This document shows positions 1-64,000 of a DNA stretch of 64,000 nucleotides, piece by piece. The notes under the pieces are model-generated. The model was given only the letters and a program-made list of their open reading frames with translations. It made no database searches and was not told the DNA's origin. Numbering within the stretch: position 1 is the stretch's first letter; the number at the start of each line of letters is the position of its first letter. Location of the stretch: the NCBI GenBank assembly GCA_026936335.1, contig JAPMXV010000022.1:169290-233289 (forward strand), given 5' to 3'. The DNA comes from Mantamonas sphyraenae STR306 (lineage: Eukaryota > Protista > CRuMs). Both the position numbers and the translations under genes were made by a program.

Positions 1-1619
1 ACGGTGCGTGAGCAGGACGAGTGTACAGCACAGTGCGAGTTTCACAGCCTCACGGGCCAAGTGGCACGAGTGTACAATCAAAAGGCCACAACATCAACGT
101 GAGTGGTGCGGAGGGGTGTGGGGTGTGGGGGAGTGTACAGGTAGAGTGGAGGGAATGTTGATGGTGCCGATGCTGACGCCCACTGTCCGAGTGGTGTTAC
201 AGGATGCAGAACTACCTGAGATGTGGCGGAGGCATATGGTGCAAGCATGGCGACTGGGAGATGACCACGTATGAGTTCAAGGGTACCAAGCCGGACACGG
301 AAACGGGCGTGGATGTCCATGGAGTGAACATCCCCTTGGCGTTGATTGAGGGCAAGAAGAAGCACGGTGGTGATCAACATATGGATTTAGTGCTTGCGGA
401 AGGGATTACAAGCATCCTGTATGTGCAGGCGATGCTTGACTGGACGGATGAGGAGAAGGAGCCACCGAAGATCCCATTGCTGCTGCGGTGTTTCTCGGGA
501 CCCCAGGTCGTGGTGGGTGTGATGTGGTACACACTGGGCAAGCCCGGCCAAGGAGCAGAGTCGTTGTGGATGACAAACGCAGTGGACGTGAGCAAGGACT
601 CGCGAGACGCACGCGCGTTGCTTCTGGTCGAGGAGGTGCTCTTCCAGCACATGAACGACGTTTTGGAGACACTGGAGAGCAAGACCAAGAGGAGGAGACA
701 GTGTGTGCGAGCTCTACACTCGCTGGTGGGCTCTGGGCGTCGGACGATCCCGCGGTCAGGTGTTTACACCGTAAAGGGCCGCTCACTGTTGCCACCACCA
801 CCAAAGAGAGGGAGCGGGGGCGGAGGCAGCATGGGAAGCCAGGGAAGCTCGGATGGAGGTGACAGCCAGGACAGCGGGTGGAGTGAGGAGATGTCGGCTC
901 TTTACAACGAGATGTCGAGGGAAGGTGCGCGTGTTCTGGGTCAAGCGGGGGTGGAGACGGGTCCGCCGTTGCTGTATGGCGACTTGGGGCTGTCGCGAGG
1001 GCAAGGCAGATTTGAAGAACGGCCGGTTTTCTGGAAAGTGATGATGAAAGAGAGCGCGGAGTTTGTGGCCAACGAGGAACTGATGGAGAGCAAGGAGCGG
1101 TGGGGTCTGTGCCCTGTGGTTGTGAAGAGTGGAAGGGTGGTGGGTGGAAGGGCTGTGGGTGCTGTGGCACTGCCGTTGTGTCACGTGCTGGAGAATGGAC
1201 TGCCTGAAGGGGTGACGCTGCACAGGGTGATGGAGGAGGTGAAGATGTGTGTGGATGCACTGCATGGAGCTGGAAAGTGGCACATGGACATCAAACCGGG
1301 GAACATGGTGTGGTTTGAAGGAGGAGTACGGCTGGTGGACCTGGAGAACATTGGGGTGGAATTGCAGGATGCGGGTGTGTCGCTGCGGATGACGGAGGAG
1401 TACACGGCACCGGAAGTGTTTGGAGAGAACGGGATGGTGCTGGACAAGACAGGGTTGCAGCAGGCGGATCTGTGGAGCACGGGGGCTGTGGTGAGGGATT
1501 TGGCAAGGATGGCACGTGACGCAGGAGTGTGCGATGTGGAGGAGGAGGTGGTGGAGCGGGTGGTGAGGGCACTGCAGGCGGAGGAGCCTGGGGAGCGTGG
1601 ATGGTTGGATGGGTGGTGA
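1..1619 (+). CDS. Ser/Thr-type protein kinase with upstream REase-like region, copy 1 (5' part lies outside the window); intron 99..202
   Basis: Kinase motifs VFWK, HMDIKPGN, DLE (DFG position), YTAPE and ADLWSTG. GTGAGT donor at 99, GCTGAC branch point and TACAG acceptor at 202 join ...KATTST to MQNYLRC in frame. Near-identical to the copies at 16302-18786 and 19893-22397. Confidence 0.85.
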
Positions 1620-1896
1620 GAAGGTGAGTTGGGGAAGAAGCGAGGTAGGCATGTTGATTGGAATTCGATGTTGCCCGATCCCATTTTTTGGTGAGGTTCG
1701 GTCTGTTGGTGGCGTTGTGCATGGGAGGTCGCACAGCACACCTCCAGAATTCTACCGCTTGCGCAGGCTGCGTTCCAGCGCTCGCATCCCTTCGCTCTTG
1801 AACCTGCTGCTGCTGCTACTGCTACTGCTGTACACGTGACCCCTCCCCCCTCCCAATTTCTTTGCTCGTCGTTGTGCTCGGCGCACTTCGGGATCC
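1..1896. repeat. Inverted segmental duplication: 1-1896 matches the reverse complement of ~19608-21482 (and in part 16271-17900)
   Basis: The kinase gene, its 3' flank and the Elongin-A-like C-terminus (AQRRAKKLGGGRGHVYSSS..RFKSEGMRALERSLRKR) recur in opposite orientation. Confidence 0.92.
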
Positions 1897-2357
1897 ATGG
1901 CGAGCATCCGTGCGCTGGGTGTGATGACCTCGCTTTGGCGCAGCTTCTGCTCCGCCGCAGATGCCTCGTAGGCACTACGAACGGCCGCACGCACGGCCTC
2001 TTTCTTATCAATCTCCTTTTTCAATGCCTTCTGGAGCACCCTGAGCCAGTTGGTGTCTTGCAGCGCCGCGTGCCGCCGATACTCCAGAGGAAAGTCCTTT
2101 TCGACACAAGCCTGGCACACGCGCATGACTTCGTGCTTGTCCAGCCTCACCTTGCTTTCCTTTACTGCGTCAATGATCCGTTCGGGCTTGAGTTTGGCCA
2201 GCACCTTGCCAAACGCAGCCGGAGGCAAGGGCACCGTCGTCACCAACGCGTACGCCGTCCCTGCGTCCAGGTGAAGCATCAGCGTGCGTAACGACAGGTC
2301 AAACAGCGACCGTAGCTTCACTTGCGCCTTGTGACGCGATCCCAGGAGCATGGACAT
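1752..2357 (-). CDS. Elongin-A-like protein (BC-box plus Elongin A domain)
   Basis: N-terminal SLFDLSLRTLMLHLD resembles a BC-box. It is followed by ...CVEKDFP...NWLRVL...VRSAYE...RQSEVI, matching the Elongin A domain layout. Recognised by eye only. Confidence 0.6.
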   Translation of the reverse strand: MSMLLGSRHKAQVKLRSLFDLSLRTLMLHLDAGTAYALVTTVPLPPAAFGKVLAKLKPERIIDAVKESKVRLDKHEVMRVCQACVEKDFPLEYRRHAALQDTNWLRVLQKALKKEIDKKEAVRAAVRSAYEASAAEQKLRQSEVITPSARMLAMDPEVRRAQRRAKKLGGGRGHVYSSSSSSSSRFKSEGMRALERSLRKR

Positions 2358-2634
2358 CTCCTTGACCACACTAAGGAGCACACACGCTCAACACTTTTCG
2401 TCTGAATTGTGCCCGTCTGCGCGACCATCATTCACCCACGAAGGAGCAATGGACGTGCAACTGCAACTCCATGCCCGCCACACACACAATGTATGGGCTG
2501 TGTGGGGTGTGCACGAGGTGGGATGCAACACAAACTCGGGACGTCGACACACATCACACATGCCAAGGGGAAAGGACAAACACAAGGTTGATCCGAGGAT
2601 GGGCACGTCGTCCCATTCGCCGTTTGCCCTGCAC

Positions 2635-3801
2635 ATGCACGGCAGCGGGTTGGATGACGACGCGGCCTGGTTGCGAGACCATGCCTCTCTCGCCGACCCG
2701 CTTGTGGTCCAGAGCCTGCTGGAGGAACGTGAGAGCTCCTCCTCTTCCTCTTCCTCTTCCTCTTCCTCTTCCTCTTCCTCCTCCACGTCTCCTACACACA
2801 TCGCCACTGAGGAGGTCGTTGAAGACATTTGCCGTGTCTGCCACGAGGGCGTACGTGTTCGCCGCGCCCCAGGTTCCCCTTGCTCCCCACTCCGTTTCTC
2901 CTTACTCACACGTCTCACCCTCCACTCCCTCATTCCACGTCCAAATCATCTCTTTCCTCCCATCACTCACCGTCCCATGATCCCATGCAGCGCAACGCCG
3001 GCGAGTTGTTTCATCCTGTGTGTTTCCCACTTCTCCTTCCCCCACCCCCCGACGGCGGCCCGTCCCTCCCCCACACACTCTCTGACACGTCCACACCCGT
3101 CCACCCGTACTCGCTCGTTTCATTGTTGCAGTGCAATTGCAGCGGATCCATCAAATACGTCCACGCAGAGTGTCTGTCGTCGTGGCTTGAGCACAGCCGC
3201 AAACAGCCTCGCTGCGACATCTGCAACCGCGACTTTACCTTTCAAGACGTGTATGCAGACGGTGCGCCACAGCGCCTTCCCTGGGCCGAAGTGTTTGCCG
3301 GTGGCGTGCAGCGTGTGGGCTCTGCTGTGAGCACCCTGTTCAAGAGCATGGTCGTCTATGTGCTTTGGTTTGTGGCCATGCCCTACGCCACCGCCCTCTC
3401 TGCCCGTCTCTGCCTCCTTCAGTCGCACCAGGACATGTGGACGTTTGTCTTTCACAAGGGCAATTGGCACCTGATTGTCCTCGATCTGTTTCTCGGTTTC
3501 AACGTCTGCCTGGGCTTCATCGCCTGCGTTTGGGGGCTCTCTTCCCTCATCGAGTACCTTCACACACACGCCCAGATGCTTGCTATCCACGCAGAGGCCG
3601 GTTTGCCCCAGGAACTCGTGGCCGAGGAACTCATCCTTGACGGCACAGAGCCCCCCCCACGCGACGTTCAGGAATTGCTCGACGCCATCGCTCACCCACA
3701 CAACGACCCGCTCTTCTTCCTCCTCAACGACCACCCGCACGCAAACAACAACAACGCTGCGGCAGACGTCGATGCCCACGTTGGTCCTGCACACCCCAAT
3801 C

Positions 3802-3833
<32 letters not shown>

Positions 3834-6107
3834 CACGATGGCAACCAGCCAGCACAGGCAGTTGGAGCAAACGGCGGAGGAGATCAGGAATTGCCGCACC
3901 CGCCTCTTCAAGGCGACGGCGAGGAAGACGTGCGCGCCGCAGGCGGACAAGAGGTGCAACGGCCACAGGCACAGGTGGCTGAGGAGCGTGGTGCAAGACG
4001 ACAAAGGCGACCAGACAGGCCAAACAACTTGCGCGGGATCCTGGAGCTGGAGGGGCCCGTCAGCGAAACGGTGTTGAACATACTTGGGTTTTGGTTTGCC
4101 GAGTCGCTGGTGCTTGTGTTTGCCCTGCTGCTTCCGTTTACGCTTGGGCGCATCCTGCAGTTCCTGTTGGACGTGTACATGCCTCTGTCTCCCAGCGTGG
4201 CCATTGGCACCGCCCCTGTGCGTCTGCGCGACCACCCTGCACACCTGTTGTGGCTTGCTGGCTCCGTGCTCCTCTTTCTCCTGATTTCCCTCTGGCTCAG
4301 CGCACACCGCGCTCTGCGCACACGTTATGGATGGGCGGTGGACCACACCCAGCAAGCTGGTAGGCTATTGCGATTCACATACACTCTCCTGTACGTGCGC
4401 ATTTTCATCAAGGCAGGCGTGGTGTTTGCCACCTCGCTGGTGCTGATCCCCTTGGCTGTGGGCTATGCCGTCACTCGCCTTGGGGCAGACCTGTTTCTCA
4501 AGGGCGGTTACTACGGCATGGATCCAATTGTCTGGGACGCACCCGTCATCCTGGGCTTCCTGCAATGGGGCATGGGGTTTGTCTTTTTGTTCAGTTTTGT
4601 GCAGGTCATGCAGACGCTGCGTGCCATGCTGCGCAAGCCCGTGATGTGGTTTGTGCGCGATCCGGACGCCGGTGACAACATTGTGCGCGAGGCCCTCATG
4701 CTTCCCTTTACACGCCACCTGCGTCGCATTCTGTTTATGGCAGCGGCCTACACAGTGTCACTTGCCCTGACTCTGCACTACCCGATTGCTCTTTGGCGTG
4801 TTGCGCTGCCCGGGTTGATCCCCTTGCGCTTTCACAGCACCGCCCCGATGGACTTTATCCTGTGGGACCAGGTCACGCTGCAGCTCACCTACCACGTCGT
4901 TTCCTACTGTCTCCGTGGCATCAGTCTTTACAATGTCATCTACGCCTGGATGGACGCCATGGGAGAGACTCTGCGTTTGCGTTCCTTCCTGTTTGGCGGC
5001 CATCTGCACAACGAGGAGTACGAGGACGAAGACCAACGCGAGCTGGAGGATGACAGCAGGAACGACGAATCACGGGAAGATGCAGCCGATCTGCTGGGTG
5101 TGGGTGTGGGTGTGGGTGTGGGTGCAGCTGCTGCAGAGGAGGAGCAGGAGGTGGATCCGGCGACGATTGACCCCACCCATGGAGACACGATTGTGATGGC
5201 AGAGGACGGGTGGGTGCGTTACCCCAACCTTTTTGTGCCGCGTGTGCTCCTCCTGCTTGTTGCCATGTATGTGACGTGGCTGACTGTGCAGAGTGTAGTG
5301 GTGATTGGCAGCGTGTTGCTGGGCCGCGGGGTGTTGGCCTACGTGCGTGACTCGTCGTACGATCTACAGGCTTTCCAGGTGGGCTTCGCCCTGCAGTGTC
5401 TCGTGTACAAACTTCTGCAGGTGTTGTGGCCACGGGCCAACGAGAACCCGGACGGAACGGGTCGGGTTTCAACGTCGCACTCACTGGCAGCCTCTGCGTG
5501 GGAATGGTGCACACGGGTCGTGCGTGAACTGACCCAATGGGTAGTTTTGGGAACCAAGTGGCTGGCGGTGGTGACTGTGTTCTACGGCATCCTGGCACCC
5601 ACCCTCGGTGCGCTGATGTTGCTCGTGCAAGCTCCATTGCACTATCCCATCACAGAAACAGCCACACCCACAACCATGATGACACTTCGTTCCATCTGGT
5701 TCTTGGGCATCGTGGGTGTCCACATCTGGCTTCGCTGTACGCAGCTGTGGGCGAGGATGCCATTCCACCAACAAGTTGTTCGTGCTGCGCGCCACGACGC
5801 TCTGGACAATCCCAACCTGTACATACTGCTGGGCCAGGTGCTCCTTCCCGTCACTGCTGCGGCTCTGTTTTACCTCTGTGTGCCAATGGTGCTGGCGCAC
5901 GTGGTACTGCCCGCTCTCGGAGCGTCACTGCTTCTGTGCGAGGCCGTGTACCGCTACGCATACGCCCTGGTGTTTGTCCTGGCTGCAACGGTGCTATTAA
6001 CCACCACTCTCATGCGTCAGTGGGCGTGGCTCCACGACGCCGTACGCGACGACAAGTACCTCAGCGGCAGGGCGCTCGTCAACCGTGTCGCAGCGCCGGG
6101 GAGGTAA
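2635..6107 (+). CDS. MARCH6: RING-CH E3 ubiquitin ligase, MARCH6/Doa10 family; exons 2635-2850, 2991-3017, 3132-6107
   Basis: The spliced RING-CH reads DICRVCHEG|RNAGELFHP|CNCSGSIKYVHAECLSSWL...CDICN. Many TM segments follow, with WFVRDPD and the C-terminal VRDDKYLSGRALVN typical of Doa10/MARCH6. Confidence 0.92.
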
Positions 6108-6241
6108 GAGGTGTGTGCCAACGTGTGTGACATCACATGTGTGATGTTGGATGTGTGAGTGTGAGTGTGGGAATTGATGAACGAATGGGTTGAGCTGCAC
6201 ACGATGATGAACAAGCTTGGTGGATGTGTCTCTGTGGCGTT

Positions 6242-7318
6242 TCATTTGGTGTAGCAGTAGTATGTGTCGAGGTTGCCGACCATATCGGTGAGGTTGTGCA
6301 GAAGGGTGCCGACAATGGGCAAGGCAGAGCCGAGGTCGAGCAATGCCTTTGCCGGTCTGCTGGTGGCATTGTGCATGGGTGGCCGCACGAGGTAAAACAA
6401 CCAAAAGAACATGCGCAGACGTAGTTCCTGGGTCTCTTCGTCGGACAGGTGGTCACCGGTGCCCGTGCACAGGCGGCTGCCAACGTCGAGTACCAACGAC
6501 GTGACCCATGGCGTCCATGCGTTCTTGCGACATACAGCCACGGCGGTCAGATGGACCAAAGGGCGCAGTATGTACAGGACTTCACCCAGCACCTGCGTCT
6601 GCCTGGTCTGGTTGGTCAGGAACCGCTGAGAAAGTTCGAGCAAACCCGACCGTGCCTCCGTCTTTGCTTTCTGCGCCTCCTGCATGCGTGCTTGCATGCG
6701 AGAGCCCACCATGGGTTGCACATCGCCCATCTTCGAAGCCACCGACGCGTTCACATTGGCCATGGCAGCCTCCATGTCCTCCATCTGCTGCTGTTTGCGG
6801 GAACGCTCGTGCTCCGCAGCGCCGAGTCGTCGCAGGGGCGGATACGTGGCGTGCATGAAAAGGGTGGGTCGCATGGTGGATGCCACCTGCTGCTTGCTCT
6901 GCTGCTGTTCCCGGTGCGACAGCAGGAGCAACTTGAGCGAGACCTGAGCGGCCTCGGTGAGGATGGCCACCAGGAGTTGGAGCGAGGGGCCGCCGAGGCG
7001 ACGGGCGAGCAGTTCCAGAAGCAGCTCGGAGTTGGTCAGCGCCGTGAGGGCGGTACGGTATTCCCACTGCTCATGGTACTGTTCCGGAATGGCAATGCCT
7101 CGTTCGCGTGCCTGGAGGGGATTGAGCAGAAAGACGAGATCGTGAGCCTGTCCCAACAGCGCCAGGGCGGTGTACACCGCCTCTGTGGCGAGCTGGGACT
7201 CGCGAAAGCGGCCGGGCACAAACATAATCACCTGACGCAGCAGGGCCTCTGCGTTTGCCACCTTGTCGGCGTTGTCCAGCACCCACTGGCTGTACGAGTC
7301 GCTGGAACGGGTGCTCAT
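6242..7318 (-). CDS. PEX16: Peroxisomal membrane biogenesis protein PEX16
   Basis: YSQWVLDNADKVANAEALLRQ..FVPGRF..SQLATEAVYTAL..HD, then GEVLYILRPLVH, and ELRLR..WLFYLVRPP near the C-terminus. Confidence 0.9.
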   Translation of the reverse strand: MSTRSSDSYSQWVLDNADKVANAEALLRQVIMFVPGRFRESQLATEAVYTALALLGQAHDLVFLLNPLQARERGIAIPEQYHEQWEYRTALTALTNSELLLELLARRLGGPSLQLLVAILTEAAQVSLKLLLLSHREQQQSKQQVASTMRPTLFMHATYPPLRRLGAAEHERSRKQQQMEDMEAAMANVNASVASKMGDVQPMVGSRMQARMQEAQKAKTEARSGLLELSQRFLTNQTRQTQVLGEVLYILRPLVHLTAVAVCRKNAWTPWVTSLVLDVGSRLCTGTGDHLSDEETQELRLRMFFWLFYLVRPPMHNATSRPAKALLDLGSALPIVGTLLHNLTDMVGNLDTYYCYTK

Positions 7319-7398
7319 CGTGGTGGCGGCCTCGACGCGGCTGCAACCACAGCAAACAAGGCGGCGGTGGTTCTCTGGGGTTGTAGTATCGTGTGGTG

Positions 7399-9136
7399 AT
7401 GAAGCTACCCAAATCGGCCAAGTTGAAAAAGGGCCAAAAGGTAAAGGTGGAGGTGCAGGACGAGGAGGGACGCAAGGTGAGCGATGAGGCGCTGGCGGAG
7501 TTGATCACACGCGTCGGTGGACAGGGCAAGTGGGACGAGTTGACCAAAAAGATGCATCGGGTGCATGTGCTGGACCGACGCACCGAAGTAAATGACCGTG
7601 CCAAGCTGGTGGGCCAGATGCTGGCACTGGACGAGGACGGCGAAGGAGTGGAAGGCGGAGGCAGAGGCGACGGCAACAACAGCCGTCCAACACGCAACCA
7701 GATGCGAATGACAAAGAAAAAGGTTGGTGCAGGTGGCAAAGAGGATACGCGGAGTGGGTTGCAACGAGCGGTGGACAAGTATAACAAGAAGATTGGCCAG
7801 GTGTACCACAACAGGGAGGCGCTTGCAAAACTGCTGGCCACTCACCGACTGCGCTGGACCATGCCTCCGCCACCCATGGATTACGGCGAGCTGGTGTCCA
7901 TGAAGCGACCCGCCCAAATGGCCCTGGTGGCACAGAAACGATTTCATCCGGGGCCCATGCCGCCCCTGGTGGTGGCCGACGGCTTGGGCAGCGGAGGCGA
8001 GAGCAGCAGCAGCACGAATGCGGCCACCAAGGACGGCGACGACGCGCAAGGGAGGGAACAGGAGGGAGAAGACAGCGCAATGGGTGCATACAAGGCCAAG
8101 GGGCACGAGGGGCAGAAGGAAGAGGAGCAACAGGGTGTGAATGCAACGCAGGGGCCAGAGGAAGAATCAAGGAGGCAGCGGGAGGCGGAAGTTCAGCGCC
8201 AAACGCAAGAGGCACTGCGTGCCGCTCAGGAGAGGCTACTGCAGAAGTGGCAGAGTGGTGGGACGAGTGCCGGTATGACTGCTGCTGGTAGTGTGCCGAC
8301 GGTGCATGACATGGACATGTCTGTGCCATGGTCGGGGTATGGGATGGGGATGGGCGCGGGCGGATTGTGGCCTGCCGCGATGTTGCATGGGATGCAACAT
8401 GGATCACCACAGCGGGTGGGTGCAGGGAGGACGAGTGGAGGGTTGTTCAAGGGTACCCTGGGTGGTGGTGGTGGTGGTGGTTTGATGCCCATGCCAAGCG
8501 AGGAGGAAATGGGACAGAGGCGGATGCGGCAGGCGCAGGAGCTTGCAACGGCCAAATCGCCAAGCAAGAGGAATCGGAACAGGGGTACAAACAAGGGTGG
8601 AGTACACGTGACAAGCACAGAGGGACAGGGTGAGATGGAGGTTGATGGGAACCGCGGCGGCGGAGGAGGAGACGATGGTGGGAACAACAACAGCAGCAAC
8701 ATGGCAGAGCATGCACAGCGCGTGGCAGACGAGTTTCTTGCCGAGCTGAATCGATTGACGGATGTGAGCAGTCGCATGCAGGAGAAGCTGGCACAAAGTG
8801 AACAGGAGGAGGGCCGTGTTGATGGAACTGAGGAAACCGGGGTGGTGGGGCTGAAGAGCCGCCGAGCAAGTGATCCGCGGTATGTGGTGACGCTTGACGA
8901 CGACAGTGAGAGCGAGAGCGAGAGTGAGAGCGACCCTGAAGAGGGAGAGGACGGGGAAACGGAACGACAGCGAAGAATGGCGGTGGCAGCGGCAGCGGCG
9001 GCGGCTCGGGCCAAGGCCAAACGGGAGGAGAAACGACGCATGGAAAAAAAGGCGTTGCTGGAGATGCAACGGACACTGGAGGCGACCATCCGCGTTCAGA
9101 AGGAGAAGCTGCAAAAGACAACAACAACGGGCAGCG

Positions 9137-9173
<37 letters not shown>

Positions 9174-12100
9174 CCGCCACAGGGAGAAGCGTAAGATGGA
9201 TGATGCGATGAAAGAGGAGGTTGGAATTAACGACGGAAGGGACAGGGGACACAAATGAGAGTGAAAGGGGACGGGCTGTGGATGGCATGGCGGGCGTCGA
9301 GGGAACAGCGGAACAGCGCAACAGCAGCAACAGCAGCAGCAGCAGCAGCCCGCACACAAACGACAGCGTGTGGGACGTGTCGTGGCAGAGAACAAACCCG
9401 GGTCGAAACAGGCGGCGCGAGAACAGGCGAACAAGGGTGGGTCGAGCAAAACGCTGGGCATCGGGGCAGCAAACCGGCAGTTTCTGCGTGCGTGGACGCA
9501 GCTGCAGGAAAAGGTGGCGGACAACGCACGCACACAACGGCTGGTCAAGCAAAAGATGGAAAAGCTGGCCAGGGAACAGGAAAAGATGCAGGAGATGCTC
9601 ATGCGTGCGAAGGAGGAGGAGAAGAAGCTGATGCGAGCCATGATCCATCTCAAACGGCCGACTGTGGGGCGAGACGAAGGTGCAAGGACAACGGCTGACA
9701 ACACAGCATCACACCAACATACACCGGAGTCACATATGCATGTGGAGGACAGTGTGTCTGGAGCAGCAGGGTCTGGAACAGGTTCAGTGATGGATGTGGA
9801 GGAAGGAGGAAGACAAGATGGGGCTGGGGGTGGCGTACGTGGACACCGTGGAAGGCACAGACTGGAAGAGGTGGTTGGAGCCCATCAGCAGGTGTTGCTG
9901 CAGTTCCGCTCGTACCGTCTGAGCCCGCTGTTTGTTGAGCGCTGGGGCTGTGGGTTTGAGGAGGAGCGATTCAGCAGCAAGATCGACATCATGAGACCGC
10001 TGTGTCCGTATGAGCTAGCAGGGGTGTGCAACGATCGTGCGTGTGGCTATCAACACGCGGCAGACATGCGCATGAGCACAGCGGAGGTGGTGCGCGATCT
10101 GGTGGACTACGTGCCTGCGGAGCAGCGCGATGCCCTTCTTGCCCAACTGGGTGGTGCCACCAAGGTGTCGCCGGCCACAGCTGCTCGGCACGTGGCATCG
10201 ATCCTGTCGCCGCATGGCATGCAGCACGTGAACTGGGCCAAGTGCAAGGACAAGGCGTATGCATACGGCATGCAGGGAGCGGCGGCGGCAGCAGCGGCAG
10301 CGGCAAAGGACAATGTCAATAGCACGCGTGTGGTGTCACTGCGAGGTGACATTGAACGGCGGCACCTGCATGAGCAGGAGCAGGAGCAGAGTAGGACGGG
10401 AGGCCCCGTACGCCTGAGTGTGGCACCTGTGGCTCGTGCGCTGGAGACGTTGGATTCAATGGAGGGAGACGGCACGGTGGGTGCTGGTGTTGGTGCTGGT
10501 GTTGGTGCTGGTGCTGGTGCAGCTCCATGGGGCGAGGACGCGTTTGTGCTGTTGGATCGGGGATCGGAGAGTGTGAACGACGACGACAACGGCGGCAACA
10601 ACGACAACGCGGGTCATGGCAGCGGTGATGATGGTGATGCGTTGGATGAGACGCAGGAGCACATGCGATACTTTGATCTGGGCAAGAGTGTGCAGCAGTA
10701 CACGGAGGAACTGGAGGAGGAGCCGTACAACGTGGCATTGTGGTTGGAGTATGCAGCGCAGTATGTGGTGGCCACGGGGACGGGGCGACACGCAGAGGCC
10801 GGGTTTGTACGATCGGACGCACGTGCGGCACACGTGCTGAGCCTTGCGCTGGAAGCCAACCCGGAAAACGAATCATTGTGGCTGGTGTACCTACAGATGG
10901 TGAGCCGCATGGCCAGCACAGAGGTGCTGTTGGACGTGCTGCAGGATGCGTTGGACATGCTGCCTGTGTCGGTGGCGGTGTTGCAGTTGGCGGTGGATGT
11001 GGAGCCCAGCGTGGATGGCAAGCTGGCCCTGCTGCGCAAGCGACGTCACACTCACCAACTCCTCATCAACAATGCACCGGTTTACTGGGCATGGAGTGTG
11101 GCCATGGAAGCGTGGGTGGTGTGCATGCTGGCGGGTCAGGTGGACGATGCCATCGATGTGTTGCAGCAGGCGCTGGACGAGGCAGCGGACCAACTGCAGC
11201 TTGGACGCGCAGAAGAGCAGCAGCAGCAGCGACAACAGGCTCTTCAAGTGGAGGCAGCACAGCAGACAGCTTGGCTTTGGGCGACCATGGTGTGCGTTGT
11301 GGCGCACGGGACGATGCCACGGCAGCTGGTGCTGTACGAGGAGGAAACTCGGGGGCACGTCGACGTGGAGGTGGATTGGGACAGAGTGATGCAAAGGGGC
11401 GTGGGCGACGCAGTGATGTCGGTGTTGAACCAGGCCATGGGGTTGTTGCAGACGTGTGGCGTGTCACCCAACCACACGGTGCACCTGTGGTTGGCACACC
11501 AGCGTGTGATGTTGCGCATGCATCAGGGCCACATGGACAGTGCTGTGGCCCTGTGCAAGGAGCACGACGCACCGGAGGCTGCCCTGTGGCTGCACGAGGT
11601 CGCATGGCAGATGGGCCAGCACGAGATGGCCGAACAAGCGGTTCAGGCAGTGATTGATGCAAAGCAAGCACGCAAGGAATCGCCATGGAGATGGGTGTAT
11701 GCACACACACGGGCAGTGGTGGAGGCTCAGCGCCAGTCATCCGCTGTGGCCTCGTTGCTGATGGAAATGGACGCCGAGGGGAGGGACCATCTTCAGGACG
11801 AGAGGCAAACGTCGCAACGAGTGCAACAGATGAAAGCACAGTCATTGGAGCTGCAGAACGACGACGAGGGTGAGAAGGAGGATGATTCGGAGCTCGTGGC
11901 ACTGTTTGTAGCCACTGCCGGCTCGGAAATCCTACGCTGGTGTGGCAAGCCTGCGCATGCACGCAGCATGCGACGACTGAACACGGCCAGCAGCAACAGC
12001 AGCAGTGGGTATGGTACTTTGGGCGGCGATGGGAGTGAAGAAGGACGAGGAGGAGGAGGAGGAGGAACACGACGGAGTGTGAGGTTGCATCTGCAGTGGA

Positions 12101-13067
12101 CGCAACACTGCTTGTGTCATCTGTTGGGATTGCCATCGCGTGGTAGCACGCCCCAGTTGGATGCAGGGGTGTCGCGGTGCAACGATCCGGCGCTGTGGCA
12201 GCTGTATCTGCTGTTGGGCAGCCTCGTGGAGCGAAGGCGAGGCGCAGCAGACACACGACGACGCATGTTCCAGCAGGCCATGAGTGCAATGACGGTGTGG
12301 CCATTGGAAGAGGGCCTGTGGGTGCGTGAGGCCATGCGTGCAGTTTGGCGCGAGTATGTGGAGGCAGACGAGGACACAGAGCGTGCGTTGAATGCCTGCA
12401 TGACCCAAATGGGCCTGTGTAGCAACCAAAGCGCACGATCGCACGCATACCTGTGTGTGACGCGTGCACAAATGCAGGCAGAGGCTGCGTCGGTGCTAAT
12501 CATGGCCAATGCAGAGCGGGCGTGGGAGAGGCATGTGTTGTACCGCAACTGGGCTGTGCATCGCGAGTGGAGCGATGAGGTGCAGGCGGAATTGATGAGT
12601 CTGCACGTTCACAGGGTACTCCAACACAGGCAGCATCGTCTCATGCTCGATGCTCTTCAACACAACATCCACAACGTGCCTCTGGCCTTGGCGTGCGTCG
12701 AGCGCGAACTGCAGCAGGGTCAACCCCTTGCCGCTCGTCAAATGCTGTTTGTGGCGTTGCGCAACAATCCGCACACGGTGGAGCTGTGGTCGAGGTGGGT
12801 GTGACGTAGAGAGCGGGGAAGGGGGTGGGGTGGCACGCTGTGCATGTGTGTGGTGGTCGTGTGTGTGTGTTGTTGTGTGTGTGTGTGTGTGTGCCTGGAT
12901 GGCTGACACCAGATGTGCGTTCTTGTTGTGTGTTTCTGTGCAGTGCGTTGGATGCTGTGCATGAGGACCCTGAGCAGGTGAGGGTGTTGAAAGAAGCAGC
13001 CACTCGCGTGTTGCCTGAATTGGAGTGGGACGACGATGACGTGCGGGAGGTTGATGTGCATGCGTGA
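7399..13067 (+). CDS. ZFC3H1: ZFC3H1/Red1-like nuclear exosome adaptor (coiled coil, C3H1 zinc finger, HAT/TPR-like repeats)
   Basis: FRSYRLSP..FSSKIDIMRPLCPYELAGVCNDRACGYQH followed by HAT-like helices (VALWLEYA, LEANPENESLWLVYL). ORFs 7393-9258 and 9370-12804 are in the same frame, bridged by a probable intron starting GTAAG at 9191 (acceptor uncertain, ~9316). Last intron 12795..12943. Confidence 0.8.
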
Positions 13068-13117
13068 GTAAGAGGAGTGAGTGAGTGAGTGCTGTGACGG
13101 AGTGTGTGTGAGAAGGA

Positions 13118-14885
13118 TCAAAGACCTGCATTGAATTCTGCAAGTGCTGCATCCAGGTCCACCTCTCCCTCGTCCCCTGTCTTGCTGCGCTTGCTGTCGT
13201 GCTCATCCGTGCTCGAGGTGGTGGTGGTGGACGATGCAGTGGCCTTGCGTTTCCTCAATGAAGCGGGAACCATTGCAGCCATGGATGCAGGCAGCTTGAC
13301 ACGTCCTTTCTCCTTGGGAGGTGGTCGTTGTTGAACTTGAGCCTGAGCCTGAGTCTGTGGGACCTGCATCTGTTCCAGTGTTTTCTGTGGCACCACTGCC
13401 TGCTCTTGATCTTGAACCTGTTCCCTCCTTGCTTGCTCTGCTTTGACGCTGTTGTACACTTCCAACATGGGGTCCTGCTGGTTGTTGTCGTGCTTGCCCG
13501 CATATTGTCTGCGAAGCCGCTCTTGCATCCTCTGTTTCGCCACCATGGCCTGTTGCTGCTTCTGCTGTTGTTGCATGCGCATCTGCATAGCGTACTGCTG
13601 GTGCTGCATTTGTTGTTGTGCCTGTTGCTGTTGCCTCATCATCATCATTTGCTGTTGCTGTGGCGTTGGCATCATCATCTGCATCTGCATCTGCTGTGCC
13701 GTCTGTGGCTGTGGTGCCTGTGGGTGTACCTGTGGCTGTGATCGCGTGGGTGGCTTCCCGTTCCCCTGCAACATTTTCAACCGCGCCAACACGTCCTCGT
13801 CAAGCTCCTCATCCTCGTCCTCGGCCCCAGAGTTGTGTTTCCGTGTGCTTTGCTGCTCAGCCTTCTGCTGTCCTTCGTCTTGCTCATCCATATCCATGTC
13901 AAACTCGAATTCGAGGTCGTCCGCCGTGTCCTCCTCCTCCCCTGCCTCGACCTGTTTGGGCACAAAGAACAACACTGCCTCATGAGGCGGCTCCCCCTCT
14001 GGCAGAGGCGGTGCCTCACCAGCCTGTCTGCAGAAAGGCGGTGCTGCACTGGGCATCACCACAGGCTTTACCTCCTCGGCAACCGCCTGCTTCGCCCTCC
14101 GCTGTTTCTCCACAGGAGGCTTATTCTGTGTCGTCGTACCCATTGCTTCGTCACTCTTCTGCTGTCGACTCTCTGCTTCTGCAGCCATTTGTGACTTGAG
14201 AATGAGCCGTTGGCCAGGGGGCGGGGCGCCCAGTGGGTTGAACAGTGGGTGGAAGAAGATCGAGTCTTCCGGTTCGTAATCCAGATCCTCACGCGTCTGG
14301 ACCTTGGTCATATGTGCTCTGGTGTGTGTGTGGGCGTTGTGTGTATGCCCGGTGATTTGGGTGTCAGTGCACCTGCTCAGCTGGGTGGGGTTGAACGCAC
14401 AACTCACTTGCTGGTGCTTCCCTGTGGCTGCGAGCTGTCCTCCTCCTCCTCGTCCTGTGTGTGTGTGTGTGAATGACCACGCAACCAACAATGACTCCGT
14501 GCATGCAACCGTTGCGCACTCACCATGCCCAGTTCCTTCCGCTTGGCCTCCACTTTGGGCAGCATCTCTTCCAACTCCCTCAGCTTGCTCTGTGTCACCT
14601 TGTCACCCGGGTTGCGCTTGACTGGCTCACACAAGAGTCACGTGGGTGCGTGTATGTGTTAGCACCCCCTTCCCCCTTTGCTTTGCTCCCATGCATGCGG
14701 TTAGCGGCCGTATGCACACAAAACAACAATCACTCACCGAGGGTCTTTAGGTGAGCGATCTCCGCTCGCATCTCCTTCGGATTCCGCCTTGCCAAGGCAA
14801 GCTCCCGCTGTCTCTTCCTATCTTCTGCATTCTTCTTAGCCTGCTTCTTCTTCTGCTGGCGATGATACGCCTGCACGCTGCTCAT
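13118..14885 (-). CDS. WBP11: WW-domain-binding protein 11 (WBP11/Saf1/ELF5-like splicing factor); exons 14885-14738, 14621-14524, 14454-14408, 14318-13118
   Basis: N-terminal MSSVQAYHRQQKKKQAKKNAEDRKRQR...RNP is the Wbp11 domain pattern, followed by SIFFHPLFNPLGAPPPG. All three GTGAGT..CAG introns preserve the frame. Confidence 0.8.
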
Positions 14886-14910
14886 GCCCACCCAACACGA
14901 TTTGCCTTGG

Positions 14911-14950
14911 ATGAGCCAGCGAACGTACACCTCGCCTTTCGACCAACCCA

Positions 14951-14994
<44 letters not shown>

Positions 14995-16131
14995 TACTAC
15001 GAATGGCTGTACACAGCAGCAGCGGTGTTGGGTGTGGGCGCTCTGGGTTACGTGTGGTGGAGTGCCAGCAGTGGTGCGGAGGAGGAGGACAGTGAAGAGG
15101 AGGATGAGGACGACGGCAGCAGCAGCGTCAAGTCGAGGCTGAGTGGTCGTGCCAACAGCGATGCGGGAAGCGGTGGTGGTGGTGGTAAGGCCAAGAAGGG
15201 GAAGAGTAAGGATAAGAACAAGATCAAGGGCAAGGAACGCAAAGGAGACGCAGCCAAGGCGCGGGAAGAAGGGACGGTGGATTTGAGCCGGGACATGAAG
15301 GGACTCATGCAGCAGTTCCGCAAGCTGCGACAGACGCACAAACAACGATTGGTGCGGCGGGTGGTGGCTGAGGCGGAGAAAAGGACACCGGAGGATGGGT
15401 TGGACAAGTTGGATAGGTTGGCCATGATGGCAGACGAGCAGTGGCGGTATCCAAACACCAAGGCGCAGTCCATGACCACGGCGGAGGACGGGGTGGCTGT
15501 GTGGGAGACTCTGAGCGAAGAGGAACAGGGCACAGAAAGAGCCAACTACGCATACTACCTGTGTATCAAGGTGCAAGGCGTCCATTATCTCCACAAGGGG
15601 CTGCACGCGCGTTCCATCCAGAAGCAGCGGCAGGTTGCGGAAAATGCTCGGGATCCGTTCCTGGCCGCTTCCGCCTACGTCAATTGGGCCCACCGATTGG
15701 ACTATGCCAAGGACGAACGTGTACAGTTGCTGGAAAAGGCAGCCGAGCTATGTCCCAACAACGGCCAGGTGTTGTGCCAGCTGGCCGCAGGGTACAGCCG
15801 TGCCAATCGCCACGCTGCCGCCGTCCGCACGTACCGTCGTGCCATCGAGGTTGATCCCGAGTTCTCGTCCGCCTACGAGTTCTTGGCCACCACACTGGCC
15901 ATGAAACCAGAAGAGAATGACATGGAGGAGGTGAAGGATCTGCTGCGGCAGGCGGTGTCCAAGAACCACCACACACCTTCACCCTACTTCAACCTGGCTC
16001 GTTTGCTCATGGGCAACGAGGAGGACCACGAAGAGGCACGCGAGTTGTTGGAGATTGTTCTTGCTGACGAGTCATGGGCAGATTCACACCCCACTGCACA
16101 GCAGATGATCGACTCGCTGGATTCGTTTTGA
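14911..16131 (+). CDS. N-terminally membrane-anchored TPR protein
   Basis: Hydrophobic segment WLYTAAAVLGVGALGYVWW and C-terminal TPR helices (LLEKAAELCPNN, YRRAIEVDPEFSSAY, PYFNLARLL). Confidence 0.75.
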
Positions 16132-16301
16132 TCTCACGATCTCATCGTTTCCTTCACCTGCATTGCCACACAAGAACAACAAACACACACCACAGTCTCA
16201 CTCTCACTCTATCCTCAATCTTTCGCTGGCTGAGTGCCTTTTCCCATCCAGGAGTGCACCAGTCTTTTTTTGCCTGCCTCGCACCGTCCCCACACACCTT
16301 C

Positions 16302-18786
16302 TCACCACCCATCCAACCATCCACGCTCCCCAGGCTCCTCCGCCTGCAGTGCCCTCACCACCTGCTCCACCACCACCTCCTCCACATCGCACACTCCTGC
16401 GTCACGTGCCATCCTTGCCAGATCCCTCACCACAGCCCCCGTGCTCCACAGATCCGCCTGCTGCAACCCTGTCTTGTCCAGCACCATCCCGTTCTCTCCA
16501 AACACTTCCGGTGCCGTGTACTCCTCCGTCATCCGCAGCGACACACCCGCATCCTGCAATTCCACCCCAATGTTCTCCAGGTCCACCAGCCGTACTCCTC
16601 CTTCAAACCACACCATGTTCCCCGGTTTGATGTCCATGTGCCACTTTCCAGCTCCATGCAGTGCATCCACACACATCTTCACCTCCTCCATCACCCTGTG
16701 CAGCGTCACCCCTTCAGGCAGTCCATTCTCCAACACGTGACACAACGGCAGTGCCACAGCACCCACAGCCCTTCCACTCTTCACAACCACAGGGCACAGA
16801 CCCCACCGCTCCTTGCTCTCCATCAGTTCCTCGTTGGCCACAAACTCCGCGCTCTCTTTCATCATCACTTTCCAGAAAACCGGCCGTTCCTCAAATCTGC
16901 CTTGCCCTCGCGACAGCCCCAAGTCGCCATACAGCAACAGCGGGCCCGTCTCCACCCCCGCTTGACCCAGAACACGCGCACCTTCCCTCGACATCTCGTT
17001 GTATACAGCCGACATCTCCTCACTCCACCCGCTGTCCTGGCTGTCACCTCCACCCGAGCTTCCCTGGCTTCCCATGCTGCCTCCGCCCCCGCTCCCTCTC
17101 TTTGGTGGTGGTGGCAACAGTGAGCGGTCCTGAACGGTGTAAACACCTGACCGCGGGATCGTCCGACGCCCAGAGCCCACCAGCGAGCGTAGAGCTCGCA
17201 CACACTGTCTCCTCCTCTTGGTCTTGCTCTCCAGTGTCTCCAAAACGCCGTTCATGTGCTGGAAGAGCACCTCCTCGACCAGAAGCAACGCGCGTGCGTC
17301 TCGCGAGTCCTTGCTCACGTCCACTGCGTTTGTCATCCACAACGACTCTGCTCCTTGGCCGGGCTTGCCCAGTGTGTACCACATCACACCCACCACGACC
17401 TGGGGTCCCGAGAAACACCGCAGCAGCAATGGGATCTTTGGTGGCTCCTTCTCCTCATCCGTCCACTCAAGCATCGCCTGCACATACAGGATGCTTGTAA
17501 TCCCTTCCGCAAGCACCAAATCCATATGTTGATCACCACCGTGCTTCTTCTTGCCCTCCATCAACGCCACGGGGATGTTCACTCCATGGACATCCACGCC
17601 CGTTTCCTGGGCAGGCTTCGTTCCCTTGAACTCATACGTGGTCATCTCCCAGTCGCCATGCTTGCACCATATGCCTCCGCCACATCTCAGGTAGCTCTTC
17701 ATCCTGCAACAGTCAGACAGTGGGCGTCAGCATCGGCACAATCAACATTCCCTCAACTCTACCTGTACACTCCCCCACACCCCACCCCCTCCGCACCACT
17801 CACGTTGATGTTGTGGCCTGCGGAATGTACACACGTGCCACTTGGCCCGTGAGACAGTGAAACTCGCGCAGTGCTGTACACTCGTCCTGCTCGCGCACCG
17901 TTGGCATGCGAGTGTTCAGACTGAACACGGCATTGCTGGGGTTGACCTCAAGTGTTTCCAGTGCTTCAAGTGTTTTAAGTGCTTCCACTGCGTACTGCTC
18001 CTTCCCGATCATCCGCAAGTACAGCGTGCGCGTGTACGAGAGAGCAGAGAAACAGTACTGTTCTTGTTCACCGCCATCGTCGTCGCTGCTGCTGCTGCTG
18101 CCGCTGCCGTCCACACTTCCCTTGCCCTTGTCCACGTCGATCAGCATCTGCAACATCGATTCAACAGAGACATCGATGAGTGTGTCACCCTCCTCGATCC
18201 TGCCCTCCAACACCAGCTCGGCTGTTGTCTTCCAATCCTCCACAATGCGTTCAAAAGTGCCCTTCTTGTCCTTGGTAGGCATGTGGCGCAGACACAGCAG
18301 CTCCACCAGCTCTTTGCCAGTGACTGCCAGCCAAGGAGCATTGTGTCAGCCCCAATCCATGTTCCCCTCTCTCCAGTGTACACTTACCATCGTGTGCATC
18401 CCCTTCCTCGTTGTCTCCGTCCTGCGGTGGCGCTGTGGAAGAGCGCGCGCGTTTTGTGTGAGTCATCAGGAACGAATGTCAAGGACAATTCCTGATTACT
18501 CACATCTCCCGCCCCATCACTCACAGTACTGTTCCACGGCTTCGAACCACAACGATTCCGCTCCATCTGCGTACTCGATTGCAGCATAGGCCGCTACCTT
18601 CTCTGCCATGGCCTTGTGGAAGCTGTCCGAGTTTGCTTTCTCATCGTCCGACAATGTCGACAATGCTGCAAAGAACAATCCGCAGTCGGCTTCCGACAGC
18701 CTGCCCAGCACCCTCAGGGAATCATAGGATGACTGTGCTTCCATCAGCTCCTTGTAGACCAGGAATGCTTTGTCGTTGGTGGACAT
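16302..18786 (-). CDS. Header/REase-like/protein kinase gene, copy 2; exons 18786-18525, 18432-18388, 18323-17804, 17703-16302
   Basis: Three GT-AG introns join MSTNDKAFLVYK...EQY-SPPQDGD..HD-VTGKELVELL...ATTST-MKSYLRC in frame to the kinase ORF (HMDIKPGN, YTAPE). Confidence 0.85.
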
Positions 18787-19469
18787 GATGGGTAACCTGG
18801 ATTTTGTGGTTGCGAGGGGGCATCCTCGCAGTCTACGACATCCAGTTGCTTGTCCACATGCATCCACACATGGTTCTCCTTCTCTGTGTCCCCATCCCAC
18901 CACCATTGTCCCTCCATCCTCTGCATCTCTCCAGGCGCGGCTGCCTTCTTCCTTCCCGACAACGCCGTTCCCCTTTCCCTCTCCCCAAACACCTATTGGA
19001 CCCATCCATCGTCCACATCCAACCCCATCATTGCCCATGTGCCATCCACGAGTCAGCCACCTCACCAACCATCCCGTCTCTGTTCGCCCACCACCCTCCA
19101 CAGCTCGTGTTGCTACAAAGCCAGCACAGCACACTGCCCTACGACCATCCCACCCTCCATGAACAACCACAACCACAATCCCACTCCCACCCCCCATCCC
19201 CACCCCTTCCCTCTCCACACCGCACTTCAAAACTCACATCCCAAACTGCTGTGGACATCCGGTGTGCAAAACGCTGGTCTTTTGGTTTGTTTGCTCCCGT
19301 GTGCGGCCTCACCCACATCCACACCCACACTCACACCCACCCTGCATCCAATGCAGCACACATGTGCACACATTGACCACACGCCTCTACGCACCGGCAC
19401 TGCGACGCGGTTGACCAGCGCCCTGCTTGACGCAGGCCTCAACCCCACACTGCCGTCGTGCTACCCTCA

Positions 19470-19761
19470 GCTTAGTCAGAAGAGGAAGAGGAAGAGGAAG
19501 ATGTCGCAGATGTGGTCGTCTCCCTTGCACCTGCACCAGACCCTTCCTCATCCATCTCGTCGTCACTGTCGCTGTCGTCTCCACGACTTGCCTCCAGCCG
19601 CCGTCACGGATCCCGAACTGCACTGGGCACAGCGACGAGCAAAGAAATTGGGAGGGGGGAGGGGTCACGTGTACAGCAGTAGCAGCAGCAGCAGCAGTAG
19701 CAGCAGCAGGTTCAAGAGCGAAGGGATGCGAGCTCTGGAACGCAGCCTGCGCAAGCGGTAG
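19470..19761. pseudogene. Junction of two captured gene fragments: histone-fold gene 3' end (minus strand, ~19473-19598) and Elongin-A-like 3' end (plus strand, ~19608-19761)
   Basis: 19411-19598 matches 23037-23224. 19608-19761 matches the reverse complement of 1752-1896. Confidence 0.85.
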
Positions 19762-19892
19762 AATTCTGGAGGTGTGCTGTGCGACCTCCCATGCACAACG
19801 CCACCAACAGACCGAACCTCACCAATAAATGGCATCGGGCAACATCGAATTCCAATCCACATGCCTACCTCGCTTCTTCCCCCGCTCACCTC

Positions 19893-21675
19893 TCACCACC
19901 CATCCAACCATCCACGCTCCCCAGGCTCCTCCGCCTGCAGTGCCCTCACCACCCGCTCCACCACCACCTCCTCCACATCGCACACTCCTGCGTCACGTGC
20001 CATCCTTGCCAGATCCCTCACCACAGCCCCCGTGCTCCACAGATCCGCCTGCTGCAACCCTGTCTTGTCCAGCACCATCCCGTTCTCTCCAAACACTTCC
20101 GGTGCCGTGTACTCCTCCGTCATCCGCAGCGACACACCCGCATCCTGCAATTCCACCCCAATGTTCTCCAGGTCCACCAGCCGTACTCCTCCTTCAAACC
20201 ACACCATGTTCCCCGGTTTGATGTCCATGTGCCACTTTCCAGCTCCATGCAGTGCATCCACACACATCTTCACCTCCTCCATCACCCTGTGCAGCGTCAC
20301 CCCTTCAGGCAGTCCATTCTCCAACACGTGACACAACGGCAGTGCCACAGCACCCACAGCCCTTCCACTCTTCACAACCACAGGGCACAGACCCCACCGC
20401 TCCTTGCTCTCCATCAGTTTCTCGTTGGCCACAAATTCCGCGCTCTCTTTCATCATCACTTTCCAGAAAACCGGCCGTTCCTCAAATCTGCCTTGCCCTC
20501 GCGACAGCCCCAAGTCGCCATACAGCAACAGCGGGCCCGTCTCCACCCCCGCTTGACCCAGAACACGCGCACCTTCCCTCGACATCTCGTTGTATACAGC
20601 CGACATCTCCTCACTCCACCCGCTGTCCTGGCTGTCACCTCCACCCGAGCTTCCCTGGCTTCCCATGCTGCCTCCGCCCCCGCTCCCTCTCTTTGGTGGT
20701 GGTGGCAACAGTGAGCGGTCCTGAACGGTGTAAACACCTGACCGCGGGATCGTCCGACGCCCAGAGCCCACCAGCGAGCGTAGAGCTCGCACACACTGTC
20801 TCCTCCTCTTGGTCTTGCTCTCCAGTGTCTCCAAAACGTCGTTCATGTGCTGGAAGAGCACCTCCTCGACCAGAAGCAACGCGCGTGCGTCTCGCGAGTC
20901 CTTGCTCACGTCCACTGCGTTTGTCATCCACAACGACTCTGCTCCTTGGCCGGGCTTGCCCAGTGTGTACCACATCACACCCACCACGACCTGGGGTCCC
21001 GAGAAACACCGCAGCAGCAATGGGATCTTTGGTGGCTCCTTCTCCTCATCCGTCCACTCAAGCATCGCCTGCACATACAGGATGCTTGTAATCCCTTCCG
21101 CAAGCACCAACTCCATATGTTGATCACCACCGTGCTTCTTCTTGCCCTCCATCAACGCCACGGGGATGTTCACTCCATGGACATCCACGCCCGTTTCCAT
21201 GTCCGGCTTGGTACCCTTGAACTCATACCTGGTGTCCTCCCCGTCGCCATGCTTGCACCATATGCCTCCGCCACATCTCAGGTAGCTCTGCATCCTGTAA
21301 CACCACTCGGACAGTGGGCGTCAGCATCGGCACAATCAACGTTCCCCACCACTCTACCTCTCCACCCCCCTCCGCACCACTCACGTTGATGTTGTGGCCT
21401 TTCGATTGTACACTCGTGCCACTTGGCCCGTGAGGCTGTGAAACTCGCACTGTGCTGTACACTCGTCCTGCTCGCGCACCGTTGGCATGCGAGTGTTCAG
21501 ACTGAACACGGCATTGCTGGGGTTGACCTCAAGTGTTTCCAGTGCTTCAAGTGTTTTAAGTGCTTCCACTGCGTACTGCTCATCACCGATCATCCGCAAG
21601 TACACTGTGCGCAAGTACGAGAGAGCAGAGACCTCGTACTGCGGCTGTTGCTCACCGTGTTCACCGCCATCGTCA

Positions 21676-21713
<38 letters not shown>

Positions 21714-22397
21714 GCTGCCGTCCACACTTCCCTTGCCCTTGTCCACGTCGATCAGCATCTGCAACATCGATTCAACAGAGACATCGATGAGTGTGTCACC
21801 CTCCTCGATCCTGCCCTCCAACACCAGCTCGGCTGTTGTCTTCCAATTCTCCACAATGCTTTCAAAAGTGCCCTTCTTGTCCTTGGTAGGCATGTGGCGC
21901 AGACACAGCAGCTCCACCAGCTCTTTGCCAGTGACTGCCAGCCAAGGAGCATTGTGTCAGCCCCAATCCATGTTCCCCTCTCTCCAGTGTACACTTACCA
22001 TCGTGTGCATCCCCTTCCTCGTTGTCTCCGTCCTGCGGTGGCGCTGTGGAAGAGCGCGCGCGTTTTGTGTGAGTCATCAGGAACGAATGTCAAGGACAAT
22101 TCCTGATTACTCACATCTCCCGGCCCATCACTCACAGTACTGTTCCACGGCTTCGAACCACAACGATTCCGCTCCATCTGCGTACAGGCTTGCAGCACAG
22201 GCCGCCACCTTCTCTGCCATGGCCTTGTGGAAGCTGTCCGAGTTTGCTTTCTCTTCGTCCGACAATGTCGACCATGCTGCATGGAACAATCCGCAGTCGG
22301 CTTCCGACAGCCTTCCCAGCACCTTTACGGAATCAACAAGTGTCTTTGCTTCCATCAGCTCCTTGTATACCAGGACTGCTTTGTCGTTGGTGGACAT
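19893..22397 (-). CDS. Header/REase-like/protein kinase gene, copy 3; introns 22044-22135, 21935-21998, 21295-21384
   Basis: Same exon structure and near-identical sequence to copy 2, offset by ~3.6 kb. Confidence 0.85.
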
Positions 22398-23097
22398 GAT
22401 CGGCAAGCCGGATTGATGTGGTTGCGAGGGGGCATCCTCGCAGTCTACGACATCCAGTTGCTTGTCCACATGCATCCACACATGGTTCTCCTTCTCTGTG
22501 TCCCCATCCCACCACCATTGTCCCTCCATCCTCTGCATCTCTCCAGGCGCGGCTGCCTTCTTCTTCCCCGCCAAAGCCTCTCCCCTTTCCCTCTCCCCAA
22601 ACACCTATTGGACCCAACCATCGTCCACATCCAACCCCACCATTGCCCATGTGCCACCCACGAGTCAGCCACCTCCCCAGCCATCCCGTCTCTGTTCGCC
22701 CACCACCCTCCACAGCTCGTGTTGCAACAAAGCCAGCACAGCACACTGCCCTACGACCATCCCACCCTCCATGAACAACCACAACCACAATCCCACTCCC
22801 ACCCCCCGTCCCTACCCCTTCCCTCTCCCTTCCCTCTCCACACCGCACATCAAAACTCACATCCCAAACTGCTGTGGACATCCGGTGTGCAAAACGCTGG
22901 TCTTTTGGTTTGTTTGCTTGCTCCGTGTGCGGCCTCACCCACATCCACACCCACACTCACACCCACCCTGCATCCAATGCAGCACACATGTGCACACATT
23001 GACCACACGCCTCTACGCACCGGCACTGCGATGCGGTTGACCAGCGCCCTGCTTGACGCAGGCCTCAACCCCACTCTGCCGTCGTGCTACCCTCAGC

Positions 23098-23818
23098 TTA
23101 GTCAGAAGAGGAAGAGGCAGAGGAAGATGACGCAGATGTGGTCGTCTCCCTTGCACCTGCACCAGACCCTTCCTCATCCATCTCGTCGTCACTGTCGCTG
23201 TCGTCTCCACGACTTGCCTCCAGCTGTGCCATCACGTCAGATTTGGTTTGACGCAGTGGTACAATGTCCGCCAGAAAATCCAGGCGGTCCAATGAGTGTA
23301 CGGTGTTTGCAACGTCGTCGTATCGCAGCTGCTTGCGTTTGTCCCGCTTGGTCAACTCCAGGCTCTCGTGCGTCAACAGCTTGATAAACAGCTCCGTGCT
23401 CTTGGCCACAAGCACCACTGCATCCGACGCACACTTTTTTACATCCTCGTCTTGCGTCATGATGCGTCGCACGCGTGCCACGGGCAGATGAAGGTACTGA
23501 TCAAGCGTCGGCGTCTCCTCCTCCTCTTTGTCCTGCGTCGGAAAACACCCACCACGCACACAACAACATGCACACGCAAAAGTGACACCCACGCAAACAT
23601 ACAGACGTCCGAGACACACCCGATGGCAACACATCCAACCACACAGCACCTCAAGATGTCAGCCACGAGCCACTCGGAGAGGTTGTTCTGTGGAGAAAAG
23701 ATCGTACCATGGTGATCACAACCGGCCCGTCCATGTTCTCCTCCTGCTCACTCTCTCCGCTTCGCGCTGCTTCTACTGCTGCTGCTGCTGCTGCTGCTGA
23801 CGATGTTTCCACTTCCAT
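23098..23818 (-). CDS. H2A-type histone-fold protein (CHRAC1/POLE4/NF-YC-like); intron 23533..23707
   Basis: LPVARVRRIMTQDEDV....DAVVLVAKSTELFI..L......KRKQLRYDDVA..V...DRLDFLADIVP. Confidence 0.88.
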
Positions 23819-23933
23819 GATGCCTTCCAAAAACCCTGCCTCAGCTGGTTCCCTCGTCGCAGTTGGTTCCCTCCCACATCGCAACCTGACCTTTGCCATT
23901 CATTCCACCCTCGCCGGTTCCCATCACCCTGTT

Positions 23934-25920
23934 TCATTCTGTTCTCTGGAAAACCAACCTGGCCCGTTTAAAGTCGCTCCCGTGCTGCACGGTGTCAAAT
24001 TCATCGGTGGGTTCCCGCTTTGCCCTTGTGCTGGTCTGCCGGCGAGCAGTATCGATCTTGTTCCCCCCATGCGCATTTGCCTCGGCATGAAACACTGCCT
24101 TGGCTGTTTGGAACCCGTTGGATGCCCCGACAGGAAGTGGCATCGGCTGTCTGCTTGCAGTCTGATCGCCCTCGGTTTGCATCTGTGTCGACTGCGCATC
24201 ACCCACCGCTTCGTCATTCTCACGCATCACCGGCTTGATGGGTGAAAACTGAGCCAGGGCTTGCTTGCGTGCCTGCAGTTTCTTGCGCATGGCTGCTTTG
24301 GATGTGCTCACCCTCTTCGTGCCAAGTCCCTGGTTGCTGCTCGAACCCACCTGCTTGTCTTCCTTCTTGCTGCTCTTTGTGACCAACACTGCGTCCGTCT
24401 TGTGGGTTGGTCGTCGGCGTCGTCCCGCACCCAGCTTGCTCCCGCGCCGTTTGTGTTCCACTGCGCTGTTGCTTCGTGCCAGCCGCTGGTTGGCTGATGT
24501 CCCCCCTGCTGCTGCCGAAGCAATTGATGATGCAGACGACAACCCAGACGACGAAGATGCATGTGAGCCCTGAGAGCCGCCGTAGGTGAGCTCCATGGGC
24601 AGCGAGTTGCTGTAGTACACCTCCACACTTTCATACTCGTCGTAGTCCTGTTTGTGGCGAGCCCACATGCGTTGCTCCTCGTCCCGCGTAGTCCTCTCTG
24701 CACTCTCCTTGGGGTGCATCTCCACGTGCTCGCTGCTCACATGGTCCAAGGCAGCCAAGAACGGAGATGGACCGGCGTCCGCACGCTTGCCAAACCTGTC
24801 CACTGTCATGCCATAGGTCAGGTAGAGTCGCTTGCGAGCACGTGTCATGCCCACGTACATCAGACGCATCTCTTCGTGGTCGTCCTTGGTCAGGTAGTGC
24901 GGCAGCAGGCCGCGCTCCACACTGACCATAAACACAATGTCCCACTCCAGACCCTTGGCAGAGTGCAGTGTCGTCAACGTCACTGCGTGTTCGCTCTTTC
25001 CATTCTTGTTCTGCGACGTCTGCACGTCTGCATGCAGCGAGAAATCATGCAGGAATCGTTCCAGATGGTTCTCCGTGTTGAAATCGCCCGTCAACACCGT
25101 GTTGGCACTCATCACAGGCATGCTGCTGGCACTGCTCTCGCTCCCGTCGCCACTTGCTGCGCTGCTGCTGCTGCTGCTGGCATGGCTACTGCTCGACGTG
25201 GCTGATCGTGCGCTTCCCTGGCTGCTATTGACCATCGTTTCACCGTCCTCCTCCGTGTGCCGCCCTTCCTCCTCCATCTTGTCCTCCTCGCTGCGGAACT
25301 GTGAGGCGTAGTTGACGAGTTCGTTCACGTACTCCATGCGCGTGTCCGCGCTGCTGCTGTCCTTGGTCTGTAGGTACTGCTTGTACTGCACACGTTCCAC
25401 GAGGGTCTCCAGAATGCGATGTGGGCTTGCGTTGGCCTCCTTCATGGCACTCAACTCCAGGATGAGCTTGACAAACGGCGCCACCTTGTGCTTCAGCTTG
25501 CGCAACTCCAGCAGGATGGGCTTCAACCGACCGCCGCCAAACAGGCCCTTGCCCGTGGTGTCATGCTGCACCACACCCATGCACAGATCAAAACTCGCTC
25601 ACTTGCAGGCCCAGCTTCTCTTTGGCCCTGCGCAGCAGTTCCACCGACGCGTCCCCCATCCCTCGACGCGGCACGTTGATGACCCGATGGAAGGACGACG
25701 AGTCGCACCGGTTGCTGGCCAATCGAAGGTACGCCACCAAATCACGCACCTCTTCACGCTCAAAGAAGCGCACCGAACCCACCAGCCGGAACGGGATGCC
25801 TGCGTGCATCAAGGCCTCTTCAAATGCACGCGACAAGAACGAGGCACGGTACAGCACAGCCACCTGGTTCAGATCCAACTGTTTGGCCTTTCCACCCTTG
25901 CTTCCACCACCGGTCGACGC

Positions 25921-25953
<33 letters not shown>

Positions 25954-27361
25954 TGCGGCTTTGCGTTTCAACGCAGCAATCTCGTTGCACACGAATTGCG
26001 CTTGTGCCTTCATGTCTTCCATCTTGTGCACCTGTACAGGCCGGCCTCCCTTCTTTGTGGTCCACATGGGCCCTGTGCATGAGGATGACGAGGAGGACGA
26101 CGAGGAGGACGACGATGACTCTGTCGACGCCGCCGACGACGACGTTCGCTGCGTGGGTTCCAGCACGGCGTGTGCACATTGAAGAATGGCAGACGTGCTT
26201 CGGTAGTTCTGTTGCAACTGCACGGTGGTACAGCGTGGGAAATCGCGTGGAAACTCATCGGCCATGAGTTCCACGCGGCTGAAGCGCCAGCCATAGATGC
26301 TCTGGTTGGGATCGCCCACAATGCAGATGTTGCCATGGACACTGCTGAGGTGCACTGCCAGGTCGTACTGCAGGCGATTGACGTCCTGAAATTCGTCGAC
26401 CAAAACATGTTGGAAGCGCGCTGCGTACGCCTGCCTCACCTTGGGGGCCTCTTCAAACAACACACAGGTGTGCAGCAGCAAATCATCAAAGTCCACCGAG
26501 TTCATGCTTTTCAGCTCCTTTTCGTACCTGTCGTACACGGGTGCCACGTACTTGAACTTCCACTCCAGCTGTGCGTCATACTGTGCATTGGACGCATGCC
26601 ACTCCTGCATCAACTGCTTGGCAAACTGCTTTGCTGTGACCCGTCCGTTTTTGGCTGCCGAGATGGCACTCAGGATGTCCCGTGGCTTGCGTCCCACAGG
26701 CAGTTCCCCCAGGCTCAGGCTGCCCAGAATCCGCTTGATCGTGCGCACCTGATCGTCAGAGTCCATCACCGCAAAGTTTGCCGGCAGCCCAGCCTCCTTG
26801 TGACTCTTGCGCAGGAATTGCATACAACACGAGTGGAATGTGCCCAGCATGACGTCTGTGAACCGCCGGCGAGCGGGTGTTGGGCAAAAGAGGTGAGCGA
26901 TTCGGCCCGGTTGTCAAGAACTCACTTTGCGCCCTCTCTGCCACTGTGCAGAGCTTACCTCGCGCCTGTTTGGCCAGTTTCTCCTTGCGCTCGCCAGCGC
27001 TCTTTTGTTTGCGTCGTTCCTCCCGCTTGCGCTCCACGCTGAGCTGTGTTTTGGGGGAGGCAAAGTGCAGCGAGAGCGCGCTGGGTTGTTGGGTCTCGCT
27101 GGGCACGAGCTGAGACTCGTCCACGTCCCCACACTGCAGTAACAACTCACGCACACGATCCTTCATCTCTCTGGCTGCCTTGTTGGTGAATGTGAGACCG
27201 ATGATGCGCTTGGCAGGCACCTTGTGATGGAGCAGCAGGTTTGCCACACGATGCACAATCACACGCGTCTTGCCAGACCCCGGTCCAGCCAACACGCGCA
27301 GTGCCCCTTCTGTGTGCAACACTGCCTTGCATTGCTCCTCATTCAGGTTGGCTGTGAGCAT
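23934..27361 (-). CDS. UvrD/PcrA/Srs2-family SF1A DNA helicase; introns ~26856-26958 and 25566-25602
   Basis: LNEEQ..AV, LAGPGSGKT, LTFTNKAAREM, GTFHS, VDEFQD, VGDPNQSIYGWR, QNYRST, TLHSAKGLEW and EEMRLMYVGMTRA, followed by a disordered C-terminal tail as in Srs2. Confidence 0.93.
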
Positions 27362-27474
27362 TGACCAGTGAAGCGGCAGCACCGGTGCAGGCAGGAAGGC
27401 GGGGTGGGTTTTGTTTTCGAAGCAGCCGCAGTTCGCCCCAGCATCGGCAACCCAAAAAAAGAACACATACACAA

Positions 27475-28689
27475 ATGAAGCTGTTTGTTGCACTTGTGTT
27501 GGCCATGCTGGCCGTGAGCGCTGTTGCTGAGACCGCCGAGGAGAAGCTCGAGGTCGCTGCCAACGAGCTGAACGCGGAGCAGGAAACCACCCAGTCTGCA
27601 GGCGAGCAGGAAAGCGCCGCCGAGGACACCAACGACGTCGAGGATGAGGATGAGGATGAGGATGAGGATGAGGAGGCGGAAGCGTTTGAGGACGACGACG
27701 AGACCGCCGACGAGGAAGACGAGGCTGCTGCTGATGAGGAGGATGAGGTGGAAAGCGAGGCTTCGACCGACGCCGAGGACGTGGCTGCCATGGACTCCAC
27801 CCCGGAGGAGGACAGCGAGGAGGATGACTCTGACCTCAACGACTCTGACTCGGACTACGACACCCAGGACATCATGGACTCAGAGGAGCGCATTTCGCAC
27901 CGCCTCGAACCGGAAGGCGGCTCTGGCCCTCTCCCTCGCCCTCGCACCCGCGACCTCAAGGGCGAGCTTGCCAACCTGGTCAACAACCTCGGCAACATGT
28001 GCCCCGGTGTCCGTCGCAAGAGTAGCAGCTGCAAGAACCTGAGCAGTACGTTGACAGGGCCCTGCCAACCCGTGTTTTCCGTTTGCGTCCTGCGGCTTTT
28101 TTCTGCCTTTTTTCGCCACCGCCGCAAACACACCACAAATCCTGTTCTCCTGCATGCCAGTAGAGTGCATGGCACGTACAGACACAATGTCTGTCTGGCC
28201 CACGCTTGTGTACACCTTGCGATGATTATTCGGTGACCTGTACACGTGCCCATGGACGGCACAGCAGCGGAAACACCTCAGCGACGCCGAAAACCCTCTC
28301 ATCCATTGCTCGCATCCTTGTTGTTTCCTCCTCCACACACCGCCCCGGGCGCATGGCACACGTACACTCACACGATGGATCTCCTCACAGGCTACACGTC
28401 GTGCCCCAACACGCCCCAGGACTTCAAGTGGCTGTCCGATGCCTACCGTGCGTGCGGCCACGTGCCTGCCATCCGCGATGCCTGGAACATGGCTCGTGGT
28501 GAGCCGTTCAGCCTGTGCCGCTACGACTGCAAGCAGAGCACGCTTGTGTCTGCCCCGCCCAGCGCCAAGTTCAAGGAGCTCCTCAAGGACCTCAAGGACA
28601 CCGACGACATCCAGGATAGCGACGACAACGCCGACGCCAACAAGGACATGGGTGGCAGCGGCTGGTGGTGCTGCTTTGGCTGGTGCTAA
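27475..28689 (+). CDS. Secreted acidic precursor with 6-Cys domain and WWCCFGWC tail, paralog A; intron 28046..28390
   Basis: Signal peptide MKLFVALVLAMLAVSAVA, D/E tract, spliced C-x9-C-x8-C-x16-C-x20-C-x3-C, and terminal DMGGSGWWCCFGWC*. Confidence 0.85.
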
Positions 28690-28775
28690 ACTCAGCCGTC
28701 ACAGAAACACCCTTGCATGTGCGTCATCTTGACATGCGAAGCAATGCAAAGGTGTTGATTTCGACTCTCCCCTTC

Positions 28776-31700
28776 TCACCTTCGGCGATGCTCAAACAGG
28801 GAAAACACGAGCCGGTACTCGTCGATCATGACACGCACGGCTTCAACGGCAAGCGCAGCCTCGTCGACGTCGTCTTGGGTGTTGTTGTTGGTGTTGGTGT
28901 TGCTCTTGCGTCCGCTGCTGCCTCCCTCTCCGTGGGCGGAGGCAGAGGAGTCTGCAGAGGCAGGAGGAGGCTTGATGAGACGAGGAGCCACAATGGCAGC
29001 GAGGTCTGCGCTTGCATAGCCGTTGTGTGATGCGTGACTGGCGACATACTCGAGAAAGTCGCACAGGAAGAACACGACGAGGTAGTTGGCCATGGGAAGG
29101 TAGCGCACACACTTGGCAACCATCATGGTACGTGCACTTGCTTCTGGGATGCTTGCGGCGGCCATGATCATGTCGTACAATTCATAGGTGAGCAGCGGTT
29201 CCACGAGACTGTCGAGGAAGGTTAGCAGCAGGGTTGCCACTGCGCGTGCCTGGGTCTCCTCCTGGGCAAGGTGCAACAGGGAGGGTTCGGCACCGCGGTC
29301 AAACAGGGCTCGCAACTGTTCCACATCGTTCTTGCGTGCTGTTCCAGGCTCATAGATGCCCGGAAGGGTCAACACCTGGTGTTGGGACAGGTACTGCACG
29401 GGACCACGTACCACCCAGGGCACCAGTTCGACGTCGAAATCCACACCGCTTGCCACAATGGTCATCCTGGCCATGCCTCTGTCTGCATTGTCCTCCTGCT
29501 GCGATTCCAGGGCGGAGGCGGCGTTGCTCAAGGCCTCTGCGTTGATGAGCATGCTGATGTGTGCACCAAACACCTTGCCCTGCCCACGGATGAGTTGGGT
29601 GTCCAACACACTGAGCATGCTGGCAATGGAGTTGCGATTCTTCCTGCTGGCACGCATCGACTGTTCCGCCTTTTCCACGTCGTCCTCGTTCAACGCATCG
29701 TGCACCGCTCGCATCTGTTTCACGTCCAACTGCTCCAATGCACGCAACCCAATGCCATCCGTGAGTTGCACGTCCGTACCCGCTCGCAACAGCGTCAACA
29801 CCGTCTCCAACGCCTCCGAACTGCCACGTCGGGCAAACACCTCGCATGCAAGATGCAACGGTGTCTGCATGCGCTTGTTCAACGCATTCACATCCACAGG
29901 CGCCCATCGTTCCTTCTTCTTCACTCGGAACTGGTCCAAATCCAGCAGCAGCAGCACCGTCGGTGCACTTCCGCTGCGAGCCGCCAGATGCAACGCTGTG
30001 TTGCCCTCGTCGTCCGGAACATGCACATCGATCCTCTCCTCCTCCTTTCGTTGCAATCCATACAGAAGCATCAGTTGCACCATGCTGCTTGATCCCGCTG
30101 CACATGCGAGGTGCAACGCCGTGCTTCCGCTTTTGGTCCTTTGGTTCATATCCAACCTGCTGGTGCTGGTGGTGCTGGTGGTCCTGCTGGTGCTGGTGGT
30201 GCTGGTGCTGGTGTGCTGTTCCCCCTGTCCTCCCTCTCCTTGTCCTTGCGGATCCACACGTCGGGTCAACCGTGCGGTCAGCCTGCTGAAACCAGACGCA
30301 GACGATGATGATGACGATGAGGTGGTGGTGGTGGTGGTGGAGACCGTTGATCCCTTGTCCTCCACACTGGCAGCCATGGACCTTCCCTCATCATACCCCA
30401 ACAACAGCGCAGCCACATCCTCATGGCCATGGGTCACTGCTGCACACAAAGCCGTCATGCAATCGCCATACCGGGCGGTGTTGATGTCCACCGGCCTCCC
30501 TTCCTCATCCTTATGGTTCGTCAGGATGTCTCGTACTGTATCCACATCCCCTGCTGCTGCTGCATCCACCATCCTCTGTCCTGCATCCTCCACCAGGATG
30601 TGCTCCTGCACCAGTTTGCCCCTTTCCCGTCTCTGCACGAGATGCGCCCCGAGTTTGTCCCCCAGTCGTGCTCGCTCCAATGACTGCATGTTCCCCTGCA
30701 GTGCGGGTGATGTGTGTCCAGACCCTCCCAGTAGGATGTGTTGTTCTCGCAGCCGTTGTGGGCCTGGCCGTTGCGCAAGCATCATGTCCAGCCGTGCCCC
30801 AATCTTGGCTTTGTCCACCGCCTTGGCTGCTTCCAGCGACCCACGCGCTGTCCCGCTGCTGCTTTGGCCCCCGTTGCCAGCCTTACGAGGCGGAGGCGGC
30901 TTCGGTTTCCATCCAGGCTGCATATACATGCCCTTGGCTGTGTCTCCTCCTCCTCCCACTCCACTGCTCTCACTGCTCGTGGTGGAAGAAGACGAAGAAG
31001 ACAACGACGAGGACGAGGACGCCGTGCCTCCGTTTCCGCCCTCTCCTGGTGTCTCTTGCCTCATCCCATGCTCCGCCGTATCTACACTCTGCATGGTTGG
31101 GTGTGTTTTGATCACCACCTTGGGCTTCCTTGCACGTAGCATGCTCATGGATCTGTTTGTCAGCGCCCTATCCTTCGGCTTCCCTCCTCCCTCCTCTTCT
31201 TCCTCCTCCTCTCCTTCCTGCCTTGTTGTTGCTGCTGCTGCTGTTGTTGTTGTTGTGCCATCCACACTGTCCACTCCGTCTCCCCTGTTGGTATTCACCA
31301 GTGCTGCCTTGCCCTCCCAGTACATCAGTGCCTCACCAGTGATGACACTCTGGTGCACGGTGTGCTTGCAATTCTCACACAGCACCCCGTTGCTTGTGCT
31401 CGGCAGGAAACGCACACAGTCACACACCAGACACACATTCGCTTCATCCACCTCACCCATGCCTCTCTCTCCTTCTCCCTTGTCCGCAACTGTCCTTCCC
31501 TGCGCTTGCGGTTGTGGCGGTGGTTTCGGCGGAGGAATGGACGGCCGAGCCGAGCTGGCCTTCTCCGCCTCCACCTGCCCTGCTTCTTCCTCCTCCTCCT
31601 CCTCCTGCTGCTGCTGCTGCACCGTCTCCACTTGCGTATGTGTCTCTTCCCTTTCCTGGCCCTGTGTCGTTGTGCTTTTGCTTCCGTTGTTGCTCCCATC

Positions 31701-32141
31701 CACCTGCCAGGGGGCACTCTGTCGTCCGCCGCCGCCTGCCTTTCGCGGAGGTGGCAACTTGGGTTTGCTCTGCGGCTGCTCTGTGCGTGCAGACCCGCCC
31801 GTTCCTTCGGCCGTGTCATTGTTCTCCCCGCCACCACTACTGGAGCCATTGCTGTTGCCATTGCTGCTGCTGTTGGTGCCCACATAGGGGGCAGGAGGCG
31901 TGCGAGAGGCTGGCAGTTTGGGTTTGATGCTGGTCTGCCACTTGGGGGTGCGTGTGACACCCTCCATGCGACCTGCCCCAGAGTGCATCTGCCATGGCGA
32001 CATTGCCACCTCGTGGGACGTGTGATTGCAGTTTACACACAGCTTGCGGTTGCTTTCGCTCGGCACAAAGCTGGTGCACGTGCAAATCCCACACGGGTTT
32101 CTGTCCCCCATTCCTGCGTTGTTTTGCCTCTGCGCGAGCAT
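28776..32141 (-). CDS. Multidomain signalling protein: two Cys/His fingers, two RPEL-like motifs, ankyrin repeats and a RhoGAP-like domain
   Basis: CGICTCTSF..CVNCNH and CLVCDCVRF..CENCKH; QRPGPQRLREQHIL and QRRERGKLVQEHIL; ankyrin GSTALHLA, GNTALHLAA and QTPLHLAC; RhoGAP FG...VPWVV...EPLLTYELYD...LP.AN. The start may be 32111. Confidence 0.85.
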   Translation of the reverse strand: MLAQRQNNAGMGDRNPCGICTCTSFVPSESNRKLCVNCNHTSHEVAMSPWQMHSGAGRMEGVTRTPKWQTSIKPKLPASRTPPAPYVGTNSSSNGNSNGSSSGGGENNDTAEGTGGSARTEQPQSKPKLPPPRKAGGGGRQSAPWQVDGSNNGSKSTTTQGQEREETHTQVETVQQQQQEEEEEEEAGQVEAEKASSARPSIPPPKPPPQPQAQGRTVADKGEGERGMGEVDEANVCLVCDCVRFLPSTSNGVLCENCKHTVHQSVITGEALMYWEGKAALVNTNRGDGVDSVDGTTTTTAAAATTRQEGEEEEEEEGGGKPKDRALTNRSMSMLRARKPKVVIKTHPTMQSVDTAEHGMRQETPGEGGNGGTASSSSSLSSSSSSTTSSESSGVGGGGDTAKGMYMQPGWKPKPPPPRKAGNGGQSSSGTARGSLEAAKAVDKAKIGARLDMMLAQRPGPQRLREQHILLGGSGHTSPALQGNMQSLERARLGDKLGAHLVQRRERGKLVQEHILVEDAGQRMVDAAAAGDVDTVRDILTNHKDEEGRPVDINTARYGDCMTALCAAVTHGHEDVAALLLGYDEGRSMAASVEDKGSTVSTTTTTTSSSSSSSASGFSRLTARLTRRVDPQGQGEGGQGEQHTSTSTTSTSRTTSTTSTSRLDMNQRTKSGSTALHLACAAGSSSMVQLMLLYGLQRKEEERIDVHVPDDEGNTALHLAARSGSAPTVLLLLDLDQFRVKKKERWAPVDVNALNKRMQTPLHLACEVFARRGSSEALETVLTLLRAGTDVQLTDGIGLRALEQLDVKQMRAVHDALNEDDVEKAEQSMRASRKNRNSIASMLSVLDTQLIRGQGKVFGAHISMLINAEALSNAASALESQQEDNADRGMARMTIVASGVDFDVELVPWVVRGPVQYLSQHQVLTLPGIYEPGTARKNDVEQLRALFDRGAEPSLLHLAQEETQARAVATLLLTFLDSLVEPLLTYELYDMIMAAASIPEASARTMMVAKCVRYLPMANYLVVFFLCDFLEYVASHASHNGYASADLAAIVAPRLIKPPPASADSSASAHGEGGSSGRKSNTNTNNNTQDDVDEAALAVEAVRVMIDEYRLVFSLFEHRRR

Positions 32142-32193
32142 ACAGAGAGGATAAGAGAGAGAGAGAGAGTGTGTGTGTGTGTATGGTCATGCA

Positions 32194-34878
32194 TTAGTCA
32201 TCATCTTTGGGCACAGTGCATGACCACGATCGGTCGGCAAAGGCCATGAGGACATCCGCAGGACGTCGTGAGGGCAGGTTGAGTTCATGGTCGACCAGAG
32301 TGAGGGTGAACAGACGCAACGAGTCGTCGCCACTGAGCATGGGTGGTTGTTGCACGTCATCCAAGTCCCCAAAGAGAACAGCGGTACAACCGGGAAGGTG
32401 GGGGGTGTTGTGCGACGTGTTGATGGGCACGTAGGCAAACATGTCTGCGTTGGCCTTGGTGGCATCACTCATCCAACTCGTGTGTCGGAATTGATCGCGA
32501 TTGAGGAGGTGGAGTGCCACACGGAGGGGGTTGGTGGTCTTGTTGCTACTGCTGCTGCTGCTGCTGGTGTGTCCCCTGTTCTTGCCTGTGCCCTGACTCT
32601 TGCGTTTGTCGAGGAGGGACACCACCAAGGCATTGGAAGGCAAATGCAGCATGAGCATGGGCGGGTTCAATGACACCGTGTGCAACCCGTCCACCAGCAC
32701 ACCCAAGGGTTGAGCACCACCACGAGCTGCACACGCCGTGAGCACGCATTGGGCGTGCGGCATCCCTGTGTACGTGGTCACCACTCCAGAGCCGCCGCCA
32801 CGGTTGGATGTGGTCGATGATGATGCGGTGCTGCTCCTCTGCGATGAGCGCACAGGCACCGCCAACTTGGACAACGGATACCAGCCACGTTGCACACGCT
32901 GCAACACACGCTCCATGCTCACCCCAACGCCCAAAGCCTCCTCCACGTCGCAAACACTACACACCACCATCAGATGGTCTCCTGCAGGAGCCACGTGTAC
33001 CATGCGGCATGTCAACGAGTACAACATCGCATCCTGCTGTCCTTCCAGCAAATCCACCTCATGGCTCACACTGCATGCCTGTGCAAGTTCTGTCTGGTCC
33101 ACACTCAGGCCATGCACAACCAATGTGGATGACTCGTCGTGTTCCCAGTGCGACTGCAGCAGAAGGGCCAGCTCCGAGTTGGCCATGACGTTGAAGTAGA
33201 CACATGTGGACGAGGCAACCACCACAGAGGACATGGTGCACACGTAATCATTGCCACATTGGAGCACATGGATGCTGCTGGGCACAAGTCGCATCAGTTG
33301 GCGCAGGCTTGTCAATCGCTTGCGCACAGCCTGCGACTCACGCTGGGCCTTGCGATCCATGAAGCCCACTCCGCTGCCGGAAGAGGTACCACTGCTGGTG
33401 TCGCCACTGTTGCTGTCCTCCTCGCCATGGTCTGCGCTGGTGTACACCATGCCGCCGTCTTGTCCTTCGCGCGAGTACACCCAGTAATCGAGGCCAGTCA
33501 GGTCCAGCGAGTCGAGCCATTGGGCAGCCTCGCTGGCACTGGCATGGGTCATGGCTGCCGTGGCCAGGGCGTCTGCACGTGCACAGTCTGTGTATCGGAT
33601 GGTGACACTGGCCACACTGTGCTTGCTCATCTTCATCAGACTCTGGGTCTCACGGTCCCAGATGTGATGGTAGCCAAACTTGTAGCTCTGCACGTAGTCA
33701 CCCGATGTCACCACACACTGGCCGTGGGCCACCCCAATGGTTTCCATCACCTCGGCCTTCCACGACGACGATGAACTCACTGTCGAAGAGAGAGAGGGCG
33801 ACGACGACGATGACAATGATCCGTCACCATCCTCCTCCTCCTCTTCATCATTTTCATCATCATCATCCTCCTCATCATCATCGTCATCACCAGCAGCCTG
33901 TTTGTTCAAGGCTGACCAGGCAGCAAAGACGGTGGCAAGGGAAGGTGGTTGGAACAAGGCACAGCGCCATTGCCTATGGACATGGTCACCCAACACAGCA
34001 ATGTCACCACCCCAATCCATCATGGCACTTGTGTATCCATGGCTCTGAAGGGCATCCACCACAGCCTGCACACCCTGTCCCTTTGCCACCCCTCCCACAT
34101 CCAACAACATGTCCCCTGCATGCGACCCTGCATCCATGCTCACCACCGCCTCGTCTTCCTCCACTTCCACCTTGTCCTTCCATCCCATGGCCCAATTGGC
34201 ACACACGTCGTCAATCTCCTGCGGCGTCGGCGTCCGGTTCTCCTCCGACAATGTCTGCTTCCACAAGCGCATGAGAGGTGCCATGGTGGGATCAAACCGT
34301 CCTCCAGTCATTTTGACTGCCCATTGTGTGTGAAGCAGCAGGGTGTGCAGGAACCCAGACACAGGTTGCCGGGTGTTTGCTCCAAGTGCCGCCGTGAGTC
34401 CGCTCACTTCCGATTCTGGGTTGTACTGGTTGCTGTGTGCGTACACACGGTCAAACACTGCCCGCAACACCTCCTCCACCTCCCCTGCCTCGGTTTCTTT
34501 GTCTGCATGCACCTTGAGGGTGAATGGAACCGTCATGGCAACGCCCTGAAGCACCACGAAGCCCTCTGTGTCCTGACTCACACTCTCCACCACCATACTC
34601 GGCGATTGCATGTGCCCCTGCACCTTTCTCTCCATGGCACCATTCCCACGCCCGCTGTGCTCATTGTGTGCACTGCCCAACAATAGGCGAGGCATGGCAC
34701 CGTCGTGAACGGGCTGTGTCTGCTGGGGTTGTTCATCCTCACGCGCAGCCACACGGCGCAGGCCCCCTGGAGGTCCACTCAGCAGTGACGACGATGATTT
34801 CGTGGACATGGACGCCCGTTTGCGTTTATATTCATCAGAGAGCACCAGCGATGCTGACGTCTGTGCATCCCAGCTCAT
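32194..34878 (-). CDS. apbE: ApbE-family FAD:protein FMN transferase fused to two flavin-reductase-like domains
   Basis: AMTVPF, YNPESEVS, GRFDPT, LDVGGVAKG, DWGGDI, VTSGDY, YHHIWD and ADALATA. C-terminal LRQLMR..PSSIHV, AGDH and VSLNPP resemble flavin reductase. A start at MSWDAQTSAS (34878) avoids overlap with the upstream gene. Confidence 0.88.
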   Translation of the reverse strand: MSWDAQTSASLVLSDEYKRKRASMSTKSSSSLLSGPPGGLRRVAAREDEQPQQTQPVHDGAMPRLLLGSAHNEHSGRGNGAMERKVQGHMQSPSMVVESVSQDTEGFVVLQGVAMTVPFTLKVHADKETEAGEVEEVLRAVFDRVYAHSNQYNPESEVSGLTAALGANTRQPVSGFLHTLLLHTQWAVKMTGGRFDPTMAPLMRLWKQTLSEENRTPTPQEIDDVCANWAMGWKDKVEVEEDEAVVSMDAGSHAGDMLLDVGGVAKGQGVQAVVDALQSHGYTSAMMDWGGDIAVLGDHVHRQWRCALFQPPSLATVFAAWSALNKQAAGDDDDDEEDDDDENDEEEEEDGDGSLSSSSSPSLSSTVSSSSSWKAEVMETIGVAHGQCVVTSGDYVQSYKFGYHHIWDRETQSLMKMSKHSVASVTIRYTDCARADALATAAMTHASASEAAQWLDSLDLTGLDYWVYSREGQDGGMVYTSADHGEEDSNSGDTSSGTSSGSGVGFMDRKAQRESQAVRKRLTSLRQLMRLVPSSIHVLQCGNDYVCTMSSVVVASSTCVYFNVMANSELALLLQSHWEHDESSTLVVHGLSVDQTELAQACSVSHEVDLLEGQQDAMLYSLTCRMVHVAPAGDHLMVVCSVCDVEEALGVGVSMERVLQRVQRGWYPLSKLAVPVRSSQRSSTASSSTTSNRGGGSGVVTTYTGMPHAQCVLTACAARGGAQPLGVLVDGLHTVSLNPPMLMLHLPSNALVVSLLDKRKSQGTGKNRGHTSSSSSSSNKTTNPLRVALHLLNRDQFRHTSWMSDATKANADMFAYVPINTSHNTPHLPGCTAVLFGDLDDVQQPPMLSGDDSLRLFTLTLVDHELNLPSRRPADVLMAFADRSWSCTVPKDDD

Positions 34879-34915
34879 GGGGCCCCTGTGTCTTGCTTGC
34901 TTTTGCCTTGCCTCG

Positions 34916-36805
34916 TCAGGCGAAATCGTCCCCAGACGACCACCCGTCATCGTCATCGTCGTCGTCGTCTCCCAAGGAACCTACCATGGACAGAGGCGTC
35001 TCCTCCACACGGAACCGGGGTGGTTTACGCCGGACCACGGGTGTGTGGGGCTCGTCGGAGGAGAGCTCGTCGTCGTCGTCCTCCTCCTCCTCCTCGGCGG
35101 TGGGTGATTCTGGCACGACGACACTGTCGTCCATAACCAAGGGTTTGCGTGTGCGTTTGGCAATGGTGACACTGCTGACCAGCACAGGGGACATGTCCGA
35201 GTGATCATCCTCACCCACGTCTGGGTGTTGAGTGCTCTGTGTCTGATGTTGCTGTTGCTGTTGATGTTGTTGTTGTTGTTGTCCAGCATGGTGTTCCCTC
35301 TGTGGTGTGGCTGTGGGTGTGGCTGTGGGTGTTGCCTGTTCGTCATCCAACAACACCTGTGCTCGTCGTCGTCGTCGTCTCCGTTTCCTCCTCACTGTGG
35401 CAAGTGCCACCAAGTCGTCCTCACTGTCCCATCCGTCATGCAATGCCTCCTCATCCACACTCTCCCTCAGAAACGCCTCTTCCAAGTCCCGTTTGCCACT
35501 GGGCGATGGATCTGCCTTGCGCCTGGTGTCCTGTACATGTGTCAAGGCCCTGTGTTGCACCCTCTCCTCCATGGCTGTGCGTGGACTCAGTGACGTCTCC
35601 ATGGGCATCTTCACCCTGGGTTGCACCGTGCGTGTACGTGTGCTCCTCTCCTCCGCCCTGCGTTCCATCAACTCGGCCATCCTCCGCCTCCGCTCCTCCA
35701 ACTGCTCCCGTTCCATCAGATCGATGGGGTTGCCCTCCAACGCCATCATCGATCCCAACAACCCATCCCCACCACCCGCTTGCTGATCCTGATGCCCTCC
35801 CTGTCCCACACTGAAGATGGCCTGCCTGCGTCTCTCCTTGGCTTTGTGTTTGCACGCTGTGCAGGTCCAGGAGCTGTGTGTTCCCCCTCGGCTTCCCCTG
35901 CGTGCCTCCCTCCCCTGGTCCTGTTCACTCATACAATGCAAATGGGCAGCCACCCCATGATGGGAGGAACACTTGCTGCACAGCATGAATGTCTGTGCGT
36001 GTGCTCCAATGGCACACGTGCAATACTCGCACAGAAGGAACCCCTGGCCCGCACGCACACGCACCGCCACAGAACGCTCCAGGGCATCACACAGCGTGTG
36101 ACCCTGCATGTCGACTGCCTCATACACTCTCCGTGCAGAGGCCATGCATGCTTGCACGTCGCCCAGTAGGGCGTCGCGACGGGAGGGTGTCTGACAATCG
36201 GGACACCAGAAGGAAGACGGAGGCACCACCAGCAACCCGGGCATGTTGGGAACACAGTAGGTGTGCACGGCCTGGTCACACGTGTCACATAGCAACAGAC
36301 GAGCATCGTCGTCGTTGCGTTGACACTCCATACACACACACAACGCCGCTTGGGCGTCGTGGTGGTTGGTCAAAAGATCCTGATCCGATTGCAGGTGCTC
36401 GGGAACAGCCTGTTTCTTGGGCGAGACGGCTATGCGACGCAACACGCCACTCTCTGGCAACAGACACTCAATGTATGTCACCTCCTGCTTGCACAGAGGA
36501 CACAGATTGGTCACCTGACACCAGGAATGGATGCAACTGACGCAGAACCGATGCCCGCAGGCCAGTTCACCCGCTCGCTCAATGGTTTCCAAACACACCG
36601 CACAGGGTGAGGAGGAACCCGTGCCAGTGGACGACGTGCTCTCTGTGGTCGAGGAGGACGATGACGATGATGGATCCCTGCTGTTGCTGTTGCTTGTGTC
36701 TGCACTGCTGCTGCTTGTGGTGAAATAGGGCGATGTAAAGGTGCTGGTCATCGACTCCTCCCGCACTCCAGCGGCTGCACTGCCTCCACCAGCGCATTTC
36801 TTCAT
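34916..36805 (-). CDS. RING plus tandem PHD finger protein (PHRF1-like architecture)
   Basis: RING CAVC..ACGHRFCVSCIHSW....LCPLCK; PHD CMEC...LLLCDTCDQAVHTYC...WCPDC; second PHD CEYC..CSKC..HLHC..WTCTAC. Confidence 0.88.
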   Translation of the reverse strand: MKKCAGGGSAAAGVREESMTSTFTSPYFTTSSSSADTSNSNSRDPSSSSSSSTTESTSSTGTGSSSPCAVCLETIERAGELACGHRFCVSCIHSWCQVTNLCPLCKQEVTYIECLLPESGVLRRIAVSPKKQAVPEHLQSDQDLLTNHHDAQAALCVCMECQRNDDDARLLLCDTCDQAVHTYCVPNMPGLLVVPPSSFWCPDCQTPSRRDALLGDVQACMASARRVYEAVDMQGHTLCDALERSVAVRVRAGQGFLLCEYCTCAIGAHAQTFMLCSKCSSHHGVAAHLHCMSEQDQGREARRGSRGGTHSSWTCTACKHKAKERRRQAIFSVGQGGHQDQQAGGGDGLLGSMMALEGNPIDLMEREQLEERRRRMAELMERRAEERSTRTRTVQPRVKMPMETSLSPRTAMEERVQHRALTHVQDTRRKADPSPSGKRDLEEAFLRESVDEEALHDGWDSEDDLVALATVRRKRRRRRRRAQVLLDDEQATPTATPTATPQREHHAGQQQQQHQQQQQHQTQSTQHPDVGEDDHSDMSPVLVSSVTIAKRTRKPLVMDDSVVVPESPTAEEEEEDDDDELSSDEPHTPVVRRKPPRFRVEETPLSMVGSLGDDDDDDDDGWSSGDDFA

Positions 36806-36838
36806 CTCTGCTTCTTCCACGTTGTTGCCTCTTTAGTG

Positions 36839-37543
36839 ATGATGTCTCTGCGTACTGTGTCCCTGTGGATGTGTGTGTTGGGTCTGCTCTCAATGGCTGT
36901 GTGTCAGCCGCTGGACGAAAAGGTGCTGGCGGCCATTGAGGAAGCCAGTGTGGAGGCGTTGGAGAGTGTCCTCAGCCACACGGGTCCCAGTGCAGACACC
37001 CTTCGTCTGTACATGGGCGAAGCCACCAAACGAAACCATCTGCATCTGCTGCCCACCCTTATCAAGCACGATAGCGGCGTCACCACGTCGGCACGCCAGC
37101 AGCGCCTGGACGCCCTGGCCACACTCACCTCCCAGCCCCTGGCTGACTGGGATGCCGGTCGTCTGGGCTGGTGGTTTGTCTTTCGCATGCAGGGCGAGCT
37201 GGGCTTTGCCGTCATTGGGCCTGTGGCACGCCTGCGCAAGGCGGACCTCACCGGCGCCAAGTTTGTCGAGGCGTACACGCAGCAAGACGCCGCGGCTGCC
37301 ACCGATGCCACCTCTCTGCTTCAGGCAGACTCTGTGCGTGCCTTTGCCGACCATTTGGCAGAGCAGATCATCGGCAACCCGGACATGGCTGCCAAGGGCC
37401 AGAAGCAGCGCAAGGGACCCCTCGAGCGCCGCACCCTCGCCGAGAGCATGATCACCGATCTGTGGGCCGTGTGGAAGTCACCGCCCACCGCCGCACTGAA
37501 CGATGCCTCCACAACCGAGGAGGCACAGAAGGATGAGCTTTGA
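36839..37543 (+). CDS. ER-lumen protein of unknown function
   Basis: N-terminal signal peptide (VSLWMCVLGLLSMAVC) and C-terminal KDEL*. Confidence 0.8.
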   Translation: MMSLRTVSLWMCVLGLLSMAVCQPLDEKVLAAIEEASVEALESVLSHTGPSADTLRLYMGEATKRNHLHLLPTLIKHDSGVTTSARQQRLDALATLTSQPLADWDAGRLGWWFVFRMQGELGFAVIGPVARLRKADLTGAKFVEAYTQQDAAAATDATSLLQADSVRAFADHLAEQIIGNPDMAAKGQKQRKGPLERRTLAESMITDLWAVWKSPPTAALNDASTTEEAQKDEL

Positions 37544-37665
37544 TGGCGTGGACAACAATGCATTTCTACGATAAATGTACGAATTTTGATTGAGACGAAA
37601 ATACTTGTTGGATGAGAGTTGGTATAATTTATACATGAATCAAAAAAGACGCCTATGCTGCATGC

Positions 37666-38274
37666 TCAAGCCTCGACGAGAGACACGCCACACTCCACAT
37701 GGTTTCCAGCCTCTGCAATAAGGGCTTCCGAGTCCAAGGAGGCGTAGCAGGAGGCGCAAAAGTCGAGGCCGCACTTTTGGTCAGCGTAGCGAGCGCCGGG
37801 TTCAATGTCGTTCATGCAGGCGTCGCACATGTACTCTGCATCGCCACCGTCGCCGAGACCGCCGGATTCCTGCATAAATGAGTAGAGCTGGTCGGCGGAG
37901 ATGTCTTCTCCACCCGACTGGGCCAGCAGCATGGCGTAGGCCTCGTCGTCGAGGTAGTCTGAAGCATGGGTTGCGTTTGCCCAGCCTTCCTCACCCAACT
38001 CGACCTCGCCCACCAGGTGGGAGATCTCGTCGGCCATCTCTGCAGCCACAGCCTCGTCCTCCTCTGTCTGCACGTCTGTGGATGAGGAGGAGGAGGAGGA
38101 AGACGAGGATGAGGAGGAGGAGGAAGAGGAAGAGGAGGATGCAAGGGCGCTCTGGACGTCGCTGGTGCTGGAAGATGTGTCAACGGATGTGGTGACGTCG
38201 GTGGTGGTTGTAGCGTCACTGCCAGAGTCCTGGGTGGCGAGTGCGGTGTTTGTTTCGCTGGTGTCGTGGCTCAT
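37666..38274 (-). CDS. Small acidic Ser/Thr-rich protein with C-terminal ZZ-like zinc finger
   Basis: YMCDACMNDI..GARY....CGLDFCASCY resembles a partly degenerate ZZ finger. Confidence 0.65.
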   Translation of the reverse strand: MSHDTSETNTALATQDSGSDATTTTDVTTSVDTSSSTSDVQSALASSSSSSSSSSSSSSSSSSSSTDVQTEEDEAVAAEMADEISHLVGEVELGEEGWANATHASDYLDDEAYAMLLAQSGGEDISADQLYSFMQESGGLGDGGDAEYMCDACMNDIEPGARYADQKCGLDFCASCYASLDSEALIAEAGNHVECGVSLVEA

Positions 38275-38383
38275 GGCGGGTGTGGAGAGCGAGAGAGATG
38301 ATCGTGGTGGAAGGGCGGCCGCAGGGACAAAGCAACCCACTCCGCTGGACACCACCACACACGCACGTACACAGAGACACATC

Positions 38384-39931
38384 ATGCAGGACCTGACTGG
38401 GGACGGAGGGGTGACCAAGGCGGTGCTGTATGCCCCCGATGGGGCAGAGGAGATGGAGCGACCGCAGAAAGGGGCCAATGTGGTGGTGGCGTACACAGGA
38501 GTGCATCGAGGGAAGCAATTCGACACGGCGCAAAGCTTCCAGTTTTCGCTTCTGAGTGGACAGGTGATTGAGGGATGGGACGTGGCGGTGGCATCGATGG
38601 TGTTGGGTGAAAAGTCGTTGTTTGTGGTCAAGTCTGAGTATGGGTATGGGGACTTGGGGGCGGGAGACCTGCCGCCTGGAGCGGAGCTTGAGTTTGAGAT
38701 TGAGCTGTTGGGATTCACAAACCCTGTGGATTCGGTGGCAGCTGTGAATGAGGTGTTGCACAAGGAGTTTGCAGTGAGTGTGAAGGAGGTGGTGGCCACA
38801 AGCCAGAAGAAACGCGGGGGCATTGTAATTTCGCGGAACTACGTGAACAGCAATGCGCAGGTGATTGCCAACCAGTTTGACTTTGTGGATTCATTGAGTG
38901 AGGATCGCATGGATGAGTTTCTGGACATGTTGGACTCCTCGTTTGCCCACGAGGCGGACCAAGAACGGGATCGCTTCCGGGACATCCTTCCCTTTGCCCA
39001 CAACGCGGTCATGGTCGATGGCGAGTACTTTAACGGCTCCTACATCAATCTTCCTGTGGGGACAGATGAGGAGGGGGACACGGGAGGAGCAGGCAGTGGC
39101 CCAGGGGGTCTGTTGTTGCAATGGCCAGGTTCAACCAGCACATCGTCATCGTCATCGTCATCATCGTCATCATCGTCATCGTCATCATCGTCATCGTCAT
39201 CATCATCGTCCGAGGACGGGGATGTGAAGGATGGGACACAGGGCGAGGTGAATGTGCATCAACAGTACATTGCCACGCAATGGCCGCTGGAGGGGACGGT
39301 GGGAGACTTTTATCGCATGCTTGTGAGGGAAAGGGTGCGTGTGGTGGCCGTGTTGGCCAATGACACCACGGAGAGTGTGCAAGCATACTGGCCCACCGAC
39401 GAGACGGATGATCTGGTATGGTCTGATGGCATGCGGGTGCATCTGGTGAGCATGGAGGACTACACCGACAAACAACGCACCCGTGTGCGTGTGTTGGACA
39501 TCACAGAGGGTGGTGATGATGATGACGATGGTCGAGCCTGGCGTGTCCTTCACCTCCAGTTCACCGCATGGGGTGACTTTGGCGTGCCAACAGAACGGGA
39601 CTTTCGCTGCTTCCTGGACACCTTCCAGGAGCAGAGTGGTGCGTTTGTGGATGGTCTTCAGGATCAACAGGTGGACAAGGAGGACCTGGGTCCCATGGTG
39701 GTCCACTGTCGCGCAGGAGTGGGACGCACAGGAACGTTTGTGCTCGTCCACTGGTTCTCCACCATGGTGGCGCGTGTGCTGGCCCAAACGGGTGCACACA
39801 AGCAAGACGTGGTCATCAACGTGGCCGCTGCTCTGTGGGCGTTGCGTCAACAACGAGTGCAGATGGTGCAGACGGGAGCACAGTACAAGTTTGCCTGGAG
39901 GATGATCCGTGATCTGCTCGACGCTCTCTGA
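38384..39931 (+). CDS. FKBP-type peptidyl-prolyl isomerase fused to a classical protein tyrosine phosphatase
   Basis: FKBP: DLTGDGGVTK, YTG..FD, GQVIEGWD..V.SM..GEK, YGYG, PPGAELEFEIELL. PTP: DILPF, YFNGSYI, YIATQWP, DFYRM, WGDFGVP, VHCRAGVGRTG, MVQT..QY. All in one uninterrupted ORF. Confidence 0.9.
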   Translation: MQDLTGDGGVTKAVLYAPDGAEEMERPQKGANVVVAYTGVHRGKQFDTAQSFQFSLLSGQVIEGWDVAVASMVLGEKSLFVVKSEYGYGDLGAGDLPPGAELEFEIELLGFTNPVDSVAAVNEVLHKEFAVSVKEVVATSQKKRGGIVISRNYVNSNAQVIANQFDFVDSLSEDRMDEFLDMLDSSFAHEADQERDRFRDILPFAHNAVMVDGEYFNGSYINLPVGTDEEGDTGGAGSGPGGLLLQWPGSTSTSSSSSSSSSSSSSSSSSSSSSSSEDGDVKDGTQGEVNVHQQYIATQWPLEGTVGDFYRMLVRERVRVVAVLANDTTESVQAYWPTDETDDLVWSDGMRVHLVSMEDYTDKQRTRVRVLDITEGGDDDDDGRAWRVLHLQFTAWGDFGVPTERDFRCFLDTFQEQSGAFVDGLQDQQVDKEDLGPMVVHCRAGVGRTGTFVLVHWFSTMVARVLAQTGAHKQDVVINVAAALWALRQQRVQMVQTGAQYKFAWRMIRDLLDAL

Positions 39932-39982
39932 GGCCATGGGAATGAACGCTGGTGTGGTGTTGCGGTGAAAGAGCCAAGGTGT

Positions 39983-40765
39983 TTACTCCTCACTAAAGTG
40001 GGTGGGTGGGTGGGTGGGTGGGTGGATGGCGCACGACCATGCGTGTGGGTCCCTTGTCAGCACACACACCGAAATAAACGGGATGGGGCAAAAGCGGAAA
40101 CGGGAACACGGCCACACAAACTCGCGCCGTACGCCTGCCATGGCCATAGCGGACGGTTGCACAGACGGTGAAGCGACACAAGCTGTGTGTGCGCACGTGT
40201 GCATGCACCCTATGTGGTGTGCAACGCTGTGTGGCACGACCACATTGCCGTGAAAGGCGCTGGCGGAAAAAAAGGGGCGCAAAAAAAAAAAGAATTGGGC
40301 TCAAACGCACGTCTTCTCCTCCTCCTCGGGCTGCTCCTCCTCCTTCTCCTGCTCCTCGGGCTCCTCCTCGTCCTGCTCCTGCTCCTCGGGCTGCTCCTCG
40401 GTCTGCTCCTCGGTCTGCTCGTCCTCCAGCTCGGGCTCCTCCTCCTCCTCGGAAGAGTACAGCTCGGAATCGTCGGCAGAGTCGGCTTCACCGCGCTCCA
40501 GGGCGTCCAGCTCGGCCTCGGCGTCCTCGACGTCATCGTCCTCAAGCTCAGACAGCTCGTCCTGGTCGTCCTCCTTGTCCTCGGCGGTCAGCTCCTCCTC
40601 AGCCTCGCTGTCCTCGGGGGCGGCGGCGGCCTGGGCCTCCTCAGCCACGGGCTGCTCCTGCACGGGGGCGGCCGATTCCACGGTCACCTCGGCGGGGGTC
40701 TGCTCCACAGACACAGCCAGGCCAGCAATCACCAGCATCAGCACAATCAGGGTGGTCTTGATCAT
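39983..40765 (-). CDS. Secreted, extremely Glu/Asp-rich protein; intron 39993..40310
   Basis: Signal peptide MIKTTLIVLMLVIAGLAVS followed by an almost purely acidic chain. A GTGCGT donor, GCTGAC branch point and TTTAG acceptor give the C-terminus EKTEE*. Confidence 0.75.
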
Positions 40766-40846
40766 GAGTGTTGTTGTCAAAAGTTGTTTGGGTTGGGTGT
40801 GCAGGGGAAGGTGGGTGGAGGGCCAACCAATGCGTTGTCATTCATT

Positions 40847-42549
40847 TCAAAAGGCAGAGTGCATGCACTTGCCACCAAACACCTCCATGGCCATGTTGGC
40901 GTCCATGGAGCAGTGGATGCAGATCTGAGCCCCGAGCTCGTCCACAGTCATCGGTTCGCCTTCGCCCGTGTGGTGGAAGTCGCAGGTGGCATCTTCACCC
41001 TCGAAAACCTCACCACACTTGGCACAGTACATGCCTCCGGTGAATCCCCCGTTGTCCGTGTTGGTGTTGGTGTTGGTGTTGGTGTTGGTGGTGTTGGTGG
41101 TGGTGGTGGTGGACGTTGTGCTGTTGTTGGAGGTGTTGCTGGTGTTGTTGCTGGTAGTGCTGGTGGTGCTGGTGTTGGACGTTGTGTTGCTGCTGTTGCC
41201 ACTGCTGCTGGCATTGGAAGTGTTGGACGAGCTTCCACTTCCACCCTTGCCAGACTCCAGATCGTCCAGCTCCTTGTCCAGACCCTCCAGCTCCTTGTCC
41301 AGGGCATCGGCTTCGGTCTTGACACTTGCAATGTCGCCCTTGATCTTGTCAAAGGCAGCCTTGGATGCGTTGTGGATCTCCTCTGCGGCCGAGGCCCGTT
41401 GCTCCAGCTCGTTCAGCACCAGCTCCTTGTCCTGTGCCTCCTTCTCCAAGTCCTTCAGACTGGCCTCTGCCGTCTTGAGCTGCTCCGTGAGACGGTACAC
41501 CTCCTGCTTGCACTCCACAATGGACTTTTGTGCCGCATCCACCTCGGCCTGCGTCGTCGCCGTCTGGTCACGGATGACCACCCGTTGCGTGGCTGCCTCA
41601 TCCACCGCACTTGATGCGTCTGCCATGGCCTTGCTCAGTCCTGTCATCCGTTGCGCCAAACCCTTCTTCTTGTCCAGCGCCTGTTGACGCTTCCGTGCCA
41701 CCTCACCCAGCTTCTTCTTGCGTGCCTCTTCCCGTGCCGCTGCCTCTGCTGCTGCCTTTTGGTCCTCCTCGCTTGTGTTGTTGCCTGCCTTGTTGTTGTT
41801 GTTGCTGCTGTTTGATGACGACGATCCCGTGCCTTTGTTGTCGCCATTTTGCCCATCCTCCACCATGAACGACTTGAGGGACCAGTCGTTCTCTGTGTGT
41901 GGGATTGGTGAGGGAGGGGGGGTGGGAGGGTGTTTTCGGCATGTGAGCAACACGAGGGTTGGTTCGGGGCAAGCATTGTGTGCGTGGCAAGCGTGGGCTC
42001 CGTTCGCAGTCCTGGGAAAACGAGCGCCAATTCCCCTCTTGCTGCAAGGGACAAAACGCACCGGTGACGGTCAGACGCAGCACCTTTCCGTCGCTGAGAC
42101 GGATGGCCTCGGCAAGTTCCTACGCATGGGTAGTGTGCACAAGCAAATTGCACTTGCGTGTGAGTGGTGTGGGCCAGCGTGTGCAGGTGGAACGGAATCG
42201 GAATCGGAATTGGGTGGAACGAAAGCGCAAACACGGGGAAGAGACGGGGGGGAGGGGAAGAAGGAACACTTGGGGTCACCAGAGGCGTGTTGGGTAAACA
42301 CATACTTCGTCACACGTGATGGTGCACCAGTCATCGTCCTCGTCCTGGTACTTGAGACCAAACTCGGCGGCCTTGAGGTCGTACAGCTGGGCGACCTGGG
42401 TTTTCACAGCCTGAACGTTCTTGCTGTTGTCAGGCAGCTGGATGCGGCGCACGTCGTTGTTGAATTTGACTTTGAGTTTCTGTGGGACATGGGTGTGTTA
42501 GGTAAGGGCGGGGGATTGGAGAGGGAGGAGGGAGGAGTCCACCAACCAT
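40847..42549 (-). CDS. PB1-domain, coiled-coil, C-terminal Cys/His protein; exons 42549-42547 (ATG only), 42479-42306, 42119-42062, 41892-40847
   Basis: Spliced M|KLKVKFNNDVRRI...LKYQDEDDDWCTITCDE|ELAEAI gives the PB1 basic Lys plus OPCA motif. A long heptad region and terminal CAKC..CDFHH..CIHC..CMH follow. The PB1 exons are absent from the ORF track. Confidence 0.82.
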
Positions 42550-42655
42550 CGCGTTTGGAGTTGAGTCGGGAGTTGGTTTGGAGGAGTGTGGGCAGATGGA
42601 CCCGAAAGCTATTCCTATTTGCATTCATTGTTGGCATGGGGAAGGACGCATTCAT

Positions 42656-44035
42656 TCACCACTCGTCACCCACCTCGTCGCTGTATGCGGACAGAGTGCA
42701 GTGTGGGAGAGTGTCCCGGAGATGAACGATGAGGGATTCCGAAATGCCGTACACACCATCGCCATGGAGGGTGGAGAGGGAAGGGCAGGAGTCCACGAGT
42801 GCCTGGATGGAAGTGTCTGTGACGGCTTTGGCGTGGTCGAGGGAGAGGTATTGGAGGAGAGGGGCGTGCTTGGCAAGAGCCAGGAGGACGTCGTCGTCGA
42901 CGGCAGAATGCATGTGGTCGAGTTGGAGAGATAAGAGGTTGGGCATGGCAGAGAGGGCAAGGGCGAGGGTGTGAGGGGAGAGGTCGTTGGCGTAGGAGAG
43001 GTCGAGATGTTCAAGGGAGGAGCCATGGTGGATGAGAGCACCAAGGCAGGCATCGTCGAGGGCATCGACAGAGGCGAGATGGAGGTCACTCAGGTGGGTG
43101 TTTGTGGATAGAAGGGCAGCAAGGCCGTCGGGATGGATGGGTGGGCTGTTGTTGAGGTTGAGGGAGTGCAAGTGGGTGAGGGAGGATGCAATGAGGGCCA
43201 AGTCACTGTCATCGATGGTGGGTGGGTTGGCAATGTCCAGATGGGTGAGGAGGGTGGCACTCTGGGCCAGATGGGCAAGACCTGCACCGGAGTAGTGGGC
43301 GCAGTTGGCCAGGGTGAGCGTGTGGAGGTTGGGGCAATGGGAGGCCAGAGCACGGAGGCCATGGTCATCGACTTTGGTGTGGGTGGCATGAAGGGTGTGC
43401 AACTGAGTGCATCCATGCACCAGTGGCTCCAGGGCCTCGCCAGTGAGCCCGCGTACGTTGTGGGCAGACACACAGCGCAGGAGGGTGTGGTCCTGCATGG
43501 CGGTGCAAAAGTCGATGGAAAGGTGGGGCATGTAGTCCACAATGAGGGTGGTGAGGTTGGGAAAGGCGGGGGCGGCGTCGGCCAGGGCGGCGTCGGACAC
43601 GCGGAGGTAGCTGAGGTCCAGGTGGGTCAGGGACGGGTAGGAGAGGGCAAAGATGGAGCGTAGGCCCTGGTCACCCAGTTGCATGCATCGATGCAGGGCA
43701 AGATGGGCCAGCATGTCGTGACATTGGCACAGGGCGTTCTCCACAAGACCGGCGGCACCCATGTTGGTCAGGCGACCACTACAAAGGGAGAGGAAACGGG
43801 TGTGGGTCATGTTGCGAGCCAAGTCCACCAGAGTGGCATCTTCCAGGCGTGGGGCGTCTGTGGAGAAGTCGACACGCTCCCAGGCCAGGGGATCGTAGGC
43901 GGCGGCGTAAAAGTCGCGGCAAACACGTGCAGCCACACATTTGTCAAACACAGAGAGGTGGGTAAAGACGTGGCAAATGAGCTCAACAGGCAGGTGGAGG
44001 ATGGTCATGGGACCATCTCCGTCGTCGTCGTCCAT
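42656..44035 (-). CDS. F-box/LRR protein (FBXL family)
   Basis: LPVELICHVFTHLS..DK..AARVCRDF...AYDP..W followed by Cys-containing LRRs (LTHLDLS, CPNLHTLTLANC, LEHLDLS). Confidence 0.9.
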   Translation of the reverse strand: MDDDDGDGPMTILHLPVELICHVFTHLSVFDKCVAARVCRDFYAAAYDPLAWERVDFSTDAPRLEDATLVDLARNMTHTRFLSLCSGRLTNMGAAGLVENALCQCHDMLAHLALHRCMQLGDQGLRSIFALSYPSLTHLDLSYLRVSDAALADAAPAFPNLTTLIVDYMPHLSIDFCTAMQDHTLLRCVSAHNVRGLTGEALEPLVHGCTQLHTLHATHTKVDDHGLRALASHCPNLHTLTLANCAHYSGAGLAHLAQSATLLTHLDIANPPTIDDSDLALIASSLTHLHSLNLNNSPPIHPDGLAALLSTNTHLSDLHLASVDALDDACLGALIHHGSSLEHLDLSYANDLSPHTLALALSAMPNLLSLQLDHMHSAVDDDVLLALAKHAPLLQYLSLDHAKAVTDTSIQALVDSCPSLSTLHGDGVYGISESLIVHLRDTLPHCTLSAYSDEVGDEW

Positions 44036-44110
44036 GGGTGTTGGGGTAATATTGGTTGTGCCCACGGTGGCCCAAAACAAAACAAACCAAACCAAACCAC
44101 AAGACACAGG

Positions 44111-45278
44111 ATGATCAAGTCGAGCTGGGTCCTTGTGCTGATTGCCATGCTTGCATTCAGCTGCGCGTACGCTGAGGAGGAGAAGCAGGAGGAGGAGACT
44201 CTGAGCAACCTGACCGAGGCAGAAGCCGAGGTGGAGGAGCTGAAGGAGGAGGAGGCTGACCCGCAGGAGGACGCCGTTGCCGATGCCGAGCTTGAGAACA
44301 AGCTGGACGAGGTTAGCGACGAAAGCGCCGACTCTCTGGACGAGGAGGAGACGGAGGATTCCGACGAGGTGGAGTCCAGCGATGACACCGACGAGAACGA
44401 TGAGAACGATGAGGATGCTGACGAGAGCGATGACGAGGACGACGAGGAGGACAGTGACAACGAAGATGAGGAGGATGCCGTGCAGGACACCTGGTTCCGC
44501 CGCCGCCGTCGTCGTGGCGAGAGCTTCGTGAAGAAGGTCATGGGCAAGGTGCACAAGGCCCGCCTGAACAACGCCATGTCGGAGGCCAGCAAGCAGTGCT
44601 GGGCCGCTAGCGGCATCCAGCGCACGTGCAAGAAACTGTCTAGTGAGTTGTGGGGCGGGAGTGGGACCGGTGGGGGCAGTGTGGCAAGAGAGAGGGTGGA
44701 ATGGTGGTTTGCCCCCTTTTTTTTTGTGGGTGTGGGTTGCGTGCTAAGGAGGCTGACCACGCCCGTGTTTGCAGAGGCATCCGCTTGCCCGACCACCGTG
44801 TACGCCTTTTCGGTGATTGCTCGCGCTTACAAGTCGTGCCGCGACGTCAAGGCCGTCAAGGAGGCCTACAAGCTGGCGGTAAGTTGGCGCGCGCATTGAG
44901 CCCGTTTTTTTTCTTTGCGGATGCGGAAAAACATGTTTCGGGGCGTAGTACTGACGCACGACGATGGGGTGTGGCACACAGACGAGCAGCCCGTTTGACA
45001 AGTGCCATTACAACTGCAAGAGCATGGTTGTGAACGTGAAGAGGTCGATTGGCCCTCAGCGCTTCCGGGAGAAGCTGGCGTCGTCTGCGCTTCGCACCCA
45101 GATGCACCGTCTGCGTGACGAGAACGACGAGGAGGACGAGGACAACGATGAGGATGATGAGGATGATGAGGATGAGCAGGAGGCGCAGGCCAAGCTGCAG
45201 GAGAGCAAGGGTGAGGATGAAGTGGAGGACAAGGACATGGGCGGCGGAGGCTGGTGGTGCTGCTTTGGCTGGTGCTGA
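44111..45278 (+). CDS. Secreted acidic precursor with 6-Cys domain and WWCCFGWC tail, paralog B; introns 44643..44774 and 44879..44981
   Basis: Signal peptide MIKSSWVLVLIAMLAFSCAYA, D/E tract, RRRRRR, spliced 6-Cys domain, and terminal DMGGGGWWCCFGWC*. Confidence 0.85.
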
Positions 45279-45467
45279 TGAGGGGACTGTGCGACAGGCT
45301 TGGTTGTGAAGGAGAAAGGTGGGATCCGGAGTTGCACCCACCATGTTGGTGTGTTGGTGCAGCAGCATGGGGACCACAACCCCCTTTGCAACCCAAACAA
45401 AAAAACCAAAAACCACCCCCACTTTTTTTCCAAACCCATTGTCTCGTTTGGCCAAACAACCGGAACA

Positions 45468-46696
45468 ATGGTGAGCAACAAGGGCCTTTTTCTGATGCTG
45501 ATGATGCTGCTTGCACTGTGTGCAACGACAAGCTGGGCAGCCGACTCGACCTCTGAGGAGGAGGAGCAGTCGACGGACGTGTCGAACGACGAGGATTCGG
45601 AGTACGACGAGCTGGACAGTGAGGTGGACAGTGATGTGGAGGGCGTGGAGGAGGAGGACGACAACGCACGTCGCTTCCGCTACCGCGTGGTGCGCCGCTA
45701 CGTGTTCAAGAGGGCGAGCAAGAAGTCGAGCAAGAAGTCGAGCAAGAAGTCGAGCAAGAAGAGCACGGTGAGGGTGGCTGTGGCCACCAAGCCCAAGGTG
45801 CTGCCCATTGTGGCGGTGCCGGGCGTGAAGGCGAGCAAGGTGTCGGTGAACGTGGGAAAGAAGACGTTTACGTACGGCGGCACGACGTACCACGCGACGG
45901 CGGGCCAGGGCGCAGGTGTCACTGCGGTTCCGGGCCTGCTGCACGCGCTGGCCATGTCGTTTCAGCCCACCTTTTCGTGGCTGGTGGAGAACGCCAAGAA
46001 CGCCTGCCCGCAGGTGGGCACTGTGGCCGCTGGGTGCAAGTCGTTGACCGGTACGTGGGCGTTTTGTGTGGTTTGTGCGCAAGAGGAAAATCGGGGATAA
46101 TGTGCTTTTTTTTCGCAGGTTGGTCACGAGGGTAGTTCTGACACGGGAGAGGGCTGGGACACACGCACACACGCACACACGCACACACGCACACAGATAT
46201 GGTGGAGTGCCCCACTACCCCCGAGGCATTCAAGTGGCTGAGCCAAGCCAAGCGTCTGTGCCCCGACGCGGCAGCCGTGCAACGGGCTTGGGACGTGGCT
46301 ACTTCGGAGCCGTTCAGCCAGTGCCGCTACGACTGCCCGAAGAAGTCGCTGATGGTAGCACTGTCCATTCAGCCGGCGCAGTTTCAGGCAGCGCTGCCCT
46401 CGGTGTACCTTGCGCTGGCGCAGCCGATCCAGCCGATCCAGCCGATCATTCCGTTCCACGCCATCCTGCACGACTCTGAGAGCAGCGAGGACGAGGCGGA
46501 GGACGAGCTTTTGGACACCAACGAGAAGGAGCTGATGCGTGTGGAGGCACAGCTGGACGAGGTGGAGGACAGCATGGGCCAGGGATCTGTGTCGGACAGC
46601 TCTTCGGAGGACGACTCGGACAACGAGAACGATGAGGCGGTGGCTGATGAGGACCGTGGTGGATCCGGCTGGTGGTGCTGCTTCAACTGGTGTTAA
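45468..46696 (+). CDS. Secreted acidic precursor with 6-Cys domain and WWCCFNWC tail, paralog C; intron 46051..46196
   Basis: Signal peptide MVSNKGLFLMLMMLLALCATTSWA, D/E tract, RRFR, (SKKS)4, spliced 6-Cys domain, and terminal DRGGSGWWCCFNWC*. Confidence 0.85.
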
Positions 46697-46812
46697 ACAG
46701 AGAGAAGGAGAGAAGGAGAGAAGGAGAGGAAAAGGGAATGCAGCGCACGCTTTGGTGCATACACGTGAACTCGTGGCGAGGAACAAGAAGGCAGAGAGGC
46801 CTAGCGAGAGCG

Positions 46813-49145
46813 ATGCGGCGTAGCAGTGTGTTGTATGCAAAAGTGGTGGTTGGGTTTGTGTTGGCGACGCTGTGTGTGAATCTGATGATTGTCGGGGTGA
46901 AGGAGCGGGAAACGAAAGGGCAGAACGAACTGGCACGAGAGAGGCTGGCGGAGGAGAGGATGAAGCGGGAAGAGGAGGCGGAGGAGAGGAGAAGGGTGAA
47001 AAGGGAGGAGGAAGAGGAGGAGCGGAGGCAGGAGGAAGCGAGGAGGAAAGAGGCGGCGGAGAGAGAGGAACAGCGGAAGTTTCGGGAGAGAAAGGAGCGA
47101 GAGGTGAAGGAACGGTTGGAGAAGGAGACAAGGGAGAGGGAAGAGAGGGAGAAGAGGGAGAGAGAGGAGAGGGAGAGGGTGGAGAGGGAGGAGAGGGAGG
47201 AAAGGGAGAGGAAGGAGCGAGAGACAGCGACACCGACACCTGAACCGACGCCTGTGCCGTGTCCAGGGTACAAGAGCACACTGTCGGTGGTGCATGGGTA
47301 CACGGAGGAACGGGAGACAAGTGCGGCCAAGTTGAGTGGGGTGGCCGGGTGGAAGGCGCTGGAGTGGGAGGCACAGGAGGAGTGTAGGTGGCGTGTCAAG
47401 GCTGTGGGCAATGTGGAGTTGTGGATGGAGGGGAACAGTGTGAATAGGACAAAGGAGATGCATGGGAAGGGCACGTTGGTGGAGGTGAACGGGGTTTTGG
47501 GGCGGGTGGAGCTGGCAAGGTGAGTGTGTGGGGGGGGGGGGAGAGGGGGGGAAGAGGGGAGGGGAGGGGGAGACGGGTGTGGCTGCTGACATGGTAGGGG
47601 GTTGGGGGTTGGGGGTTGGGGCAGTCGCGTGCCAACCGCAGCAGAGATTCGGACGGGCGACGACTTGACAGGGTACGTGCACGTGTGGGCAAACTGCACA
47701 TGCGCAGCGTATAGAGTGGTGACTGTGGTGACGAGGAGACCCATGGACGAGTGGCCGGCTCCACAGGAAAAGGAGCTGGGTGCAGGAGAGCGGAGGCTGT
47801 TGGAAATGCGAGGGTGGCGGACGGCGCCTGCGCTGCCGTTTGGGAGGCAGGACATGGGGTTTGCGGTGGTGGATGAGCAGGTTCTGTTTATTTTTGCCGG
47901 GTTTTGTGGTGGGAGGCACGAGGTGGGAGACTACGGTTGTGAGCCGCGGGGACACAGTCGGGCGAGCGAGGTGTTGAACGTGCGGTACCCACACTGGGGC
48001 TGGCGTGAGGTGCCCCCGTTTCCCGGTGCCATGAGGCAGTCTGCGTCGTGTGCTGCGTTGGGGAGGAGTGTGTATTGCATGGGAGGGTCCAGCGTAGGTT
48101 GGGGAACGGGGAGAAAGGGAGGGGGGAGGGGTGGTGGTGCAGTAGGATGCTGACACGTGTGCTGGGGCGTTTGAAGTACACTCCAATTGACCCGAGTGAG
48201 TTTGTGGGCAAGGCCCTGCCCAAGTACAAGGCGAATCCGTACGCATACAGCGATCTGTGGGAGCTGAAGCTGCCAGAGGCCCTGTTTGCAGACGTGAACG
48301 TGACGTTGCGTGTGGTGAACGAGAGCCACTGGGTGAGCAGCCATTGGGAGGAAGGATGGGTGCAGAGGAGCAATGCACCGGTGGATCTGAATGGAGCGGC
48401 GATGATAGGGCACAAGGGCAAGCTGCTACTGGTGGGAGGGTGCGACTACGACATGCTGACGTTTCATACGTGGTCGGATGCAAATGGGCACACATACCGG
48501 CTGGGGTCAAGGCTGTGGTTGTACGATCGGGAGCAGGATCGGTGGGCGCAGGGCCCAGAGTGTCCCGGGACGCCGCGGTTTGACCACACGTTGAGTGTCG
48601 TGGGAGAGTACATGTACGTGATGGCAGGGGTCACGACGACAAACAGCGTGCTGCAGGAGGGGGGCGACGCCGTGATTCGGGCCACGGTGGACAATTGGCG
48701 GTACCATGTGGAGGAGGAGCGGTGGGAGCGGGTGGCAGATCACCCAACGTGCAATCGGCTGGGGCGAGGGATCCAGAACGTGGTGTATGGGAGGTATATG
48801 GTGTTCCTGGGAGGTGCGCCACGGCCGGTGATCTTTCCAGACGGGCGCAGCAAGGAGATGTACGGACGGGTGCAGACGCAGGAGTCGGGGGATTGGAGGG
48901 GCTACCACTTTTCGAACGAGGTGAGTTGGTATGACACGGAGTTGGATGTGTGGGGAAAGTGCACGGTGAGGCTGCCGTTTGACAGTGTGAACTTGGTGCC
49001 GATGGTGGTGGGGAAGTCGGTTTATATGTTGGGAGGGGAGAATGTGCCGTCGTGTTGGAATGGATTGGGGATCGGGGTGCATTCGCACGAGGTGGTGGTG
49101 GCGGATGTGGAGATTGCACGAGTGGTGGTGAGCGAGGAGGGATAG
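46813..49145 (+). CDS. Type II membrane-anchored Kelch-repeat protein with E/R-rich stalk; introns 47520..47597 and 48094..48176
   Basis: N-terminal TM segment (VVVGFVLATLCVNLMIVGV) and charged single-helix stalk. Kelch motifs: LFIFAG, VYCMGG, LLLVGG, YD...DRW, MYVMAG, VYMLGG. Confidence 0.8.
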
Positions 49146-49352
49146 GGAAGGACCATGCAGTGGGGTGGAGAGGGGAGGGGTGGAGAGGGGAGGGGAGTGG
49201 AGGGTGGAGGGTTCTCGCACACATACAAGCACGCAGTGGGTGACCATTGTGGGGGATTGGTTCTTTGTCCATGTTGGGTTGGGGTGACGCGGTGGGAACC
49301 AAACCTACATCAAAAAAAAAAAACGCAAGGAAAGAAAACCACTCCACACAGC

Positions 49353-50873
49353 ATGTCTCAGAGTGAGAAAGAGGACAACACACTGCACAGTATCGAAAAA
49401 CTGCATCCAATGCACGCATGGTCTTCTGTAGAGCTTTCAGAATGGGTGTTGGAGCGAACGGACAGTCAGGATGCAGCATCCGCTGTTCAGGAGACGGGCC
49501 GAACGGGCTACGAGTTCCTCATGGAGATGAACACCAGCATGCGTTGCGAGTTGTTGCGTTTGTCCGAAAAGGATGTCATCGCGCTGGAGCGAGACATTGC
49601 ACTGGAGACATTGCAATTCCAGGAGCAATCCGAGCCGGACCGAGTTCTTCGTCTGATGAAGTTCATGAATGGGAGCCACGTCCCGGACAAAGACGCAGGC
49701 CACATCGAGATGGAGATGGTACCCGAGGTTCAGCAGGTGATCACGGCACTCAAACACGCATGGGATGAGAAAGACGACGTCGTGATCATGGACGTGTCGA
49801 ATCCGAAGCGGCTCGAACTTCGAAATCGCAATGCTCGCAGCTACTTCGCTTCAGTGGACGTTCAACCCACGGACATCGATGAGCTGCGCAAGTTTGCCAA
49901 CACCAGTGCATTCGGCCGAGGTGATGACACAGTGATCGACAAGGAGGTCCGCAACGGACTGGAAATCCCCTCGTCCCGATTTTGGAGCAACCCCTCATGT
50001 CCCATCTCGTCATACGACACGTGCACCTTCCGCAAACTGCTGCTGTACGAGGAGGGGGGCAAGTTTGATGCACACCGAGATTCAATGACGGATGCGGGCC
50101 ACGTACGCACGGTGGTGTGGATTCTGCAAACCGATTTTGAAGGTGGTGATCTGGTGGTGGAGGCCCGGGATGGAACGCAACACCGAGCCGGTGCTGGCCA
50201 GGTCATCATGTTTTGGACGGACATGCTGCACTGGGTCGAGGAGGTGACCAGTGGCAACCGCGTCTCCTTGCAGTACGACGTGATCACGGGTCGTGACCGC
50301 GAAGCCTACGAGATGTTTTCAAGATACGGCTCCTCCCGTGATGAGAAAAGAGACCACAAAGCAAAGGAGTTTGTGGAGCGAAATCGCAAACCGATGGAGG
50401 AGGACCAGATGGATGAAGTGTGCGATCGAATCTTGGACGAGACCAACGACGCGTTGATGCTGCTGCTCCAGGCATCGCCACACCATGCGATTGGCTTGCC
50501 ATTGTGCCATGCGTACAGCATTGCAGGGGTGCGCAAGGGCATTCTGCGTGGCATGGACGAACTGCTGGTGCACTTCATGCGCCGATTTGCAGATCGAAAC
50601 GACCTGATGCGCACGTCTGTGTTCCCAGCTCTTGCTTTCCGGTACCACGACGGGAGGGAGGGAGAGGATTTCAATTGCTTCCTGGAGGTGGAGTTCTCCA
50701 ACGGGTACCTTTGGTCGTCTGGCAAAGAGTGCACTCTGTTTCCGCACCAGCTGTGCACGATGACGGACATCCTTCGCGTCGGCGACGGAGACACTGGCAA
50801 CGAGGCATTCCCCTCCGAGTACTCGTACTTGTTGGGAGTGTGTGCTGTGTTTGGCGAGAAGGAACGCGATTGA
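49353..50873 (+). CDS. SAM-like N-terminus plus 2OG-Fe(II) dioxygenase
   Basis: WSSVELSEWV...TGYEFL is SAM-like. Then SAFGRG.DTVID.EVR, KLLLYEEGGKFDAHRD (HxD), FEGGDL and LHWVEEVTSGNRVSLQY (distal H and RxS). Confidence 0.85.
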   Translation: MSQSEKEDNTLHSIEKLHPMHAWSSVELSEWVLERTDSQDAASAVQETGRTGYEFLMEMNTSMRCELLRLSEKDVIALERDIALETLQFQEQSEPDRVLRLMKFMNGSHVPDKDAGHIEMEMVPEVQQVITALKHAWDEKDDVVIMDVSNPKRLELRNRNARSYFASVDVQPTDIDELRKFANTSAFGRGDDTVIDKEVRNGLEIPSSRFWSNPSCPISSYDTCTFRKLLLYEEGGKFDAHRDSMTDAGHVRTVVWILQTDFEGGDLVVEARDGTQHRAGAGQVIMFWTDMLHWVEEVTSGNRVSLQYDVITGRDREAYEMFSRYGSSRDEKRDHKAKEFVERNRKPMEEDQMDEVCDRILDETNDALMLLLQASPHHAIGLPLCHAYSIAGVRKGILRGMDELLVHFMRRFADRNDLMRTSVFPALAFRYHDGREGEDFNCFLEVEFSNGYLWSSGKECTLFPHQLCTMTDILRVGDGDTGNEAFPSEYSYLLGVCAVFGEKERD

Positions 50874-50937
50874 TGAAGAAGGGACAGAGAGGGGAAAGAG
50901 ACTGAATGCACATCCCTCTCTCATTTGCAATCTTCCA

Positions 50938-52464
50938 ATGGAACCCTGCTCCACCGAGCGCCACAGCGCGTTTGGCAAGACGGAGGACCATCAGCTGGTG
51001 GAGGTGGCGACGAACTTTGTGCGCAAGAGCAAGCCCGACGGTGACCCGAGCGACATCAAGGACGTGACGTCGTTTGCACCGAGCAAGGAGGAGCTGCTTG
51101 GCTACCGCGCTCTGTCGGACGTGGACACGTCGTTGCTGCAGGAGCGCCTTGTGGTGCTGCAGCAGATCAACGGCTCGATGAACGTGTTCCTGCCGCTTGT
51201 GGACCTGACGCAGATCGACACGCGCTTCAGCCTGGCAAACAACTTTTCGTGTGCGCGCGGCCTTGTGTTTACGGCACCGAAGTTGCAGCTGTGGCAGCAG
51301 GGTATGGACGGCACGTACTGCAGCGACTATCGCCCGGACATCACGATCAACCGCCAGAAGACGGTGGATCTGTGGGATCAGGAGCCGAGCGAGGAGACGC
51401 TGAATGGCAGTGTGTTTGGCCAGATTGCGGCAGCTCTCAAGACGCACGTGAAGAACCTGCGCCAGAGGCCGAGCAGCCAGGCGTGGCACGTGGACTTTAC
51501 CGGCGAGTCGTCGATCGACGCTGGCGGACCGTACCGTGAGACGTTCTCGCAGATGATCCGCGAGATCCAGTCGCCGCACATCGACCTGCTTGTGCATGTG
51601 GGCAACTTTAAGAGCGACAACGGTATGCACCGTGACACGTTTGTGCCGAAACCGAGCGGCAAGGGCCAGGTGTACAAGGACCACTACCAGTTCCTGGGCA
51701 AGCTGATGGGCGTGGGTCTGCGCCAGAACATGACGCCTGTGTTCTGGAAGAAGCTGGTGCAGTTCCCGGTGACGCGTGCGGATCCGGTGGCCATGGACAC
51801 GATGTGCGTGCAGTGCAAAGACGCCATCATGGACATTGACAAGAAGGGCGTGACGTCGGAGATGTTTGGCGACGTGATTGACGAGACGTTCACGACGCAT
51901 CTGACGGACGGCGCGGAGGTGGAGCTTGTGGAGGGTGGCAAGCACAAGAAGGTGACGTTTGAGAACCGCCACGAGTACGTGCGCCTTGTGGAGCAGGCTC
52001 GTCTGAACGAGTTTGACACGCAGGTGGGCTGGATCCGCGAGGGTCTGACGGGCATGGTGCCGGTGCGCCTGTTTTCGCTGTTTACGTAGCAGGACATCCA
52101 GCTGCGCATGTGCGGTGTTGCCGACGTGCCGGTGGAGCTGCTGAAGAAGCACACGTACTACAGCGGGTACACGAAGGACAGCGAGACGGTGAAGATGTTC
52201 TGGGATCGCATGGAGAACTACATGCCGGAGGAGAGGCAGCTGTTCCTGCGCTTTGTGTGGGGCCGATCGCGTCTGCCGTTGGGCGAGGACGCGAGGTACA
52301 CGTTTACGCTGAGCACGGCGTACCGCAACACCGAGACTGCTCTGCCCGAGTCACACACGTGCTCGTTCCAGCTGGATCTGCCGAGCTCGTACGGCACCAC
52401 CGAGGTGATGTCGCAGCGTCTGGCGTACGCGTTCTACAACTGCGCGGATGTGGACAACGACTAA
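50938..52464 (+). pseudogene. HECT E3 ligase C-terminal fragment (HERC-like) with an in-frame TAG at 52087-52089
   Basis: FTGESSIDAGGPYRE, FLGKLMG, VTFENR.EYV, FLRFVWGRSRLP and LPESHTC. The two ORFs share a frame and are split by LFT*QDIQ. Confidence 0.75.
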
Positions 52465-52707
52465 AGCAGTCGTGTTGTCGAGTGACGTGATGGCAATGGG
52501 TTCAAAGTGCTTGCTTTGCGACTTGCACGCCGACATGCTGCGGGCGCGGGTTTGTGGGGAGCGAATGCCGGGTCGGGTGTGTCGGGTTTTGGTTTGCAAG
52601 GGAGTGGGTGCGTGAGGAATGTGAATGGAAGGGCCGTTGCCGACGAGGGGATGATTGGGTAGTGGGCGGGGAGAGGAGGGGAGGAGTGATTGAGTGGCAG
52701 AAGGGGT

Positions 52708-55700
52708 TCATTCGAGGCGTTGGCGTTTGGAGGAGGAGGAGGAGGAGGAGGAGGAGGAGGAGGAGGAGGAGGAGGAGGAGGAGGAAGGGTCTTTGCGCTT
52801 GGGGAGGGTGAAGGAGGGGATCGGGTAGGCGTCGACGAGTGCTACCGTGGTAGGGCGGGTGGTGATGTGGGGTGTGATGCGGTCGATGAGGGTGTGGAGG
52901 AGGGTGTGCAGTGTGGCGTCGCTGGGTTGGGGGTTATCGAGCCAGGCGATCTTGAGGGAGAGGGAGGTGACGCCGCGGGTGAGATTGTCGCTGATGGCAG
53001 GGGATAATTGCTGGTAGGTGAGACGTGGCCTGAGGAGGCGGACAAAGAAGGCCAGGTCGACAGGCGGCACGCCAACGTTGCCCAGCGCCAGGATGATGTG
53101 TCGCACCAGGGACATCTTGCTGCCGTTGTTGATCAGCACGCGCAGTGCCTGGTGCTCGTGTGTGTGCTGATGGCGAGGGTGCTTGGCTGCGCGTGCCTTC
53201 ATGTGTGCCAGCAGCGTCTGGAACTCCCGCGCCGTGCAGCTACCGCGCTCGTCGCTGGTAGATCCACTGTTCCAGCCACTGCGCACAGAGTCAGGGTGCC
53301 ACTTGTCCACCTTGGTGGTGGTGAGGTGGTGGTCGTAGTCGCATTGTGTCCAATGTGGGTCGCTGTCGTTGTCAGCAGGGCGTCGTGCTTTCTGCAGCCA
53401 CAGCTGGGTCTGCTTGTGCTCCTTCCAAGTGGTGGGATGGGGTCTGTTGCCAAGAGTGTCCATCTCTGTCATGAGCAGGTGGAGGAGGGCGTAGTTGGGG
53501 TCGCCATGGTCGTGTGGCTCCTCCAGCCAGAACACCTTCAACCCAGCCTTTGTTACACCCATGGCCAGACCAGCGTGGATGATGGCATCGCTGCACGCCT
53601 TTTGATCCATATCACGGCCCAGAAGGATGAGACAGAAGGCCATGTCGCCCTGGGAGAGGGGAATGTTGCCCAGAGCGAGCTGAATCTGTCGAATCAGCGT
53701 GCGCAGGGTGCCATGGCAAACCACGACACGCGCCTGCAGGGTCATAAGGTCTGGGATGTCGTCGATGAAATGCTCGTTGGCCAGAGCGTGCATGTGGCTC
53801 AGCATTGCCGTGTGCTCCTTCTTGTTGCTGTGGCTGCGCTCGCTCCTGCGCCACTTTGTCCAGCCACTGCGCACAACGCCATCTGGCAGTCCATCCTCCA
53901 CGGCCATCTTCTCCTCCTCCTCTGTGGGCTCGGGGAGAACAAGCTCGGTGATGGCAAGGGCGTTGACGGCGTCGACTGTGGTAGGGCGGGTGTTGATGTG
54001 GGGTGTGATGCGGTCGATGAGGATGTGGAGGAGGGTGTGCAGGGTGGCGTCGCTGGGTTTGGGGTTGTCGAGCCAGGCGATCTTGAGGGAGAGGGAGGTG
54101 ACGCCGCGGGTGAGGGTGTTGCTGATGGCGTTGGAAACCTGTTGGTAGTTGAGGTTTGGCCTGAGGAGGCGGACAAAGAAGGCCAGGTCGACAGGCGGCA
54201 CGCCAACGTCGCCCAGCGCCAGGATGATGTGTCGCACCAGGGACAGCAGGTTGCCGTTGTTGATCAGCTCACGCAGTGCCTGGTGCTCGTGTGTGTGGAT
54301 ATGGCGAGGGTGCTTGGCTGCGCGTGCCTTCATGTGTGCCAGCAGCGTCTGGAACTCCCGCGCCGTGCAGCTGCCACGTTCGTCGCTGGGAGAGTGCGAT
54401 GCCCAGCCACTGCGCACAGTCTCAGGGTGCCACTTTTCCACCTCGGTGGTGTTGAGGTGGTGGTCGTAGTCATATTGTGTCCAGTATGGGTCGCTGTCGT
54501 TGTCAGCAGGGCGTCGTGCTTCCTGCAGCCTCAGCTGGGTCTGCTTGTGCTCCTTCCAGGTGGTGGGATGGACTCTGCTGCCGAGAGTGTCCATCTCTGT
54601 CATGAGGAGGTGGAGGAGGGCGTAGTTGGGGTCGCCGTGGTCGTGTGGCTCCTCCAGCCAGCACACCTTCAACCCAGCCTTTGTCACACCAATGGCCAGA
54701 CCAGCGTCGCGGATGACACTGCTGCACGCCTGTTGATCCATTGCACGGCCGAGGAGGGTGAGACAGAGGGCCATGTCGCCCTGGGAAAGGGGAATGTTGC
54801 CCAGAGCGAGCAGAATCTGTCGGACAAGCGTGGTCGTAGTGCCATGGCAGACCATAACACGCGCCTGCAGGGTCATGAGGTCGGGGATGTTGTCGATGGG
54901 ATGCTCGTTGGCCAGGGTGTGCATGTGGTTCAGCAGTGCCGTGTGCTCCTTCTTGTTTCTGTGGCTGCGCTCGTCACTGTACCCCCATGTCCACCCTTTG
55001 CGCACAACGCCATCTGGCAACTTGTTCTTCTTGTTGACGCCTGGTTTCTTCCTTGCACCGTTGTTTCCGTTCTTGGCCCTCCTTGCCCGTGTGCTCGACG
55101 TTCCTGTCTCGGTGCCACTGCCAGCCGTGACCCTGTGCCCGTGCTTTCCATTCCATGTGCTGCTTTGTGTCCCAGAGCGACATCCGCTGCGGCCCCTCTG
55201 TCGTGTGCGGCGACTGATTCGTTTGGGCAGCGACTGTTCATCCATGTTCTCCTGCTCCATGTCGTCTGTGTCGTCATCGCTATTGTCCCCAGGTACGGAA
55301 TCCCCATCTATGGTGGTTGTTGAGGTTGTGGTCGTGGCTGTGTGGTCTTGCGAGACGGGCTGAGCCCAGGCCTCGTCGCTCGCCTCGACATACCGGAGCA
55401 CGTCATCCTGAGTCATCCAATCGGTGTCGTGGAAGCGGTAGAAGCGCCTTGCGGGTTGTGTGGTGTCCACATAAAGCGTTCCAGGCTCGTGTTCGGAGGA
55501 ATGGCTAGATACGTTGCTGGGCGCAGCAGGCGGAGGCGGCGGGGGAGGAGTGGTGTTGGATGTGTGAAGGCGGTTCGGATAGTGTAACAGAACAGGAACC
55601 CACACAAAGGACTGCATGGAGTTCTGTGGATATGCGTAGCCGGGTGGGGAAAGATATTGCTGAGGAATGTAGCCTCGTTGCAGGTTCATTGGACCGAAAC

Positions 55701-55875
55701 TGAGTGGAACACGATAGGTGATAGGTTGGGGTGGGCGTGTAATGATGCATGTGCGTGAAGGTTGGAGGATGGTCAGCATAGCGTGGACGGTTGGGCGCAA
55801 AGAGGGACCTTTGAAGGCGGATGGAGCGACAAGTGTGTGCAAAGGACGGTTGACGGAACCGGAGATGCGAAACAT
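52708..55875 (-). CDS. Subtelomeric modular repeat protein, copy 1 (A-B-A-B modules; putative wHTH DNA-binding protein)
   Basis: 1055-aa ORF with an internal 1131-nt (377-aa) repeat, a Pro/Gln-rich and acidic N-terminus, and a KRK-polySer-KRQR tail. The start codon is uncertain. Confidence 0.8.
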   Translation of the reverse strand: MFRISGSVNRPLHTLVAPSAFKGPSLRPTVHAMLTILQPSRTCIITRPPQPITYRVPLSFGPMNLQRGYIPQQYLSPPGYAYPQNSMQSFVWVPVLLHYPNRLHTSNTTPPPPPPPAAPSNVSSHSSEHEPGTLYVDTTQPARRFYRFHDTDWMTQDDVLRYVEASDEAWAQPVSQDHTATTTTSTTTIDGDSVPGDNSDDDTDDMEQENMDEQSLPKRISRRTRQRGRSGCRSGTQSSTWNGKHGHRVTAGSGTETGTSSTRARRAKNGNNGARKKPGVNKKNKLPDGVVRKGWTWGYSDERSHRNKKEHTALLNHMHTLANEHPIDNIPDLMTLQARVMVCHGTTTTLVRQILLALGNIPLSQGDMALCLTLLGRAMDQQACSSVIRDAGLAIGVTKAGLKVCWLEEPHDHGDPNYALLHLLMTEMDTLGSRVHPTTWKEHKQTQLRLQEARRPADNDSDPYWTQYDYDHHLNTTEVEKWHPETVRSGWASHSPSDERGSCTAREFQTLLAHMKARAAKHPRHIHTHEHQALRELINNGNLLSLVRHIILALGDVGVPPVDLAFFVRLLRPNLNYQQVSNAISNTLTRGVTSLSLKIAWLDNPKPSDATLHTLLHILIDRITPHINTRPTTVDAVNALAITELVLPEPTEEEEKMAVEDGLPDGVVRSGWTKWRRSERSHSNKKEHTAMLSHMHALANEHFIDDIPDLMTLQARVVVCHGTLRTLIRQIQLALGNIPLSQGDMAFCLILLGRDMDQKACSDAIIHAGLAMGVTKAGLKVFWLEEPHDHGDPNYALLHLLMTEMDTLGNRPHPTTWKEHKQTQLWLQKARRPADNDSDPHWTQCDYDHHLTTTKVDKWHPDSVRSGWNSGSTSDERGSCTAREFQTLLAHMKARAAKHPRHQHTHEHQALRVLINNGSKMSLVRHIILALGNVGVPPVDLAFFVRLLRPRLTYQQLSPAISDNLTRGVTSLSLKIAWLDNPQPSDATLHTLLHTLIDRITPHITTRPTTVALVDAYPIPSFTLPKRKDPSSSSSSSSSSSSSSSSSSSKRQRLE

Positions 55876-56039
55876 GGGAGGTTACTTACACGGGGTAGGG
55901 ATGGTATGAGCGGAAGGGGGAACTGGTGTTGCTGTGAATGGTGAGAAGTTGTTGTTGGAAACGTTGGTTGGGCAGGTGAGGGTGAGTGGAATTTCGCACA
56001 CGCCACTGAGGACAAAGGTGCGTGTGATAGGGGTGAGTG

Positions 56040-59000
56040 TTACTCCAGGCGTTGGCGTTTGGAGGAAGAGGGGGAGGAGGAGGAGGAGGAGGAAGAGGAA
56101 GGGTCTTTGCGCTTGGGGAGGGTGAAGGAGGGGATGGGGTAGGCGTTGACCAGTGCGACTGTGGTAGGGCGTGTGGTGATGTGGGGTGTGATGCGGTCGA
56201 TGAGGGTGTGGAGGAGGGTGTGCAGTGTGGCGTCGGTGGGTTTGTCGAGCCAGGCGATCTTGAGGGAGAGAGAGGTAACACCACGATTGAGGGTGTTGCT
56301 GATGGCGTTGGAAACCTGCTGGTAGGTGAGGCGTGGCCTGAGGAGGCGTACAAAGACGGCCAGGTCGACAGGCGGCACGCCAACATTGCCCAGCGCAAGG
56401 ATGGTGTGTCGCACCAGGGACAGCTTGCTGCCGTTGCGGATCAGCTCATGCAGTGCATGGTGCTCGTGTGCATGCTGATGGCGTGGGTACTTGGCTGCGC
56501 GTGCCTTCATGTGTGCCAGCAGCGTCTGGAACTCCCGCGCCGTGCAGCTGCCACGCTCGTCGGTCGCGTCACCCCGGGACTTGCTCCAGCCACTGCGCAC
56601 AGACTCTGGTTCCCACTTTTCCACCGTGGTGGTGGCAAGGTGATGGTCGTAGTCGCATTGAGTCCAGTGTGGGTCGCTGTCGTTGTCAGCAGGGCGTCGT
56701 GCTTTCTGCAGCGACAGCTGGGTCTGCTCGTGCTGCTTCCAGGTGGTGGGATGGGGCCTGTCGCCGAGACGGTCCATCTCTGTCATGAGCAGGTGGAGGA
56801 GGGCGTAGTTGGGGTCGCCGTGGTCGTGTGGCTCCTCCAGCCAGCACACCTTCAACCCAGCCTTTGTCACACCCATGGCCAGACCAGCGTTGAGAATGGC
56901 AACGCTGCACGCATGTTGATCCATGTCACGGCCGAGAAGGGTGAGGCAGAAGGCCATGTCGCCCTGGGAGAGGGGAATGTTGCCCAGAGCGAGCTGAATC
57001 TGTCGGACGAGTGTGGTCACGGTGCCATGGCAGACCACAACACGCGCCTGCAGGTTCATGTGGTCGGAGATGTCGTCGATGGGATGCTCGTTGACCAGGG
57101 TGTGCATGTGGTTCAGCAGTGCCGTGTGCTCCTTCTTGTTGCTGTGCATGCGCTCGCTCTTGCGCCAGAATGTCCAGCCACTGCGCACAACTCCATCTGG
57201 CGGTCCATCCTCCTCGGCCATCATCTCCTCCCCTGTGGGCTCAGGGAGAATAATCTCGGGGATGTCGAGGGTGATCACGGCATCGATGGTGGTGGGGCGG
57301 GTGGAGATGTGGGGTGTGATGCGGTCGATGAGGGTGTGGAGGAGGGTGTGCAGTGTGGCGTCGCTGGGTTTGGGGTTGTCGAGCCAGGCGATCTTGAGGG
57401 AGAGGGAGGTGACAACGCGGCTGAGGGTGGAACTGATGGCGCTTTTCACCTGCTTGTAGGTGATGTGTGGCCTCAGGAGGCGGACAAAGAAGGCCAAGTC
57501 GACAGGGGGCATGCCAACGTTGCCCAGCGCCAGGATGATGTGTCGCAGCAGGGAGAGCAGGTCGCCGTTGTTGATCAGCTCACGCAGTGCCTGGTGCTCG
57601 TGTGTGTGCTGATGGCGAGGGTGCTTGGCTGCGCGTGCCTTCATGTGTGCCAGCAGGGTCTGGAACTCCCGCGCCGTGCAGCTGCCACGTTCGTCGTTGG
57701 TAGTGTGCGATGCCCAGCCACTTCGCGCAGGCTCGGGATGCCACTTGTCCAACTCGGTAGTGGTGAGATGGTGGTCGTAGTCGCATTGTGTCCAGTGTGG
57801 GTCGCTGTCGTTGTCAGCAGGGCGTCGTGCTTTCTGCAGCCACAGCTGGGTCTCCTTGTGCTCCTTCCAGGTGGTGGGATAGGTCCTGCTGCCGAGACTG
57901 TCCATCTCTGTCATGAGAAGGTGGAGGAGGGCGTAGTTGGGGTCGCCATGGTTGTGTGGCTCCTCCAACCAACACACCTTCAACCCAGACTTTGTCACAC
58001 CCGTGGCCAGACCAGCGTTGAGGATGGTTACACCGCACACACGTTGATCCATGTCACGGCCGAGAAGGGTGAGGCAGAAGGCCATGTCGCCCTGGGAGAG
58101 GGGAATGTTGCCCAGAGAGAGCTGAATCTGTCGGACCAGCGTCAACAGGGTGCCATGGCAGACCACAACACGCGCCTGCAGGGTCATGAGGTCGGGGACG
58201 TTGTCTATGGGATACTCGCTGGCCAGAGTGTGCATGTGTTTCAGCAGTACCGTGTGTTCCTTCTTGTTTCTGTGGCTGCGCTCGTCACTGCGCCAGTTCC
58301 GCGACCATCCTTTGCGCACAACGCCATCTGGCAACTTCACGCCTGCTTTCTTCCGTGCGCCGGTGTCTCCGTTCTTGGCCCTCCTTGCCCGTGAGCTCGA
58401 CGTTCCTGTCTCTGTGCCACTGCCAGCCGTGACCCTGCGCCAGCCCTGTCCGCTGCCTTTCATCTTTTGTGGACCGGTGCGTCGGCTGGTGTGGCACCTG
58501 CATCGTCGCGTGTGGCCTCCTCTTGTGCGTCTCGGCTGCCATTCGTCCGCGTCCTCTTGTTCAATGTCGTCTGTGTCGTCGTCGCTGTCACCTTGCGGCA
58601 TGTACTCCTCATCCATGGCATCATCAGTGTACGCAAAGCTGAGTGTGCCCTGAGTTTCCACCTCGTCGTCCACGTGCTGCTGGGTTGCGTCGTTTGCCTC
58701 GCCGTCTTCTTCGTACGCCTCCATCCCTGAGCTGGTCATCCACTCTGAGTTGCTGGAGGTTGACCGTGGTTCACGGTGGCCAAAGTTCAGGAACATCAGG
58801 TCTTCCACGTCGCTGGTGTCATGTGTGTGTGTGTCCTGGTCTGCGTCGTCGTCGTCGCTGTCTCCAGTCCGCCGTGTGGCCTGGTGGGAGGAGGACGACG
58901 ATGTGGTGGTGGATGTGGTCCGTGTGATATCGACAAAGGCAGGACTGACACGTTTGGGAACGCGGTTGTGGTTTGTGGCGGGTTGAGCGGACGGAGGGTG

Positions 59001-59228
59001 GAACGGAGCCTGAGCGAAGTGCATCTGGGCGGTTTGTCGCGGCTGAGGAGGCGGCGGAGGAGGGTAGGCGTAGTATGGGTGGCCCTGATGAGCATATGCG
59101 TGGTGCTGCTGAGAGTAGGTGTTGACAGGGACCCAGATGATGGGTGGTTGTGGATGCTGGTACGGGTTTTGTACGCCAGAAACGGGCAGCATGTTCGGAA
59201 ACGGCTGGGCAGCCATGGGAGGGACCAT
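56040..59228 (-). CDS. Subtelomeric modular repeat protein, copy 2
   Basis: 1062-aa intact ORF with the same A-B-A-B architecture and C-terminal tail. Confidence 0.85.
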   Translation of the reverse strand: MVPPMAAQPFPNMLPVSGVQNPYQHPQPPIIWVPVNTYSQQHHAYAHQGHPYYAYPPPPPPQPRQTAQMHFAQAPFHPPSAQPATNHNRVPKRVSPAFVDITRTTSTTTSSSSSHQATRRTGDSDDDDADQDTHTHDTSDVEDLMFLNFGHREPRSTSSNSEWMTSSGMEAYEEDGEANDATQQHVDDEVETQGTLSFAYTDDAMDEEYMPQGDSDDDTDDIEQEDADEWQPRRTRGGHTRRCRCHTSRRTGPQKMKGSGQGWRRVTAGSGTETGTSSSRARRAKNGDTGARKKAGVKLPDGVVRKGWSRNWRSDERSHRNKKEHTVLLKHMHTLASEYPIDNVPDLMTLQARVVVCHGTLLTLVRQIQLSLGNIPLSQGDMAFCLTLLGRDMDQRVCGVTILNAGLATGVTKSGLKVCWLEEPHNHGDPNYALLHLLMTEMDSLGSRTYPTTWKEHKETQLWLQKARRPADNDSDPHWTQCDYDHHLTTTELDKWHPEPARSGWASHTTNDERGSCTAREFQTLLAHMKARAAKHPRHQHTHEHQALRELINNGDLLSLLRHIILALGNVGMPPVDLAFFVRLLRPHITYKQVKSAISSTLSRVVTSLSLKIAWLDNPKPSDATLHTLLHTLIDRITPHISTRPTTIDAVITLDIPEIILPEPTGEEMMAEEDGPPDGVVRSGWTFWRKSERMHSNKKEHTALLNHMHTLVNEHPIDDISDHMNLQARVVVCHGTVTTLVRQIQLALGNIPLSQGDMAFCLTLLGRDMDQHACSVAILNAGLAMGVTKAGLKVCWLEEPHDHGDPNYALLHLLMTEMDRLGDRPHPTTWKQHEQTQLSLQKARRPADNDSDPHWTQCDYDHHLATTTVEKWEPESVRSGWSKSRGDATDERGSCTAREFQTLLAHMKARAAKYPRHQHAHEHHALHELIRNGSKLSLVRHTILALGNVGVPPVDLAVFVRLLRPRLTYQQVSNAISNTLNRGVTSLSLKIAWLDKPTDATLHTLLHTLIDRITPHITTRPTTVALVNAYPIPSFTLPKRKDPSSSSSSSSSPSSSKRQRLE

Positions 59229-59918
59229 GTACGCGTAGCTGTGGGGAGACGGGCAGGGGCATGGTGGGGTAGGAACGGTGAGCGGAAGACGGCATGGACG
59301 CCGTTAGAGCAGAAGCGGGACGAAGGGAGGCTGGAACGAGCAGAGAGGGGAAACGGAGGAGATTGGCAGACCGGGAAACTGGCAACGGGGAGGGCAGTGA
59401 CAGGGAGAGGGGTTCGGAGAAGAGCGGAGGTGGCAGCGGCGGTGGTGATGGGGAAGTGGAGATGCGGGGGAGGAGTGCAGGAGCGACAGAGGCATGGAGG
59501 AGGCATGGAAGCGGGAGCAGCGGGCAGCCAGAAAACGGAGTGGAAGGCAGAACGCACGCTGGGTAGGTGTTGGATGTGTGTTGTTGCTTCGGATTGCTTA
59601 AGTGGTCCTTGTCCATGATGGTGGTGATGGTGCTGGAGTGTATGTGGATTGTGTTGGACTAGTGGAGGGTGTTGTGGGTGTTGGCGATACTGTGGTTGAA
59701 TGATGGGTGGGGTGCACAGGGGGACGAGGCTAAAGAGACGGGGTTGGTGATGAATGGGGAAGAGGGGGAGGCGATGTTTGGGTGTGGTGGGATGGAGGCG
59801 TATGTGGAGAAGGGAGGGTCGGAAGGGTGGGTGACACTCCCGGATGAGGTGATGGAGAGTGTGGTGGAGTGGATGGGGAGGTGAATGAGTGAGGAGGGTG
59901 TGAGAATGAAAGGGTGGT

Positions 59919-62900
59919 TCATTCGAGGCGATGGCGTTTGGAGGAGGAGGAGGAGGAGGAGGAGGAAAGGTCTTTGCGCTTGGGGAGGGTGAAGGAGGGG
60001 ATGGGGTAGGCGTTGACGAGTGCGACGGTGGTGGGTCGGGTGGTGATGTGGGGTGTGATGCAGTCGATGAGGGTGTGGAGGAGGGTGTGCAGTGTGGCGT
60101 CGCTGGGTTTGGGTTTGTCGAGCCAGGTGATCTTGAGGGAGAGGGAGGTGACGCCGCGGGTGAGGGTGGCGCTGATGGCACCTTGAACCTGCTGGTAGGT
60201 GAGACGTGGTCTGAGGAGACGGACAAAGAAGGCCAAGTCGACAGGCGGCACGCCAACGTTGCCCAACGCCAGGATGATGTGTCGGACCAGGGACTTCAGG
60301 CTGCCGTTGTTGATCAGCTCACGCAGTTCCTGGAGCTCGTGTGCGTGCTGATGGCGAGGGTGCTTGGCTGCGCGTGCCTTCATGTGTGCCAGCAGCGTCT
60401 GGAACTCCCGTGCCGTGCAGCTGCCTCGTTCGTCGTTGTGCAGGTGTGTGCTCCAGCTATTGCGCACTGACTCAGGGTGCCACTTGTCCACCTTGGTTGT
60501 GGTGAGATGGTTGTCGTAGTCGCATTGTGTCCAGTGCGGGTCGCTTTCGTTGTCAGCAGGGCGTCGTGCTTCCTGCAGCCACAGCTGGGTCTGTTTGTGC
60601 TCCTTCCAGGTGGTGGGATGGGGTCTGTCGCCGAAAGTGTCCATCTCGGTCATGAGCAGGTTGAGGAGAGCGTAGTTGGGGTCGCCGTGGTCGTGTGGCT
60701 CCTCCAGCCAGCATACCTTCAACCCGGCCTTTGTCACACCCATGGCCAGACCAGCCTTGGTGATGGCAACGATGCACGCATGTCGATCCATGTCTCGGCC
60801 GAGAAGGGTGAGGCAGAATGCCATGTCTCCCTGGGAGAGGGAAATGTTGCCCAGAGCGAGCTGAATCTGTCGGACAAGCGTGTTCAGGGTGCCATGGCAG
60901 ACCACAACACGCGCCTGCAGGGTCATGAGATCTGGGATGTCGTCGATGGGATGCTCATTGGCCAGGGTGTGCATGTGGTTCAGGAGTGCCACGTGCTCCT
61001 TCTTGTTGCTGTGGGTGCGCTCGCTCTTGCGCCAGGACGTCCAGCCACTGCGCACAACGCCATCTGGCAGTCCATCCTCCACGGCCATCTTCTCCTCCTC
61101 TGTGGGCTCGGGCAGAACGAGCTCGGTGATATCGATGGCGTTGACGGCGTCGGTGGTGGTGTGGGTCTGGTGGTGATGTGCGGTGTGATGCGGTCGATGA
61201 GGGTGTGGAGGAGGGTGTGCAGTGTGGCGTCGCTGGGTTTGGGGTTGTCGAGCCAGGCGATCTTGAGGGAGAGGGAGGTGACACCGCGGGTGAGGTTGAG
61301 GCTGATGGCCTGTTGAACCTTCTTGTAGGTAAGTTGTGGCCTGAGGAGGCGGACAAAGAAGGCCAGGTCGACAGGCGGCACGCCAACGTTGCCCAGCGCC
61401 AGGATGATGTGTCGCACCAGAGACATCAGGTTGCCGTTGTTGATCAGCTCACGCAGTGCCTGGTGCTCGTGTGTGTGCTGATGGCGAGGGTGCTTGGCTG
61501 CGCGTGCCTTCATGTGTGCCATGAGCGTCTGGAACTCCCGCGCCGTGCAGCTGCCACGCTCGTCGGTTGTTCTATGTGCTGCCCAACCATTGCGCATAGA
61601 CTCTGGTTCCCACTGTTCCACCTTGGTGGTGGTGAGGTGGTGGTGGTCGTAATCGCATTGTGTCCAGTGTGGGTCGCTGTCGTTGTCAGCAGGGCGTCGT
61701 GCTCCCTGCAGCCACAGTTGGGTCTGCTTGTGCTCCTTCCAGGTGGTGGCATGGGTTCTGTCGCCGAGAGTGTCCATCTCTGTCATGAGTAGGTGGAGGA
61801 GGGCGTAGTTGGGGTCGCCGTGGTCGTGTGGCTCCTCCAGCCAGCACACCTTCAACCCAGCCTTTGTCACACCCATGGCCAGACCAGCGTTCTTGATGGC
61901 ATCACTGCACGCCTGTTGATCCACGTCATGGCCCAGAAGGATGAGACAGAAGGCCATGTCGCCCTGGGAGAGGGGAATGTTGTACAGAGCGAGCAGGATC
62001 TGTCGGACCAGCATGGTCAAGGTGCCATGGCAGACCACAACGCGCGCCTGCAGGGACATGAGGTCGAGGATGTTGTCGATGGGATGCTCGTTGGCCAGGG
62101 TGTGCATGTGGTTCAGGAGTGCCACGTGCTCCTTCTTGTTGCTGCGGCTGCGCTCGTCGCTGATTCCCGCTGTCCACCCTTTGCGCACAACACCATCTGG
62201 CAACTTGTTCGTCTTGTCCACGCCTGCTTTCTTCCGTGCGTCGGTGTCTCCGTTCCTGGCCCTCCTTGCCCGTGTGCTCGATGTTCCTGTCTCTGTGCCA
62301 CTTCCAGCCGTGACTTTTCGCCTGCGCTGTCCGCTGCCTTTCATCGTTTGTGGACCAGTACGTCGGCTGGCGTTGCCTCTGCGTCGTCTATGGCCTCTAC
62401 GTGTGCGTCTCGGCTGCCAATCGTCCGTGTCCTCCTGCTCTATGTCGTCTGTTTCGTCGTCGCTGTCGTCTTGCGGCATGTACTCCTCATCCATGGCATC
62501 GCCAGTGTCTGCGAAGCTGAATGAACCCCCAGTTTCCAACTCGTCGACCACGGGCTGCTGGGTTGCGTCGTTTGCCAAATCGTCTTCTTCGTACGCCTCT
62601 ATCCATGAGGCGGTTATCCACTCTGAGTTGCTGGAGGGCGACCGTGGTTCAAGGTGGCCAAAGTTCAGGAACATCAGGTCCTCCACGTCGCCGGTGTCAT
62701 GTGTGTGCATGTCCTGGTCTGCGTCGTTGTCGTCGCTGTCTCCAGTCTGCCGTGTGGTCTGGAGGGAGGAGAACGACGATGTGGTGGTGGATGTGGTCTG
62801 TGTGATGCCGACAAAGGCAGGGCTGACGCGTTTGGGGACGCGGGTTGTGGTTTGTGGTGGGTTGAGCAGGCGGAGGGTGCGACGGAGGCTGAGCGAAGTG

Positions 62901-63107
62901 CACCTGGGCAGTTTGTCGCGGCTGCGGAGGCGGCGGAGGAGGGTAGGCGTAGTATGGATGGCCCTGATGAGCATATGCGTGGTTTTGCTGCGGGTAGGTG
63001 TTGACAGGCACCCAGATGATGGGTGGTTGTGGGTGCTGGTACGGGTTTTGTACGCCAGAGACGGGCAGCATGTTCGGAAATGGCTGGGCAGCCATGGGAG
63101 CGACCAT
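59919..63107 (-). pseudogene. Subtelomeric modular repeat protein, copy 3, with two frameshifts (~62843 and ~61160)
   Basis: Collinear with copy 2 but split across ORFs 62697-63107, 60980-63730 and 59919-61088. There is an extra G at ~62843 and an extra 2 nt at ~61160. These could be sequencing errors. Confidence 0.7.
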
Positions 63108-63780
63108 GTACGCGTAGCTGTGGGGAGACGGGGAGGGGACGGGCGGGGTGGAAACGGTGAGCGGAAGGCGGAATGGACGCTGTCAGGGCAGAAGCGGGGG
63201 TGAAGGGAGGCTGGAACGAGCAAAGAGGGAAAACGGAGGAGATTGGCAGACCGGGAAACTGGCAACGGAGAGGGGAGTGACAGGGGAGAGGGGATCGGAG
63301 AACAGCGGAGAAGGCAGCAGCGGTGGTGATGGGAAAGTGGAGATGCAGGGGAGGAGTGCAGGGAAGCGACGGAGGCATGGAGGAGGCATTGAAGCGGGAG
63401 AAGCGGGCAGTCTGAAAACGGAGTGAAATGCAGAACGCACGCTGGGTAGGTGTTGGATGTGTGTTGTTGCTTCGGAGTGCTTGAGTAGTCTTTGTCCATG
63501 ATGGTGGTGGTGGTGCTGGAGTGTATGTGGATTGTGTTGGACAGGTGGAGGGAGTTGTGGGTGTTGGTGATAATTTGGTTGAAGGCGGAAGGGCAGTGCT
63601 GACTGCGTGGCGTTGCAGGACGACGGCAACTCACCAGCAACATTTTCACTCCCACCCATTGCCCACCGCCCCATGTCACCACACAACTCAGCCACCCCGC
63701 CACCAGACACAAGCACAACTCACACAACATAGACCGGACTCATCATATATAACAGAACATCATCCCATTTGGGGTTAGAA

Positions 63781-64000
63781 TTAGGGTTAGGGTTAGGGTT
63801 AGGGTTAGGGTTAGGGTTAGGGTTAGGGTTAGGGTTAGGGTTAGGGTTAGGGTTAGGGTTAGGGTTAGGGTTAGGGTTAGGGTTAGGGTTAGGATTAGGG
63901 TTAGGGTAGGGTTAGGGTTAGGGTTAGGGTTAGGGTTAGGTTAGGTTAGGGTTAGGGTTAGGGGTAGGGTTAGGGTTAGGGTTAGGGTTACGGGGTTAGG
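63781..64000 (+). repeat. Telomeric repeat (TTAGGG)n, right chromosome end
   Basis: Tandem TTAGGG runs to the window end with the G-rich strand pointing outward. A few variant units are present. Confidence 0.98.

Follow-up and report, generated by a model that had tools for sequence, protein, structure and literature searches.

Several secretory systems resemble parts of the layout described here. Precursors of cationic, Cys-rich host-defence peptides of the alpha-defensin type and the saposin-like amoebapores of bacterivorous amoebae occur in phagotrophic owners as several fast-diverging paralogs and combine a signal peptide, a charge-balancing anionic pro-region and a small cationic, disulfide-stabilised module. 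Granins and the granule-lattice or trichocyst-matrix precursors of ciliates are multigene families with a signal peptide, very acidic low-complexity regions and multibasic sites, alongside a convertase encoded in the genome; the ciliate proteins contain coiled coils or beta/gamma-crystallin domains. Cnidarian minicollagens are secretory proteins with a propeptide and a short terminal Cys-rich motif, which holds six cysteines in about 20 residues. Euplotes pheromones are small secreted helical bundles with three disulfides, made as pre-pro-proteins in multiple variants, and basidiomycete lipopeptide pheromone precursors (PF08015) have a short C-terminus with Gly, Trp and Cys behind an acidic stretch.

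The Mantamonas family analysed here shares these traits with each system in turn, but differs from every one of them. From defensins and amoebapores it is set apart by the lack of a sequence or fold match, including any Pfam saposin or defensin match, by a different Cys spacing and by what comes after the domain, namely another acidic tract and the conserved Trp/Cys tail; its activity, unlike theirs, is one that we only infer. It has no homology to granins or ciliate granule precursors. Cross-linking is a possible parallel to minicollagens, but the family has no collagen or polyproline part, and its tail is Trp-rich with only three Cys. The proteins are much longer than Euplotes pheromones, carry acidic tracts and the tail, and have a Cys spacing that we take to be different. 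In contrast to PF08015 precursors, they have no CaaX box but do have an ER signal peptide, along with a six-Cys domain that is predicted to fold.

Gene models in the window

The window, that is, the whole 64,000-nucleotide stretch of Mantamonas sphyraenae DNA that was analysed, carries three genes of the family on the + strand: g1 (27475-28689), g2 (44111-45278) and g3 (45468-46696). Gene boundaries, start and stop codons and the placement of the introns agree with the initial annotation, and the predicted gene models give spliced products of 289, 310 and 360 amino acids, respectively. All four introns have GT...AG borders. A phase-1 intron directly 3' of C-K-x-L-[ST] is common to the three genes and is placed in the same way in a paralog on contig 28; the second intron, of phase 0, is found in g2 alone. 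The features are as follows.

27475-28045, + strand: g1 exon 1, with signal peptide (27475-27528), long acidic tract and start of the Cys domain; ends in phase 1
28000-28002, + strand: g1 Cys1, first cysteine of the domain, in exon 1
28046-28390, + strand: g1 intron, 345 nt, GTACGT...CACAG, phase 1, after C-K-N-L-S
28391-28689, + strand: g1 exon 2, with the remaining Cys domain, acidic linker, tail and stop
28528-28530, + strand: g1 Cys6, in exon 2
28651-28686, + strand: g1 tail GGSGWWCCFGWC, in exon 2, before the stop codon
44111-44642, + strand: g2 exon 1, with signal peptide (44111-44173), acidic tract, six-Arg run and start of the Cys domain; ends in phase 1
44597-44599, + strand: g2 Cys1, in exon 1
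44643-44774, + strand: g2 intron 1, 132 nt, GTGAGT...TGCAG, phase 1
44775-44878, + strand: g2 exon 2, middle of the Cys domain with Cys3 and Cys4
44879-44981, + strand: g2 intron 2, 103 nt, GTAAGT...CACAG, phase 0
44982-45278, + strand: g2 exon 3, with the end of the Cys domain, a linker that is basic and then acidic, tail and stop
45015-45017, + strand: g2 Cys6, in exon 3
45240-45275, + strand: g2 tail GGGGWWCCFGWC, in exon 3, before the stop codon
45468-46050, + strand: g3 exon 1, with signal peptide (45468-45539), short acidic tract and start of the Cys domain; ends in phase 1
within g3 exon 1, between the short acidic tract and the Cys domain, + strand: long basic Ser/Lys-rich segment
46005-46007, + strand: g3 Cys1, in exon 1
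46051-46196, + strand: g3 intron, 146 nt, GTACGT...CACAG, phase 1
46197-46696, + strand: g3 exon 2, with the remaining Cys domain, a 111-aa linker that is acidic near its end, tail and stop
46334-46336, + strand: g3 Cys6, in exon 2
46658-46693, + strand: g3 tail GGSGWWCCFNWC, in exon 2, before the stop codon

A family confined to Mantamonas so far

A profile built from the family identified eight genes in the M. sphyraenae genome, namely g1-g3 and five further loci, which are spread across four contigs, in part as tandem copies, and are all built alike, with consensus splice sites. When the profile was run against 1.84 billion representative proteins, the sole matches were five Mantamonas plastica transcripts (E 3e-35 to 2.5e-11), indicating that the family is expressed in that species. 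Because the profile matches both the M. plastica proteins and five more genomic loci, a chance origin of g1-g3 is ruled out, and the three genes are genuine paralogs of an undescribed multigene family, as had been proposed from the window alone. As far as sequence searches reach, the family is so far restricted to Mantamonas, with eight M. sphyraenae genes and at least five M. plastica transcripts.

After splicing, the six cysteines of g1, g2 and g3 are arranged as C-x9-C-x8-C-x16-C-x20-C-x3-C in all three cases, the pattern originally reported. The M. plastica protein P0002 shows the identical spacing, 9-8-16-20-3, on a contiguous mRNA, which thereby supports the splice model of g1-g3. The pattern was previously called invariant, which is correct for these four proteins but not for the contig-54 genes, where the spacing is 8-10-16-19-3 or 8-9-16-19-3, or for one M. 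plastica protein with 9-7-16-19-3. The further statement that the domain is revealed only by splicing was wrong, as the Cys domain lies on a single exon in four of the eight paralogs, three on contig 54 and one on contig 35. These intronless copies confirm the joined reading and speak against the possibility that the genes are wrongly modelled or are chance ORFs of GC-rich DNA. Long shadow ORFs are indeed numerous on either strand of the GC-rich window, but with homologs expressed in M. plastica and eight paralogs sharing one architecture and consensus splice sites, such an explanation is scarcely credible.

The six-cysteine domain

The conserved domain comprises about 62 residues with six cysteines. 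AlphaFold2 models it with four helices at a pLDDT near 90 for contig-54 paralog b and of 82-89 for P0002, and the predicted structure is a four-helix bundle in which three helices begin directly after Cys-Pro, in line with the helical, cysteine-braced domain expected initially. The linker has a pLDDT below 55, and the acidic parts are predicted to be disordered. Among the matches listed, fold searches with the AlphaFold2 models gave only generic, unrelated helical bundles, with best Z values of 5.7-5.9 that correspond to the helical-bundle background, and no specific solved fold. No saposin-like chain was present among the best 50 Foldseek PDB matches or, whichever model was used, among the 50 highest-ranking rows of VIA-align, and Pfam SapB_1 and SapB_2 gave no match at E <= 1 for exon translations or E <= 0.1 for eight family proteins, so that the reported lack of a saposin or amoebapore relationship held in Pfam and among the fold matches listed. 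A Euplotes pheromone was likewise absent from the matches listed, in a comparison where very small targets score poorly. Plant nsLTP and prolamin-type eight-Cys proteins were considered and rejected: the domain has six Cys without CC or CxC, and nsLTP Foldseek matches reached only E ~5 and TM ~0.3. Nothing in Pfam (at the same thresholds), among PDB sequences or in the ESM Atlas matched the domain, which, judged by these comparisons, is a new small domain without a Pfam family or structural relative.

Domain surface positions change fast while the cysteine scaffold stays fixed. Nei-Gojobori (NG86) estimates for the domain are 0.52-0.76 for dN and about 0.5-0.9 for dN/dS, compared with a dN/dS of 0.14-0.2 for the C-terminal tail. 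A fixed scaffold with a fast-changing surface would suit an extracellular signal or mating pheromone family, in which the helical disulfide domain is the signal, or the W/C-rich tail is the signal with the domain as its carrier, and in which specificity is encoded by the variable domain surfaces. We consider this unlikely; the eight paralogs are distributed over four contigs rather than forming one variable locus, and sex is not documented for Mantamonas in the literature searched.

Secretion signals and charge layout

A signal-peptide-like N-terminus was found in 13 of 13 family proteins, judged by Kyte-Doolittle hydrophobicity and residue composition instead of a dedicated predictor: the best 12-residue mean is 2.7-3.3, the first acidic residue occurs no earlier than position 19-29, and small residues precede it. 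The low-complexity region after the leader is strongly acidic in most members, and the net charge of the N-terminal region is -16 to -64 in 10 of 13; g3 departs from the acidic N-terminal layout that the initial annotation ascribed to all three genes, its N-terminal region being not net acidic. The domain has a net charge of +4 to +12 in nine of the 13 members, and in three it is not cationic. It is followed by a variable, mostly acidic linker that leads to the tail. Very long D/E- and Ser-rich tracts adjoin basic segments. Arg runs of 5-11 residues come after the acidic region in five members, and RRR occurs in one more, with no run of three or longer in the other seven. Thus, of the layout initially described, the signal-peptide-like N-terminus and the tail are general, but the basic segment is not.

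In the M. sphyraenae genome, two loci match the P_proprotein domain (103 and 64 bits), and an ORF on contig 45 combines Peptidase_S8 with a P domain, i.e. a kexin/furin-like convertase is encoded. With the N-terminal region anionic and the domain cationic in most members, this makes the suggested regulated-secretion precursor layout plausible, although the Arg site that such processing would use is absent in seven of 13 members.

The Trp/Cys-rich tail

The proteins of g1-g3 end in GWWCCF[GN]WC, and a near-invariant W-W-C-C-F-x-x-C tail closes the family proteins. This is their most conserved and most hydrophobic part, to which the initial annotation gave too little weight. Its dN of 0.04-0.21, against 0.52-0.76 for the domain, indicates stronger constraint, and the tail dN/dS given above comes from the two pairs for which dS is finite, dS between the tails of g2 and g3 being saturated. 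In the M. sphyraenae genome, a C-terminal in-frame WWCCF occurs in this family only; tail and domain therefore always occur together. AlphaFold2 assigns the tail a pLDDT of 88 in contig-54 paralog b and 78 in P0002, with a beta-bridge to residues past Cys6, so that, on model confidence from a shallow alignment, the tail is predicted to pack back onto the domain.

A weak match of the g3 acidic region and tail to PF08015, the fungal mating pheromone family (E 0.0075, 17.8 bits versus a cut-off of 22), would again favour a pheromone, but it lies below the cut-off, is limited to g3 exon 2, is probably compositional and has no counterpart in the other members. Moreover, the tail cysteines are at -1, -5 and -6 from the protein end, not at -4; because the CaaX box is absent and ER signal peptides are present, fungal-type lipopeptide processing does not apply. 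Nor was a consistent cleavage site found before the tail in the family members, which likewise speaks against a pheromone.

Being hydrophobic, conserved and cysteine-containing, the tail might instead be lipid-modified and hold the proteins on the membrane, with the long acidic tracts displayed as a polyanionic coat. Such cell-surface anchoring is improbable. The hydrophobic stretch behind the GGSG linker is just 8-9 residues long, too short for a membrane span or GPI signal (~15-20 needed); the additions N, R, GK and KRPGSK past the last Cys in four members, which are polar or basic, do not fit a fixed lipidation box; in the AlphaFold2 models the tail lies against the domain instead of being free; and, to our knowledge, a lumenal tail is unreachable by cytosolic prenylation or palmitoylation. 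About equally improbable is that the tail G-G-S-G-W-W-C-C-F-G-W-C is itself the product, a small signal or toxin from the secretory pathway that is Trp/Cys cross-linked or otherwise modified; the six-Cys domain would then carry it or act as the scaffold for its maturation, with the acidic linker as a spacer. PF10034 (DPY19-type C-mannosyltransferase), sought with a view to C-mannosylated W-x-x-W/C proteins, had no match in the genome or in control genomes, in an exon-by-exon search that is weak for DPY19.

With six cysteines in the domain and three in the tail, each of the g1-g3 proteins has nine; the contig-35 member is rewired to four domain and five tail cysteines, yet its total is still the odd nine. 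Given this odd total, one or more of the tail cysteines would stay unpaired or bond to another molecule. An odd number kept even through rewiring would suit structural cargo destined for a regulated secretory organelle or the extracellular matrix, be it an extrusome, a mucocyst-like granule or an adhesive layer used in gliding. Within the granule, the acidic tracts would take up Ca2+ and condense together with the cationic domain; upon release, intermolecular disulfides through the odd tail cysteine would join one molecule to another, comparable to minicollagen ends. The very long D/E- and Ser-rich tracts beside basic segments, the encoded convertase and the multigene family with tandem copies are consistent with this possibility, which we regard as rather doubtful: no extrusome or secretory granule is documented for Mantamonas in the literature searched, the proteins lack the coiled coils or repeats on which ciliate granule-lattice and trichocyst proteins are typically built, and the domain surface diverges fast for a lattice protein.

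A tentative role as secreted effectors

We tentatively favour secretory pro-proteins in which the cationic domain and the tail together form the active unit, perhaps as an effector against bacterial prey. The proteins would enter the ER, where the domain would be oxidised to three disulfides, and the anionic region would neutralise and solubilise the mostly cationic domain in transport. At the poly-Arg site, where present, the kexin-like convertase could cut off the anionic region, thereby freeing a cationic domain with a hydrophobic, Trp/Cys-rich tail. The freed unit would work beyond the cytosol, either in the medium or within food vacuoles; as Mantamonas is a bacterivore, it would most likely be membrane-active or surface-binding towards bacterial prey. 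We infer the antibacterial role only from charge, tryptophan content and feeding habit.

The seven members that lack a poly-Arg site and the three non-cationic domains run counter to this scheme, as does the finding that, in the structural comparisons, the family resembles no known antimicrobial or pore-forming fold.

Significance for Mantamonas biology

As matters stand, this is one among many orphan secreted cysteine-rich families. Mantamonas belongs to the CRuMs, deep-branching and little-studied eukaryotes whose prey handling, gliding adhesion and communication are almost uncharted, and a lineage-specific family with a fixed scaffold, fast-changing surfaces and a conserved Trp/Cys tail provides a concrete entry point to its biology. 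If domain and tail are membrane-active, a host-defence-like effector would have been invented independently here. Should the tail turn out to be a modified peptide, the family would reveal a new peptide-maturation system and a new type of eukaryotic ribosomally made, post-translationally modified peptides in a deep-branching lineage.

Gene models and splicing of the window genes

Reading of the DNA and translation of the joined exons placed three genes of a putatively secreted Cys-rich family on the forward strand of the window, exactly where the initial annotation had put them, and each spliced model reads through from its ATG to the stop codon without interruption.

Gene models in the window
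g1: exons 27475-28045 and 28391-28689, + strand, 289 aa
g2: exons 44111-44642, 44775-44878 and 44982-45278, + strand, 310 aa
g3: exons 45468-46050 and 46197-46696, + strand, 360 aa

All four introns begin with GT[AG]AGT or GTACGT and end in CAG. One of them, in phase 1 and immediately downstream of C-K-x-L-[ST], is common to the three genes as had been claimed, and g2 has one additional intron in phase 0. The identical cysteine spacing reported after splicing likewise holds, with intervals of 9, 8, 16, 20 and 3 residues in all three joined proteins, each of which terminates in GG[SG]GWWCCF[GN]WC, hereafter the tail. Joined proteins were used for local alignment and counting only, and database searches were performed exon by exon. 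The only contig from the single sequencing run available covers 27704-27823 of g1, which lies in the acidic tract, shows 7 mismatches and does not bear on the junctions.

Many introns of the family carry a CA-rich tract (ACACACAG or CGCACACAG) directly before the acceptor, at window positions 46150-46196, at ~940-957 and 1925-1936 of genome stretch L009 and at ~1210-1220 of stretch L011. Shadow ORFs of up to 442 aa overlie the real genes on both strands (window 27361-28236, 44856-46184 and others). Such ORFs are characteristic of GC-rich DNA, and a gene cannot be called here on the length of an ORF alone. At window 44035-44111, the ATG of g2 lies only ~75 bp from the likely ATG of a divergent minus-strand F-box/LRR gene, which makes it probable that both are driven by one very short bidirectional promoter.

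Paralogs elsewhere in the genome

The assembly searched (25,061,354 bases in 78 contigs, with TTAGGG telomeres and a GC content of ~59%) matches the FALCON assembly that has been published for Mantamonas sphyraenae (25.06 Mb, 78 contigs, GC 59.19%, N50 375,077; PMC10492846). Genome-wide searches at the protein and profile level yielded five further family members.

Family members outside the window
Contig 28, one gene: phase-1 intron as in g1-g3, here after C-E-K-L-G
Contig 54, three genes in tandem: domain on a single exon in each
Contig 35, one divergent gene: stretch L025 (G000:C35:171968-175228), ORF 1408-2097, minus strand, domain uninterrupted

A phase-2 intron directly downstream of the signal peptide is present in the genes of contigs 28 and 54 and absent from g1-g3. 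Because the domain occupies a single exon in the contig-54 and contig-35 copies, it is readable there without splicing, and the assertion that it is revealed only by splicing was wrong. At the sequence level, these intronless paralogs independently confirm the joined reading of g1-g3.

The contig-35 protein is without Cys1 and Cys4 and has two additional tail cysteines (CCTWWCCFNLCR), keeping the total at nine, which suggests that Cys1 and Cys4 may form a disulfide in the other members. The tail of contig-54 paralog c (L009 2540-2587) reads WWCCFWPNC followed by six more residues, KRPGSK, and may represent either a variant ending or a last intron left unmodelled.

A (TTAGGG)n repeat at window 63781-64000 marks the end of the window as the telomere of contig 22, so that g1-g3 lie 17-36 kb from the chromosome end. 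Subtelomeric clustering of the family was nevertheless rejected, since the genes on contigs 54 and 35 are located internally.

Homologs in sequence databases

A profile search with domain plus tail covered 1.84 billion representative proteins, and its true matches were confined to Mantamonas plastica: five Trinity transcripts in EukProt, with E values from 2e-107 to 2.5e-11. Two further marginal matches reflected acidic-tract similarity and were discounted. All five M. plastica proteins share the family layout, and in one of them, P0002, a contiguous mRNA encodes exactly the 9-8-16-20-3 spacing. The tail sequences of the five are WWCCWGWC, WWCQCFNIC, WWCCFGGCN, WWCCFTNSCGK and, in divergent form, GWWKCFGW. 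A word-based protein search with the whole of contig-54 paralog b returned one true match among many acidic low-complexity candidates, and none with its domain and tail only. Pfam gave nothing beyond sub-threshold low-complexity matches to family sequences, the family profile met only acidic-tract noise among PDB sequences, and no cluster of the ESM Atlas matched. The DNA pattern for GGxGWWCCF occurred at 31 places in metagenome contigs, all by chance, none with an acidic tract and none C-terminal, and a literature search for WWCCF found no relevant paper. The family is real, expressed in M. plastica and, in the databases searched, restricted to the genus Mantamonas; that the genes are an artefact is scarcely credible.

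Protein anatomy, conservation and predicted structure

All 13 proteins (eight M. sphyraenae paralogs and five M. plastica transcripts) start with a hydrophobic core of the signal-peptide type, the first acidic residue appearing at position 19-29 or later.

Layout downstream of the signal peptide
Region before the domain: net charge -16 to -64 in 10 of 13 proteins
Arg runs upstream of the domain: 5 of 13 proteins with a run of 5 to 11 Arg, a sixth with RRR
Domain: length 60-64 residues, but 54 in the divergent copy on contig 35; 9 of 13 proteins with a net domain charge of +4 to +12
Linker: between 16 and 111 residues long, acidic in most

Near-invariant throughout the family are Cys3-Pro, the Phe located seven positions downstream of Cys3, Cys4, the Cys5-x-Tyr-x-Cys6 motif and, in the tail, the Gly, Trp and Cys positions. 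Domain cores are just 20-50% identical in pairwise comparison, and the tree of the 13 domains has unresolved branching and gives no orthology. Nei-Gojobori estimates for the g1/g2/g3 pairs gave dN 0.52-0.76 versus dS 0.57-1.64 in the domain and dN 0.04-0.21 in the tail, and codon choice at conserved residues ranges from about half to full randomisation. Together these figures, which come from small numbers and with dS deflated by codon bias, are suggestive of a constrained Cys scaffold and tail and a fast-changing domain surface.

Two AlphaFold2 models were obtained, one of contig-54 paralog b (intronless, domain to C-terminus) and one of P0002. Both give the domain four helices (pLDDT ~90 and 82-89, respectively) and have low confidence in the acidic tracts and linker (<55 in P0002). 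The C-terminal 7-10 residues reach pLDDT 88 in paralog b and 78 in P0002, and each model gives the tail a short helix and a beta-bridge that links it to the residues following Cys6. The predicted architecture is a four-helix bundle onto which the tail docks, the acidic tracts being disordered. When domain and tail were submitted as separate chains, the two-chain prediction scored 0.00, which speaks neither for nor against docking. Foldseek found no match in the PDB at E <= 0.001; in exhaustive VIA-align comparison the top Z scores were 5.7 and 5.9, against helical bundles that were designed or unrelated, a background level for helical proteins according to the tool's own note.

Role of the C-terminal motif

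In the genome, an in-frame C-terminal WWCCF occurs in this family only, which speaks against a modular signal or general sorting tag shared with other proteins; five additional pattern matches were out of frame or not C-terminal. The tail has too few residues to cross a membrane or serve as a GPI signal, and CaaX or Rab-type prenylation was rejected on the positions of the cysteines and the lumenal topology. Four members tolerate further residues after the final tail Cys. A search of the genome for the C-mannosyltransferase DPY19, weak for this enzyme, gave no match. A role of the proteins as a surface coat appears improbable.

Putative processing and function

The genome encodes a kexin-like convertase with Peptidase_S8 and P domains (stretch L076:94-2394, contig G000:C45). 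Its C-terminal SH3 domain is unusual for kexin/furin-like enzymes.

We propose that the proteins would enter the ER, where the domain would be oxidised, and that the acidic region would serve as a charge-neutralising pro-region, removed by the kexin-like convertase at the Arg runs. The active unit would then be the cationic domain with its Trp/Cys tail. Our best guess, a tentative one, is that bacterial prey or membranes are the target of this unit. Somewhat less likely, the proteins could be cargo cross-linked in a granule or matrix, and a pheromone or other signal is an unlikely function. The observation made in the initial annotation is confirmed, and its interpretation is partly supported. 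The family is new and lineage-specific, of the common secreted cysteine-rich pro-protein sort, and what is unusual about it is the invariant C-terminal motif.

Follow-up and report, generated by a model that had tools for sequence, protein, structure and literature searches.

A candidate family of diversifying DNA-reading proteins with predicted winged-helix modules at the chromosome ends of Mantamonas sphyraenae

The three genes nearest the telomere in the analysed window (a stretch of 64 000 nucleotides at the right end of contig C22 of Mantamonas sphyraenae) belong to an expressed family present at nearly every chromosome end. Its products are probably nuclear proteins that read DNA sequence through tandem pairs of predicted winged-helix modules, A and B, and would form a diversifying, sequence-specific set. 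M. sphyraenae is a marine flagellate of the deep-branching CRuMs lineage, near the base of Amorphea. The assembly comprises 25,061,354 bp in 78 contigs; the organism has a diploid genome of ~66 chromosomes (PMC10492846). In the genome paper, gene prediction was performed after masking of repeats, so the family may be unannotated there.

A preliminary description of this DNA had proposed three A-B-A-B genes. The 12 modules and all the patch sequences quoted in it were found in the window, and genes 1 and 2 are open, but gene 3 is not a single open frame in the assembly. Gene extents were corrected: genes 2 and 3 possess a first exon and an intron, which moves their starts upstream, from 59228 to 59616 and from 63107 to 63499, respectively. 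The features are listed below.

63772..64000, + strand: telomeric repeat (GGGTTA)n, 38 copies (TRF), at the right end of contig C22 (window end = C22:233289)
63500..63771, - strand: promoter/5' leader abutting the telomere, common to nearly all chromosome ends
63441..63499, - strand: gene 3 exon 1, 59 nt, starting MDKDYSS
63118..63440, - strand: gene 3 intron, 323 nt, GT..AG, junction 63117/63441 seen in run X4 only
59919..63117, - strand: gene 3 exon 2, with a Pro/Gln-rich and acidic N-terminus, modules A (62191), B (61597), A (61058) and B (60467), and a poly-Ser and basic tail
59558..59616, - strand: gene 2 exon 1, by exon homology
59239..59557, - strand: gene 2 intron, 319 nt, homologous to the validated intron of gene 3
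56040..59238, - strand: gene 2 exon 2, open frame, with N-terminus, modules A (58322), B (57728), A (57191) and B (56600), and tail
52708..55875, - strand: gene 1, open, 1055 aa, with modules A (55008), B (54417), A (53877) and B (53286), and tail
54655..54840, - strand: predicted winged-helix core of the first A module of gene 1 (AF2 secondary structure, VIA-align), with patch 2 at the start of helix 1 (54840-54829), recognition helix and patch 3 (54735-54706) and wing hairpin (54690-54655)
54070..54252, - strand: predicted helix-turn-helix core of the first B module of gene 1, with patch 2 (54252-54241), helix 3 and patch 3 (54144-54115) and a putative, poorly modelled wing (54105-54070)
52711..52803, - strand: C-terminal basic-Ser-basic tail of gene 1, KRK...KRQRLE, NLS-like in sequence

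Tails equivalent to that of gene 1 lie at 56043-56117 and 59922-59984, and from their sequence they may serve as NLS. Gene 1 has a different N-terminus, of an alternative type also carried by the innermost copies on C70, C61, C19, C1 and C46; its start is possibly the ATG at 55689. Within the N-terminal region of the family, the motifs WVPV and DLMFLNFG are conserved. A secreted antigen was rejected on inspection, the start not being signal-peptide-like. The 59-nt exon 1 recurs in 20 retrieved loci and in genes 2 and 3. Gene 2, the inner copy, is missing the distal ~190 nt of the promoter/5' leader, and similarity between the units of genes 3 and 2 stops at 63583/59700. In gene 3, the frame of exon 2 breaks near 62842 and 61159, where the sequence differs by +1 nt and +2 nt, respectively, from that of an open, 99.7% identical twin at C70 (L005). 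Both breaks are probably consensus errors, since the deletion at 62842 was seen in contigs of at least three runs and one at 61159 in two runs.

The 323-nt intron was predicted first, and one run (X4, evidently RNA) then skipped exactly these 323 nt, so the family is expressed and spliced. In this run, which shows transcription in ordinary culture, depth was ~270 over the intron of gene 3 versus ~10,000 over the exons, and there was no coverage past 63592. At nearly every chromosome end, the genes read inward from such a telomere-abutting promoter.

At least 162 A-B module genes were found in the genome, with ~330 A and 336 B modules (~660 in total), at one to three genes on nearly every chromosome end and 2-6 modules per gene. 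The preliminary description had proposed a survey of other chromosome ends; family copies were found to adjoin at least 115 of the ~132 telomeres. These copies are transcribed inward, in a single orientation and at a constant distance from the telomere, and tandem copies run inward from it. A 26-mer motif of the telomere-side leader gave 115 matches (control, 0), and 132 candidates for the telomere-abutting leader were counted. Interstitial copies are nearly absent, with an exception on C29. Artefact or chance was rejected. The right end of C22 is 99.7% identical to the left end of C70, which indicates that entire ends swap between chromosomes.

Fixed distance, single orientation, near-universal occupancy and inward tandem copies would also suit a selfish element tied to telomeres (Y'-, TLH- or HeT-A-like) and spread by recombination, the protein of which recognises or silences competing copies. 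Such an element is very unlikely here: Pfam revealed no RT, transposase, helicase or nuclease domain, a spliceosomal intron is kept, no poly(A) remnant was seen where the units end and, C29 excepted, there are almost no interstitial copies. An autonomous transposon was rejected. A telomere-repeat-binding protein was also rejected, hypervariable specificity being incompatible with that role.

Sequence statistics were drawn from the window and from 30 loci picked for their similarity to gene 1; the module alignment took in 60 A and 62 B copies, drawn from the window and 29 loci. Modules had been described as ~185 aa long; A measures ~197 aa and B ~179 aa. Their kinship was borne out by HHalign (99.1%, 35% identity across 132 columns). 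The alignment also showed a near-invariant scaffold, most columns of which stay below 0.5 bit, and patch columns reaching 2-3.7 bits. Each module has ~13-15 variable residues spread over three patches, and the patch combination is unique in 56/60 A modules and in 57/62 B modules. In patch 1 of A, free hypervariability is confined to 1-2 positions; the patch is mostly dimorphic by gene position (Fst 0.58), with KGWTx-GxSDER in the first A and SGWTx-WRKSER in the inner A. A candidate His/Glu metal site comprises E21, H28, H36 and H131.

The expected diversifying selection was found at the patches, where dN was 0.66 against a scaffold dS of 0.18 (A) and 0.15 (B), a ratio of 3.6-4.5 inflated by the fact that patch sites were picked because they vary. 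Scaffold dN/dS was 0.40 (A) and 0.33 (B), indicating purifying selection. At the top sites, diversity reached 0.5-0.75 at codon positions 1-2, for a neutral reference of 0.10-0.15, and was 0.12-0.19 at codon position 3 of A98, A102 and B102. Diversification by recombination, also proposed earlier, was confirmed: r2 falls to background within ~30-60 nt and the patches are almost uncorrelated, so patches are reshuffled between copies in short tracts. Several sites use NNT/NNC codon sets that look like DGR output, and synonymous diversity within patch codons is raised too, as would follow from relaxed constraint or DGR-like local hypermutation in a neutrally homogenised subtelomeric repeat. This reading is largely refuted and hardly credible: the patches are 4-5 times as diverse as neutral sites, beyond the reach of relaxation, buried codons interleaved in the same helix remain conserved, the top sites show no dominance of adenine (0.25-0.33 at codon 98), the 122 modules contain 0 stop codons and no RT lies within the unit.

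A winged-helix fold is predicted for module A, residues ~54-122, by a low-confidence AlphaFold2 model. Its elements (H58-68, a short strand 74-75, H76-85, H92-101, E105-108 and E114-117) follow the winged-helix order H1-S-H2-H3-hairpin in the low-confidence AB model. When the model was compared with 48,161 chains (VIA-align), the top 50 matches were all winged-helix-type domains, over residues 54-122 and with Z 7.2-9.3, the best at Z 9.3, rmsd 1.9 A and 60 aligned residues. Hop2 was the top match, tied with Fur and MarR domains. For module B, a three-helix core was modelled and winged-helix-type domains dominate the match list (Z up to 5.7), but the wing is formed only in A, the homologous region of B having a pLDDT <50. 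Mean pLDDT of the models was low, at 51.8 and 63.3. Foldseek on PDB and BFVD returned no match at E <0.001, and an additional PDB structure search nothing further. As anticipated, the variable residues are predicted to occupy the exposed face of helix 3, where patch 3 lies, with a helical periodicity of 96 degrees. Patch 1 sits in the unmodelled N-terminal arm (pLDDT <50).

A Z of 8-9 in a small domain is evidence of fold, not of function; protein, RNA or Z-DNA is the ligand of many winged-helix domains. The modules might form an intracellular receptor repertoire, the winged-helix surface of which binds variable proteins (viral, symbiont, self/non-self) or RNA, much as fungal NLR/HET proteins do with their hypervariable repeats. 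The signature of selection and shuffling is equally expected of such a repertoire, patch 1 includes Trp/Tyr and length variants, and the structural neighbours include the protein- or RNA-binding winged helices of cullin WHB, SelB and the Roquin ROQ domain. It is nevertheless unlikely, as variation falls on the canonical recognition helix, a basic stretch precedes module A, the tail is NLS-like and Pfam detected no signalling or NTPase domain. Among the variable residues of helix 3, basic or amide/hydroxyl types make up 66-75% and aromatic ones 1-2%; base-reading helices have this kind of composition, with few aromatics.

DNA reading through A-B pairs is preferred. Selection favours amino-acid change in three places, namely the exposed face of predicted helix 3, the point where helix 1 begins and the N-terminal arm. 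Helix 3 would enter the major groove, and the other two places would contact the neighbouring backbone or the minor groove. Such contacts would give each gene its own target. The A-B pair would act as a pseudo-dimer, the low-complexity acidic N-terminus would bring in chromatin or transcription partners (no effector domain was recognised by Pfam), and the subtelomere would generate diversity among the ~660 modules. By analogy with KRAB zinc-finger proteins, an arms race against mobile or viral DNA is tentatively put forward as the most likely selective driver. It is conceivable, if doubtful, that zinc fingers and TALEs are joined here by a third programmable DNA-binding scaffold of natural origin, with a readable helix-3 code and an adaptive repertoire at each telomere, in which telomeric recombination makes new specificities, telomere position effects may choose the expressed copies and a unicellular eukaryote gains an adaptive, protein-based means of countering invading DNA.

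No described family was recognised at the outset, and this was confirmed: Pfam and a PDB sequence search gave no match, and no homologue was found in a 5.8-billion sequence set (AB unit and module profile), in 1.84 billion representatives (A+B profile without length limit) or in JGI metagenomes and IMG/VR. The ESM Atlas yielded nothing by features and TM <=0.41 by shape, and literature searches no description.

With Fur, MarR, BlaI/MecI, Z-alpha and the Hop2 WH, module A shares its predicted topology (Z 7-9 over 57-70 residues), with 4-21% identity and no sequence match; compared with solved winged-helix domains, the modules have three extra helices each, tandem arrangement and a hypervariable helix 3. 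Human D4Z4/DUX4 is a telomere-associated expansion of a nuclear regulator, the homeodomains of which are not hypervariable. The Candida albicans TLO family is likewise a telomere-associated expansion of nuclear transcription regulators (PMC4335505, PMC5908203), but TLO genes encode Med2, in 10-15 copies and without a DNA-binding array. Unlike Y', TLH and HeT-A/TART, the present units have no helicase, RT or Gag domain and retain a spliced intron.

The PRDM9 array also consists of DNA-binding-type modules in tandem, which gene conversion keeps alike and in which positive selection concentrates on the recognition helix (PMC6116924), and the mode of evolution of PRDM9 and KRAB-ZNF genes, concerted in the scaffold and positively selected at recognition residues, was found here. 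With a diploid genome of that many chromosomes (PMC10492846), a PRDM9-like or drive-related meiotic factor, turning over its specificity as erosion removes its genomic targets (hotspots, pairing or segregation sites), could be envisaged. This is distinctly unlikely: there are >160 telomeric loci versus one, Pfam found no PR/SET, KRAB or SSXRD domain, transcripts already occur in ordinary culture, the C22/C70 exchange speaks against chromosome-specific codes and the Hop2 match is shared with Fur and MarR. PRDM9 fingers are 28-aa C2H2 units, in contrast to predicted winged-helix modules of 180-200 aa. KRAB zinc-finger clusters resemble the DNA-reading family proposed here in being large, lineage-specific and tandemly duplicated, with adaptive sequence-reading residues and a separate N-terminal region; they differ in fold, in their KRAB domain and in lacking patch exchange over all chromosome ends. 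TALE repeats likewise vary few residues on a near-invariant scaffold, but they are 34-aa helical hairpins (33-35 aa, RVD) reading one base each in secreted effectors, whereas modules here are 179-197 aa, 2-6 per gene, with no Pfam or PDB match.

To our knowledge, diversifying modular DNA-reading arrays have so far been mainly C2H2 zinc fingers and TALEs. If the DNA-reading interpretation holds, the winged-helix array would be an independent re-evolution of this solution in CRuMs, and the most distal gene of nearly all ends would, unusually, encode not a surface antigen but a nuclear factor that diversifies. With ~660 natural versions of one fixed scaffold, the family would offer a library from which to derive a recognition code for winged helices, and perhaps a platform for engineering.

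Three tandem A-B-A-B genes, as proposed in the preliminary description, were found on the minus strand of the window (C22:169290-233289; assembly of 25,061,354 bp, 78 contigs) and all the patch sequences quoted there were recovered. Modules A and B, described as related, are homologous (HHalign 99.1%, 35% identity). Genes 1 (innermost) and 2 are open, and the frame of gene 3 (telomere-proximal) is broken in the assembly. Relative to a 99.7% identical open copy at the left end of contig C70, gene 3 has one additional nucleotide near 62842 and two near 61159. Since both corresponding deletions were seen in sequencing-run contigs, these breaks are probably consensus errors; gene 3 is possibly a freshly broken twin of the C70 copy. 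The distal gene is shared at 99.7% identity between window 59850-63771 and the C70 left end (loci L005 and L002). The two ends also have the first A-B of gene 1 in common, up to a break inside B. Either the ends were exchanged recently or the assembly contains a duplicate. The starts first assigned to genes 2 and 3 were not retained: further upstream, these genes and 20 fetched loci have a conserved exon 1 of 59 nt, followed by a GT..AG intron of 319-330 nt. Ahead of gene 1 (window 55700-55891, minus strand), a GTAAGT lies near 55889, and a pyrimidine tract runs to a CAG at 55700, just before ATG 55689. Judged from sequence, this pair probably bounds an intron, and ATG 55689 would be the true start for the alternative N-terminus. 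The window also contains:

204-1619 (+), 16302-17702 (-) and 19893-21293 (-): divergent kinase-like gene in three near-identical copies (Pkinase E 3e-8; N-terminal region without assignment)
48048-49145 (+): kelch-repeat gene (domain search), inner edge of the subtelomere
49155-50873 (+): 2OG-Fe(II) oxygenase gene (domain search), inner edge of the subtelomere
50842-52464 (+): HECT ubiquitin-ligase domain, split between two ORFs (in-frame stop near 52089); convergent orientation relative to gene 1
63772 to window end: telomeric repeat (GGGTTA)n, C22 right end

Four sequencing runs were compared with window 61100-63750. A joint 63117/63441, omitting exactly the predicted 323 nt, was present in run X4 alone. 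Depth in this run was about 270 over the intron and about 10 000 over the exons, and cover ended by 63592. The label of X4 ('DNA?') is a guess; X4 was read as the RNA run because the source study has one RNA run of M. sphyraenae besides three DNA runs. The family is expressed and spliced. X4 contains many variant contigs. They suggest transcription of numerous paralogues in culture, without giving levels. Run X5, a 2024 biofilm metagenome from a separate study, yielded 29 contigs of the family, mostly 90-95% alike. The family is therefore present in an independent population, indicating a wild relative of the strain.

The FALCON assembly comprises 78 contigs (mean 321,299.41 bp, 59.19% GC); telomeres are present at both ends of 59 contigs and at one end of 14, giving 132 ends (PMC10492846). 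Pattern searches of the whole genome showed a much larger family: splice-donor motifs numbered 162, module motifs 330 for A and 336 for B, and a telomere-proximal leader motif had 115 hits, with reversed-pattern controls at 0. The telomere-junction sequence gave 132 first-look candidates, of which 40 were scored. A and B modules are paired one for one, with A in front; most genes have two A-B pairs, and some have one, or three or more. Among the matches listed, copies are transcribed away from the telomere, with about 1.75 kb between the contig end and the first A module. Given this telomeric position, a selfish telomeric element was considered and judged improbable. The main exception to this arrangement near the telomere is contig C29. 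There, modules lie inside long frames of 1902, 2172 and 3224 aa, fused to a region unrelated to them; a paralogue of that region, at 44%, occurs on contig C69 within a frame of 2165 aa. The intervals concerned are L021:3640-4128 (minus strand), C29 at about 75.6-103 kb and C69:264403-264879. The unrelated region has RNRHAF followed by a long helix, which we take to resemble the RNxxAH spacing of HEPN; Pfam and a homologue search were blank for it. The joined frames are possibly an effector fusion or a misassembly.

Exons were joined for the frame check only; with queries other than the joined spliced protein, no sequence relatives were found in Pfam, PDB sequences, a 5.8-billion set, 1.84-billion representatives, the ESM Atlas, JGI metagenomes or IMG/VR. 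The AF2 model of B (pLDDT 63, pTM 0.61) has seven helices, and its structural neighbours are mostly winged-helix proteins over residues 54-120, with weak Z up to 5.7. In the A-B model (pLDDT 52, pTM 0.40), module A shows helices 58-68, 76-85 (after a short strand) and 92-101, and a hairpin at 105-117. Against 48 161 chains, its best 50 matches were all winged-helix-type domains on this same segment, led by the Hop2 winged helix (Z 9.3, rmsd 1.9 Å, 60 residues), Zur/Fur (Z 8.8-8.3) and BlaI/MecI, MarR and Z-alpha (about 8). These scores are ties and point to no particular family. Foldseek gave no significant match in PDB or BFVD for the module models. The winged-helix pattern first read from the sequence is thus supported by low-confidence models, and the modules are very likely to adopt this fold. 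A Glu and three His (positions 21, 28, 36 and 131), conserved in A and B in helices outside the predicted core, are a possible metal site.

Variation was analysed in 60 A and 62 B modules from 30 loci, chosen by similarity to gene 1. Variable columns cluster in the three patches described: 94, 97, 98, 101 and 102 (helix 3), 58-60 (helix 1 start) and 6-13 (N-terminal arm). Patch 1 of A fits hypervariability less well: it is largely dimorphic, first modules differing from inner ones (Fst 0.58). Outside this patch, the position of a module has no effect (Fst 0.03 or less). Patch 1 of B has length variants. Helix 3 entropy has a 96-degree period and the interleaved hydrophobic columns are conserved; the variable residues would therefore form its exposed face, as predicted. 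They are basic or amide/hydroxyl in 66% (A) and 75% (B) of cases, and aromatic in 1-2%. A protein- or RNA-binding receptor is unlikely.

Scaffold dN/dS was 0.40 (A) and 0.33 (B), i.e. purifying selection, and no stop codon was present in these modules. Patch dN (0.66) was 3.6-fold (A) and 4.5-fold (B) the scaffold dS and within-patch dN/dS was 1.3-1.4, for sites picked for their variability and outside any tree-based test; the expected elevation was thus observed. Neutral diversity was 0.10 (intron) and 0.13-0.15 (fourfold sites). For codon 98, diversity was 0.68-0.75 at positions 1-2, which is near saturation; position 3 had 0.19 (A) or 0.34 (B). Because relaxed constraint cannot raise diversity above the neutral level, neutrality was rejected; a neutral origin is highly improbable. 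A DGR was rejected because adenine is not favoured at the most variable sites. Diversification by recombination, also proposed earlier, agrees with the linkage data: r2 fell from 0.14-0.17 to about 0.03 within 30-60 nt, and four gametes were present in about 70-77% of distant site pairs. Patches are almost uncorrelated with one another, and a module resembles the other modules of its own gene scarcely more than it resembles modules of other genes. This shuffling is consistent with gene conversion in short tracts across all ends, together with exchange of whole ends (C22 right, C70 left).

The family is real, and fairly likely to be a diversifying sequence-specific DNA-binding array. By analogy with winged-helix proteins, helix 3 would read the major groove, and the helix 1 start and arm would touch the adjacent backbone or minor groove. 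An A-B pair would act as a pseudo-dimer on one site and the basic tail would be an NLS. The P/Q-rich, acidic N-terminus, whose frame is kept and which has a WVPV motif in both N-terminal types, would recruit partners. Our best guess for the selective driver is conflict with mobile or viral DNA.

A literature search gave no paper describing the family; it is apparently undescribed. It is not a TALE. Its mode of evolution is like that of PRDM9 and KRAB zinc-finger arrays (PMC6116924), from which it is set apart by having no C2H2, SET or KRAB domain; a PRDM9-like or drive factor is unlikely. The nearest positional parallel is the TLO family of C. albicans.
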